Origin: Gemmatimonadales bacterium | Lineage (GTDB): Bacteria > Gemmatimonadota > Gemmatimonadetes > Gemmatimonadales > GWC2-71-9 | DNA: 44,461 bases | Direction of reading: 5' to 3' | Assembly (NCBI GenBank): GCA_035620935.1 | Contig: DASPFU010000035.1 | Span: 1 to 44,461, forward strand | In this document: positions 1-44,461 of the stretch, in pieces | How the letters are laid out: each line of letters begins with the position of its first letter | Numbering within the stretch: the stretch's first letter is position 1 | Position numbers and translations under genes: made by a program | Notes under the pieces: model-generated | What the model was told of the DNA's origin: nothing | Seen by the model: the letters and a program-made list of their open reading frames with translations, nothing else | Database searches by the model: none

Positions 1-602
1 TGGAGATGATCGCGTCCTACTCGGCGTTCGCCACGCTCGGGACGCGGGTGTCCCCCCTCTTCGTGGTGCGGGTGGAGGATCGCGACGGCACGATCCTGTG
101 GCAGCCGGCGGTGCGGCGGGAGACGGTGATGGACTCGGCGCACGCCTGGCTCGTCACCGACATGCTGCACGACGTGGTCCGGCGGGGGACGGCGTTCACG
201 GCGGTGCGGCGCGGCGGGTTCACGATCCCCGCGGGCGGCAAGACCGGCACCACCGACGACCACACCGACGCCTGGTACATCGGATTCACGCCGGAGATCG
301 TGGCGGGCATCTGGGTCGGGTACGATTTCCAGCAGCGCATCATGGACAACGCGGGCGGCGGCCGTATCGTGGCGCCCGCCTGGGCGGCGTTCATGCGCGC
401 CGTGTACGACCGGCGGCCGGCCCCCAGGGACTGGGCGCGTCCGGACTCGCTGGTCACGCGCGAGGTCGATCGCAGCACCGGATTCCTCGCGACGCCGTTC
501 TGCCCGCTCGAGCTGCGGCACTGGGACTGGTTCTACCCAGGCACCGAGCCGATCCGGGTGTGCCCCGTCCATTCGGTGTTCGGGCCGGCGCTGACGCCCT
601 GA
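1..602 (+). CDS. Class A penicillin-binding protein (PBP1A family), C-terminal transpeptidase part; 5' end lies outside the window
   Basis: The frame of ORF 6..602 is open to the window edge. 'GGKTGTTDDHTDAWYIGFTPEIVAGIWVGYD' carries the KTG(T) box of the penicillin-binding transpeptidase domain. G/C third-position bias is strong. Confidence 0.8.
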   Translation, partial: EMIASYSAFATLGTRVSPLFVVRVEDRDGTILWQPAVRRETVMDSAHAWLVTDMLHDVVRRGTAFTAVRRGGFTIPAGGKTGTTDDHTDAWYIGFTPEIVAGIWVGYDFQQRIMDNAGGGRIVAPAWAAFMRAVYDRRPAPRDWARPDSLVTREVDRSTGFLATPFCPLELRHWDWFYPGTEPIRVCPVHSVFGPALTP

Positions 603-603
603 C

Positions 604-1827
604 GTGCTGCGGATCCGCGCGTCCGGCGTCTGGCCGGTGACGGCGCCGCCCATCGTGGACGGCGCCGTGCTCGTGGACGGGGACCGCATCGCCGCCGTCG
701 GCCCGCATGCAGCCGTCCCCGTCCCGCCCGGGGCCGAGACGGTCGAGTACCGCGACGCGGTCCTCGTGCCGGGCCTCGTCAACTGCCACACCCACCTGGA
801 GCTGACGCACCTCGCGGGCCGGAACGGCGAGCGGGAGTTCGCGGGGTGGCTCGGGCGGGTGCGCGAGATGAAGGACGCCACCACGGTGGAGGAGTTCGCG
901 GCCGCGGCGGAGCAGGGGGTCCGCGACAGCTGGGCCCGTGGCGTCACCTGCGTGGCCGAGACCGGCAGCACCGGGGCGGTCATCGCGGCGCTCGCCCGGC
1001 TCGGCGGGCGCGGGGTCGTCTACCAGGAGGTGTTCGGGCCGGACCCGTCGGCCCGCGACGCGTCGCTCCGTGACCTCGAGGCGGCGATCGTGCGGCTGAC
1101 GCCGTTCGTGTCCGACCGCGTGCGCCTCGGCCTGTCGCCGCACTCGCCCTATACGGTGAGCGGTCCGCTGTTCCGCGCGGTGGCCGAGCTGGCGCGCCTC
1201 GAGCGCCTGCCCCTGGCCGTGCACCTCGCTGAGTCGCCGGCGGAGAGCGAGCTCGTGCGGCACGGGACGGGCCCGTTCGCGGAGCGGCTGCGAGCCCGCG
1301 GCGTCGCGGTGGAGGCGCGCGGCGTCTCCCCGGTCCGGTACCTCGCCGACCTCGACGTGCTGCCATCTGCCGACAGCCATCTGCCCACGCTCTGCATCCA
1401 CTGCGTCCAAGTGGACGACGACGACATCCGCCTGCTCCGGGAGCGTGGTGCCGCCGTCGCGGCGTGTCCGCGGTCGAACCGGGCGCACGGCCACGGGGAG
1501 TCGCCGGTCGCGGCGCTGCGGGCGGCGGGCGTGCCGCTCGGGCTGGGTACCGACTCGGTGGTGAGCGTGCCGGATCTCGATCTCTGGGCCGAGGCCGACG
1601 CGGTCGGTCTGGGATGGGACGAGGCGTTGCGACTGCTCACGATCGAGGGCGCGCGGGCCCTGGCGTGGGACGATGCGATCGGATCGCTCGAGGTCGGCAA
1701 GGAGGCCGACCTGGCGGTGCTGACGGTGTCCGCCCCCGGCCGCCTCCGTCCGCCTCCGTCCGCGGTCCTGACCGTCGTCTCAGGGCGGGTCGTCCACCGC
1801 GCCGCTCCCCGCTCGCGGCGCGGGTAA
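604..1827 (+). CDS. Amidohydrolase-superfamily metal-dependent hydrolase (chlorohydrolase/deaminase-like); substrate not assignable
   Basis: 407-aa ORF with a GTG start 2 nt after the PBP stop. It has the 'VPGLVNCHTHLELTH' HxH metal motif and 'LGLGTDS' near the C-terminus. Confidence 0.75.
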   Translation: MLRIRASGVWPVTAPPIVDGAVLVDGDRIAAVGPHAAVPVPPGAETVEYRDAVLVPGLVNCHTHLELTHLAGRNGEREFAGWLGRVREMKDATTVEEFAAAAEQGVRDSWARGVTCVAETGSTGAVIAALARLGGRGVVYQEVFGPDPSARDASLRDLEAAIVRLTPFVSDRVRLGLSPHSPYTVSGPLFRAVAELARLERLPLAVHLAESPAESELVRHGTGPFAERLRARGVAVEARGVSPVRYLADLDVLPSADSHLPTLCIHCVQVDDDDIRLLRERGAAVAACPRSNRAHGHGESPVAALRAAGVPLGLGTDSVVSVPDLDLWAEADAVGLGWDEALRLLTIEGARALAWDDAIGSLEVGKEADLAVLTVSAPGRLRPPPSAVLTVVSGRVVHRAAPRSRRG

Positions 1828-1830
1828 ACC

Positions 1831-1895
1831 CGCGACTCGGCGTCGTCTGCTGAAGCAGAGTCGGGCGCCCGTTTACGGGCCGACGCCGAGCCGCG
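1831..1895. other. Structured element: a 15-bp outer stem enclosing two 5-bp hairpins (Y-shaped)
   Basis: CGCGACTCGGCGTCG (1831-1845) pairs with CGACGCCGAGCCGCG (1881-1895) with one mismatch. The inner hairpins are TCTGC-tgaa-GCAGA (1846-1859) and GCCCG-ttta-CGGGC (1867-1880). No T-tract follows. Confidence 0.45.
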
Positions 1896-1939
1896 AGTTC
1901 ACTCGCGTGCCTGAGCGGAAGCGCGCTCGCCCACCACGC

Positions 1940-1948
1940 TGCTAGATT
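1940..1948 (+). promoter_or_regulatory. Extended -10 box TGcTAGATT, 7 nt upstream of the argR ATG (possible leaderless transcript)
   Basis: TGCTAGATT at 1940-1948 fits the TGnTAnnnT pattern. Only 'ctctccg' separates it from ATG 1956, and there is no Shine-Dalgarno sequence. Confidence 0.4.
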
Positions 1949-1955
1949 CTCTCCG

Positions 1956-2411
1956 ATGAAGACCCAGCGGCACGCCGCCATCCTGCGCGTGATCCGGCGC
2001 GAGACGGTCAGGAACCAGGAACAGCTCCGCGCGCTGCTGCGCGCCGAGGGGTTCAACGTCACGCAGGCGACGCTGTCGCGGGACATCCGCGAATTGGGAC
2101 TCGCCAAGGTCGCCGCGCCCGATGGGGCGTCCCACTATGCGCCCCCGCCCGAAGGGGCCGCCGGGGTCCACCCCACCCTCGAGCAGCTGCTCCCCACCAT
2201 GCTGGTCTCGGTCGAAGGCGTCGGCCCCCTGCTCGTGCTCAAGACGGCGACCGGGGCGGCGCAGTCGCTGGGCGTGGCGCTCGACGGCGCCGGGTGGACG
2301 GACGTGCTGGGCACCATCGCGGGCGACGACGCCCTGCTCGTGATCGCCCGCTCGGAGCGGGCCCGCCGCGCGGTGCAGACCCGCCTCGAGGAGCTCGCCG
2401 GCCTGCCCTGA
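1956..2411 (+). CDS. argR: Arginine repressor ArgR
   Basis: 151 aa. The N-terminal winged helix is 'QEQLRALLRAEGFNVTQATLSRDIRELGLAKV' and the C-terminal motif is 'GTIAGDDALLVIAR' (GTIAGDD type). The gene lies directly upstream of argG-argH. Confidence 0.9.
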   Translation: MKTQRHAAILRVIRRETVRNQEQLRALLRAEGFNVTQATLSRDIRELGLAKVAAPDGASHYAPPPEGAAGVHPTLEQLLPTMLVSVEGVGPLLVLKTATGAAQSLGVALDGAGWTDVLGTIAGDDALLVIARSERARRAVQTRLEELAGLP

Positions 2412-2418
2412 CGGGGCA

Positions 2419-2446
2419 TTGACGCGCCGCCCCGGTTTTGTATGTT
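2419..2446 (+). promoter_or_regulatory. Putative sigma70-type promoter of argG (TTGACG-16 nt-TATGTT)
   Basis: TTGACG is at 2419-2424 and TATGTT at 2441-2446, inside an AT-richer patch of an otherwise GC-rich spacer. Confidence 0.5.
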
Positions 2447-2466
2447 TATGCACCTTGGTGCATAAA
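2445..2466. promoter_or_regulatory. ARG-box-like operator: perfect inverted repeat TTTATGCACC-tt-GGTGCATAAA
   Basis: The 10-bp arms are perfectly complementary and AT-rich. The repeat overlaps the -10/+1 region of the putative argG promoter and sits immediately downstream of argR. Confidence 0.6.
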
Positions 2467-2484
2467 CCAACAGGAGCGCGCCAG

Positions 2485-3714
2485 ATGGGTCCTCTCGTCG
2501 TCCTCGCATACTCCGGCGGCCTCGATACATCGGCCATCGTCCCCTGGTTGCGCGAGCGCTACGGCGCGCGCGTGCTGTGCTATGCCGCCGACGTGGGGCA
2601 GGGCGCGGGCGAGCTGGACGGGCTCGTCGCCAAGGCGAAGCGCTCCGGCGCGGTGGACTGCGTGGTGGAGGATCTCCGCGAAGAGTTCGTGCGCGACTTC
2701 GTGTTCCCGACGCTGCGCGCCGGCGCGGTCTACGCCCGCACCTATCTGCTCGGCACCGCCATGGCGCGGCCGGTGATCGCCGCGCACCAGGCGGCGCTCG
2801 CCCGGCGCGTCGGCGCCGAGGCTCTGGCGCACGGCTGCACCGGCAAGGGCAACGATCAGGTGCGCTTCGAGCTCACCTTCGCGGCGCTCGCGCCCGAGCT
2901 CAAGGTCATCGCCCCGTGGCGCGAGTGGGAGTTCGGCGGCCGCGAGGACCTGATCGCCTACGTCCGCGCGCAGGGCATCCCCGTGACCGCCACGGTGGAC
3001 AAGCCGTACTCCACCGACCGCAACCTGTGGCACTGCTCGCACGAGGGCGGGATCCTGGAGGACCCGGGCGAGGAAGCGCCCGAGCACATCTTCCTGATGA
3101 CGCGCGATCCCGTGTCCGCCCCCGACCGCCCCGTCGTGGTGCGCGTCGGCTTCGACGCGGGGAATCCGGTCGAGCTCGACAGCGTGCCGATGGGTCCCGT
3201 CGAGCTGCTCGAGACGCTGAACGAGATCGCGGGCGAGCACGGGGTCGGCCGCGCCGACGTCGTGGAGGACCGGCTCGTCGGCATGAAGTCCCGTGGCGTG
3301 TACGAGACGCCGGGGGGCACGGTGCTGTACGCCGCGCATCGCGAGCTCGAGCAGCTGGTGCTCGACCGCCGCACGCTGCGGCTCAAGGACGAGGTGGCGC
3401 TGCGGTACGCCGACCTGCTATACGACGGGCGGTGGTGGACCCCGGAGCGCGACGCGCTCGATGCGCTCGTCACGACCACGCAGCAGCGGGTCACCGGCTG
3501 GGTGCAGCTCAAGCTCTACAAGGGCGGCGTCACGGTGGCGGGGCGGTCGAGCCCCTACGCGCTGTATCAGCCCTCGTACGCGACGTTCGGGAAGGACCAC
3601 GTGTACGACCAGAAGCACGCCGAGGGGTTCATCCACCTCTACGGCCTGCCGATCCGCATCGGGGCGGGGCTCGCGGCCGAGCGGACGCGCGAGATCGGCG
3701 CGGCGGCCGACTGA
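2485..3714 (+). CDS. argG: Argininosuccinate synthase
   Basis: 'MGPLVVLAYSGGLDTS' carries the SGGLDTS ATP-pyrophosphatase motif, and similarity to ArgG runs the full length. ATG 2485 is preceded by CAGGAG at 2471-2476. The track start at 2419 would translate the promoter and operator. Confidence 0.95.
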   Translation: MGPLVVLAYSGGLDTSAIVPWLRERYGARVLCYAADVGQGAGELDGLVAKAKRSGAVDCVVEDLREEFVRDFVFPTLRAGAVYARTYLLGTAMARPVIAAHQAALARRVGAEALAHGCTGKGNDQVRFELTFAALAPELKVIAPWREWEFGGREDLIAYVRAQGIPVTATVDKPYSTDRNLWHCSHEGGILEDPGEEAPEHIFLMTRDPVSAPDRPVVVRVGFDAGNPVELDSVPMGPVELLETLNEIAGEHGVGRADVVEDRLVGMKSRGVYETPGGTVLYAAHRELEQLVLDRRTLRLKDEVALRYADLLYDGRWWTPERDALDALVTTTQQRVTGWVQLKLYKGGVTVAGRSSPYALYQPSYATFGKDHVYDQKHAEGFIHLYGLPIRIGAGLAAERTREIGAAAD

Positions 3715-5132
3715 TGGCCGGCGAGCGCCATGTGGGAGGGGCGGCGGCCCCGCCGCATCAGATGTGGGGCGGCCGGTTCGCGGGTGGGCCGAGCCAGGCG
3801 CTCGACGCTCTGAACCGCTCGCTCGGCACCGACCACCGCCTGTGGCCGCAGGACGTGGCCGCGAGCCGCGCCTGGGCCCACGCCCTGGGCCGCGCCGGCG
3901 TGCTCAGTCCCGACGAGGAAGGGCTCATCCTCATCGGCCTCGATCGGGCGGCCGAGCGGCTCGCCGACGGGGCGGCGCTCGGCGCCGCCGACGAGGACGT
4001 GCACACCCTGGTCGAGCGGCTGCTCTACGAGGAGATCGGCGCCACGGCCGGCAAGCTGCACACCGGCCGCTCGCGCAACGACCAGGTCGCCACCGATTTC
4101 CGTCTATGGACGCTGGAGGCGATCGACCAGCTCGACGCCGATCTCGCGATCCTCGGCGCGACGCTCGTCGGCCGCGCGCGCGAAGGCGTGGACGAGCTGC
4201 TCCCGGGCTACACGCACAGCCAGCGCGCCCAGCCGGTGCGCTGGGCGTACGTCCTGCTCGCGCATGCGTGGCCGCTGGTGCGCGACCGCCAGCGTCTCGC
4301 CGACGCACGGCGACGGACGGCAGAGCTGCCGCTCGGCTCGGGCGCGCTCGCCGGGTCGGGGTTCGCGGTGGACCGCGTCCTCCTGAAGGAGGCGCTCGGG
4401 TTCCGCTCCATCTCGGCCAACGCGCTCGACGCCACCGGCGACCGGGACTTCGTCGCCGAGGTGCTGTTCGCGCTCACCCTCGCGGCCACCCACGTCTCGC
4501 GCCTCGGCGCCGAGATCGTGCTGTACAGCACGCAGGAGTTCGGGTTCGTGCGCCTCGCCGACGAGTACTCGACCGGCTCGAGCCTGCTGCCGCAGAAACG
4601 CAACCCCGACATCTTCGAGCTGGCGCGCGCCAAGGCGGCGCGCCTCACGGGCGATCTCGTCGCCCTGCTCGGCACGCTCAAGGGGATCCCGGCGGGCTAC
4701 TCGAAGGACCTCCAGGAGGACAAGCCGCTGCTGTTCGACGCGTTCGACACGCTCGGCCTCGTCCTGCCGGCGGTGACGGGCGCGCTCGCTACGCTCACGG
4801 TCGTTCCGGAGCGTATGACGGCGGCGCTCGACGCTTCGCTGCGCGCCACGGATCTCGCCGATCACCTGGTACAGGCGGGCATCCCGTTCCGGGAGAGCCA
4901 CGGCCTCGTGGGCCGGTTGGTGCGCGAGGCGGAGCGGCTCGGGGTGGCACTCGACCGTGTGCCGCCCGCGGCGGCCGGCGCGATCCACGCCGCCCTGCCG
5001 GCGGCACTGGCCGCCCTGGGCGGCTGGGAGCACTCGGTCGAGCACCGCGCCACGCCGGGCGGCTCGTCCCGGGCATCGGTCCGGGAGCAGATCGAGGAGC
5101 TGCAGCGGGTGTTCGCCCATCCAGGCGAGTAG
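3714..5132 (+). CDS. argH: Argininosuccinate lyase
   Basis: It has the 'MWGGRF' N-terminus, 'GYTHSQRAQP', and the fumarate-lyase signature 'GSSLLPQKRNPD'. ATG 3714 overlaps the argG TGA (TGATG). An alternative start is ATG 3762. Confidence 0.92.
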   Translation: MAGERHVGGAAAPPHQMWGGRFAGGPSQALDALNRSLGTDHRLWPQDVAASRAWAHALGRAGVLSPDEEGLILIGLDRAAERLADGAALGAADEDVHTLVERLLYEEIGATAGKLHTGRSRNDQVATDFRLWTLEAIDQLDADLAILGATLVGRAREGVDELLPGYTHSQRAQPVRWAYVLLAHAWPLVRDRQRLADARRRTAELPLGSGALAGSGFAVDRVLLKEALGFRSISANALDATGDRDFVAEVLFALTLAATHVSRLGAEIVLYSTQEFGFVRLADEYSTGSSLLPQKRNPDIFELARAKAARLTGDLVALLGTLKGIPAGYSKDLQEDKPLLFDAFDTLGLVLPAVTGALATLTVVPERMTAALDASLRATDLADHLVQAGIPFRESHGLVGRLVREAERLGVALDRVPPAAAGAIHAALPAALAALGGWEHSVEHRATPGGSSRASVREQIEELQRVFAHPGE

Positions 5133-5188
5133 CCGCGCCCGCTAACCGCCCGACTTGTCAGGAGTTGCCCCTCCCGGTTAGGATACGG

Positions 5189-5225
5189 GGCCGCCTCGCC
5201 CGTGGAGGACGAGACGGCCTTTTTT
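5189..5225 (+). terminator. Rho-independent terminator after argH
   Basis: GGCCGCCTCG (5189-5198) pairs with CGAGACGGCC (5210-5219) at 9 of 10 positions, with an 11-nt loop. TTTTTT follows at 5220-5225. Confidence 0.7.
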
Positions 5226-5241
5226 GCGGGGAGGAGCAGGC

Positions 5242-5790
5242 GTGCGCTGTCTCGCGCTCAACGCGTCGTTCGAGCCACTGACCATGGTGCCCGTGCGCCG
5301 CGCGCTGCGGCTGGTGATCGACGGCAAGGCCGAGATCGTGGAGGCGGAGGGCGCCGCCGTGCGCAGCGAGCGGCTGGCGCTGCCGCGGCCCGCGGTCATC
5401 CGTCTGGTCAAGTTCGTGCACGTGCCGCGGCGGTTCCGCCGCCAGGTGACGAACACGTTCCTGTTCGCCCGCGACGGCTACCGCTGCCAGTTCTGCGGGC
5501 GTGCCCAGCAGGAGCTGCGGCACCGCGAGTGCCTCACGCGCGACCATCTGATCCCGCTGTCGCGCGGCGGGACCAACACCTGGACCAACGTGCTGACGGC
5601 CTGCAGCTCGTGCAACACGCGCAAGGGCAACCTGCTGCCCGACGAGGCCGGGATGCACCCGCTGCACACGCCGGTCGAGCCGCATTTCGTCCATCTCGCG
5701 TGGGCGGTGCGCCGGCTGACGCGGATCCAGACGCGCTACATCCGGACGTTCTACGGCGCCGAGGTGCTGAAGACCCTGGAGTCGCTGTGA
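5242..5790 (+). CDS. HNH endonuclease-family protein
   Basis: 'YRCQFCGR...LTRDHLIPLSRGGTNTWTNVLTACSSCNTRKGN' is an HNH/zinc-finger core. GTG 5242 lies 5 nt after GGGGAGGAG (5228-5236). The track start at 5224 sits inside the terminator T-tract. Confidence 0.8.
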   Translation: MRCLALNASFEPLTMVPVRRALRLVIDGKAEIVEAEGAAVRSERLALPRPAVIRLVKFVHVPRRFRRQVTNTFLFARDGYRCQFCGRAQQELRHRECLTRDHLIPLSRGGTNTWTNVLTACSSCNTRKGNLLPDEAGMHPLHTPVEPHFVHLAWAVRRLTRIQTRYIRTFYGAEVLKTLESL

Positions 5791-6182
5791 GCCGGCGCCT
5801 GCCGTGGCTGATCGCCGGAGCCGCGGGGGTGCTGCTCGCCGTGGTGCTGTGGACGGGCCGCGCCCGCGCGGGGCATCCCGATCCCCGTCCCGGGATCACC
5901 GCGGAGAAAGTCCTCCCGCCGGCGGCCGTGCCGCGCACCGCGGGGTCGGTCGAGTCCTACGCCGCCGCGCGCGCCGTGCCGCAGGTGCTCGACGGGCTGT
6001 GGTGCTACTGCGACTGCGCCCGGCACTCGGGGCACCGTTCGCTGCTCACCTGCTTCGAGTCGGAGCACGGCGGGTACTGCGACATCTGCATGGGCGAGGC
6101 CGTGCTGGCGCAGCAGATGACGGCACGCGGCGATGCCATCGACGCGATCCGGCGGGCGATCGACGCGCAGTTCGGGACCTAA
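5787..6182 (+). CDS. Membrane-anchored Cys/His-rich protein of the PCYCGC-motif type
   Basis: GTG 5787 overlaps the HNH stop (GTGA). The N-terminal hydrophobic helix is 'LPWLIAGAAGVLLAVVLW'. The Cys/His motif is 'WCYCDCARHSGHRSLLTCFESEHGGYCDICMGEA'. This is the in-frame 3' part of track ORF 5202..6182. Confidence 0.6.
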   Translation: MSRRLPWLIAGAAGVLLAVVLWTGRARAGHPDPRPGITAEKVLPPAAVPRTAGSVESYAAARAVPQVLDGLWCYCDCARHSGHRSLLTCFESEHGGYCDICMGEAVLAQQMTARGDAIDAIRRAIDAQFGT

Positions 6183-6808
6183 CGCGCCGGCCGGAACCGC
6201 CCCGATCGTCCCTCGAGTGTGAGCCGGGGCAGGCCCGCCAGCCGCAGCAGGGTGCGCTGCGCGCCGCGCGCCAGCGCATCGCCGACATTGCCCCGCTCCG
6301 ACACCGCCGGTCCCACGTCCCCCCGCAGCCACCGCGTCAGCTCGTCCAGGTCCGACTGGTTCAGCGTCGTCGCCTCGAGTCGCGCCAGATAGTAGTACGC
6401 GTCACTACCGCTCGCCGCGAGCGTGACGCGGTAGGGGATCGCCAGCGCCCGGTCCAGATCCTCGGGTGTCGCGTGGCGGCTCGTGGCGCCGCCCGTCCGC
6501 AGCAGCACGAACTCCTCGGTCAGCGGGTCGTGCCGGGCGACCGCGTCCCACCCGACCTCCCGCACGAACACGTCGAACCAGCTCGACCGCACCCGCCACA
6601 GCTCGAGTCGGAAACGGAGCCGCAGCGGGAAGCCCGACCGCAGCAGCGTCACGAACTGGCTGTCCGCCAGCAGCCCCGTGGCCTGCACCCGCGCGGCCGC
6701 CGGCTCGGCGGCCACCGCCAGCACGGCCCGCTGCGCCACGGCGGGCGCCGCGGCGGCCCCGGTCGCGAAGGCGATCGCGACGGCGAACGCGAAGGTGCGA
6801 ACGCGCAC
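6179..6808 (-). CDS. Secreted DUF4390-like protein
   Basis: The signal peptide is 'MRVRTFAFAVAIAFATGAAAAPAVA'. The segment 'LRSGFPLRLRFRLELWRVRSSWFDVFV...HDPLTEEFVL' matches the DUF4390 pattern as I remember it. It is the last gene of the HK-RR-OMP cluster. Confidence 0.5.
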   Translation of the reverse strand: MRVRTFAFAVAIAFATGAAAAPAVAQRAVLAVAAEPAAARVQATGLLADSQFVTLLRSGFPLRLRFRLELWRVRSSWFDVFVREVGWDAVARHDPLTEEFVLLRTGGATSRHATPEDLDRALAIPYRVTLAASGSDAYYYLARLEATTLNQSDLDELTRWLRGDVGPAVSERGNVGDALARGAQRTLLRLAGLPRLTLEGRSGRFRPAR

Positions 6809-6818
6809 CGGTCGACTC

Positions 6819-8555
6819 TTAGAAGCGGTGCGTGAGGCGCAGGATCACCCGCGCCGGCTCGTCGGTGGCGATGGACTTGGCCGCGTACACGCCCAACCCG
6901 CCCCAGTCGAGGCCGGCGCCCAGGTCGGCGAGCCACGAGTCGAGCGGGGGGATCGTGTTGGCCGCGTGGCGGCCGGGGCCGTCTCCCACGAGCCAGGCCG
7001 TGCCGGCGTTGGCGAACAGGACCACGTCGAGCCCGTCCACCCACGCCGCCAGCAGCCCGCCACCCCCGTCGCCGTCGCGGTCCGGATCGTACACCCAGCG
7101 CAACGACACGTGGCCCCGGAACTCGGCCTGGAACAGCAGCACGCGGTCGCACAGCGCCGCGTGGGCGCCGGTGAGCAGCGAGTCGCTCACGGCGTCGCCG
7201 CAGTCGCGGTACCGGAAGGGGTACCCGGGGAAGGGATCGGCGCCGCCGAGCGACAGACGCCGCTGCAGCGACAGCGGGTCGCCGCCCGCCCATCCCCCCG
7301 CCAGGACGCGCAGGTTCATCCGGGCGCTCGGCGTCAGCCGGGCGTACTGGCGTGCGTCGAGCCACAGCCGCCAGAACCGGTAGCCGTCCGTCGGCAGGGA
7401 GTCCCTGACGTCCGGCGGGACGCCGGGGTAGGGTGCCACGTCGTCCGAACCGCTGGTCTCGATCGTGGCCCGCACGAAGGAGCCGCTGGTCGGATCCCAG
7501 CGGTCGTTGCGGGTGTCGTAGGTCGCCGAGCCGGAGAAGGTCAGGTAATGCCCGTTGTCGATCGGGGGATTCGGGCGCCAGTCCTCGTCCGCGCGGAGCA
7601 GCGCGATCGGATCGTTCGTCGGTGCGCTCGTGTGGCGGTCGTACTGCGCCTCGACGCCGAGCACCAGGGGCCGCGCCGGCTGCGCGAAGACGCGGAAGGC
7701 GTACCCGAGGTTGTGGTAGTAGTCGCGGTAGTCGCGGTGGAACAGGAAGGTGGCCCACCCGACCTCGTTCGCGTGGAGCGTCCAGTCCTCGATCGGCGTC
7801 ACGGCGTCGTACGCGCGCACGCCCACGCCGAAGCCCGTCACCTCGCCGCGCCGCAGCTCGCCGCGCACCATGAACCCCAGGTCCGCGCCCTCGCCCGCCG
7901 CCTGGCCGCCGGTGCGGAACATCCCCAGGGCATCGATCTTGAGCCGGGTGCCCCGCGCGACCCGCAGGTCGAACACCGGCCCGAGGACGATCGGCAGCCC
8001 CTCGACGCGGTTGTAGGTGCCGCCGGTGGCGAGCAGCAGCGATACGCGCGAGTCGGCGATGTCCCAGCTCTGACGGGCGGCGAGCCCCCGCAGCCGGCGC
8101 GCGATGCCGGGGGCGTACACCATCGAATCCCCCTCGAGCCGGTAGTAGAGCGGGGAGGCGTAGGTCCGGATGCCGTCCGCGACGCGGGCCGAGTCCGCTC
8201 CCGTCGCGCCGCCGCCGACCACCAGCGCCCCCCCGGTGATCTCCGCGCCCGCGGCGAGGGTGAGGTCCCCGTTCACGACGAGCAGCGAGCCTTCGAGCCG
8301 CCCGGCGAGCGTGACCGGACCGGTCCGGACGGCCACGTCGCCGCGCCAGACACTGCCGGCGGGCAGCGACGTGCGCCCGGCGAGGCGCGCCGTGCCGGCG
8401 GCGTTGTAGAAGCGGATCGCCTCCTCGACCACCGCATGGGGCAGGTCGCGCGCCTCGATGCTGACGCCCGAGCTCTCGGGGCGGATCACGATCACGGTGT
8501 CCTGCGCCGCGAGCGCGGCGGGGAACGCGAGCAGGGCGAACAGAACGGCACGCAT
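6819..8555 (-). CDS. Outer-membrane beta-barrel protein (Omp85/surface-antigen-like barrel) with a beta-helix/bactofilin-like N-terminal region
   Basis: It has the signal peptide 'MRAVLFALLAFPAALAAQ' and a C-terminal '...LRLTHRF' ending in Phe, with alternating beta-strand patterns. The N-terminus 'GDVAVRTGPVTLAGRLEGSLLVVNGDLTLAAGAEITGGALVVGG' is repeat-like. AAGGAG precedes the ATG. Confidence 0.65.
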   Translation of the reverse strand: MRAVLFALLAFPAALAAQDTVIVIRPESSGVSIEARDLPHAVVEEAIRFYNAAGTARLAGRTSLPAGSVWRGDVAVRTGPVTLAGRLEGSLLVVNGDLTLAAGAEITGGALVVGGGATGADSARVADGIRTYASPLYYRLEGDSMVYAPGIARRLRGLAARQSWDIADSRVSLLLATGGTYNRVEGLPIVLGPVFDLRVARGTRLKIDALGMFRTGGQAAGEGADLGFMVRGELRRGEVTGFGVGVRAYDAVTPIEDWTLHANEVGWATFLFHRDYRDYYHNLGYAFRVFAQPARPLVLGVEAQYDRHTSAPTNDPIALLRADEDWRPNPPIDNGHYLTFSGSATYDTRNDRWDPTSGSFVRATIETSGSDDVAPYPGVPPDVRDSLPTDGYRFWRLWLDARQYARLTPSARMNLRVLAGGWAGGDPLSLQRRLSLGGADPFPGYPFRYRDCGDAVSDSLLTGAHAALCDRVLLFQAEFRGHVSLRWVYDPDRDGDGGGGLLAAWVDGLDVVLFANAGTAWLVGDGPGRHAANTIPPLDSWLADLGAGLDWGGLGVYAAKSIATDEPARVILRLTHRF

Positions 8556-8565
8556 GCGAGGCTCC

Positions 8566-9936
8566 TTACGACAGCTGGCGTGGCGGCTCGAGCCCCAGCC
8601 GCCGCATCCGGCGATACAGGTTGGCGCGGTCGGTCGCGAGGCGGCGCGCGGCCTCGGCCACGTTGCCGTTGGCGGCGGACAGGGCGCGCGCGATGATCGC
8701 GCGCTCGTGCCGATCGAGGGCGTCGGTGAGCGGCAGGTCGGGCGGTTCGTCCGGCACGTCGGCGGGGGCGCCGCGCGGGGCGAGCACCCGCGCCACGTCC
8801 TCCGCGGTGATCGCGCCCGTCGGCGAGAGGATGGCGAGCCGCTCGATCAGGTTCGCCAGCTCGCGGACGTTCCCGGGCCAGGCGTAGCTGCTCAACAGCT
8901 GCAGGGCGTCCGAGTCCACCGACACGGCGCGGCCCAGCGTCTCCCGCAGGCGGGCCGCGAAATGACGCACCAGCGGCGGCACGTCCACCGGGCGGTCGCG
9001 CAGCGGCGGGATGCGGATGGGGACCACGTTCAGGCGGTAGAGCAGGTCCTCGCGGAAGCGCCCGTCCCCGACGGCCCGCTCGAGGTCCTTGTTCGTCGCC
9101 GCGAGGACGCGCACGTCCACGCGCACCGGCTTCTCGCCCCCGACCCGTTCTATCACGCCCGTCTCGAGCACGCGCAGCAGCTTGGCCTGGGCTTCGGGCC
9201 CGAGGTCGCCGACCTCGTCGAGCAGCAGCGTGCCGCCGTCCGCCAGCTCGAAGCGCCCGATGCGGCGCTCGGAGGCGCCGGTGAACGCGCCCCGCTCGTG
9301 ACCGAACAGCTCCGATTCCACGAGATCGCGCGGGATCGCGGCCGAGTTGACCGACACGAACGGCTTCGTCGCGCGGGGGCTCTGGCGGTGGATCGCGGCG
9401 GCCACCAGCTCCTTCCCCGTCCCGGACTCGCCGGTGATCAGCACCCGGGCGTCGGTGGGCGCGATGCGGCCGATCAGGGCCCGCACCTCGTCCATCGCGG
9501 GACTGACACCGACGAGCGGGTCGGCGTGCCCCAGCGCGGCGTGCAGCTGGCGGTTCTCGCGCACGGTGCGGGACAGCTCCAGCGCGCCGCGCAGGGCGGA
9601 GAGCACGCCCTCGGGTGTGAGCGGCTTCTCGAGGAACTGGAACGCGCCCAGCTTGGTGGCGCGCACGGCGTCGGCGAGGGTGGCTTTGCCGCTCATCATC
9701 ACGACTGGCACGTCGGGACGGCGCTGCTTGATCCCCGCCAGCGTGGCGAGGCCGTCGGGGCCGGGCGGCATCATCAGGTCCAACAGGACGGCGTCGGGGA
9801 GGGCCGCGTCGAGCGCGTCGAGCGCCGCGGTTCCGTCCGCCGCCTGGGCCGTCTCGTAGCCTTCGCCCTCCAGCAGGGCGGCGAGCATGCGACGGATGTT
9901 CGCCTCGTCGTCGACCACCAGGATGCGCGCGCTCAT
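8566..9936 (-). CDS. Sigma-54-dependent response regulator (NtrC/NtrX family)
   Basis: The receiver domain begins 'ILVVDDE...'. The AAA+ domain has Walker A 'GESGTGKE', 'GAFTGA' and 'LLLDEV'. The C-terminal Fis-type HTH is '[20 protein letters not shown]'. Confidence 0.92.
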
Positions 9937-11132
9937 CGAGCCAGCGTGACGGTGAACGTGGCGCCCCCGCCGGGAGTCTCGGACAGGGTGATGGCGCCGC
10001 CGTGCGCCTCCACGGTCTGCCGGACCAGGGCGAGGCCGAGGCCGGTGCCCTCCGCCTTGGTCGTGACGTAGGGCTCGAACATGCGGTCGTGGATCTCGGC
10101 CGGGACCCCGGGGCCGTGGTCGGCGATCGTGACCGCCACGCCGTCGGGGCCGCCCGCGACCGCGATGTCGATCGCGCCGCGGCCGCCCATCGCTTCCGCG
10201 GCGTTGCGCAGCAGGTTGGCGAACGCCCGGCGCAGCGGCTCGTAGTGCCCCTGGATCGCGCGGCGTGCGTCCGCCCGCACGGCGACGGTCACCCCCGCCG
10301 GGACGGCGGTCCGGGCCAGCTCGTCCAGCAGCTCGGTGACGTCCACCTCGCTCGCGGGCCCCTCGGGCATGCGGCCGAGATCGGCGAAGTCCTTCGCCAG
10401 GCGCTCGAGCCGGTCGGTCTCGGCGGTGAGCACGTCGACGGCGATCGCGGTCCGCCCGGCCGCGCTCCCGTCCGGGGCGGCCGCGCTGCGCTGCAGCTGG
10501 TCCACCGCGATGCGCATCGCCGTCAGCGGGTTCTTGATCTCATGGGCCACGCGGCGCGCCATCTCGCGGAACGCGCGCAGGCGCTCGGCCTCGAGCTCGC
10601 GGGCCCGCGCCCCCTCGAGCGATTCCGCCATCTCGCGCAGCGCGAGGCGCAGCGCCTGGAACTCGGGCGCGCCCTTCCGGGGCGGGCCTGCCGGCAGCGG
10701 CTCCCGCTCCCGGATCAGACGGGTCCACCCCACCAGCTCGTCGATCGGCCGGGAGAGCTGGCGCGAGAGATGGCCCGCGAGCCGCACCGCCGCGAACAGC
10801 ACCGCCGCGGCGATCAGGGCCACCGCCGCCGCGATGCCCGCCTTGTAGTAGCGGGTGTACGCCTCGGCGCGACGGGCGAGGCTGAGCGATCGGGAGACTT
10901 CGGCGAGGTGGCTCTCGAGGGCCGCGCGCTCCGGCGGGGTGAGCCGTCCGGTGTCGAGCTGAGCACGGAGGTCCACCGCCGTGCGCCCCACCGCTTCGAG
11001 CGACGCGCGCGCCCCCGCGGCCGGCACGAACGCGCCGAGCGACAGCAGCCACCCCACGAACGCCAGCGTGACGGGGATGGCGGTCATCGCGACCAGCACG
11101 ACGAAGATGCGCCGCCGGAAGGGAAGCGTCAT
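9933..11132 (-). CDS. Membrane sensor histidine kinase (NtrY/NtrB-like)
   Basis: It has two N-terminal hydrophobic helices, the H-box 'HEIKNPLTAM' and the G-box 'GTGLGLALV'. ATG 11132 is preceded by GAGGAA. It overlaps the response-regulator start by 4 nt. Confidence 0.88.
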   Translation of the reverse strand: MTLPFRRRIFVVLVAMTAIPVTLAFVGWLLSLGAFVPAAGARASLEAVGRTAVDLRAQLDTGRLTPPERAALESHLAEVSRSLSLARRAEAYTRYYKAGIAAAVALIAAAVLFAAVRLAGHLSRQLSRPIDELVGWTRLIREREPLPAGPPRKGAPEFQALRLALREMAESLEGARARELEAERLRAFREMARRVAHEIKNPLTAMRIAVDQLQRSAAAPDGSAAGRTAIAVDVLTAETDRLERLAKDFADLGRMPEGPASEVDVTELLDELARTAVPAGVTVAVRADARRAIQGHYEPLRRAFANLLRNAAEAMGGRGAIDIAVAGGPDGVAVTIADHGPGVPAEIHDRMFEPYVTTKAEGTGLGLALVRQTVEAHGGAITLSETPGGGATFTVTLAR

Positions 11133-11193
11133 TATTCCTCGCCAATGTAGGGGGTCCGGCGGGGTGTGACAATTCGACACGGAGAGGGAATCG

Positions 11194-11613
11194 GTGAAAA
11201 GTCACACGCACTATCTCTGGTTCGAGACCAGGCAGCGGCAGGAGATCATCGACATCACGGCCGAGGTGGAGGCGGAGGTGAAGAAGAGCGGCGTCCGCGA
11301 GGGCTTCGTGCTGGTGAGCGCGATGCACATCTCGGCGTCGGTGTTCGTCAACGATCACGAATCGGGGCTGTGGCAGGACATCCTGGCGTGGCTCGAGGGG
11401 TCGATCGCGCCGTGGGACCCCGGGCGATACCGTCACAACGAGACCGGTGAGGACAACGCGGCGGCACACCTGCGCAGCCTCGCCGTCGGGCACGAGGTGA
11501 TCGTGCCGATCACCGCGGGGAAGCTCGACTTCGGCCCCTGGCAACGGGTGTTCTACGGTGAGTGGGACGGCAAGCGTCGCAAGCGGGTGATCATCAAGGT
11601 GCTGGGGGAGTGA
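11194..11613 (+). CDS. YjbQ/UPF0047-family protein (secondary thiamine-phosphate synthase family)
   Basis: 139 aa; 'ITAEVEAEVKKSGVREGFVLVSAMHISASVFVNDHESGL' is typical of UPF0047. The start is GTG, preceded by GGAGAGGG. Confidence 0.85.
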   Translation: MKSHTHYLWFETRQRQEIIDITAEVEAEVKKSGVREGFVLVSAMHISASVFVNDHESGLWQDILAWLEGSIAPWDPGRYRHNETGEDNAAAHLRSLAVGHEVIVPITAGKLDFGPWQRVFYGEWDGKRRKRVIIKVLGE

Positions 11614-11614
11614 C

Positions 11615-11643
11615 TTGACCGCCGTGGAATGGTCATTTAAAAT
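11615..11643 (+). promoter_or_regulatory. Promoter of the phd-vapC operon (TTGACC-17 nt-TAAAAT)
   Basis: TTGACC is at 11615-11620 and TAAAAT at 11638-11643. The first plausible ATG (11651) lies 7 nt downstream with no SD, which implies a leaderless mRNA. Confidence 0.6.
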
Positions 11644-11648
11644 GACCA
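11630..11648. promoter_or_regulatory. Operator palindrome TGGTCATTT-A-AAATGACCA overlapping the -10 box
   Basis: This is a perfect 19-nt palindrome, AT-rich in a GC-rich genome, placed where type II TA autoregulation usually acts. Confidence 0.6.
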
Positions 11649-11650
11649 CT

Positions 11651-11923
11651 ATGAGACGACGACCCAAAACGCGGGCGTGGCGGGTGCGGGAGCCAGGCGC
11701 TCCGGTCCCCGCCACGGAGTTCAAGGCACACTGCCTGGAGCTGATGGACTACGTGCGCGATTCCGGGCGGGAGGTGGTGGTGACCAAACACGGGAAGCCG
11801 GTGGCGAAGCTCGTCCCGATGCCGGCGGGCTCGCGGGATCTCATTGGGTGCGTGCGCGGCACGGTCACCTACCACGGCGATATCGTGGCGCCGACGGGCG
11901 AGGTGTGGGAGGCCGATGCCTGA
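11651..11923 (+). CDS. Phd/YefM-family type II antitoxin
   Basis: 'PATEFKAHCLELMDYVRDSGREVVVTKHGKPVAKLVPM' is a typical Phd/YefM N-terminal fold. It overlaps the vapC start by 8 nt. Start 11651 is preferred over 11615/11642 because those lie inside the promoter. Confidence 0.8.
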   Translation: MRRRPKTRAWRVREPGAPVPATEFKAHCLELMDYVRDSGREVVVTKHGKPVAKLVPMPAGSRDLIGCVRGTVTYHGDIVAPTGEVWEADA

Positions 11924-12347
11924 GCCCGGCGACGGGCCGCTGCTGCTCGACACGCACGTCTGGATCTGGCTGGCGGACGCTCCCGAGCGCGTCTCCCCGC
12001 GGTGCGTGGACCTGGTGCGCTCCGCGCAGCCGAGCGGACGGGTGTACCTCGCGCCGATCTCGGTGTGGGAGCTCGGGATGCTGATGCGCAGAGGGCGGGT
12101 GACGGTGACGCCGGACGTACGGGCGTGGGTGGCGCGCACGCTCGACAGCCACCTGCGCGTCGCGCCGCTCACGCCGGACATGGCGCTCGACGCCGCGTTC
12201 CTGTCGGACGCCGCGCCGGGCGATCCGGCCGACCGGCTGCTCGTCGCCACGGCCCGCGCGTTGGGGGCGGCGCTGGTGACCCGCGACGCCGCCATCCTCG
12301 CTTTCGGCGCCGCGGGCCACGTGCGTGTGGTGGACGCGGGGACGTGA
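11916..12347 (+). CDS. vapC: PIN-domain toxin (VapC family)
   Basis: The motif 'LLLDTHVWIW...' is followed by 'ISVWELGML', 'PGDPADRLLVATARALGAALVTRD' (PIN acidic residues). The ATG at 11916 lies inside the antitoxin 3' end. Confidence 0.85.
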   Translation: MPEPGDGPLLLDTHVWIWLADAPERVSPRCVDLVRSAQPSGRVYLAPISVWELGMLMRRGRVTVTPDVRAWVARTLDSHLRVAPLTPDMALDAAFLSDAAPGDPADRLLVATARALGAALVTRDAAILAFGAAGHVRVVDAGT

Positions 12348-12433
12348 CGGTCGGGGCGCCTCTTCGCTCAGGGCCCGTGCGTGAGCGCCTGCCGTCATTG
12401 ACCCGTCATTCCCCACCTTGACCGCCTGATACC

Positions 12434-15400
12434 TTGGAGGCCGTGGCGCTGCACCTCCACACCCTCGGGACCTGGCACCTCGCCGACGCGGCGGGTCAGC
12501 GGCGGCTCGAGCCGGGCAAGCCGCTGGCGCTGCTCACCTACCTCGCCCTCACGCCGCGGCACCGCGCCGGCCGCGAGCACCTGATCGATCTCCTGTGGAG
12601 CGAGTCCGAGCCCACCCGCGCCCGCCAGGCGCTGCGCCAGACCGTCTGGAACCTGCGGCAGGTGATCGGAGCGGACGCGCTGTCGAGCGACGGCGACGAG
12701 CTCTGCCTGATGGGGTCGATCGGGTCGGACTGGCAGGCGTTCCTCCGGCACGTCGAGCGCGGCGGCATCGATGAGGCGGTAGCGGCTTACGGGGGCCCGT
12801 TCCTCCCCGACTTCGCAGCCCCGGGGGGCGCCGCCTTCGAGCAGTGGGCCGACGTGGAACGCAGCCGCCTGCATGCGGCGTACGTCCGGGTGCTCGAGGC
12901 ACTGGTACGGCGCGAGCTCGCGGCGGGGCGGGTCCGCGACGCGGACGCGCTCGCCCGCCGTCTGCGGGATACCGACCCCGAGCGTGAGAGCGCCTGGCGC
13001 CTGCTGCTCGAGGTGCTGCTCTCGGCCGGCGACCGGTCCGGCGCGGCCCTCGAAGCGGACGCGCTGGAGGCCCGGCTGCGCGCCGACGGCCGTGACCCCG
13101 AGCAGGCCACCCGCACGCTCATCGCCCGCACCCGGTCCGAGGACGGCGCCGCATCGTCCGATCTCGGCCCGCTGCACCCCGACCTCGTCGGGCGTGAGCA
13201 GGAGTTCGCCGCCCTGCTGGGCGCGTGGCGGGCCGCCACGAAGCGACCCGGCCGCCACGTCCACATCACGTCACCCGCCGGCCTTGGCAAGACCCGCCTG
13301 CTGCGCGACCTCGCGGTCCGGCTCGCCGCGGTAGGGGGCCGGGTCTGCGCGGTGCGCGCCAATGCCGGCGAGCGCAACGTCCCGTGGGGTCTCGCCGCCG
13401 ACCTGGCGAGCGCGCTGGCAGCGCTCCCGGGTGCCGCCGCGGTCTCCCCGGGCTCGGCGGCGGCGCTGGTGGCGCTCGACCCGGCCCTCTCGGCGCGCTA
13501 CCCCGCGGCGCGAGCGTCCGCCACCACGGCGGGCGACGCGGCACGCGAGCGCGGGCGGGCGCTCGCGGAGCTGGTCGCGGCGGTGGCCGATGAGCAGCCG
13601 CTCGCCCTGCTGGTGGACGACGTGCACTGGGCCGATGCCCAGTCGGCGCAGGCCCTGGCCGCACTCGTGAACCGCCTCGCGGCGGTGCCGGTCCTGGTGG
13701 TCACGGCAGCCCGCCCCGTCGGCGCCGTCCCGCCTGCCAGCGCCGACACCGTCACGATCCGTCTGGCAACGCTCACGCCCGGGCAGGTGCTCGAACTGCT
13801 CGGCTCGCTCGGCGCCTGGCACGACGGGCCGTGGCCCCGCGAACTGGCCGACGCGCTGGCCCGGACCTCCGGTGGCTCCCCGCTGCTGGTGCTCGAGACC
13901 ATGCAGCTGGCGCTCGAGCACGGCGATCTCGCCGTGGCCGCGCGGCGGTGGCACGCGGACGATCTGCCCGCGTTGGTCCGCGGCTTCGGGGCCGAATCGG
14001 CCCTGCGCCGCCGGCTCGACCGGCTCGCCCCGGACGAGCGCGAGGTGATGACCCTGCTGGCCGTGGCGGGCGCGCCAGTGGCGGACGAGATCCTGGCCGA
14101 CGCCGCGGGCCGGCCGCTCGCGGACGCAGCACGGACCCTCGGCACCCTCGAGCTGCGCGGCTTCGCGCATCGCATCACGGCGGGATGGGAGCCCGCCCAC
14201 GACCTCCTCACGGAGGAGCTGCTGGCGGGCCTCGCCGCGGACGCGCGGGCCGCCGCCCACGCCGCACTGGGCCGGGCCCTCGTCGGCGCCGCGCGCGGCG
14301 ACCTGGCCGCGTTCGTCCCCGCGGCGCGGCACCTCGTGCTCGGCGGGGTGGAGCCGGCGCTCGACGCGCTGTTCCGCGAGTGGGTGGCCGCGAGTTTCCG
14401 GCGCGGGGAGCGCCGCGGCCGCGACGAGCTGGCCGTCACGCTGCTCGCCGAGCACGCGACGTCCGAACGGGTGGACCGGCTGGTGAGCGGCTTGCCGCTC
14501 CGCTACCGCGCCCGGTACGTCACCACGCCGGCGCTCGTGGCGCTGCTGCTCCTGGCCCTCGGGCTGTGGGTCACTGATCGGGTTCGCGATCTGCGGGCCC
14601 GGTTCGTCCAGTTCGCGATCGAGCCGCTCCTCGTCGAGAATGTCGGACCCGAGCGCGCGCGATTTCGCCCGGTCCCGGCCGTCGAAGTGCGCCAGGCGGA
14701 CGGCGCGGTGGATGCGAGCTGGCAGGACACGGTCTACGCGGCGCTCGAGCCCGGGTCGAGCTTCGAGATCGTCGGCGGGGCCGCCGCCGTCGCGCGCCGC
14801 GGCCGGGCGTCGTTCGGCGAGCTCGTGCTCCGGCTGCGCCAGCCCGCCCCGGCGGTCGCGGGGCCGACGCGCCTGCGCGTCAGTGCGCGAGGGCTCGGGG
14901 CAGTGGCCGTGGTGGAGCTCGCGGCGGTGCAGCCGATGTCACTGGAGATCGTCGGGGCCCGGGTCAACGACCAGGACGTGCGCCCCGACAGCGGCTCGGG
15001 CGCCCTTGTGGTTCGGGTGGCTCCCGGGGACTCGCTGGTGGGGGAGCTGGCCCTCCGCTACACCGCGCTGGTGTACGAAGAGACGATCGTCCTGGGCTAC
15101 ACGCCCACGTGGGGTGATCCGTCGCGCGGCTACCGTTTCGTCGAGCGACTGCAGGGGCCGGCAGTGAGCACGCCGGTCGCCTTCGCGTTCGCCCTGGTGG
15201 CGCCGCGGACGCCGGGACGGTACTTCATCGTCACGGCCATCGGATTGGAGACCGAAGCGGCGTACCTGTTCTCTGGTACGAACTGGGCCGTGGGGCGGCC
15301 GATCTGGGGGGACGGCAACGACATCGCGCGGTGGCCCGCCGAGTCGATCCTCCAGGCCATCCGGACCGGGCGGTCTCGAGCATGGAAGATCTTCCTCATC

Positions 15401-15487
15401 TCGGACTCGGCGGGCCGGCGGATCGAGTCGCGGCCGGAGATGCTCGGCGCCAACGCGCTGGTGATCGACGTGCGGGAGGGGCCATAG
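12434..15487 (+). CDS. SARP/BTAD-family transcriptional regulator fused to a P-loop (STAND/AAA-like) ATPase, one TM helix and a C-terminal extracytoplasmic domain of about 300 aa
   Basis: The OmpR-type winged helix is 'KPLALLTYLALTP...REHLIDLLW...ARQALRQTVWNLRQVIG'. The BTAD region is 'AVAAYGGPFLPDF...ESAWRLLLEVLLSAGDRSGA'. The Walker A is 'ITSPAGLGKTRLL' with 'LLVDDVHWAD'. The TM helix is 'PALVALLLLALGLWV'. The TTG start is uncertain. Confidence 0.75.
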   Translation: MEAVALHLHTLGTWHLADAAGQRRLEPGKPLALLTYLALTPRHRAGREHLIDLLWSESEPTRARQALRQTVWNLRQVIGADALSSDGDELCLMGSIGSDWQAFLRHVERGGIDEAVAAYGGPFLPDFAAPGGAAFEQWADVERSRLHAAYVRVLEALVRRELAAGRVRDADALARRLRDTDPERESAWRLLLEVLLSAGDRSGAALEADALEARLRADGRDPEQATRTLIARTRSEDGAASSDLGPLHPDLVGREQEFAALLGAWRAATKRPGRHVHITSPAGLGKTRLLRDLAVRLAAVGGRVCAVRANAGERNVPWGLAADLASALAALPGAAAVSPGSAAALVALDPALSARYPAARASATTAGDAARERGRALAELVAAVADEQPLALLVDDVHWADAQSAQALAALVNRLAAVPVLVVTAARPVGAVPPASADTVTIRLATLTPGQVLELLGSLGAWHDGPWPRELADALARTSGGSPLLVLETMQLALEHGDLAVAARRWHADDLPALVRGFGAESALRRRLDRLAPDEREVMTLLAVAGAPVADEILADAAGRPLADAARTLGTLELRGFAHRITAGWEPAHDLLTEELLAGLAADARAAAHAALGRALVGAARGDLAAFVPAARHLVLGGVEPALDALFREWVAASFRRGERRGRDELAVTLLAEHATSERVDRLVSGLPLRYRARYVTTPALVALLLLALGLWVTDRVRDLRARFVQFAIEPLLVENVGPERARFRPVPAVEVRQADGAVDASWQDTVYAALEPGSSFEIVGGAAAVARRGRASFGELVLRLRQPAPAVAGPTRLRVSARGLGAVAVVELAAVQPMSLEIVGARVNDQDVRPDSGSGALVVRVAPGDSLVGELALRYTALVYEETIVLGYTPTWGDPSRGYRFVERLQGPAVSTPVAFAFALVAPRTPGRYFIVTAIGLETEAAYLFSGTNWAVGRPIWGDGNDIARWPAESILQAIRTGRSRAWKIFLISDSAGRRIESRPEMLGANALVIDVREGP

Positions 15488-15604
15488 GCCAGTGTCGCGA
15501 CAGTGCAAGCGCTGCGTGAACCGCCAGCAGGCCCGTGCCATAGCTTTGGCCATGCAAGTCGTTTAGTTTCAAAGGTTCTGGAGAGTGTTGGAGGCATTGG
15601 GCGC

Positions 15605-17179
15605 GTGGTGACGGGGCATCTGGCGGCGAGCTTCGCCCAGCTGGCGGAGCAACAGCCCGACCGGGAATTCCTGGTATTCGGCAGCCGCCGGATGACCTAC
15701 GGGCAGACGCTGCGGGAAGCCCGCGCGCTGGCGGATGCGTTCGCCGGTCTCGGGCTGCAGCCGGGTGACCGGCTCGCCGTCGTCCTGCCCAACGTGCCGG
15801 AGTGGGTCGTCGCCGTGCTGGCGGCGGCATCCCTCGATGTCGTGCTGGTGCCGCTGGACCCCGCGCTGGGATCCTACGAGCTGCGCTACCAACTGCGCCA
15901 CGCCGAAGTGCGCGCGGTCGTCACGGTCGAATCGTGGGACGGCGTCGACCTGCTCGAGCGGCTCGACCACCTGCTGCCCGAGCTTCCCGGCCTGCGGTTC
16001 GTGGTGACCGTCGGGGCCGAGGACCGGTGGCTCGAGGATCGGGTGTACCGCTGGGCGGACCTGGTGGCCCGGGCGGCACCACCGCTCGCCGCGCACGAGT
16101 TGGCCGATCCGGCGGCGGCGCCGCTCGCCATCCTGTACACCTCCGGAACGATGGGGAAGCCGAAGGGGGTCGTGCTCACGCACCGCAACGTGCTGGAGCC
16201 GGCCCGCCACACGGCGGCGGCGCTCGCCCATACCGCCGACGACCGCGCGCTGTGCGCGGTGCCCTGTTTCGGGATCTTCGGCCTGCACGTCGTCGTGATG
16301 ACGCTGCTGGCGGGGGGCACCCTGGTGCTCCAGGAGCGGTTCGACGCCGCGGAGGCGCTCGAGCTGATCCGCCGCGAGCGGGTGACGCTCGTGCACGGGG
16401 TCCCCACGATGTTCGAGCTGTTGATGCGCGACGCGGCATTCGAGGAGGCGCCGCTCACGACTTGCCGGACCGGCGTCATCGCGGGGAGCCCGGTCTCCCC
16501 GGAGTTGGCCGACCGGATTCGGGCGTGGTGCGACGTGCAGGTCGCGTACGGACTGACGGAAACCGGTCCGACGGTCGCGGTGACGCGGTTCGACGATCCA
16601 CCCGAGCGGCGCCGGACCACGACGGGGCGGCCGCTCCCGGGCGTCGAGGTCCGGGTGGTGGACATCGTCACCGGGACCGTGCACGGTCTCGAGGCGGTGG
16701 GGGAGCTGGCGGTGAAGGGCCCGGGCGTGATGCAGGGCTACTTCCGCCAGCCCGGCGAGACTCGCCGCGCCTTCACGAGCGAGGGCCATTTCCTGACGGG
16801 CGACCTCGCCATCCTCGATGAGGAGGGATACGTCAGGATCGTGGGCCGCCGGAGCGAGCTGATCATCCGGGGCGGCCACAAGATCTATCCGCGTGAGCTG
16901 GAGGACGTCCTCCGCACGCACCCCGCCGTGGACGACGTCTGCGTCGTCGGCGTCCCCAACGATGTGCTCGGGGAGCTGTCCGCCGCCTGCGTCGTGCCCG
17001 TGGAAGGGGCCATCATCACCGCCGACGAGCTGCGCGCGTTCTGTCGCGACGCGGTCGCCGACTACAAAGTGCCCGACCTGGTGCGCTTCTTCGACACCTT
17101 TCCGCTCACCGGAAGCGGCAAGGTGAAACGACGGGAGCTCGCGCAGGTCGTGAGCCTGGAGCTGAGTACCACGACATGA
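15605..17179 (+). CDS. AMP-dependent acyl-CoA synthetase/ligase
   Basis: The AMP-binding motif is '[20 protein letters not shown]', with 'YGLTETG' and 'GDL...[11 protein letters not shown]', 'GKVKRREL'. GTG 15605 follows GGAGG (15590-15594). The track start at 15503 has no SD, so the start is uncertain. Confidence 0.85.
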
Positions 17180-19110
17180 CGTCATTGCCGCATAGCCATC
17201 TCGCGCGGCCGCCGCACAAGGAACCCCCGGCCCATGCGCCCAACGCGGCGCTGCTCATCGACTTCGACAACGTGACGATGGGCATCCGCTCGGACCTGCA
17301 GACGGAGCTGAAACGGCTCCTCCAGTCCGAGATCATCCGGGGGAAAGTGGCGGTCCAGCGCGCCTACGCCGACTGGCGGCGTTACCCGCAGTACATCGTT
17401 CCCCTGTCCGAGTCCTCGATCGACCTGATCTTCGCGCCGGCCTACGGCTCCAACAAGAAGAACGCGACCGACATCCGGCTCGCGATCGACGCGCTGGAGC
17501 TGGTGTTCACGCGGCCCGAGATCGGGACGTTCATCCTGCTCTCCGGCGACTCCGACTTCTCCTCGCTCGTGCTCAAGCTCAAGGAGTACGGCAAATACGT
17601 GATCGGGGTGGGGATCCGGGAGTCGTCGAGCGACCTGCTGATCCAGAACTGCGACGAGTACTACTCGTACAACGAGCTGGCGGGTCTCACCCGGACGACC
17701 GACCTGCAGTACGAGCGCCGCGATCCGTGGCAGCTCGTGATCGAAGCGGTGAAGCAGATGACCGCCCACAACGACGTGATGCGGTCCGACCGCCTGAAAC
17801 AGGTAATGCAGGAGCTGGATCCGAACTTCGACGAGAAGGACGTCGGGTTCTCGCGCTTCAGCAAGTTCGTGCTCGAGGCGCAGAAGCGCGGGCTGATCAC
17901 GCTCAGCCGCCTCGACAACGGCCAGTACGAGATCGCGCTCGGCCCCGAGAGCGGTGGCGCGCCCGCCGCCGCCCCGGCGGCCGGTGCGCCCGAACGCGCC
18001 CCGCGAGCGCGGCCCGCACGCGGTGAGCGGTCGGAGAAGGCCGCCACGGGCGGCCGCCGCGGCGGGTTCTCGCTCGGCGAGGCGTTCGGACTGCTGAAGC
18101 AGGCGCTCGGGCGCGTCGGCGGCGGCGAGCCCGTCGCCGCAGAGGACCTGCGTGAGGCGATGGTCGAGTTGAAGGGCGAGGATGGTGAGTCCCTCACGCC
18201 CGCCAAGTTCCCGCGGCTGCTGCGCCAGGCGCACGATGCCGAGATCATCGACCTCTCGAAGGAAGAGGACGGTGGCTACCAGGTCCGGCTCCGCGCCGAA
18301 GGGGCGGAGGCCCCCGCCGGGGAGGCGAGGGAGCCCGAGCAGGCTGCGGGCGGACCGGCAGCCACCGAGGCCGCCGGTCCCGTGCGGAGCCCCCGGTTCC
18401 GGCGTGGGTCGCGCGGGCCGCGCCAGGCGCCGCCGCCCGAGGTGAAGAGCCTTGGCGTGGTCGAGGTCGAGCCGGGGTACCGGCCGCCGGCGGAGACGCC
18501 GGCTCCGTTTCTGCCCGCCCCGACGCCCGAGGAGGAGGCACCCGCCGCGGACGAGGTGATGCCGCGCACCGAAGCTGGCGAGATGCCTCACGCCCGCGAC
18601 GGCCGGAGCGTCCGCGGCCGCCGTGGCAGCCGTGGGCGGGGGCCGGCGCGGCCCGCGGGGGCCGAGGTGATCCCGGGTGAGCTGCGCACGCCCGAGCCCG
18701 GGCCGCGCGGTGACCGGCAGCCGCGACCGGATCGGCCGCCGCGCGAGGATCGGCCGCCGCGTGAGGATCGGCCACCCCGCGGTGAAGGTCGGGGGCGCGG
18801 GGGTGAGCGCGAGCGGGGCGGGGAGCGCGACCGCGGCGGAGAGGGGGACGGACCCCGCCGCCGGCGCCGCGGGGGTCGCGGCCGAGGTGGTCGCGAGGGG
18901 CGCGACACGTTCGAGGGCCGGAACAGTCGCGCCCGGGAGGGCCGGGACGGCCGCGGGCCACACGACCGCGGTCCGATCGAGCGCGCCGAGCCGCTGTCGT
19001 CGCCCGAGGCGGTGAGTCCGCCGCCGCCCCCGCGGCCGCGCGAACCCGCCCCGGAAGTCGACGGCGAGTCCTTCTGGACGCGCGTCAAGCGGGGCCTCAT
19101 CGGCGAGTAG
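17176..19110 (+). CDS. NYN (LabA-like, PIN-fold) nuclease domain, OST-HTH/LOTUS domains, and a long Arg/Gly/Pro/Glu-rich low-complexity tail
   Basis: 'LLIDFDNV...[14 protein letters not shown]...[27 protein letters not shown]' is an NYN core. '[42 protein letters not shown]' is OST-HTH-like. The ATG overlaps the ligase stop (ATGA). Confidence 0.8.
18730..18783 (+). repeat. Three tandem 18-nt coding repeats (GATCGGCCGCCGCGYGAG) encoding DRPPRE
   Basis: Read directly: gat cgg ccg ccg cgc gag / gat cgg ccg ccg cgt gag / gat cgg cca ccc cgc ggt. GGER(E/D)R repeats follow. Confidence 0.9.
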
Positions 19111-19688
19111 TGCCCGCGCTGTCGGCGCGCTTCTACGCGCGCCCCACCGCCGAGGTGGCCCGGCGCCTGCTGGGCCACCTGCTCGTCTCGGACGTCGGCG
19201 GGCGTCGCGTGGTCGGCCGGATCGTGGAGACCGAGGCCTATGTCGGTCCCCACGATCCGGCGTGCCACGCCTGGCAGGGGCACCGCTCCCCGCGGTGCGA
19301 ATCCCTGTACGGCCCGCCCGGCACGAGCTACGTGTACTTCACCTACGGCATGCACTGGTGCCTCAACGCCGTCACCGAGCGCGCCGGGTACCCCGCCGCG
19401 GTGCTGATCCGCGCGCTCGAGCCGGTGGCGGGGCTGGACGTGATGCGCCGGCGCCGGGGGCGGGTCCCCGACCGGGTGCTGTGCGCCGGCCCGGCCCGGC
19501 TCTGCGATGCGCTGGGCGTCACCGGCGATCTCGACGGCAGCTCGCTCGCGCGCGGCACGCTGCGCATCGTGCGCGATCCCGCGGCGCGCCGCATCCCGTG
19601 GGCAGCCTCGCCCCGCATCGGCATCCGTCGGGCCACCGACTGGCCGCTGCGGTTCGTGGCGCGCGGGAGCCCGTGGCTGTCCCGTTGA
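19110..19688 (+). CDS. mpg: DNA-3-methyladenine glycosylase (Mpg/AAG family)
   Basis: 'FYARPTAEVARRLLGHLLV...GRIVETEAYVGPHDPACHA...PGTSYVYFTYGMHWCLN' is typical of the AAG family. GTG overlaps the upstream TAG (TAGTG). Confidence 0.88.
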   Translation: MPALSARFYARPTAEVARRLLGHLLVSDVGGRRVVGRIVETEAYVGPHDPACHAWQGHRSPRCESLYGPPGTSYVYFTYGMHWCLNAVTERAGYPAAVLIRALEPVAGLDVMRRRRGRVPDRVLCAGPARLCDALGVTGDLDGSSLARGTLRIVRDPAARRIPWAASPRIGIRRATDWPLRFVARGSPWLSR

Positions 19689-19702
19689 CCCCGGAAACAC
19701 GA

Positions 19703-19738
19703 AGCGCCCACCCGGCCCCGGTGGGCCAGGTGGGCGCT
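19703..19738. terminator. GC-rich hairpin between convergent genes (possible bidirectional terminator, no T-tract)
   Basis: AGCGCCCACC (19703-19712) pairs with GGTGGGCGCT (19729-19738). An alternative inner pairing is CCCACC/GGTGGG. Confidence 0.4.
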
Positions 19739-19753
19739 CGGGTCTCGTGCTGG

Positions 19754-20383
19754 TCAGCGCCTGACGATGCCCTCAGTGGCTGAGCCGAACGAGTAGCGGA
19801 CGCCTGCCTGGAGCGAGTGCATCGCCCCCTGGATCAGGAAGCCGGCCGCGTCCGTCACCATGTAGTGGCCGAACACCGACAGCTGCCCGATGTTGATCTG
19901 CCCGCCCCCCATGCCCCAGGCGAACGCCGCGGTGGACTGATCGGCCAGCGCCTCGTTGGCGCCGGCCGGGCACGCGGCGCCGCAGGCCAGCGTCGGGTTC
20001 ACGACGTAGGCCACCATGAACCCGCCCCCGAAGTACGGCTCGATGTGTCCGCGCAGGGGCAGTGCGACGAGGCCCGCCATGAAGCGCCGCACTTCGCTGA
20101 ACGAGACCACCTGTCCGGCGACCACGGTCTGGGCGTCGGTCGTGAAGAACGCCTGCTCGATGCCGGCGTAGAGGCCGAACCGCCGGCGTGTGATGAACCA
20201 GTGCGCGCCGATCAGCGGGTCCCAGTACGTCTGCTGGGTGGCCGTCGCGTAGCCCAGGCCGCCGACGTGCGCCCCCCAGTACCACTGGTTGGACCCGTCC
20301 TTCACCTCCTGCGCCGCAGCCGGAGCCGCCGCCAGGGCCACCAACCCGAGACAACATACGACGACGCGAGCCAGGTGCTTCAT
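19754..20383 (-). CDS. Small outer-membrane beta-barrel protein
   Basis: ATG 20383 is preceded by GGAGGAAG. The signal peptide is 'MKHLARVVVCCLGLVALAAAPAAAQ'. The sequence is Gly/aromatic-rich with alternating strands and ends '...LQAGVRYSF'. The track's upstream 72 codons are Arg/Gly-rich and were rejected. Confidence 0.6.
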   Translation of the reverse strand: MKHLARVVVCCLGLVALAAAPAAAQEVKDGSNQWYWGAHVGGLGYATATQQTYWDPLIGAHWFITRRRFGLYAGIEQAFFTTDAQTVVAGQVVSFSEVRRFMAGLVALPLRGHIEPYFGGGFMVAYVVNPTLACGAACPAGANEALADQSTAAFAWGMGGGQINIGQLSVFGHYMVTDAAGFLIQGAMHSLQAGVRYSFGSATEGIVRR

Positions 20384-20406
20384 CGGACTTCCTCCCACGG
20401 CGCCCG

Positions 20407-22899
20407 TCAGGGGGCCGCCAACAGGACCGCGTTGAACAGCAGCCGGAATGCCCCGTGCGTCTGACCGCGAAACTGCGGCCGGAACCCGAACAGAATCGCC
20501 CTGCCGCGACCTACCGGCACCTCCACCGCCGCGGCCTTTCCGCTGATCCGCTCGGCATTGCGGGCGAATCCGGAGCGCAACGGTTCGGGCGAGTACCACC
20601 CCAAGGCCCGCGCCGGGGCGTCCAGCTCGAACGCCCCACCGCCCTCGAAGAACACCCCCAGGGAGTCCGGCACCCCGACCAGCACCGGGGTCGAAACCCT
20701 GGCCACCCCGTCCCGTGGCCCAAAGGCGACCCCCAAAATAGAACCCGACGACAAAAAACGCGAGCCCTGTTGCGTCTGTGCATCAGTAGCTAGGACATTG
20801 CGCACAGGGATGTTAAGCCTCGAAATCGCGAAATCACTTGAAGCGTTCAGGCAGACCAGGGTCCCCCCGTCCCGAACAAATGCCGAAAGTGCGGCGACGC
20901 CACCCGGCGCCAGGCCCCCGGAAAAGGCTGCCGGCACCGTCAGCGAATCGTGTCCCTCGGCGAGCCGCGCGGTGGATTCGCTCGGCAGGATGACCACGTC
21001 GAAGCGATCCCGCAGGCGACCTCCCCGGATGTCGCTGTCGTGAACTGTCGTGAAACTGATTCCATACTGCTCGAGTGTCCATCGGGTCCAACCTTCGTCC
21101 ATGCTCGCGGTGTGCGGCTGGTACAGGGCGATCCGGGGCAGGCGCCGCCGCACGTCGCGGGTGGCGGGTGGCGCGGCCCGCACCGCGCGGACGGGGAACC
21201 CGGCTCGCGCCGCGTGCTCGGTGAGAATGGCGCGGGCGCGCGGACCCCAGGCGACCACCGCGCTGTCGGTCCACCCGACGGACTGACCGGCGGCGAGCAG
21301 CGCCGCCACCGCTCGCGATTCGGCGTTCGACCGGTTGGCCAGCAGGAATACGTCGCCGGCTCCGGTGATCGAGCCGGGTGCGACCTCCGCCGTGTCGATG
21401 CGCACCAGGTCGGCCGAGAAGGGCGCCCGCACGGCGATCGCGGGGACGTCCATCGTGAGCGGCAGGGTCCAGCCGGCGATGTCGTATGGCGCGCGGTCCC
21501 CCAGGTCCGGGTAGTGCTGGACCTCGAACAGGTCCTGCACGTGCGCACGGAACGGCTGCGCCAGCGGGACGACGAGCGAGCCGGCGGGCCAGGTCCGCCC
21601 GTCGGCCGTGAACGCGCGCGCGGCACGGGAGACCTCGACTCCCGCCAGCAGCAGCGCGTTGGCGAGCGTCGCCTGCGCGCCGGGGTCGGGGGCGGGGGGC
21701 AGGATCCATGCGAAGGGGTCGCCGCCGCGGCCTCGCTCCACCGCCCGCCGACCCGCCGCGACGAACCGGTCGATCAGCTGCTCGCGGGTCGCCGCGGCGT
21801 GTCGCACCAGCGCCTCCGCCGCGACCAGCTCGTAGCGCACGATGTCGCCGATGGTCCAGGTCCCGCCGGGCCAGGGTGCGGGCGCGTTCACCCCGGCGGC
21901 GGGCTGGCGCAGGGAGTCGGCGGGCCAGGTGACGGGAGACGCCAGGCGCGCGCTCGCCGCCTCGGAGAGGATGCCGATCATGTTGTGTCGCGCGGGGACG
22001 GTGCGGAACCCGCCATGCCACCACAGGTCGAAGCGCCGCTGGTGGGCCACCCCGGTGAGCCCGGCGTCGTACAGCGCGCTCGCCATCGCGGCGCCGGCGG
22101 CGTTGGTCGCGGCGACCAGCGCCGGATCGAGGTTCGGGTTGACGGGATCCGAGAACGGCGGGAGCACCAGCCGTTCTCCGCGGCCGCCCATCTGGTGCAC
22201 GTCGTACACGATCCCGGGGAACCAGTCGTGGTACAGGACGCGGCTGACGAGCCGAGTCTCGACCTGCGTCATCATGTACCAGTCGCGGTTGTTGTCGTGC
22301 CCGACGTAACGGTGATAGAGCCATGGCATCGGGCCCCCCTCATAGGGGGTCCCCCGATAGCGGCGATACCAGGCGACGGTCGTGTCGAGCCCGTCCGGAT
22401 TGAGGGAGGGCACGAGCAGCACCACCACCGAGTCGAGCAGGCGCGAGAGCCGCGGATCGGTGGCCAGGCGGTGGGCCAGCACCATCCCCATGAGGCTCGA
22501 GGCGATCTCGGTGGAGTGGATGTTGTTCCCGATCAGCACCACGGCCGGCTGGGCCGCGCGCAACGAATCGGCTTCGCCGGGGCGCAGGGTGCGGGGGTCG
22601 GCGAGCCGGCGCTGCCCGCGGCGCACCTGCTCCAGGCGGGTCTGGAGCCCGGGCGACGCGAGCGTCACGAGGATGAACGGCCGGCCCTCGGTGGTGGGTC
22701 CGAGCGTGTCCACGCGGACGTGGGGACTGGCCCCTGCCAACGCGCCGAAGTAGCGCGTGATCTGCCCCCAGTCGGCGAGCAGGGAGTCGGCCCCCGGCTC
22801 GAACCCGAGCACGGTGGCCGGGGACGGGACCTGGGCGTCGAGGGGGAGCACGAGAACGGCGGCCAGGAGGGCCGCCGCCGGGGGAACACGTCGCATCAC
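20407..22899 (-). CDS. Secreted M14-family zinc carboxypeptidase-like protein with a large C-terminal extension
   Basis: It has a signal peptide. 'VVLIGNNIHSTEIAS' carries the HxxE zinc motif, with 'LLVPSLNPDGLD' downstream. The start is GTG 22899 or ATG 22896, both after GGAG. Confidence 0.78.
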   Translation of the reverse strand: MMRRVPPAAALLAAVLVLPLDAQVPSPATVLGFEPGADSLLADWGQITRYFGALAGASPHVRVDTLGPTTEGRPFILVTLASPGLQTRLEQVRRGQRRLADPRTLRPGEADSLRAAQPAVVLIGNNIHSTEIASSLMGMVLAHRLATDPRLSRLLDSVVVLLVPSLNPDGLDTTVAWYRRYRGTPYEGGPMPWLYHRYVGHDNNRDWYMMTQVETRLVSRVLYHDWFPGIVYDVHQMGGRGERLVLPPFSDPVNPNLDPALVAATNAAGAAMASALYDAGLTGVAHQRRFDLWWHGGFRTVPARHNMIGILSEAASARLASPVTWPADSLRQPAAGVNAPAPWPGGTWTIGDIVRYELVAAEALVRHAAATREQLIDRFVAAGRRAVERGRGGDPFAWILPPAPDPGAQATLANALLLAGVEVSRAARAFTADGRTWPAGSLVVPLAQPFRAHVQDLFEVQHYPDLGDRAPYDIAGWTLPLTMDVPAIAVRAPFSADLVRIDTAEVAPGSITGAGDVFLLANRSNAESRAVAALLAAGQSVGWTDSAVVAWGPRARAILTEHAARAGFPVRAVRAAPPATRDVRRRLPRIALYQPHTASMDEGWTRWTLEQYGISFTTVHDSDIRGGRLRDRFDVVILPSESTARLAEGHDSLTVPAAFSGGLAPGGVAALSAFVRDGGTLVCLNASSDFAISRLNIPVRNVLATDAQTQQGSRFLSSGSILGVAFGPRDGVARVSTPVLVGVPDSLGVFFEGGGAFELDAPARALGWYSPEPLRSGFARNAERISGKAAAVEVPVGRGRAILFGFRPQFRGQTHGAFRLLFNAVLLAAP

Positions 22900-22909
22900 G
22901 CCGCTCCGA

Positions 22910-24103
22910 TCAGATGAGCCCCAGGCGGGCGCCGGCCGTGCGGAACGCCGCCAGGGCGAAGTCGAGGTCCGCGCGCGTGTGGGCGGCCGAGATCTGGCAG
23001 CGCACGCGGGCGTGCCCCTGTGGGACGACCGGATACCCGAAGCCGGTCACGAACACGCCCTCGGCGAGCAGCAGCTCGCTCATGCGGATCGCCTCGGCGG
23101 TCTCCCCAAGGATGACGGGGATGATGGGCGTATCGCCGGGGAGGGGCGCGAAGCCCGCGGCGCGGAGCTGGTCGCGGAAGTAGCGTGCGTTGTCGTGGAG
23201 CCTGGTGACGAGCTCGGGATGCCGCTCCACGTAGCGGACGGCCGCGAGCGCGGATCCCGCTACCGTCGGCGGGAGCGCGTTGCTGAAGAGCTGGGGTCGC
23301 GAGCGCTGCGTGAGATAGTCGGCGAGGGGCGCGGGTCCGGCGGTGAACCCGCCGGCGGCGCCGCCGAGCGCCTTGCCGAGCGTGGAGGTGATGATGTCCA
23401 CGTCGCCCAGCATGTCGTAGTGCTCGGCGGTGCCGCGGCCGGTGCGGCCCAGCACCCCGGTGGCGTGCGAGTCGTCCACGGCGACCACGGCATCGTACTT
23501 CCGGGCGAGGGCCACGATGTCGGGGAGCCGCGCGATGTCCCCTTCCATCGAGAACACGCCGTCGGTGAACACGAGCCGGATGCGGCGGTCGCGGGCCGCC
23601 TTGAGCTTCGCCTCGAGGTCGGCCATGTCGGAGTGCTCGTACACGGCGGTCTCGCACTTCGTGATGACCTTGGCGAGGCGGATCGCGTCGATGATCGAGG
23701 CGTGGTTCAGGCGGTCGGAGATGACGATGTCCTGCTCGCCGAGGATGGTCGGGCAGAGGCCCTCGTTGGCGTTCCAGCAGCTGACGTAGGTGAGGGACGA
23801 CTCGCAGCCCACGAAACGGGCCAGGGCCGCCTCGAGCTCGCGGTGGATCGTGAACGTGCCGCAGATGAACCGGACGGAACCGGTCCCGGCGCCGAAGCGA
23901 TCGAGGGCGTCCTTGCCGGCCTGCACGATCTCGGGGACGTCGCACAGGCCGAGGTAGTTGTTGGAGGAGAGGATGACCACCTCCCCGCGGCCCTCCATCA
24001 CGGCGCGGGGGCCCTGGGGCGAGTCGAGGTAGTTGAGGCGCTTGTAGACCCCTTCCTCCTTGAACCGGTCCAGCTCGCCCTGCAGCCGCGCGGCGAAGCT
24101 CAT
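22910..24103 (-). CDS. kbl: Glycine C-acetyltransferase (2-amino-3-ketobutyrate CoA ligase)
   Basis: 'SSNNYLGL', 'DDSHATGVLG' and 'TLGKALGG' (PLP lysine) are present, and the length (397 aa) is that of Kbl. The ATG overlaps the tdh stop (ATGA). Confidence 0.93.
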   Translation of the reverse strand: MSFAARLQGELDRFKEEGVYKRLNYLDSPQGPRAVMEGRGEVVILSSNNYLGLCDVPEIVQAGKDALDRFGAGTGSVRFICGTFTIHRELEAALARFVGCESSLTYVSCWNANEGLCPTILGEQDIVISDRLNHASIIDAIRLAKVITKCETAVYEHSDMADLEAKLKAARDRRIRLVFTDGVFSMEGDIARLPDIVALARKYDAVVAVDDSHATGVLGRTGRGTAEHYDMLGDVDIITSTLGKALGGAAGGFTAGPAPLADYLTQRSRPQLFSNALPPTVAGSALAAVRYVERHPELVTRLHDNARYFRDQLRAAGFAPLPGDTPIIPVILGETAEAIRMSELLLAEGVFVTGFGYPVVPQGHARVRCQISAAHTRADLDFALAAFRTAGARLGLI

Positions 24104-25128
24104 GCGATCTCCAGGATGACCTTGCCCGCGTCGCCCGAGCGGATGGCGCCGAGCGCGTCGTCGATGCGGGCGAGCGGGAACTGGTGGGTGATCACGGGAC
24201 GCGGGTCGAGCATCCCGCTCGTGAGGAAGCGCCGCATCTCGTGCCACGTCTCGTACATCTTGCGGCCGATGACGCCATAGATCGTGATGCCCTTGAAGAT
24301 GATCTCGGTGGCGAAATCCACCGGCACCGCGCCCCGTGGGATGCCGAGCAGCTGGACCCGGCCGCCCATCCGCACGGTGGCGAACGCCTGGTGGAGCGCC
24401 GACGGGACGCCCGACATCTCGCACACCACGTCCACCCCCTCGCCCCCCGTGGCGTCGAGCACGGTGCGGGTCACGTCCTCGGTGGCGGCGTTGACGGTGA
24501 GATGCGCGCCCATTCGCTCGGCGAGGGCGAGGCGCTTGGGATTCACGTCCGACGCGATCACCTTCGCCGCGCCCGCGGCGCGCGCGATCCCGACGGCGAA
24601 GCAGCCGATCGGCCCGCACCCGACGATGAAGACGGTGCTGCCCGGGATGTCCGCGGTCAGCACCGTGTGAAAGGCGTTGCCCATCGGGTCCATGATCGCG
24701 CCGACCTCGGTCGGGATGCCGTCGAGCGACAGGACGTTGGTCTCGGGCATCACGATGTACTCGGCGAAGGCGCCATCGCGGTCCACGCCGATGATGCGCG
24801 TGTTGCGGCAGATGTGCCCGTTGCCGGTGCGGCACTGCAGGCAGTGCCCGCAGATGATGTGGCCCTCGGCGGTGACGAGCTGGCCGGCCTTGAGCTCGGT
24901 GACGCCGTCGCCCAGCTGCACGATCTCGCCGGCGAACTCGTGGCCCACCACGATCGGCGGCCGGACGCGGCCCTGCGCCCACGCGTCCCATTCGGCGATG
25001 TGGAGGTCGGTGCCGCACACCCCGGCGTGCCGCACGGCGATCAGCACCTCGCCCGGACCGGGCGCGGGCTTGGGGACGGTCGTGACGGTCAGCCCGGGGG
25101 CCGGGCGCTGTTTGACGATGGCGTGCAT
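24100..25128 (-). CDS. tdh: L-threonine 3-dehydrogenase
   Basis: The zinc-ADH motifs 'GVCGTDLHI' and 'GHEFAGEIV' and the Rossmann motif 'VGCGPIG' are present. 342 aa, adjacent to kbl. Confidence 0.93.
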   Translation of the reverse strand: MHAIVKQRPAPGLTVTTVPKPAPGPGEVLIAVRHAGVCGTDLHIAEWDAWAQGRVRPPIVVGHEFAGEIVQLGDGVTELKAGQLVTAEGHIICGHCLQCRTGNGHICRNTRIIGVDRDGAFAEYIVMPETNVLSLDGIPTEVGAIMDPMGNAFHTVLTADIPGSTVFIVGCGPIGCFAVGIARAAGAAKVIASDVNPKRLALAERMGAHLTVNAATEDVTRTVLDATGGEGVDVVCEMSGVPSALHQAFATVRMGGRVQLLGIPRGAVPVDFATEIIFKGITIYGVIGRKMYETWHEMRRFLTSGMLDPRPVITHQFPLARIDDALGAIRSGDAGKVILEIA

Positions 25129-25144
25129 GGGCGTGTCGGCCGGG

Positions 25145-28108
25145 TCAGTCGGCCGGCACCGGCTGGGGTGTGCGGACCCGCTCGAGGCGGACGGCGCACA
25201 CCTTGAGCTGCGCCATCTTGGCGTAGGGATCGAGCGTCGGGTTGGTCAGCAGGTTGGCGGCCGCCTCGCGGAAATGGAACGGGACGAACACCTGGCCGCG
25301 GGCCACCCGGTTCGAGACGCGCACGGCGGTGACGAGATGGTTGCGCCGCGACGTGATGCGCACGAGGTCGCCGTCGGACACCTCGAGCGCGGCGGCGTCG
25401 AGCGGATGTACCTCGACGATCGCCGTCGGCTCGCGGGCGTCGAGGCCCGTGGCCCGTCGCGTCATCGTCCCGGTGTGCCAGTGGTACAGCTGGCGCCCGG
25501 TGTTCATGACGAACGGGTACTCGGCGTCGGGCAGCTCGACCGGCGGCGCGTACGTCACCGGGACGAAGGTCGCGCGGCCGTCCGCGGTCGGGAAGCGGTC
25601 GTCGAACAGGAACGCCATGCCCGGGTGGTCGGCGGTGGGCACCGGGTACTGGAGTCCCGCGCCCTCGAGGCGCGCGTACGTGACGCCCGCCCACGAGGGG
25701 GTCACGGCGGCGATCTCGCGGAACGCGTCCTCGGCCGTGGGGAACGGCGCCGGCAGGCCGAGGCGGGTCGAGAGGTCCACCAGAATGTCGAGGTCGCCGC
25801 GGGCCTGTCCCGGGCTCGGGATGGCCTGATGGCTCAGCTGGATGCGGCGTTCGGTGTTGACGAAGGTCCCGGTCTTCTCGGCGAACGACGAGCCCGGCAG
25901 GACGACGTCGGCATAGCGCGCCGTCTCGGTGAGGAACAGGTCCTGGACGGCGAGGAACTCGAGCTCGCGGAACCACGCCTCGGCGTGCGCGATGTCGGGG
26001 TCGGAAATGATCGGATTCTCGCCCATGATGTACATGGCGCGCACGCCGCTCCCCGGCTTGGCGATCTCCGTCACCATGAGTCCCTTCTTCAGGGACATCG
26101 CCTCCGGGTCGACGCCCCAGGCGCGGGCGAACCGCTCGCGCACGGCCGGGTCGGTCACCGGCTGATAGTCGGGGTAGGCGAACGGGATCGCGCCCATGTC
26201 GGAGGCGCCCTGCACGTTGTTCTGGCCGCGGATCGGGATCATCGCCGCGCCCCAGCGGCCGATCATCCCGCACGCGAACATCAGGTTGAGGCACGTCGTG
26301 ACGATGTCGGTGCCCGTCGCGTGCTGCGTGAGCCCCATCGCCCACAGGGTGCTGGTGTTCGGTCCGCGCGCGTAGATCTCCGCCGCCCGTCGCATCAGGT
26401 CGGCCGGCACGCCGCAGATCTTGGCCGCGGTGTCGGGATCGTACGGCTGCACCGACTCGCACACCGCGTCGAAGCCATGGGTCCGGGCGGCGATGAAGGC
26501 CCGGTCCTCGAGCCCGCTGGCGATGATGTGATGCAGCATGCCGGCGTACAGGGCCACATCGGTCCCGGGCTGCATCTGCAGGTGGATGTCGGCCCGGTCG
26601 GCGAGCTCGGTGCGGCGGGGGTCGGCGACGATGAGGGTCGCGCCGCGCTTGTGGGCGCGCTTGATCGCCGCGCCGAACACGGGGTGCGACTCGGTGGTAT
26701 TGGCGCCCGCGATGAAGATGACGTCGGCGGCGTGCTCCACCTCGCGCATCGAGCCCGACGCCGCCGCGGTGTTGATGGCGCGCTGCATCGCGGCCACCGA
26801 CGTCGAGTGGCACAGGCGGGTGCAGTGGTCGACGTTGTTCGTGCCGATCGCGCCGCGGAACAGCCGCTGGAGGACGTAGTTCTCCTCATTGGAGCACTTC
26901 GCCGACGAGAAGCACGCCAGGGCGTCCGGGCCGTGATCCGTCTTGACGCGTCCCAGCTCCTGGGCGGCGAGCTCCAGCGCTTCGTCCCAGGTGGCCTCGC
27001 GGAACGGTTCGTACCAGGCCGCCGGAGTGGCGACGCGGTCGCGGATGTCCTGGTCGAGGCGCTCGAGCAGGGGCAGCTCGCGCACCGACTTGCCGGTGGC
27101 GCGCGGCGCCGTCCCGTGCTTGGTCACTTCGCCGCCTTCGGCTTCGATCGACCGCCATGGTCCCACGCGGCGGTCGGCGCCGCTGGCGCCGGTCCACACC
27201 CAGCCGCTGTCGCGCCGCACCCAGCCGCGGCGGATCAGGGGCGTGGTGAGGCGGTCGCGGTGCTGGGGGAAGTCGTACCCGAACCGGCCCTTCACGCACG
27301 TCGAGCCCTGGTTGGGCGTGTCGAGCTCGATGTCGGGGGACGTGACGCGGACGATCCGATCGTCCGCGACGTGCAGGTCCACCTGGCAGCCGACGCCGCA
27401 GTAGGGGCAGACCGAACGCACCACCCGGTCGGGCGCCCGGATCTGCTCCGGCCGGAACCGCTGCTGCGGCAGCACCTCGAAGATGGCGCCGGTGGGGCAC
27501 ACCCGGACGCACTCGCCGCACCAGGTGCACCCGGCCCGGTCGGGATCGCCGTCCGCCCCGACCACGATCTGCGCGTGCTCGCCGCGGTGACCGACGTCGA
27601 GCACGCCGACGACCTGGATGTCCTCGCACGCCCGCACGCAGCGGGTGCACAGGACGCAGGTCGTCATGTCGTGCCGGATCATCGGGTCGCCGGGGCGTTC
27701 GTCACCGGCGCGGAGCGGGAGGTCGCGACCGGCGACCGCCGTCGGGTCCACGCCGTAGCGCACCACGTAGCGCTCGAATTCGTTGCGCGGCTGCTCGCGG
27801 CCGCCGTCGCGGAGGTGGTCCGCCGGGTAGCGCTCGAGCAGGAGGCGCAACACCCCGCGGCGGTTCTCCACCGCGGCGTGGGACTCGGTCGTGACCGCCA
27901 TCCCGTCCGCGACCTTGGTCGCGCAGGCGGGCATCAGCTTGGGCTGGCCCTCCACCGAGACCAGGCAGATGCGGCAATTCCCCACGATCGGGAGGGTGGG
28001 ATACCAGCACAGGGTGGGGATGTCGATGCCCGCCGCGCGGGCGACGTCGAGAATGGTCTGATCAGGAGTCCCCGTGAGGGGGCGACCGTTGATGGTCAGG
28101 GTCGGCAT
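25145..28108 (-). CDS. fdhA: Formate dehydrogenase alpha-subunit-like molybdopterin oxidoreductase with N-terminal 2Fe-2S/4Fe-4S domains (Cys-type)
   Basis: 'MPTLTINGRPL...CWYPTLPIVGNCRICLV' is a 2Fe-2S domain, and several CxxCxxC clusters follow. 'HCTRLCHSTSVAAM' aligns with the Sec/Cys active-site motif, and the Cys codon is at 26810-26812. ATG 28108 was chosen over the track start at 28249. Confidence 0.86.
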   Translation of the reverse strand: MPTLTINGRPLTGTPDQTILDVARAAGIDIPTLCWYPTLPIVGNCRICLVSVEGQPKLMPACATKVADGMAVTTESHAAVENRRGVLRLLLERYPADHLRDGGREQPRNEFERYVVRYGVDPTAVAGRDLPLRAGDERPGDPMIRHDMTTCVLCTRCVRACEDIQVVGVLDVGHRGEHAQIVVGADGDPDRAGCTWCGECVRVCPTGAIFEVLPQQRFRPEQIRAPDRVVRSVCPYCGVGCQVDLHVADDRIVRVTSPDIELDTPNQGSTCVKGRFGYDFPQHRDRLTTPLIRRGWVRRDSGWVWTGASGADRRVGPWRSIEAEGGEVTKHGTAPRATGKSVRELPLLERLDQDIRDRVATPAAWYEPFREATWDEALELAAQELGRVKTDHGPDALACFSSAKCSNEENYVLQRLFRGAIGTNNVDHCTRLCHSTSVAAMQRAINTAAASGSMREVEHAADVIFIAGANTTESHPVFGAAIKRAHKRGATLIVADPRRTELADRADIHLQMQPGTDVALYAGMLHHIIASGLEDRAFIAARTHGFDAVCESVQPYDPDTAAKICGVPADLMRRAAEIYARGPNTSTLWAMGLTQHATGTDIVTTCLNLMFACGMIGRWGAAMIPIRGQNNVQGASDMGAIPFAYPDYQPVTDPAVRERFARAWGVDPEAMSLKKGLMVTEIAKPGSGVRAMYIMGENPIISDPDIAHAEAWFRELEFLAVQDLFLTETARYADVVLPGSSFAEKTGTFVNTERRIQLSHQAIPSPGQARGDLDILVDLSTRLGLPAPFPTAEDAFREIAAVTPSWAGVTYARLEGAGLQYPVPTADHPGMAFLFDDRFPTADGRATFVPVTYAPPVELPDAEYPFVMNTGRQLYHWHTGTMTRRATGLDAREPTAIVEVHPLDAAALEVSDGDLVRITSRRNHLVTAVRVSNRVARGQVFVPFHFREAAANLLTNPTLDPYAKMAQLKVCAVRLERVRTPQPVPAD

Positions 28109-28115
28109 TGTCTTA

Positions 28116-28143
28116 TAAATACCCGACGACAGGGCAGTTGCAA
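28116..28143 (-). promoter_or_regulatory. Putative fdhA promoter TTGCAA-16 nt-TATTTA, with the -10 box 7 nt from the ATG (leaderless geometry)
   Basis: The minus strand reads TTGCAActgccctgtcgtcgggTATTTAtaagacaATG. No SD is present, and this is the only AT-rich patch in the spacer. Confidence 0.4.
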
Positions 28144-28163
28144 GGTCGTCAGGGATCAGTAGC

Positions 28164-28282
28164 GTTCCCAGACGCCGGACAAGTTCCCAGACGCCAAGGG
28201 TGAAGTGGTCGCCAGCCGTCAGTTGCACGGAGCCGACCGGCGACTGCAACTTGGAGCCACTTCATCCTTGGCGTCTGGGAAC
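28164..28282. repeat. REP/MITE-like palindromic element built on a 26-nt unit GTTCCCAGACGCCAAGGGTGAAGTGG
   Basis: There is a half copy at 28164-28176, a full copy at 28183-28208, and an inverted copy at 28257-28282 (25/26 complementary) after a 48-nt spacer. A further copy is at 33316-33341. Confidence 0.8.
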
Positions 28283-28284
28283 TA

Positions 28285-28312
28285 CCCTGATTCCTGTTTC
28301 CTGATTCCTGCC
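28285..28312. repeat. Tandem heptamer tract CCCTGAT TCCTGTT TCCTGAT TCCTGCC
   Basis: The 7-nt period was read directly. The tract abuts the REP-like element, 15 nt upstream of the tldD-like ATG. Confidence 0.8.
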
Positions 28313-28326
28313 GACCGGAGACTCGT

Positions 28327-29895
28327 ATGGACCGTCGCCAATTCCTCGGAACCACGGCTGGCGCTGTCGCGGCGGTCGGGCTGGCCCCCAGGCTGCCCCA
28401 GGGCGACCCGGCGATCCGCGATCTCTGCCTGCGCGCCCTCGAAGCCGCTCGGACTGCCGGCGCGAGCTACGCCGACGTGCGCGTGGGGCGCAATCGCTCG
28501 CAGTCGGTGGCGACCCGCGAGCAGCAGATCACCGGGGCGAACGAGTCCGAGACCTTCGGGTTCGGCGTACGGGTGCTGGTGGACGGGGCGTGGGGGTTCG
28601 CGGCGAGCCGCGAGCTGACGCGCGACGAGGTCGTGCGGATCGCCCGCAGTGCCGTGGCGCAGGCGCGGGCCAACCGCCGGGCCACGCGGCGACCGGTCAT
28701 GCTGGCCCCGGTCGATCCCGTGAAGGACGGGCGGTGGCAGAGCCCCATCGAGATCGACCCGTTCAAGGTGCCGCTCGAGGACAAGGTGCAGCTGCTGCTC
28801 GCGGCCAACGCCGCGGCCCTGCAGGTGCCGGGAGCGCGGTTCGTCAATTCGTCGCTGGCGTTCTTCCTCCAGGAGAAGACCTACGCGTCGACCGACGACG
28901 TGTTCACGGTGCAGCAGATCTACCGCTGCCTGCCGCAGATGACGGTGACCGCCGTCGATGCAGGGGGTGGCGGCTTCGAGACCCGCAATTCCGCGGAGAT
29001 CGCGCCGATGGGCCTGGGGTACGAATGGGTCCTCAAGGCCGACCTGGCGGGCAACGCGCCGCGCTGGGCCGAAGAGGCGGTGCGCAAGCTCACGGCGAAG
29101 TCGGTGGAGGCGGGGTCGTACGACCTCGTGCTCGACCCACACCACCTCTTCCTCACGATCCACGAGTCGATCGCGCATCCGACCGAGCTCGATCGCGTGC
29201 TGGGATACGAGGCGAACTACGCGGGCACGAGCTTCGCGGCGCCACCCGAGGCGGTGCTGGGCAAGCTGAAGTGGGGCCCGGAGTTCATGACCATCCAGGG
29301 CGACCGCTCGCAGGCGGGGTCGCTGTCGGCGTGCGGGTGGGACGACGACGGGGTCGCGCCCGAGACCTACCAGATCATCCGCAACGGCGTGCTGGTGGAC
29401 TATCAGACCACGCGGGACCAGGTGGAGTGGATCCGGCCGTACACCGGTCGGACGCGCTCGCACGGCTGCTCCTACGCCGAGTCGTGGGCCGACGTGCAGT
29501 TCCAGCGGATGCCCAACGTGTCGCTGTTGCCCGGGGAGCGGGACCTGACGGTGGACGACCTCATCGCCGCGACCGACAAGGGCATCTACATCGTGGGACG
29601 CGGCTCGTACTCGATCGATCAGCAGCGCTACAACTTCCAGTTCGGCGGCCAGGCGTTCTACGAGATCCAGGGCGGCAAGATCGTCGGGATGCTGAAGGAC
29701 GTGGCCTACCAGGCCCGGACGGTGGATTTCTGGAACTCGCTCGACATGCTGGGGGGGCCGCGGTCCTACACCCTGAACGGCTCGTTCAACGACGGGAAGG
29801 GCCAACCCTCGCAGTCGAACGCGGTGAGCCACGGGTGCCCGCCCGCGCGCTTCGGGAATGTGAACGTGATCAACACGGGGAGGTACCGTGGCTGA
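28327..29895 (+). CDS. Tat-exported TldD-family (peptidase U62) metalloprotease
   Basis: The twin-arginine signal is 'MDRRQFLGTTAGAVAAVGLAP'. 'FGFGVRVLVDGAWGFA' is present, along with the HExxxH motif 'IHESIAHPTELD'. GGAGA precedes the ATG. Confidence 0.87.
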   Translation: MDRRQFLGTTAGAVAAVGLAPRLPQGDPAIRDLCLRALEAARTAGASYADVRVGRNRSQSVATREQQITGANESETFGFGVRVLVDGAWGFAASRELTRDEVVRIARSAVAQARANRRATRRPVMLAPVDPVKDGRWQSPIEIDPFKVPLEDKVQLLLAANAAALQVPGARFVNSSLAFFLQEKTYASTDDVFTVQQIYRCLPQMTVTAVDAGGGGFETRNSAEIAPMGLGYEWVLKADLAGNAPRWAEEAVRKLTAKSVEAGSYDLVLDPHHLFLTIHESIAHPTELDRVLGYEANYAGTSFAAPPEAVLGKLKWGPEFMTIQGDRSQAGSLSACGWDDDGVAPETYQIIRNGVLVDYQTTRDQVEWIRPYTGRTRSHGCSYAESWADVQFQRMPNVSLLPGERDLTVDDLIAATDKGIYIVGRGSYSIDQQRYNFQFGGQAFYEIQGGKIVGMLKDVAYQARTVDFWNSLDMLGGPRSYTLNGSFNDGKGQPSQSNAVSHGCPPARFGNVNVINTGRYRG

Positions 29896-31237
29896 GGGAC
29901 TGAGCCGCGCCGAGGCGCGCCGCCTCGCCGACCGCGTGCTCGCGCTGTCGCGGGCCGAGGGGTGCCAGGTGAGCATCGGGTCGGGCGTGGACGGGAACAC
30001 CCGGTTCGCGGCGAACCAGATCTCGACCTCGGGGGACACGGCGAACGCGGTGCTCACCGTGAGCTCCCGGTTCGGCAAGCGGCAGGCGTCGGCGACCACC
30101 AACGTGTTCGACGACGCCGGCCTGCAGCGCGCCGTGGAGACGAGCGAGCGGCTCGCCCGGCTGGCGCCCGAGAACCCGGAGCTGATGCCGCTGCTGTCGC
30201 CCCAGACCTACGGGGCGGTGGCGGCGTCGTTCCCGGTCACCGAACGGCTCGATGCGGCCGCGCGGGCCGATGCGGTGCGCACCGCCGCCGACGCGTGCGA
30301 GGCGGCCGGGCTCCAGGGCGCGGGCTTCGTGCACCGCACCGCGGGAGCGAATGCCGTCGCCAACTCCGGCGGACTGTTCGCCCACCACCACTCGAGTGAC
30401 GCGGCCTACACGCTGACGGTCCGCACGCCGGACGGGCAGGGCTCGGGATGGGCGGGGACGGCGCACAACGACTGGACGCGGATGACGCGTGCGTCCGCCC
30501 TGGCCGACCGGGCCATCAGCAAGGCGCGCGGCAGCCGCGCGCCGGTCACGCTCGAGCCGGGGAAGTACGCCGTGGTGCTCGAGCCGACCGCCGTCGGCAA
30601 TCTGCTGGGCCTGATGGCGTTCGCGATGAACGCCCGGGCCGCGGACGAGGGACGGAACTTCTTCGCGAAACGGGGCGGCGGCACCAAGCTCGGCGAGCGC
30701 GTGGTCGATGAGCGGGTCACCGTGCTGTCGGACCCGGCGGACCCCGATCTCCTGGAGCAGCCGTTCACGGGCGAAGGGCTGCCCGTCGGTCGCACCGTGT
30801 GGATCGAGAACGGCGTCCTGAAGAACCTCGCCTACGACCGCTTCTGGGCCGACCGGAAGGGTGTGGCGCCGGTGCCGTTCGGCGGCGGCATCAGGCTCGT
30901 GGGCGGGACGGCCACGACCGAGGAGCTGATCGCCCAGGTGCCCCGCGGTCTGCTGGTCACGCGGTTCTGGTACATCCGCGGGGTGGACCAGCGCAGCCTG
31001 CTGTTCACCGGGCTGACGCGTGACGGGCTGTTCCTGATCGAGAACGGCAAGGTGACGCAGGCCGTGCGCAACTTCCGTTTCAACGAGAGCCCGGTGATCA
31101 TGCTGAACAACCTGGAGGCCATCGGCCGCGCGGAGCGGGTGGCGGCGTCCGAGTCGGGCGGCGTGGGCGGGAGCGTCGTGGTCCCGCCGCTGCTCGTGCG
31201 GGAGTTCACCTTCACGTCGATCAGCGAGGCGGTGTAG
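29888..31237 (+). CDS. PmbA/TldE-family partner protein (peptidase U62)
   Basis: GTG overlaps the TldD-like stop by 8 nt. 'GNTRFAANQISTSGD' and the C-terminal 'GLFLIENGKV...VRNFRFNESP' are typical of PmbA/TldD-family proteins. Confidence 0.83.
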   Translation: MAEGLSRAEARRLADRVLALSRAEGCQVSIGSGVDGNTRFAANQISTSGDTANAVLTVSSRFGKRQASATTNVFDDAGLQRAVETSERLARLAPENPELMPLLSPQTYGAVAASFPVTERLDAAARADAVRTAADACEAAGLQGAGFVHRTAGANAVANSGGLFAHHHSSDAAYTLTVRTPDGQGSGWAGTAHNDWTRMTRASALADRAISKARGSRAPVTLEPGKYAVVLEPTAVGNLLGLMAFAMNARAADEGRNFFAKRGGGTKLGERVVDERVTVLSDPADPDLLEQPFTGEGLPVGRTVWIENGVLKNLAYDRFWADRKGVAPVPFGGGIRLVGGTATTEELIAQVPRGLLVTRFWYIRGVDQRSLLFTGLTRDGLFLIENGKVTQAVRNFRFNESPVIMLNNLEAIGRAERVAASESGGVGGSVVVPPLLVREFTFTSISEAV

Positions 31238-31255
31238 CGGGGAGGTGCCCCTCGG

Positions 31256-31423
31256 CTATCGGCGGGGATCCACCGGCAGATGCCGGTGCACGTGGTCGTC
31301 GCCCTCGGCGTCGTCCGCGAACCAGCAGTACGCCCAGATCTTGGCGGGCCGGGCGCTGTCGCGGCCGGCGCGCAGGATGATGCCCAGGGGCTCGTCGTCG
31401 AGGATCAGCGGCAGACTCGTCAT
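31256..31423 (-). CDS. Small ORF (55 aa) absent from the ORF track: MTSLPLILDDEPLGIILRAGRDSARPAKIWAYCWFADDAEGDDHVHRHLPVDPRR
   Basis: Translated by hand from the minus strand. 51 of 55 codons end in G/C, matching real genes here, and the composition is balanced rather than Arg/Pro-rich. There is no clear SD and I recognise no family. Confidence 0.45.
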   Translation of the reverse strand: MTSLPLILDDEPLGIILRAGRDSARPAKIWAYCWFADDAEGDDHVHRHLPVDPRR

Positions 31424-31465
31424 GCCAGCGGTAATGGCAAGGACCCTGCCGCGGGGGCAACGTCT

Positions 31466-31493
31466 TAACTAGTTGTCACAAAAGAACTTCCAA
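31466..31493 (-). promoter_or_regulatory. Putative promoter TTGGAA-16 nt-TAGTTA upstream of the 55-aa ORF
   Basis: On the minus strand, TTGGAA is at 31493-31488 and TAGTTA at 31471-31466. This is the most AT-rich spacer in the window. Confidence 0.35.
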
Positions 31494-31515
31494 ATCATCT
31501 CGTAGCCGAGTGTCG

Positions 31516-32367
31516 TCACTTTGACACGTTCGAGCGCGTGTCGTCTTGACGCTCCGGCTTGATGGCCGCGAACCCCGCGCCGCGCGGGGTGCGCGGCCGT
31601 CGCACGATGTGCCAGTCGGCGTAGATCCGCTGCAGGGCGTCCGGTGCGATGGGGATGACCTCGGGGGTGTGCACCGGTGGCAGGACGAGGTGCACGCCGC
31701 CCGGCGACGTGCGGACCTGCAGGTCCCGGAGCGCCGCGGCTTGGGCCGCCTGGTGCGTCTCCGCGAACGCGGCGGGATCGACGACCGCCAGGGACGGGAG
31801 GCAGTCGGGGAACCAGCCGCCGAACTGCAGCACCAGCGCCTCGAAGCGGCCCGAGAGCTGCTCGGTGACGGCGCGTTGCTCGGCGGACTCGACGGCGCCC
31901 AGGTCCTGATCGAGCAGCAGGACGCGCGCGTCGTGCGCGGCGACGAACAGTGCGGCGGGAAGCCACCCCGACCCGACGACGACCACGGCGTCGCCCGGCT
32001 CGAGGCGAAGGGCGTAGTCCACCAGCAGCGAGTCCGGCTCGAGTCCCCAGTGCGTCGGCTGGCGCTGGGCGTCGCGCAGCGCGCGGTGCTGGCGCTTCCA
32101 CCGCGGGAACGACGGCAGCCGCAGGCGCTTCATGATGAGGCGGTCCACGTGCTCGAGCACGAGCACCTCGGTGAGCACGTACTGGTTGCCAGCGGCGACG
32201 TCGAGCTCCCGCACGGCCTCGTCGCCGAGGGCGAGGATCTCCTGGCGGCCCAGCGAGTCCTTGTATTCCTCGATGCGCTGCACCAGGAACTCGTGGTACT
32301 CGCGCCGCAGGGAGCGCGGGTCGAGCGCGGGCGGGCGCGGGCGGCCGCGCGGCGTGGATCTCAGCAC
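31516..32367 (-). CDS. Hypothetical two-domain protein; the C-terminal half has a Rossmann-like/SAM-methyltransferase-like beta-alpha-beta motif
   Basis: This is the in-frame 3' part of track ORF 31516..32700. Coding-like composition starts near GTG 32367, which overlaps the CDF stop (GTGCTGA). 'GDAVVVVGSGWLPAALFVAAHDARVLLLDQD' resembles a nucleotide-binding motif. The family is not recognised. Confidence 0.55.
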   Translation of the reverse strand: MLRSTPRGRPRPPALDPRSLRREYHEFLVQRIEEYKDSLGRQEILALGDEAVRELDVAAGNQYVLTEVLVLEHVDRLIMKRLRLPSFPRWKRQHRALRDAQRQPTHWGLEPDSLLVDYALRLEPGDAVVVVGSGWLPAALFVAAHDARVLLLDQDLGAVESAEQRAVTEQLSGRFEALVLQFGGWFPDCLPSLAVVDPAAFAETHQAAQAAALRDLQVRTSPGGVHLVLPPVHTPEVIPIAPDALQRIYADWHIVRRPRTPRGAGFAAIKPERQDDTRSNVSK

Positions 32368-33236
32368 GGCTCGACGTGCACCGTCACTTCGGTGAGCTCG
32401 AGATCGCGCTTGAGCAGCGCTTCGACGCGGTCGGCGATCACGTGGGCGTCCGCCACGTTGGCCGAGCCGTCCACCGCGATGGTGACCTCGGCATACCGCA
32501 CGTGCGACCGGCTGCCGCCGCGCGAGCGGATGCCGTAGGCGCCCCGCACCCCGGCCACGCTCTCGGCGAGGCTCTGGATCGTCGCCGTCGGCGTCGCACG
32601 CTCGTCCACCAGCACGGGCAGCGCGTGCTGGAAGATCTTGTAGCCGATCCGGACGATCAGCATGGCGATGGCGAGCGCGAGCACCGGGTCGACCCACCAC
32701 CAGCCGCGCCGGGCGACCAGCATGCCGGTCACGACGCCGATGGTGATGAACACGTCGGCGCGCGTATGGGCGGCGTCGGCGAGCAGCAGGTCATTCTGCA
32801 GCTGCTCGCCCCGGCGGTGTTCGTACCAGGCGACGAACACGTTCACCGCGAGGGTGACGAGCAGGATGGCGAGCTGCAGGTCCGAGAGCCGGGGTGGGGT
32901 GCGCGCCGCCAGCAGGCGCCCGATCGCGTCGCGCACCAGCTCGAAACACGTGATCGACATGAATCCGACGATCGCGAGCGTGCCCAGGGTCTCGAACTTG
33001 CCGTGCCCATAGGGATGGTCTTCATCGGGCGGCTTGGCGGCCGCCCGGACGACCACCAGCGCCAGGACATTGTTCATCGCGTCCGCGGTGGAGTGGATCG
33101 CGTCGCCCAGGACGGCGAGCGAGCCGGCCGCGAAGCCGATGACGACCTTCGCCCCCACCACGGCCAGGTTGGCGAGGAGGATCCCCCAGAGGACGCGGCG
33201 GACGGCGGCGGACCGGGAGGAGCCGAGCTCGGGCAC
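32361..33236 (-). CDS. Cation diffusion facilitator (CDF) family metal exporter
   Basis: Six hydrophobic segments are present, with 'LGDAIHSTADAMNN', 'DEDHPYGHGKFE' and a C-terminal cytoplasmic domain. Confidence 0.9.
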   Translation of the reverse strand: MPELGSSRSAAVRRVLWGILLANLAVVGAKVVIGFAAGSLAVLGDAIHSTADAMNNVLALVVVRAAAKPPDEDHPYGHGKFETLGTLAIVGFMSITCFELVRDAIGRLLAARTPPRLSDLQLAILLVTLAVNVFVAWYEHRRGEQLQNDLLLADAAHTRADVFITIGVVTGMLVARRGWWWVDPVLALAIAMLIVRIGYKIFQHALPVLVDERATPTATIQSLAESVAGVRGAYGIRSRGGSRSHVRYAEVTIAVDGSANVADAHVIADRVEALLKRDLELTEVTVHVEPC

Positions 33237-33276
33237 GGCTACAAGCTTGGAAGGGAGAGGAGAGAAATCAACCGGG

Positions 33277-33341
33277 GAGATGGCAGATGGCTGTGGGCAG
33301 ATGGCTGACCGGCAACCACTTCTCGCTTGGCGTCTGGGAAC
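33277..33341. repeat. Tandem heptamers (GAGATGG CAGATGG CTGTGGG CAGATGG CTGACCG) followed by a copy of the REP-like 26-mer
   Basis: 33316-33341 (CCACTTCTCGCTTGGCGTCTGGGAAC) is 23/26 identical to 28257-28282. The two copies share the flanks GACCGGC upstream and T(A/C)CCCTG downstream. Confidence 0.75.
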
Positions 33342-33356
33342 TCCCCTGGCACCTGC

Positions 33357-34526
33357 TCACTCGATGGCTTGCAGCAGCGCACCCTTGAGGTACCCCGTCT
33401 CCGGCACCGTCACCAGCTCAGGGTGGTCGGCTGCCGCCCCCGTCCAGGCCACGACCTGCAACCGGCGCTCGGCGTCCGCGGCCGCGTCGGCGAGCATCGC
33501 GGCGAACAGGGTCCGGTTGACGTGGTAGGAGCAGGAGCAGGTGAACAGCGTGCCGCCGGGGGCGAGGATGCGCATCGCGCGGAGGTTCAGCTCCTTGTAC
33601 CCCGCCAGCGCCCGGGGCACGCTGTCCTTCGCCTTGGCGAACGCCGGCGGGTCGATCACGATCGTGTCGAAGCGCTCACCGGTCCGCTCCAGCTCCCGCA
33701 GCAGATCGAAGGCATTGGCCTCCCGCCAGCTGATGTTGCCGAGGCCGTTGAGGGCGGCGTTGCGCGCGCCGCGCGCGAGCGCCTCGGCGCTCTGGTCCAC
33801 GGCCTGCACCGTCCCGGCGCGGCCGGCGAGGTGCAGGGCGAATGAGCCGTGATAGGTGAAGACGTCCAGCGCCCGGCCGCCCGGCGCGGTGTGCTCGGCC
33901 ACGAGCCGGCGGTTCTCCCGCTGGTCGAGGAAGGCCCCCGTCTTCTGCCCGGTCCGCGGAGCGGCGAGGTAGCGCACCCCGTACTCCACGACCTCCACTT
34001 CGTCCGGCACCGCGCCGAACACCACCTCGACGTCCTGCGGCAGCTCCTCGTGGCGGCGGATGGTCGTGTCGTGACGCAGCAGCAGACCGTCGGGCTCCAG
34101 CACGTCGCGGATCGCGTCGAGGACGTCCGCGCGCACGGCCTCGAGTCCCGCCGAGAGCAGCTGCGCCACCACCCAGGGCCCGTAGCGGTCCACCACCAGG
34201 GACGGCAGCCCGTCCCCCTCGGCGTGCACCACGCGGCACGCGGTGGCCGGGACGTCGCGCCGCCGCGCGAGCGCCGCCCCGATCCGGCTGCGCCACCACG
34301 CCCCGTCGATCGTCACGTGGTCGCGCGTGAGCAGTCGCAGGCGGATCTCCGAGGTGGGGGAATAGAGCGCCCGGCCCAGCAGCCGGCCGCGCCGGTCGTG
34401 CACGGTCGCGATGCCGGGGTGGCGCCCCGTCTCCGGCGGCTCGCGCGCCACGTCGGTGCGGTAGATCCAGGGGTGCCCGCGCTGCCAGCGGGCGGCGCCC
34501 CTGGCCGAGACCGTGATCTCGATCAT
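33357..34526 (-). CDS. rlmI: PUA-domain class I SAM-dependent rRNA (cytosine-C5) methyltransferase, RlmI-like
   Basis: The N-terminus is 'RGHPWIYRTDV'. The methyltransferase core has 'ALDVFTYHGSFALHLA' and 'FDTIVIDPPAFAK'. Confidence 0.82.
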   Translation of the reverse strand: MIEITVSARGAARWQRGHPWIYRTDVAREPPETGRHPGIATVHDRRGRLLGRALYSPTSEIRLRLLTRDHVTIDGAWWRSRIGAALARRRDVPATACRVVHAEGDGLPSLVVDRYGPWVVAQLLSAGLEAVRADVLDAIRDVLEPDGLLLRHDTTIRRHEELPQDVEVVFGAVPDEVEVVEYGVRYLAAPRTGQKTGAFLDQRENRRLVAEHTAPGGRALDVFTYHGSFALHLAGRAGTVQAVDQSAEALARGARNAALNGLGNISWREANAFDLLRELERTGERFDTIVIDPPAFAKAKDSVPRALAGYKELNLRAMRILAPGGTLFTCSCSYHVNRTLFAAMLADAAADAERRLQVVAWTGAAADHPELVTVPETGYLKGALLQAIE

Positions 34527-34544
34527 CGGCGATAGCTTTCGGTC

Positions 34545-35177
34545 ATGTCACTCCGTCTCATGGTGATCACCGATCCCGTGCTGCTCGAGGGGCGTGACGG
34601 CGTCGCGGTGTGCCAGCGGGCGGTGCAGGGCGGTGCGACGATGGTCCAGGTCCGCGCCAAGGGCGTGGCCCCCGCCCAGATCGCCGCTTTCACCCGGACG
34701 CTCGTGGCGACGCTGCCCGTGCCCGTGATCGTCAACGACCGCGTGGACGTGGCGCTCGCCGCCGGGGCGGCCGGTGCGCACCTCGGCCAGGACGACGTGC
34801 CCCTCGACGCGCTGCGGCCCCATCTCCCGGCCGACTTCCTGCTCGGCATCTCGGTCGGGTCGCCCGCCGAGGCCGATCGGGTGCGCCACTGGCCCGCCGA
34901 CTACTGGAGCGTGGGCCCGTGCTTCGCGACGGGCACCAAGCCCGACGCGGGGGCGGCCCTGGGGCCGGCCGGGTTCGCCGCGCTGGCTCGCGGCGCGCCG
35001 CCCGGTGTGCCGGTGATCGGCATCGGGGGGGTGACCGCCACCGGTGCGGCGGCGCTGGTGCGGGCCGGGGCCGCCGGCGTGGCCGTCATCGCGGCGGTGC
35101 TCGGCGCGCCGGATCCCGAGCGCGCCGCCCGCGAGATCCGCGACGCGATGGACGGGACCGCGACCGCCCACCCCTAG
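34545..35177 (+). CDS. thiE: Thiamine-phosphate synthase
   Basis: 'LMVITDP', 'MVQVRAKG', 'VNDRVDVALAAGAAGAHLGQDD' and 'VIGIGGV' are typical ThiE motifs. Confidence 0.87.
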   Translation: MSLRLMVITDPVLLEGRDGVAVCQRAVQGGATMVQVRAKGVAPAQIAAFTRTLVATLPVPVIVNDRVDVALAAGAAGAHLGQDDVPLDALRPHLPADFLLGISVGSPAEADRVRHWPADYWSVGPCFATGTKPDAGAALGPAGFAALARGAPPGVPVIGIGGVTATGAAALVRAGAAGVAVIAAVLGAPDPERAAREIRDAMDGTATAHP

Positions 35178-36190
35178 CGGCCTCGCCGGAGCTTCCGGAT
35201 CGCCTCGAGGTGCTGGGCGTACGTCGTGGAGAAGACGTGCTTGCCGTCGGGCTGCGCCACGAAATAGAGGTACGGGACCGCCTTGGGGAACAGCGCCGCC
35301 TCGATGCTGGCGATCCCCGGCTGACTGATCGGGCCCGGCGGCAGCCCGGTATGGAGGTAGGTGTTGTACGGGGACCGGACCCGCAGGTGTTTCTCCCATA
35401 CCCGTGGCAGGCGGCGGCCGTGCGCGTAGATGACGGTCGGGTCGGCCTGGAGGGCCATGCCGCGGCGCAGGCGATTGTGGTAGACCGCCGAGACGTACTC
35501 CCGGTCCGGGCCGTAGCGCACCTCGGCCTCCACGATCGACGCCAGCGTGACGACCTGGTGGCGCGTCAGGCCGATCGCGGCGAGACGCGCGTCCCACTCG
35601 GGGCGCCAGTGGTCGCGGAATTCCTGGGTCATCACGCGCACCAGGTCGGCCGCGCCGATCCCCACCGGCAGCTGGTAGGTCGTGGGGAACAGGTAGCCCT
35701 CGGCGGTCGACGCGATCCCGGCGAGGCCGAGGTCGGCCAGCACGGCGGGGTCGGCCGCGGCGGCGCGGAACGAATCGGCCGGGATCCGGAGACGGGTCGC
35801 GAGCCCCGCGACCTCGTACAGCATGAGCCCCTCGGGGACGGCCCACCGGACCTCGACGCCGCGACCGACCTTCAGCGCGCGCACCACCTGGCCGTAGTCC
35901 GCGGCCACCGGCAGGCGATAGGTGCCGCTCTTCAGGCTGCCGGGCAGGCCGCGCGCCCGCCCGTACACCGCGAACAGCCAGCGCGAGCCGATCACGCCGT
36001 GGGTAGCCAGCGAATCGACGGCCGCGGCGAACGACGCGCCGCGCGGGACGGTGACGGTGACGCAGGCGGCCTGCGGGGCCTCGTTGCCGCACTCGGGGGC
36101 CGGTGACCCGCAGGCGAGGAGGAGCAGCGGGGCAATGCGGAACGCGGAATGGCGAATGCGGAATCGATCGAGCGCGCGTCGATTCCGCAT
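35174..36190 (-). CDS. mltG: Endolytic murein transglycosylase MltG (YceG-like), lipoprotein-type signal
   Basis: The YceG motifs 'EGYLFPTTYQLP' and 'LASIVEAE' are present, with the lipobox-like 'LLLLACG'. The start at ATG 36190 is uncertain because the first 19 codons lie inside a heptamer palindrome. Confidence 0.82.
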   Translation of the reverse strand: MRNRRALDRFRIRHSAFRIAPLLLLACGSPAPECGNEAPQAACVTVTVPRGASFAAAVDSLATHGVIGSRWLFAVYGRARGLPGSLKSGTYRLPVAADYGQVVRALKVGRGVEVRWAVPEGLMLYEVAGLATRLRIPADSFRAAAADPAVLADLGLAGIASTAEGYLFPTTYQLPVGIGAADLVRVMTQEFRDHWRPEWDARLAAIGLTRHQVVTLASIVEAEVRYGPDREYVSAVYHNRLRRGMALQADPTVIYAHGRRLPRVWEKHLRVRSPYNTYLHTGLPPGPISQPGIASIEAALFPKAVPYLYFVAQPDGKHVFSTTYAQHLEAIRKLRRGR

Positions 36191-36212
36191 TCCGCATTCC
36201 ACATTCCGCACT
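36134..36212. repeat. Long imperfect palindrome of tandem CGGAATG-type heptamers
   Basis: The left arm is AATGCGG AACGCGG AATGGCG AATGCGG AATCGA. The loop is gcgcgcg flanked by ATCGA/TCGAT. The right arm is TCGATT CCGCATT CCGCATT CCACATT CCGCACT. Confidence 0.85.
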
Positions 36213-36213
36213 G

Positions 36214-36645
36214 TCACGATTCGGCGCCCCGACCGGCGTCCAGGTAATGCTGCAGCATCACCGCCGCCGCCAGCGCGTCCACGTCGTCCTTGCGGCCCCG
36301 CGTCGATCCGCCCATCTCCCGGACGGTGCGCAGGGCACGGGCCGTGGTGAGGCGCTCGTCCCACAGCTCGACCGGCAGCCCGCTGCGGCGGGCGATGTCA
36401 GCGGCGAGCTGGCGGGCCGCCGCGGCCGCCTCCCCTTCCTCGCCGTGCTCGTCGAGCGGGAGGCCGACGACGATCCCCGACACGCCGTGCGCGGTGCAGT
36501 GGGCGAGGAGCTGCTGCATCGGGAAGCGTTTCCCCGGACGTCGCGTGAGGGTGGCGAGGGGCCGGGCGATGATGCGCGTCTCGTCGGTCAGGGCGAGGCC
36601 GATGCGACGCTCGCCCCAGTCCACGCCGAGCAGGCGGCCGTTCAC
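36214..36645 (-). CDS. ruvX: Holliday-junction resolvase-like nuclease RuvX/YqgF
   Basis: It has '[17 protein letters not shown]' and '[13 protein letters not shown]'. 143 aa; overlaps the rho stop by 4 nt. Confidence 0.9.
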
Positions 36646-37901
36646 CCCTGGGCCATCGTGGCGAAGAACTCCTGGTTGGTCTTGGTGCGCTTCATCCGTT
36701 CGAGCAGGAATTCGATCGCCTCGACCGGCGGCATGTCGGCCAGGAAGTTCCGCAGCAGGTAGATCTTGTTGAGCTCGTCCTTGGACAGCAGCAGCTCTTC
36801 CTTGCGGGTGCTGGTCTTCTGGGTGTCGATGGCCGGGAAGGTGCGCCGCTCGGCGATGCGCCGGTCGAGCACCACTTCGGAGTTGCCGGTGCCCTTGAAC
36901 TCCTCGAAGATCACCTCGTCCATCCGCGACCCGGTATCGATCAGGGCGGTGCCGATGATCGTGAGCGAGCCGCCCCCTTCGATCTTCCGCGCCGCGCCGA
37001 AGAAGCGCTTGGGCTTCTGCAGGGCGTTGGCGTCCACGCCGCCGGACAGGATCTTGCCCGAGTGCGGCACCACGACGTTGTGCGCGCGGCCCATGCGGGT
37101 GATCGAGTCCAGCAGGATCACGACGTCGCGGCCGTGCTCCACCAGACGCTTCGCCTTCTCGATCACCATGTCGGCCACCTGCACGTGACGGTCGGCGGGC
37201 TCGTCGAACGTGGACGAGATGACCTCCACGTTGGGCCCCTTCACGTTCTCCTCCATGTCGGTGACCTCCTCGGGCCGCTCGTCGATGAGCAGCACGATGA
37301 GGTACACCTCCGGGTGGTTCTCGATGATCGAATTGGCGAGCTTCTGGAGGAGGATGGTCTTGCCGGCCTTGGGTGGCGACACGATCAGCGCGCGCTGGCC
37401 TTTGCCGATGGGACAGAGCAGGTCCATCACCCGCATCGAGAGGTCGCCATCCTTGCGCTCGAGCCGGATGCGCTCTTCGGGGTACCGCGGCCGCAGGTTC
37501 TCGAACGCGACCCGGTGCTTGGCCTTCTCCGGCTCCTCCCCGTTGACCGTCTCGACCTTCAGCAGGGCGAGGTAGCGCTCGCCTTCCTTGGGGGGACGCA
37601 CCTGGCCGAGCACCGTATCGCCCGTGCGCAGGTCGAAGCGCTTGATCTGGCTCGGCGAGACGTAGATGTCGTCCGGGCCGTAGAGGTAGTTCCAGTCGGG
37701 GCTGCGCAGGAACCCGTAACCCTCCGGGAGGATCTCCAGCACGCCCTCGCCGCGGAGCACGGTGTCGGTGTCGAGCAGCGATTGTTCGATGCGGAAGATG
37801 AGATCCTGCTTGCGGAGGCCGGAGTAGTTCGTGATGTTCAGGCTCTCCGCCATCGCGTGCAGTTCCGCGACGGACTTCCTCTTCAGTTCGGCGATATCCA
37901 C
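36642..37901 (-). CDS. rho: Transcription termination factor Rho
   Basis: The N-terminus is '[19 protein letters not shown]', followed by an OB fold. The Walker A is '[17 protein letters not shown]', with '[10 protein letters not shown]' and 'VILLDSITR' downstream. Confidence 0.97.
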
Positions 37902-38004
37902 GTGCGGGGGTGCTCCGTGGCCTGCGGGGAGGCAGGCGATTGGGGGGAATGGGGTACGGTTGTGCGGTTACGCGTTGACCGCGCGGCGGTCAGGAATCTG
38001 CGGG

Positions 38005-39165
38005 ATGTGTCGAGGTCACTATGCTAGGGGTCGGGCCGACGTGAGTCAAGAGCAGGGGGGGGACCTGGCGTCCTGCTTGGTGGCGTGGCGTACCACCCAG
38101 CTCCGGGACCGGCAAGTCGTTGATGCGCTTGTACATCCAGACCATGCGGCGCCGTCCGCGGAGCTGTCCCACCACCTCGCCAGCTGGCCCGGTCCGGCCT
38201 ACTGGTCCGACGAGGCGGACGGCCGCCACCTCGTCCTGACCCGGCGGTGGCCCCGCGCGCCGGAGCGCTGGGCCCTGCACGCCGGGCTGCTCATCGCGAC
38301 GCTGTGCACCACGACGTACGCCGGAGCGATACTCGCCGGTGCGATCCAGCCGGGGCACCTCCTTGGCCTGTTCACCGAGCTCGCGCCGACCCGGGACGCG
38401 CTGCGCGCCTGGGCCACGGGGCTGACGTTCTCCCTGCCGCTCGTCGCCATCCTGCTCGCCCACGAGCTGGGCCATTACCTCACGGCGCGCCGCTACGGAC
38501 TCGATGCCTCGCCGCCGTACTTCATCCCCGTGCCGCTCTGGCCGTCGTTCATCGGCACGATGGGCGCGTTCATCCGGCTGCGCACCGTGCTGTCCGACCG
38601 GCGCCAGCTGATCGATGTCGGGGCCGCGGGTCCGTTCGCCGGTTTCGTGGTCGCGCTCCCGGTGCTGGCGCTCGGCCTGGCGCGATCCGAGCCGCTGCCG
38701 GCGGTCGTGGGACTCCAGGGGATGGTCATCTGGTTCGGCGCCCTGCCGGTGGAGCTCGGGGACTCGCTCGTGACGCTGGCGTTGCGCCGGCTCGTCGGAT
38801 CGAGCGCGACCTCGGTCGCGCTCGATCCGCTGGCGTTCGCCGGCTGGGTGGGGATGATGGTCACGATGCTCAACCTCCTGCCCATCGCCCAGCTCGACGG
38901 CGGCCACGTGCTGTACGCCGCCGTGCCGGCGTGGCACCGCCCGCTGGCCGCGGGATTCTGGGGCCTGCTGCTCGTGCTGGGCTGGTTCGGGTGGATCGGA
39001 TGGGCGGTGTGGGCGGTGCTGGTGCTCGCGTTGTCGCGCGGGCGGCTCGGTCACCCGCCGGTGCTCGACGGGATCCGGCCCCTGCCGCGATCGCGCCATG
39101 CGGTGGCGCTGGGTGCGCTGCTCCTGTTCGCGATCACCTTCGCGCCGGTGCCGTTCAGGATCTGA
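38005..39165 (+). CDS. Site-2 protease family (M50) membrane metalloprotease
   Basis: The 'LLAHELGHYLTARRYG' HExxH motif sits in a TM helix, with multiple hydrophobic segments and 'LLPIAQLDGGHV'. The start is uncertain (ATG 38005 or GTG 38041); the track start at 37831 would overlap rho. Confidence 0.8.
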   Translation: MCRGHYARGRADVSQEQGGDLASCLVAWRTTQLRDRQVVDALVHPDHAAPSAELSHHLASWPGPAYWSDEADGRHLVLTRRWPRAPERWALHAGLLIATLCTTTYAGAILAGAIQPGHLLGLFTELAPTRDALRAWATGLTFSLPLVAILLAHELGHYLTARRYGLDASPPYFIPVPLWPSFIGTMGAFIRLRTVLSDRRQLIDVGAAGPFAGFVVALPVLALGLARSEPLPAVVGLQGMVIWFGALPVELGDSLVTLALRRLVGSSATSVALDPLAFAGWVGMMVTMLNLLPIAQLDGGHVLYAAVPAWHRPLAAGFWGLLLVLGWFGWIGWAVWAVLVLALSRGRLGHPPVLDGIRPLPRSRHAVALGALLLFAITFAPVPFRI

Positions 39166-39240
39166 GGGACGGGGGAGGAGGGACGAGGGACGGGTGCCAC
39201 CGAATGCGCCCGTCCCTCGTCCCCCGTCCCTGCTCCCTGC
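39164..39240 (+). terminator. Heptamer-built hairpin (GGGACGR units) directly after the M50 stop; no T-tract
   Basis: GGGACGAGGGACGGG (39180-39194) pairs perfectly with CCCGTCCCTCGTCCC (39209-39223) around a 14-nt loop. Both arms continue outward as imperfect 7-nt units. Confidence 0.6.
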
Positions 39241-39254
39241 TGTGGCCGAACCTA

Positions 39255-39290
39255 TTGCGTCAGCGTCGCTTAGTCTTATCTTTGCGCAAA
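39255..39290 (+). promoter_or_regulatory. Putative promoter TTGCGT-16 nt-TATCTT with adjacent palindrome TTTGCGCAAA
   Basis: TTGCGT is at 39255-39260 and TATCTT at 39277-39282. A perfect 10-bp palindrome lies at 39281-39290, about 18 nt upstream of ATG 39308. Confidence 0.4.
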
Positions 39291-39307
39291 CCAGCCTACG
39301 GCTCGGC

Positions 39308-39589
39308 ATGCCCGCACAACCGGCTCGCCATCTCGTTCCCGCGAACACCCCGGTCGTCCACGAACTGCCCAGCATCCGTTTCGATGGGAACGAGGTCCCC
39401 GTGCGGCTCGCCGTCCGCCAGACGGAAGACGGGATGTGGCGCGGCCGGGTGCATTTCGGGGCGGAGGACACCGAGGGCGAGCGGTCCACCGCCGAGATCT
39501 TCTGCGCGGCCTCCGAGCAGGACCTGTGGGAGTCGGTGCGCGATCTGCGCGACCATCACCTCCGAGATCTGTACCGCTCGCTGATTTGA
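39308..39589 (+). CDS. Orphan hypothetical protein (93 aa)
   Basis: This is the in-frame 3' part of track ORF 39098..39589, starting at ATG 39308. It has high G/C third-position bias and a balanced composition ('...FDGNEVPVRLAVRQTEDGMWRGRVHFG...EQDLWESVRDLRDHHLRDLYRSLI'). I recognise no family. Confidence 0.55.
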   Translation: MPAQPARHLVPANTPVVHELPSIRFDGNEVPVRLAVRQTEDGMWRGRVHFGAEDTEGERSTAEIFCAASEQDLWESVRDLRDHHLRDLYRSLI

Positions 39590-39590
39590 C

Positions 39591-39682
39591 GGGAGCCGGG
39601 AGCCGGGAGCCGGGAGCCGTTCGGCTGGGGTCGGCACCCCGCCGCGCGCGAGGAGCGTCCGGCTCTCGGCTCCCGGCTCCCG
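39591..39682 (+). terminator. Heptamer-built hairpin: (GGGAGCC)x4 opposed to GGCTCTC GGCTCCC GGCTCCC; no T-tract
   Basis: The left arm is 39591-39619 and the right arm 39660-39682. The 40-nt loop contains its own hairpin GGGGT-cggc-ACCCC. The element starts 2 nt after the TGA of the 93-aa ORF. Confidence 0.6.
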
Positions 39683-39918
39683 ACATGTCGAGGCTCACCC
39701 CCACCACGTGATCCGGATTCACCGTCCCCGCTTCAGTTGGACCGCCCGCTGGTGGCGTCCGCGGCGGACCCTCGTGGCTCTGCGTCGCTGGACTCCCTGG
39801 CGCAGGCGGCGGTCGCCCTTCTGAGAAGAAACGGTCCCTATCCGGGGCCAATGTGACGGTCTAGCAGGGTGTTAGGGCTCTCCTTATCTTGAGCAGGCTT
39901 CCTCCCCATCGGGTGATC

Positions 39919-41607
39919 ATGCAGAACCCGACCCGCGCTCGGGCGGTCATTGCGTTGGCCGCCGTGCTCGCCGTCGCCACGTGCTCGTTCCCGGACGACC
40001 AGAGTGGGAGCGTCTACGTCGTCGTCGCCCAGTCGGACACCCTGGTAGCCCGGGGTGTCCTCGGCGACGGCGAGACGGAGTCCCTCTCGGCCCGGGCCTA
40101 CCAGCTGGTCGGGGCGACCGCCGACTCCGGCACCGGGGACGACGTCGAGATCCGCAACATCGACTTCTTCTGGTCCAGCGACAACGTGGGGATCGCGACC
40201 GTGCAGGGCGATACGCCGGGCGGCGCGGGCGTGACCGGGGTGGCCCCGGGGGTCGTGGTGGTCCGTGCGACGCCCAAGCAGTACCAGGGCGCGACCGAGG
40301 GCACCACCGCGTTGCGTGTGGTCGGCCTGTACGCCGTCGACTCGGTGCGTCCCGCGCAGGCGCGGTACGGTGAGAAGGTGACCCTCTTCGGCGTGCGGAT
40401 GAACCTGACGCTCGGGGCCTCGCTCGCGGGCCAGAACCTCTTCCTCGACCCGTTCTCGTTCCAGGGGAACCGGGACGGGCTGGGGCGGATCGAGCTGTGG
40501 GTGCCGCCCCGCGCCACCTCGGCGCGGTTGACGTTCCTCGGGCCCGGCGTGTTCGGCCAGAGCGACAGCGTCGCCGTCACGGAGCGCGACCTGTACGAGC
40601 CCGACTCCGCCCTCGCGGCGCGCATCGACATCAACGGGGCGGGTGGACAGCCGACCATCGGGGAGAAGCTCACGCTGTTCTACAACCCGGCCCTGTTCTA
40701 CGAACCCGTGCCGATCGGCGGGCAGGCGGTCGACTGGTTCCGCTTCGTGCGCGCCGACACCACGCAGGCCGTCACCTTCATCCTCAATTCGACGGTCCTC
40801 AACGACACGGCGTTCTCCTACCTGTCCGACACCATCGAGTTCAGCGGCGGTGCGTACTTCGTCGTGTCCGGCTCGTTCATCCACTCGCCCGGCTTCTACG
40901 TGTGCGAGGACCGGTTCTTCTTCCCGTTCGAGGAACGGTCCGTCTCGACCATCATCGCGCTGCGGGACCTGCCCGACACGTCGCTCCAGCTGCTGTCGTT
41001 CTACGCGCGGGACGGTCGCTACGAGCTGGCCGCGGTGCGGGGGTACCATACGGTGGACCGCCGCATCGGGCCGGACCGCTTCGAGGAGAACGACATCTGG
41101 TGCAAGTACGCGGACCGCAACTTCGCCGATCCGACGCGGCAGATCGTGATCGGGGCGGCGACGCCGCTGTTCGCCGACACGCTGACCATCGACAACCCGC
41201 ACGACATCGACTGGTACCGTTTCCGGGTGACGCTGGCCGACACGGTCACGGTGCAGACCAAGCCCCGCCCCCTGGGGGGCGTCGATGCGTCCGACATCGA
41301 CCTGTACCTGCTGCGGGCGTCGGATTTCGTCCAGCTCGGCACCGACCAGGCCGCGGGATCGTTCGGCAAGGTCAAGCTGTTCCTCAACGCCGGGGACTAC
41401 TACGTCGGTGTGGTGGATCGCATCGGCGTGCCGACCCGCTACGCGATGTGCATCGTGAAGGGCGTCGCGTGCACGCCTCCCGGCAGCGCACCGGCGGCGA
41501 TGTCCGTCGTCGCGCCGCGCGCCGCCGAGTCAGTCGTGCGGGACGCGACCATCCCGCCGCCGTCGGTGACCGGTGACCGCAGGAGGCTGCCATCACCGCG
41601 CCCCTAG
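39919..41607 (+). CDS. Lipoprotein with a Big_2-like Ig domain and pre-peptidase C-terminal (PPC)-like domains
   Basis: The lipobox is 'LAVATCS'. 'FFWSSDNVGIATVQGDTPGGAGVTGVAPGVVVVRATP' is Big_2-like. 'DIDWYRFRV...DIDLYLL...GDYYVGVV' is PPC-like, with an earlier 'VDWFRFV'. Confidence 0.68.
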   Translation: MQNPTRARAVIALAAVLAVATCSFPDDQSGSVYVVVAQSDTLVARGVLGDGETESLSARAYQLVGATADSGTGDDVEIRNIDFFWSSDNVGIATVQGDTPGGAGVTGVAPGVVVVRATPKQYQGATEGTTALRVVGLYAVDSVRPAQARYGEKVTLFGVRMNLTLGASLAGQNLFLDPFSFQGNRDGLGRIELWVPPRATSARLTFLGPGVFGQSDSVAVTERDLYEPDSALAARIDINGAGGQPTIGEKLTLFYNPALFYEPVPIGGQAVDWFRFVRADTTQAVTFILNSTVLNDTAFSYLSDTIEFSGGAYFVVSGSFIHSPGFYVCEDRFFFPFEERSVSTIIALRDLPDTSLQLLSFYARDGRYELAAVRGYHTVDRRIGPDRFEENDIWCKYADRNFADPTRQIVIGAATPLFADTLTIDNPHDIDWYRFRVTLADTVTVQTKPRPLGGVDASDIDLYLLRASDFVQLGTDQAAGSFGKVKLFLNAGDYYVGVVDRIGVPTRYAMCIVKGVACTPPGSAPAAMSVVAPRAAESVVRDATIPPPSVTGDRRRLPSPRP

Positions 41608-43421
41608 TCGAGTGCGCCCAGTGCCACGCGCAGCTGCCTGACGGCAGCCGGTACTGTCACTCCTGCGGCGCGGACCAGACCGGCGGCGGCGCGCTGGCGG
41701 CGCCCGCCAGCGCGATCGACGCGCTGCAGCAGCAGTTGCAGCGGGCGGTCCACGGCAAGTACGAGCTGCAGAAGATGCTGGGCCGGGGCGGGATGGGCGC
41801 CGTGTTCCTCGCGAAGGACCTCGCGCTCGACCGCGACGTCGCGATCAAGGTCCTGCCGCCCGAGGTCTCGCAGGACACGAAGCTCGTCCAGCGGTTCCAT
41901 GCGGAGGCGAGGACCGCCGCGCGACTCGACCACACCAACATCATCCCCATCTACCGCGTCGAGAGCGAGGGCGGCCTCAACTACTTCGTGATGAAGTACG
42001 TCTCCGGCACGTCGCTCGAGGACGTCGTCGAAGAGAAGAAGGTCCTGCCCATCGACTACGTCCAGCGCGTGTTGTGGGAGGCCGCGTGCGCCCTGGGGCA
42101 CGCACACCAGCGCGGCGTGGTGCACCGCGACGTGAAGCCGGCGAACATCATGTTCGACCATGACGGTCGTGTGATGCTCACCGACTTCGGCATCTCGAAG
42201 GCACTGCAGGCCGCCAGCGGTTTCACCGGCACCGGCATGATCATCGGCACGCCCCACTACATGGCGCCGGAGCAGGCCAAGGGCCAGACCGTGGACGGCC
42301 GCGCCGACCAGTATTCGCTGGGCGTGGTGGGCTACCGACTGATCACGGGACAGCTGCCGTTCAGCGGCGATTCCGTGCACACCATCCTCTACAAGCACAT
42401 CTTCGAGGACCCGCCCACCGCGCGCGACGTCCGCCGCGAGGTCCCGGAGTTCCTGGCGGCCGCCGTGCACCGCGCGATGGCCAAGGACCCGGCGCAGCGC
42501 TTCGCCACCATTGAGGAGTTCGCGACCGCCGTGTGGCCGGAGCAGCCGGTGACCGCGGGGCGGAGCGGGCCGATCACGCTGCGGCCCCGCCCCAATCCCG
42601 CGCTCTCGGCGGAGCTGCCGACCGAGCCGTTCGCGTCCCCCGCACCCCATGCGCCGCCCGTCACTCCCGTTCCCGCGGGCGCACGACGTCCGGCGCCGCG
42701 CGTCGAGCGGCCGAGGGAGCAGCCGAAGCGGTCCAGCGGCGGGTTGTTCGCCCTCCTCGTCGTCGTCCTGCTGGGCGGCGCGGCCGGGGGGTACTGGTAC
42801 CTGCAACAGGGGACGGGGGACCGGGGACGGGGGACGGGTGCGGTGGCGCCGACGCCGGTGGTGCAGGCGCCCGCGCCGCCCGCGGCCTCCGTCGTGGCCG
42901 ACGTCCGGGTCACGCCCAGCACCGCGCAGCTCCGGGTGGGGGGCACGACGGTCCTCCAGGCCCAGGCAGTGGACGCGCAGGGGCAGGCGGTCCCCGGGAC
43001 GGTGCTGACGTGGTCCTCGAGCGCGCCGCAGATCGCCCGCGTCGACTCGCTGGGCCGCGTGACGGCGGTGGCCCCGGGGCTGGCCATGATCGAGGCGCTC
43101 GCCGGCTCCGCGCGCGGGCAGGCCGCGGTCAGCGTCGCGAGCCCCGCGGCGCCCACGGTGCAGGCCCCGGTGCGCCCGCCCGAGACGGCGGCCCCCGCGG
43201 CCGAGCAGTGGGGCTACATCTCGATCAACGCGACGCCGGCGGCGACCGTGTTCATCAACGGGGTAGAGGCGGGGGAGACCCCGCTCGGCAACTACCGCGT
43301 CCGTCCCGGCCGCGTGACCATCCGTCTCGAGGCCCCCGGCTTTCGCACCGTCAGTGAGCAGGTCGTCGTCGAGGCCGGTGCGACCGTGCGCCGGACGCAC
43401 TCACTCCTTCCGGAAGGATGA
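41592..43421 (+). CDS. Hanks-type Ser/Thr protein kinase with an N-terminal zinc ribbon, a TM helix, and extracellular Big_2 and PEGA-like domains
   Basis: The kinase motifs are 'LGRGGMGAVF', 'AIKVL', 'HRDVKPANIM', 'DFGISK' and 'APE'. The TM helix is 'LFALLVVVLLGGAAGGYWYL'. The Big_2 domain is 'LTWSSSAPQIARVDSLGRVTAVAPG'. The PEGA-like domain is 'GYISINATPAATVFINGVEAGETP...LEAPGF'. The 5' end is uncertain: the frame is open from 41577 and the first canonical start is TTG 41736. Confidence 0.85.
   Translation: MTAPLVECAQCHAQLPDGSRYCHSCGADQTGGGALAAPASAIDALQQQLQRAVHGKYELQKMLGRGGMGAVFLAKDLALDRDVAIKVLPPEVSQDTKLVQRFHAEARTAARLDHTNIIPIYRVESEGGLNYFVMKYVSGTSLEDVVEEKKVLPIDYVQRVLWEAACALGHAHQRGVVHRDVKPANIMFDHDGRVMLTDFGISKALQAASGFTGTGMIIGTPHYMAPEQAKGQTVDGRADQYSLGVVGYRLITGQLPFSGDSVHTILYKHIFEDPPTARDVRREVPEFLAAAVHRAMAKDPAQRFATIEEFATAVWPEQPVTAGRSGPITLRPRPNPALSAELPTEPFASPAPHAPPVTPVPAGARRPAPRVERPREQPKRSSGGLFALLVVVLLGGAAGGYWYLQQGTGDRGRGTGAVAPTPVVQAPAPPAASVVADVRVTPSTAQLRVGGTTVLQAQAVDAQGQAVPGTVLTWSSSAPQIARVDSLGRVTAVAPGLAMIEALAGSARGQAAVSVASPAAPTVQAPVRPPETAAPAAEQWGYISINATPAATVFINGVEAGETPLGNYRVRPGRVTIRLEAPGFRTVSEQVVVEAGATVRRTHSLLPEG
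42809..42840 (+). repeat. Tandem heptamers GGGGACG GGGGACC GGGGACG GGGGACG inside the kinase CDS
   Basis: Read directly. The tract encodes 'GTGDRGRGTG' just after the TM helix, and its unit resembles the 39164-39240 hairpin unit. Confidence 0.7.
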
Positions 43422-44455
43422 GCCGCATGCGGATCACCACCCTGCTCGCCAGCGTGGCGCTGCTCGTGCCACGGGCGGCGGTGGCGCAAGCAGCCCCGGC
43501 GGCCGTGCAGAACCTGAATCTGCGCCGTGCGATCCAGGCATACGGCAGCGCGGACTTCACGCAGACGCTGGCGTTCACGCGCCAGGCCATGCGCGAGCGC
43601 CTCACCGCTCCGGAGCGGGCACGGGCCTACGAGCTGCTCGGCTTCGTGTTCGGCGCCACGAACCAGCCCGACTCGTGCATCGCCGCGTTCCGGGAGATGA
43701 TCCTGCTCGACCCGGACCGCGAGCTGGGGCGCGTCTCGGGCCGCATCAACGGTTATTTCCAGGCGGCGCTGAGCCAGGTGCTGGTGGTGCGCCAGCCACA
43801 GGTGGATTCGACCGAGTTCGTGGCCGGCCAGGGGTTCGTGCCGCTCCGTTATGTCGTGACGTCGTCCGCCCGGGTGCGGACCGTCGCGATCAGCGGCGAG
43901 ACGACCGTCCTGATCGATTCGAGCGTGACGAGCGGCCAGGTGAACCTGCGCTGGCCCGCGCAGCTCCCCGACGGCCGACCGGTGCCGCCGGGCGACTACA
44001 CCGTGCAGATCGAGGCCCGCGGAGCGGGCCAGAGCTCCTTCTCGGCCGCGCGGCGCATCCGCCTCGCGCACGGCCGCGTGGACACCCTGCCGCATCTCAC
44101 GGCCTTGCCGGGGTACGACTCCCTGCCGGCGACGGAGATCCCGCCCAAGAACTGGCGGCCGCTGGGCCTCGCGTTCCTCTACACGGGGGCGACCGCCGCG
44201 GCGGCCCTGGCCGTGGGCGGCGCGCTCGACGTGGAATCGGCCCCCCTGGTCGCCGTCGGCGTCGGCACACTGCTGACGGGCTTCGTCGCCAGCCTGACCC
44301 GCCCCGCACCGCAGCCGGCCGCCGCCAACCTCCTGTACAACCAGCTGCTGCGCGAGCAGCTCGGCCGGCGCAACGCCGAGATCGCGCGCGAGAACGCCGC
44401 CCGCCGGCAGGCCGTGCGGATCACCGTCACGCCGCTCGCGGCGGGTGCCCGGTGA
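43418..44455 (+). CDS. Secreted/membrane-anchored protein with a TPR-like N-terminal region and an FlgD-Ig-like segment
   Basis: The ATG overlaps the kinase stop (ATGA). The signal peptide is 'MRITTLLASVALLVPRAAVAQA'. 'GQVNLRWPAQLPDGRPVPPGDYTVQIEA' is FlgD-Ig-like. There are two C-terminal hydrophobic helices. Confidence 0.6.
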   Translation: MSRMRITTLLASVALLVPRAAVAQAAPAAVQNLNLRRAIQAYGSADFTQTLAFTRQAMRERLTAPERARAYELLGFVFGATNQPDSCIAAFREMILLDPDRELGRVSGRINGYFQAALSQVLVVRQPQVDSTEFVAGQGFVPLRYVVTSSARVRTVAISGETTVLIDSSVTSGQVNLRWPAQLPDGRPVPPGDYTVQIEARGAGQSSFSAARRIRLAHGRVDTLPHLTALPGYDSLPATEIPPKNWRPLGLAFLYTGATAAAALAVGGALDVESAPLVAVGVGTLLTGFVASLTRPAPQPAAANLLYNQLLREQLGRRNAEIARENAARRQAVRITVTPLAAGAR

Positions 44456-44461
44456 GGCGCG

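Follow-up and report, generated by a model that had tools for sequence, protein, structure and literature searches.

What are the tracts of 7-nt periodicity in the 72%-GC chromosome of a soil bacterium of the Gemmatimonadales, and why are some of them mirrored into long hairpins? The question arises from a first-pass annotation of 44,461 nt of this DNA (the window), which described six loci of tandem heptanucleotides as a STRR-like family. Tandem Repeats Finder returns a period-7 array at each of the six expected positions, and array length is about four units. A lag-7 self-match scan of our own, compared with 100 dinucleotide shuffles of the window, detects three period-7 tracts at ≥85% self-match where shuffles have 0.01, and nine at 16/21 matches where shuffles have 0.45 (shuffle maximum 3); the excess over shuffled sequence on which the annotation depended is present in the window. 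Among non-triplet periods the enrichment is confined to period 7: at the 16/21 threshold, period 8 gives no tracts in the window, and period 5 gives three compared with 3.1 in shuffles.

The gene map places the arrays mostly between genes. Four of the six are fully intergenic, in a window whose non-coding share is only ~5% (p ~1e-4 by our own binomial calculation). The other two overlap coding sequence, as had been proposed: locus 6 lies inside a kinase gene and locus 3 inside the 5′ end of mltG. The hairpins are found base for base in two independent metagenome assemblies and therefore are not assembly artefacts. In 1.85 Mb of fetched DNA, arrays of a given unit are confined to the one orthologous locus, and published heptamer units were not found there in tandem. 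The term family thus does not apply in the sequence sense and the loci are not a dispersed family, but the observation that the architecture recurs while the unit differs is sound.

Loci 3, 4 and 5 are the mirrored ones. They form stem-loops of 25–35 bp that begin 0–5 nt from a stop codon and have no T-tract. The predicted RNA folds have z-scores of −7 to −8.3, and none of 200 shuffles is equally stable; the three unpaired arrays (loci 1, 2 and 6) are unstructured by RNA folding. In agreement with the annotation, there is no hairpin-plus-T-tract site in the 27.5–44.4 kb region, although a canonical T-tract terminator does exist elsewhere in the window (spacer 5133–5241). The G-rich arm is placed 5′ in 19 of 21 distinct units, and the mirrored pairs are convergent, as reported for Xanthomonas (PMC4692102).

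Locus 4 (39165–39238, + strand) begins on the stop codon (39163–39165) of an M50-family peptidase gene (37831–39165, +). Its first arm, GGGACGR x4 (39164–39192, found as a GAGGGAC array), and its second arm (39211–39241, a CGTCCCT array) belong to an inverted repeat that pairs 39165–39197 with 39206–39238 around an 8-nt loop, and the RNA fold is −65.7 kcal/mol (z = −7.1). On its 3′ side is a conserved promoter-like element, TTGCGT-N17-TATCTT, for orf93. A long hairpin follows the M50 stop codon in 9 of 13 genomes, the window included, and its units vary among them: GGGACGR, GTGAGTG, GGGGCTN, GTGGGGA and GGAGGTTnnn, the last with a period of 9–10. Two of these nine hairpins have a T-tract, and some relatives carry a canonical T-tract terminator at this site in place of the heptamer hairpin. 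That hairpins so varied occur at one site, with a promoter-like element after them, suggests that a hairpin is favoured there.

The gene orf93 (39308–39589, +) encodes a conserved protein of 93 aa that matches no Pfam family, and its stop codon abuts the locus 5 hairpin (39590–39685, +). The first arm is (GGGAGCC)x4.3 (39590–39619; a CGGGAGC array with 100% matches) and the second (GGCTCCC)x3.4 (39659–39682; a CCGGCTC array, 3.4 copies). Positions 39597–39619 are 96% complementary to 39660–39682, the 40-nt loop folds on itself, and the RNA fold reaches −83.6 kcal/mol (z = −7.4). This hairpin is restricted to the lineage of the window; in all other relatives, 14 of them, the site holds a small HisKA-like open reading frame.

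Loci 4 and 5 bear out the proposal that the hairpins mark gene boundaries. For locus 3 (36127–36217, − strand) that description is too simple, since the hairpin is read through as mltG codons. It begins at the stop codon (36216–36214) of ruvX (36214–36645, −), a Holliday-junction resolvase-like gene upstream of mltG in a rho-ruvX-mltG operon. The arm that is 5′ on the transcript is GCGGAAT x4 (36182–36210; an ATTCCGC array, 4.1 copies), the loop is at ~36166–36178, and the second arm is ATTCCGC x4 (36134–36164; an AATGCGG array, 4.4 copies). The inverted repeat pairs 36115–36167 with 36179–36231, and the RNA fold is −61.6 kcal/mol (z = −8.3). The mltG gene (35174–36217, −; Pfam match to YceG) probably starts at GTG 36217–36215, which overlaps the ruvX TGA. 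From this putative start the hairpin would supply the first ~30 codons and encode an extended Arg-rich n-region of the predicted MltG lipoprotein signal peptide. No start codon is present 3′ of the hairpin in mltG of the window or of hairpin-bearing relatives, and all of these keep an open frame from the start that overlaps ruvX, although at least eight insert lengths are represented. The hairpin recurs in at least 15 relatives' genomes and is missing altogether in about half of the relatives. Unit number is steady at ~4–5 across 15 orthologous hairpins, which looks like constraint and not free drift.

The three single arrays have different settings. Locus 1, CCTGATT x3.6 (28286–28310, +; 88% matches), ends 16 nt before the TldD start codon (ATG at 28327), within the 5′ leader and directly 3′ of a copy of the motif GGCGTCTGGGAAC; the array is absent from the orthologous spacers of two relatives, L001 and L003. 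Locus 2, AGATGGC x4.0 (33278–33305, −; 71% matches), is the weakest of the six. It is of the CCATCTG type on the sense strand of a CDF transporter gene, is located 40–70 nt upstream of its start (33236), adjoins another GGCGTCTGGGAAC copy and is absent in L001, L003 and L076. It passes the lag-7 scan only at 15/21, where shuffles give 2.5 tracts, and therefore is marginal on its own. Locus 6, GGGGACG/GGGGACC x4.3 (42809–42838, +; 91% matches), is inside a Ser/Thr kinase gene (41736–43421, +) and, compared with L001, adds nine codons in frame to the juxtamembrane linker. All three are missing from L001, the closest relative.

How are the arms kept complementary? An alignment of 13 orthologous ruvX-mltG hairpin loci has 31 pairs, of which 89.8% are paired; slid registers give at most 55%. 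Changes have occurred on both sides at 10 pairs, and the covariation score is 0.216 compared with 0.117 in shuffles (none of 500 reaches 0.216). The arm units covary (AATGCGG, AGTGCGG, AACGCGG and ATTGCGG), with an exact match between the consensus units of the two arms in 8 of 13 loci. Sense-strand mismatches in the 13 hairpins are symmetric (13 G·U and 12 A·C), which points to a process at the DNA level that maintains complementarity. With respect to unit number, which the annotation proposed to compare among relatives as a sign of slippage, there is no change at loci 4 and 5 in two near-identical strains (0.06% and 0.7% divergent), and the locus 4 hairpin is identical in L161 and L162; between species the units turn over completely. 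Similar hairpins are seen in Terriglobia, where they fill successive intercistronic spacers of co-directional genes; one has heptamer arms around a 35-bp perfect inner palindrome.

The best reading, which we hold to be somewhat probable, is that the tracts are heptanucleotide long simple-sequence repeats, a known class, which arise by slippage and arm-to-arm template switching and persist as boundary stem-loops. Each array would be made locally and not copied from elsewhere. Replication slippage would multiply a 7-nt unit to about four copies at most and homogenize the copies, and intramolecular template switching between arms (quasi-palindrome correction) would transfer changes from arm to arm. 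The outcome would be a quasi-palindrome of 25–35 bp in which the unit drifts without loss of complementarity between the arms, and arrays would survive only where a long stem-loop confers a benefit or does no harm. Units found at one locus only, the lineage restriction of locus 5 and the absence of loci 1, 2 and 6 from the closest relative support local origin. Membership in the known class is supported by the period-7 enrichment, the length of about four units, the intergenic bias and the convergent pairs with the G-rich arm 5′. Loci 4 and 5, on stop codons and in the case of locus 4 also just ahead of the next promoter, may most likely be U-tract-less terminators or stem-loops that protect 3′ ends. 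The locus 3 hairpin, if translated in frame in the n-region of a cleaved signal peptide, probably makes translation of mltG depend on ribosomes that come from ruvX. The remaining loci are single arrays, two in 5′ leaders (1 and 2) and one (6) inserted in frame in a low-complexity kinase linker. It should be pointed out that slippage predicts length polymorphism, yet the arrays are identical in near-identical strains, that the stems lack a T-tract and, at 28–35 bp, are far longer than termination needs, and that the bias for the G-rich arm first is not accounted for by slippage and template switching.

A possible but less likely explanation is selection at the RNA level for functional stem-loops, which at cistron boundaries could serve in RNase III processing or translational regulation; the 7-nt period would then be a by-product of stem growth. 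The stems are longer than the 22 bp of an RNase III substrate, they start close to stop codons, and their arms covary. In all three window hairpins the sense-strand RNA folds 6–7 kcal/mol stabler than the antisense, which weakly favours such selection, and the intercistronic placement in Terriglobia would fit as well. But ten Terriglobia hairpins show no consistent difference in fold energy between sense and antisense, G·U and A·C mismatches are equally frequent in the 13 orthologous hairpins, no Rfam family matches, and about half of the relatives do without the ruvX-mltG hairpin.

Could the G-rich arrays (loci 4, 5 and 6) instead be G-quadruplex (G4) or i-motif elements of the Xanthomonas/Nostoc type? 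A G4 would need at least four units, and a competing duplex with the mirrored arm could act as a switch. All three loci are canonical (G3+N4)x4 motifs, and although G4 motifs are depleted across the window (12 compared with ~30 in shuffles), 4 of the 12 are these arrays. In Xanthomonas four units is the modal length and G4 formation was shown in vitro (PMC4692102), and the Geobacter unit (GGGACCG)x4 is nearly the same. Nevertheless we find this doubtful. Loci 1, 2 and 3 have period 7 and about four units without a G3 tract, locus 3 being mirrored besides, and relatives carry non-G4 units such as GTGAGTG at the same site. A complementary arm 6–40 nt away should form a hairpin (−66 to −84 kcal/mol) that outcompetes the G4, and Rehm et al. 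found no regulatory effect (PMC4692102).

It is improbable that the arrays are bound by a protein whose footprint is 7 nt. Candidates would be cold-shock-domain proteins, bound one per single-stranded RNA heptamer so as to melt or lock the hairpin, or a DNA-binding regulator that recognizes direct repeats. CspB is reported to bind heptamer repeats with one protein per heptamer and weak sequence specificity (PMC4679880); three heptamers span two turns of B-DNA, the steady ~4–5 units would suit a defined oligomer, and a heptamer-binding partner was speculated upon in the Nostoc work. However, no two loci use the same unit, and orthologous loci differ too, which would require a binder with almost no sequence preference; in some relatives the period at the same site is 8–10, and no candidate gene was identified.

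Phase variation, whereby gain or loss of a 7-nt unit shifts the mltG or kinase frame or a promoter spacing, is more improbable still. A non-triplet repeat in the first 30 mltG codons and another inside the kinase gene present the classical layout of phase-variable genes, but the genes are housekeeping genes, unit number at loci 4 and 5 does not differ between near-identical strains, and the ruvX-mltG alleles found in metagenomes are all in frame; the arrays are also imperfect (about 75–91% matches), which suppresses slippage. A dispersed mobile or REP-like family (REP/RAYT, MITE) is largely refuted, since no sequence is common to the loci, no second copy of any unit is present in 1.85 Mb, and neither target-site duplications nor a nearby transposase was seen, even though the elements are intergenic palindromes and the Terriglobia heptamer arms around a palindrome resemble terminal inverted repeats.

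How do the arrays favoured here as products of slippage and template switching compare with known systems? Quasi-palindrome template-switch mutagenesis reportedly goes back to a model of Ripley and has been studied in E. coli by the Lovett laboratory. It explains strand-symmetric, concerted arm change of imperfect inverted repeats without RNA selection, but it is a mutational mechanism and not an element; to our knowledge it has never been tied to heptamer arrays. Intrinsic terminators of GC-rich bacteria include U-tract-less (‘I-shaped’) hairpins. The window hairpins resemble intrinsic terminators in being GC-rich stem-loops placed between a stop codon, which they directly follow, and the next promoter; relatives have a version with a T-tract at this position. 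They differ in lacking a T-tract, in stems 2–3 times the typical length, and in that locus 3 lies within an operon and is probably translated.

Heptanucleotides are, as summarized in later papers, the commonest class of long simple-sequence repeats in prokaryotes, and polymerase slippage was the proposed cause of their excess (Mrazek, Guo & Shah 2007; PMC4679880, PMC4692102). Over-representation of period 7 relative to other periods is common to that class and the window; mirrored arrays, orthologous conservation and arm covariation do not figure in the summaries of the survey. Cyanobacterial STRRs (Calothrix/Nostoc) likewise comprise several tandem heptanucleotide units per genome, mostly intergenic, but according to these same accounts each unit is dispersed in many copies, mostly as direct arrays, with few paired in Nostoc (PMC4692102, PMC4679880). 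The likeness to STRRs made in the first-pass annotation holds at the level of class (period 7, about four units, mostly intergenic); the STRR units compared do not occur in tandem in the fetched DNA (1.85 Mb). In Geobacter metallireducens, (GGGACCG)x4, close to locus 6 in unit and copy number, occupies 49 sites between and within genes; the genome also has MTYCTGA x5 in 16 copies, as pairs on opposite strands (PMC2700814). These are multicopy families found by BLAST, and the window has no such family.

In Xanthomonas (~65% GC) a single unit, GGGAATC, is found genome-wide at ~185 loci, with 70–75 convergent inverted pairs, mostly of four units, able to form stem-loops (Rehm et al. 2015, PMC4692102). 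Both genomes are GC-rich and carry tandem heptamers, most often four units long, with a strong preference for intergenic DNA near the ends of open reading frames; in both, loci are conserved between species with variable length and sequence, and no function has been found. Here, in contrast, no unit is shared between loci, half of the units contain no G3 tract, and one hairpin appears to be translated. The observation made in the first-pass annotation is confirmed and its interpretation partly supported. Mirrored heptamer arrays near gene ends, for which it knew of no precedent in a high-GC lineage, are already on record in Xanthomonas (PMC4692102) and Geobacter (PMC2700814), and the heptamer-array class is one described in cyanobacteria, Xanthomonas and Geobacter.

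Six tracts of 7-nt periodicity are present in the window, and the feature is real and non-random. All six had been reported by the first-pass annotation; they are read directly in the sequence, and Tandem Repeats Finder calls an array at each: CCTGATT x3.6 at 28286–28310 (locus 1); AGATGGC x4.0 at 33278–33305 (locus 2), the weakest of the six with 71% matches; AATGCGG x4.4 at 36134–36164 and ATTCCGC x4.1 at 36182–36210 (locus 3); GAGGGAC x4.1 at 39164–39192 and CGTCCCT/TCCCTGC at 39211–39241 (locus 4); CGGGAGC x4.3, with 100% matches, at 39590–39619 and CCGGCTC x3.4 at 39659–39682 (locus 5); and GGGGACG x4.3 at 42809–42838 (locus 6). The comparison with shuffled sequence that the annotation had proposed was carried out on the window as a lag-p self-match scan against 100 dinucleotide-preserving shuffles, and the enrichment is confined to period 7. 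Three period-7 tracts reach 85% self-match across three periods where 0.01 is expected; at a threshold of 16/21 matches there are nine, versus 0.45 in shuffles (shuffle maximum 3), with none for period 8 and 3 versus 3.1 expected for period 5. Locus 2 passes only a 15/21 threshold, where shuffles give 2.5 tracts, and is marginal by itself. A seventh tract within a coding sequence (GCGGGTG x2.4, 21145–21181) is too weak to count. Tandem 7-nt units beyond chance length and a preference for period 7, both of which characterize heptanucleotide LSSRs, are found in the window.

The window has a GC content of 72%. A GC3-based gene map, together with Pfam, gives the gene order around the loci as a molybdopterin oxidoreductase (−); TldD and PmbA (both +); a CDF transporter and an RlmI-type methyltransferase (both −); ThiE (+); MltG/YceG, RuvX and Rho (all −); an M50 peptidase (+); a 93-aa ORF termed orf93 (39308–39589) and a 565-aa ORF (both +, neither with a Pfam match); and a Ser/Thr kinase with Big_2 and PEGA domains (+). 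The M50 peptidase has its best relatives in Gemmatimonadales metagenome-assembled genomes, and synteny of the full 28–44 kb stretch is preserved in the related contig L001 (protein identity ~70–93%) and partially in L003, L002, L005, L006 and L076. Although only about 5% of the window is non-coding, four of the six loci lie wholly between genes (p ~1e-4 by our own binomial calculation), and a location mostly outside coding sequence is also an LSSR property. The orthologous spacers in L001, L003 and L076 lack loci 1 and 2; compared with L001, locus 6 adds 9 codons, in frame, to the juxtamembrane linker of the kinase.

A 13-nt motif, GGCGTCTGGGAAC, is found four times, at 28164–28176 (−), 28183–28195 (−), 28270–28282 (+) and 33329–33341 (+), with 0.12 occurrences expected for its 17-mer version, and loci 1 and 2 directly adjoin copies of it. 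Two 27-nt copies, CCACTTCnnnCTTGGCGTCTGGGAACT, face each other as an inverted repeat with 96% complementarity (28182–28208 with 28257–28283) in the divergent oxidoreductase/TldD spacer, another copy of GGCGTCTGGGAAC is upstream of the CDF transporter gene, and L001 has one copy at the equivalent oxidoreductase/TldD spacer. The motif probably serves as an operator or as a −35 element of the ECF type; an ECF-promoter reading beside loci 1 and 2 was set aside on account of an unconvincing spacing to a plausible −10 element. A separate 22-nt palindrome with perfect arms, TTTATGCACCTTGGTGCATAAA, at 2455–2480 upstream of an argininosuccinate-synthase-like gene, is a likely operator.

Loci 3, 4 and 5 are mirrored, forming convergent inverted pairs of the Xanthomonas/Nostoc type, and rank among the longest inverted repeats of the window. 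Their RNA folds have energies of −61.6, −65.7 and −83.6 kcal/mol (z = −8.3, −7.1 and −7.4), and no shuffle is equally stable; the single arrays at loci 1, 2 and 6 are unstructured as RNA. All three hairpins start 0–5 nt from a stop codon, that of ruvX at 36216–36214 (locus 3), of the M50 peptidase gene at 39163–39165 (locus 4) and of orf93 at 39587–39589 (locus 5). Loci 4 and 5 have the GC-rich stem-loop just past a stop codon that is typical of terminators. A scan for canonical terminators in 27.5–44.4 kb finds no hairpin with a T-tract, at the loci or elsewhere, in keeping with the earlier description of mirrored units that lack one. The organism does use T-tract terminators, since a canonical hairpin followed by TTTTTT is present in the spacer at 5133–5241. 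Rfam searches (gathering threshold on the whole window, E<=1 on 28–44.4 kb) return only sub-threshold matches to generic hairpins (miRNA precursors), and a tRNA/tmRNA scan finds none.

Hairpin 3 can be followed across relatives. A RuvX metagenome scan and the genome loci together provide ~35 Gemmatimonadales ruvX–mltG junctions. In 12 of these there is no hairpin; the ruvX stop codon overlaps the mltG start (GTGA or ATGA), and MltG begins with a short lipoprotein signal peptide, e.g. MTPRLLLLLALTAC. At least 15 (the window, L002, L003, L083, L086, L088, L089, L091, L094, L095, L096, L098, L100, L109 and L145) carry a mirrored heptamer hairpin past the overlapping start, so that the architecture, which the first-pass annotation had suggested looking for in relatives, is indeed found at the orthologous junction in at least 15 genomes. 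These hairpins have ~4–5 units per arm every time, at least eight insert lengths, and loops of 11 to ~70 nt. The overlapping start is found in 12 of the 15, and in all 12 the frame from there runs uninterrupted through arms and loop and on into MltG. In L109 the script located no overlapping start, but the mltG frame stays open over the hairpin; L145 is unresolved. There is no start codon between the hairpin and the MltG hydrophobic core. With an open frame and no later start codon, the hairpin is predicted to be translated, and at locus 3 it would lengthen the n-region of a cleaved signal peptide by an Arg-rich stretch, at a place that is permissive for insertion. An internal ATG at 36190 was considered as a conserved mltG start and rejected: relatives have no start codon there and retain the start that overlaps ruvX. 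In addition, L081 retains mainly the 3′ arm, and L085, L092 and L102 have direct-only arrays. Those of L085, (GCCGTGC)x4, and L092, (GTGCGTC)x4, are in the n-region of the mltG signal peptide and have no mirrored arm, which suggests either that mirroring is a later step than array formation or that an arm can be lost.

The arm units vary by lineage (AATGCGG, AGTGCGG, AACGCGG, ATTGCGG) and match the partner arm exactly. In an alignment of 13 ruvX–mltG hairpins (A2) with a 31-pair helix, 89.8% of cells are paired, as opposed to at most 55% in registers slid by 1–3 columns. Two-sided changes are found in 10 of the 31 pairs (23 cells), and the covariation score is 0.216 versus 0.117 in shuffles, with none of 500 shuffles reaching the observed value. 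Compensatory base-pair changes, a hallmark of structured RNA, are therefore present, and the 10 pairs are an argument for an RNA-level regulator or an RNase III site. However, a helix under selection as RNA normally puts up with G·U much more readily than with A·C, and the sense-strand mismatches of A2 are strand-symmetric, 13 G·U versus 12 A·C, without the large G·U excess on the transcribed strand that marks a structured RNA. This symmetry points to a process acting on DNA as the source of the arm covariation, as judged from the aligned sequences. The sense folds of the window's three hairpins are 6–7 kcal/mol more stable than the antisense folds, which could be taken as selection on the sense-strand RNA. 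The larger samples do not confirm this: the A2 mismatches are symmetric, and ten Terriglobia hairpins of defined gene orientation have no consistent energy bias between sense and antisense, which also weighs against an RNA-level regulator. The advantage seen in the window is therefore probably due to chance.

Period-7 arrays are not restricted to Gemmatimonadales. Among unrelated loci, those rich in them are from Terriglobia (L013, L014, L016, L017, L020, L025), Thermodesulfobacteriota (L023) and Chloroflexi (L073), with up to 16 tracts in 20 kb; most other unrelated loci have none. There are 53 period-7 tracts in 0.42 Mb of Gemmatimonadales sequence versus 11 for period 8 and 17 for period 5, and 46 in 0.11 Mb of Terriglobia sequence versus 3 and 1, respectively, which makes 7 the dominant non-triplet period in both samples. 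Successive intercistronic spacers of Terriglobia (Acidobacteriota) are nearly filled with mirrored arrays whose units differ from array to array and include GGATTTT, CGAAAAT, GTCAGGT and GGGTAAA: L020 at 1542–1657, 3648–3765, 5558–5755, 10716–10885 and 13357–13632; L017 at 4419–4590, 13318–13769 and 17998–18426; L014 at 3404–3659; and L016 at 13277–13426. In L020 three spacers in a row are each occupied by a mirrored array, and no two of the three share a unit. At 5550–5765 of this contig, arms of AAATTAT heptamers surround a perfect 35-bp inner palindrome to give a nested hairpin of −114 kcal/mol, in which the heptamers look like ‘terminal repeats’ bounding another element. Among the 21 distinct units (32 mirrored loci), 19 have the G-rich arm on the 5′ side and the C-rich arm on the 3′ side; as a palindrome reads alike on both strands, this is a real asymmetry.

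A G4 or i-motif switch is an alternative for the G-rich loci. Loci 4, 5 and 6 have a G3+ tract per unit and at least four units, and 4 of the 12 canonical G4 motifs of the window are heptamer arrays, 10 of the 12 being on the + strand. Loci 1, 2 and 3, on the other hand, lack such G3+ units. Canonical G4 motifs are rarer than expected across the window, 12 observed versus ~30 in block shuffles. Also listed as a rival is a protein that binds periodically along the array, e.g. the Csp proteins.

The site past the M50 stop codon shows how arrays turn over between species. L001 has a shorter hairpin with the GGGACGR unit of the window, L003 has GTGAGTG units, L086 has GGGGCTN units, and L095 has a different periodic G-rich hairpin. 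The arms in L088 and L089 consist of tandem GGAGGTTnnn with a period of 9–10 instead of 7, and mirrored tandem arms are therefore not strictly bound to period 7. In L002 and L081 the hairpin is of the GTGGGGA type and runs into TTTT(T), making it a canonical terminator; the site lacks such a hairpin in L004, L005, L091 and L009. Whatever the site holds, it is followed by a conserved promoter-like element (TTGCGT, ~17 nt, TATCTT) and then by the orf93 start. With differing hairpins beside a constant promoter-like element and start, what recurs between the peptidase gene and the orf93 promoter is a long stem-loop, of which the sequence and even the repeat period are replaced. In L086, ~80 nt comprising the hairpin end and the promoter-like element are tandemly duplicated, which may be real or an assembly artefact. 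Since relatives retain either some long hairpin or a true terminator at this site, loci 4 and 5 are predicted, most likely, to be terminators without a U-tract or protectors of the 3′-end.

In each of the 14 other relatives, the orf93 stop overlaps the start of a small ORF that encodes a HisKA-like LRHDLSNPL motif. The window and the near-identical L161 and L162 are alone in having the (GGGAGCC)4 hairpin instead of this ORF, with both flanks alignable, which indicates that hairpin 5 is young and arose together with the gene loss. The ORF orf93 is conserved in all Gemmatimonadales relatives (L001 11384–12050 and 13 others), where it is followed by the ~65-aa LRHDLSNPL ORF (a histidine-kinase-like motif) and a third small Arg-rich ORF. 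The three look like an uncharacterised conserved small-gene cassette, from which the middle ORF has been lost in the window (39308–39589, 39590–39912).

L161 and L162 are two independent JGI soil contigs that encode an identical orf93 protein and differ from the window by 1 mismatch in 1683 nt and by 6 substitutions in ~900 nt, respectively. Variation in unit number between relatives had been proposed as a sign of slippage; at loci 4 and 5 both contigs have the same unit number and sequence as the window (locus 3 is outside these contigs). The arrays therefore do not appear hypervariable at the strain scale; from one species to the next their replacement is complete. A phase-variable contingency locus is rejected by this identity and by the intact ruvX–mltG frames of the recovered alleles. 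L162 starts mid-hairpin 4, its position 1 corresponding to window position 39187; apparently, such hairpins break short-read assemblies.

The term ‘STRR-like family’ used in the first-pass annotation holds in that period and architecture recur although the unit differs from locus to locus, and does not hold as a sequence family: in 1.85 Mb (the window and relatives) no unit forms an array of 2.4 or more perfect units anywhere but at its own locus or the orthologous one. This differs from cyanobacterial STRRs, where one unit is dispersed at many loci per genome, the comparison covering 1.85 Mb and not a complete genome. Published units, namely GGGAATC, GGGACCG, TAACTGA and those of STRR1–3, which we take to be CCCCAGT, TTGGTCA and CAACAGT, are not found in tandem in the 1.85 Mb. 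A mobile family is rejected by the restriction of each unit to one locus in the 1.85 Mb, and REP/RAYT, MITE or other dispersed elements are rejected likewise, there being no near-identical multicopy sequence; annotated neighbours include no transposase, and no flanking target-site duplications are seen at the hairpin loci.

The explanation we favour is a DNA-level origin of the arrays with conditional retention. Slippage would multiply and homogenise a 7-nt unit. Template switching between quasi-palindrome arms, an established mutational mechanism, would copy changes from arm to arm and so produce covariation without a G·U bias. Arrays would then be retained where a long stem-loop is useful or harmless: past stop codons before the next promoter, in the n-region of a cleaved signal peptide, in 5′ leaders, or in a low-complexity linker. 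At locus 3, a stem of −60 kcal/mol beside the start codon would block independent initiation of mltG, and we infer that mltG translation would depend on ribosomes terminating at ruvX, by analogy with classical translational coupling.

It is conceivable, if rather unlikely, that mirrored heptad-periodic hairpins are a distinct, undescribed genome feature common to Gemmatimonadota and Terriglobia (Acidobacteriota), defined by quasi-palindromes abutting stop codons, ~4–5 units per arm, a 5′ G-rich arm (19 of 21 units), concerted evolution of the two arms, and long persistence at orthologous junctions, even within a translated signal peptide. This would imply either a dedicated, active mechanism of arm-to-arm homogenisation or a nearly sequence-blind periodic binder, e.g. 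cold-shock proteins, which would read the 7-nt register and control termination or translation coupling at cistron boundaries. If the hairpins are mere mutational by-products, their practical value is smaller: they break assemblies, as in L162, and mislead start-codon calls, as in mltG. In oriented hairpins the choice between DNA-level copying and RNA-level selection becomes countable, as G·U against A·C, and ruvX–mltG is a tractable test case.

STRRs were described in 1990, and a survey of simple-sequence repeats appeared in 2007. The usual explanations for heptamer repeats are a polymerase footprint, a G-quadruplex or a protein binder; these have not been separated so far, and we know of no function shown for bacterial 7-nt repeats. 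A literature search found no reports of heptamer repeats in Acidobacteria or Gemmatimonadetes. As cited in two later papers, heptanucleotides are the most abundant LSSR class in most prokaryotic genomes, with polymerase slippage as the suggested cause (Mrazek et al. 2007, per PMC4679880, PMC4692102). Rehm et al. describe two Xanthomonas genomes with ~185 GGGAATC arrays apiece, which are mostly of four units, intergenic and near ORF ends and include 70–75 convergent inverted pairs capable of forming stem-loops; the loci are kept between species, length and sequence vary, and the repeat forms a G4 in vitro, with no regulatory effect found (PMC4692102). In Geobacter metallireducens, (GGGACCG)x4 occupies 49 sites, both between and within genes, and MTYCTGA x5 forms paired arrays (PMC2700814); TAACTGA arrays precede start codons in Beggiatoaceae and cyanobacteria (PMC4679880); and in a Nostoc preprint heptamer arrays affect promoter reporters. 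The view in the first-pass annotation that mirrored heptamers are not known in a high-GC lineage is incorrect in the light of the Xanthomonas and Geobacter pairs, and with the G-rich arm 5′, the pairs seen here share the convergent orientation reported from Xanthomonas.

The feature belongs, as a variant from new lineages, to a known class of heptamer repeats whose function is unexplained, and it extends the class to two soil phyla, Gemmatimonadota and Acidobacteriota. The accessible literature does not mention locus-specific units, covariation at an orthologous locus, a constant unit number, translation of a hairpin, or an occurrence in either phylum. The comparative data sharpen the question without giving the answer. 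Co-changing arms, a constant unit number, a 5′ G-rich arm, symmetric mismatches and one conserved frame are the properties of this set of loci; and unlike the single-unit systems, it presents one junction in many genomes with different units, which provides a handle on why 7-nt repeats accumulate.
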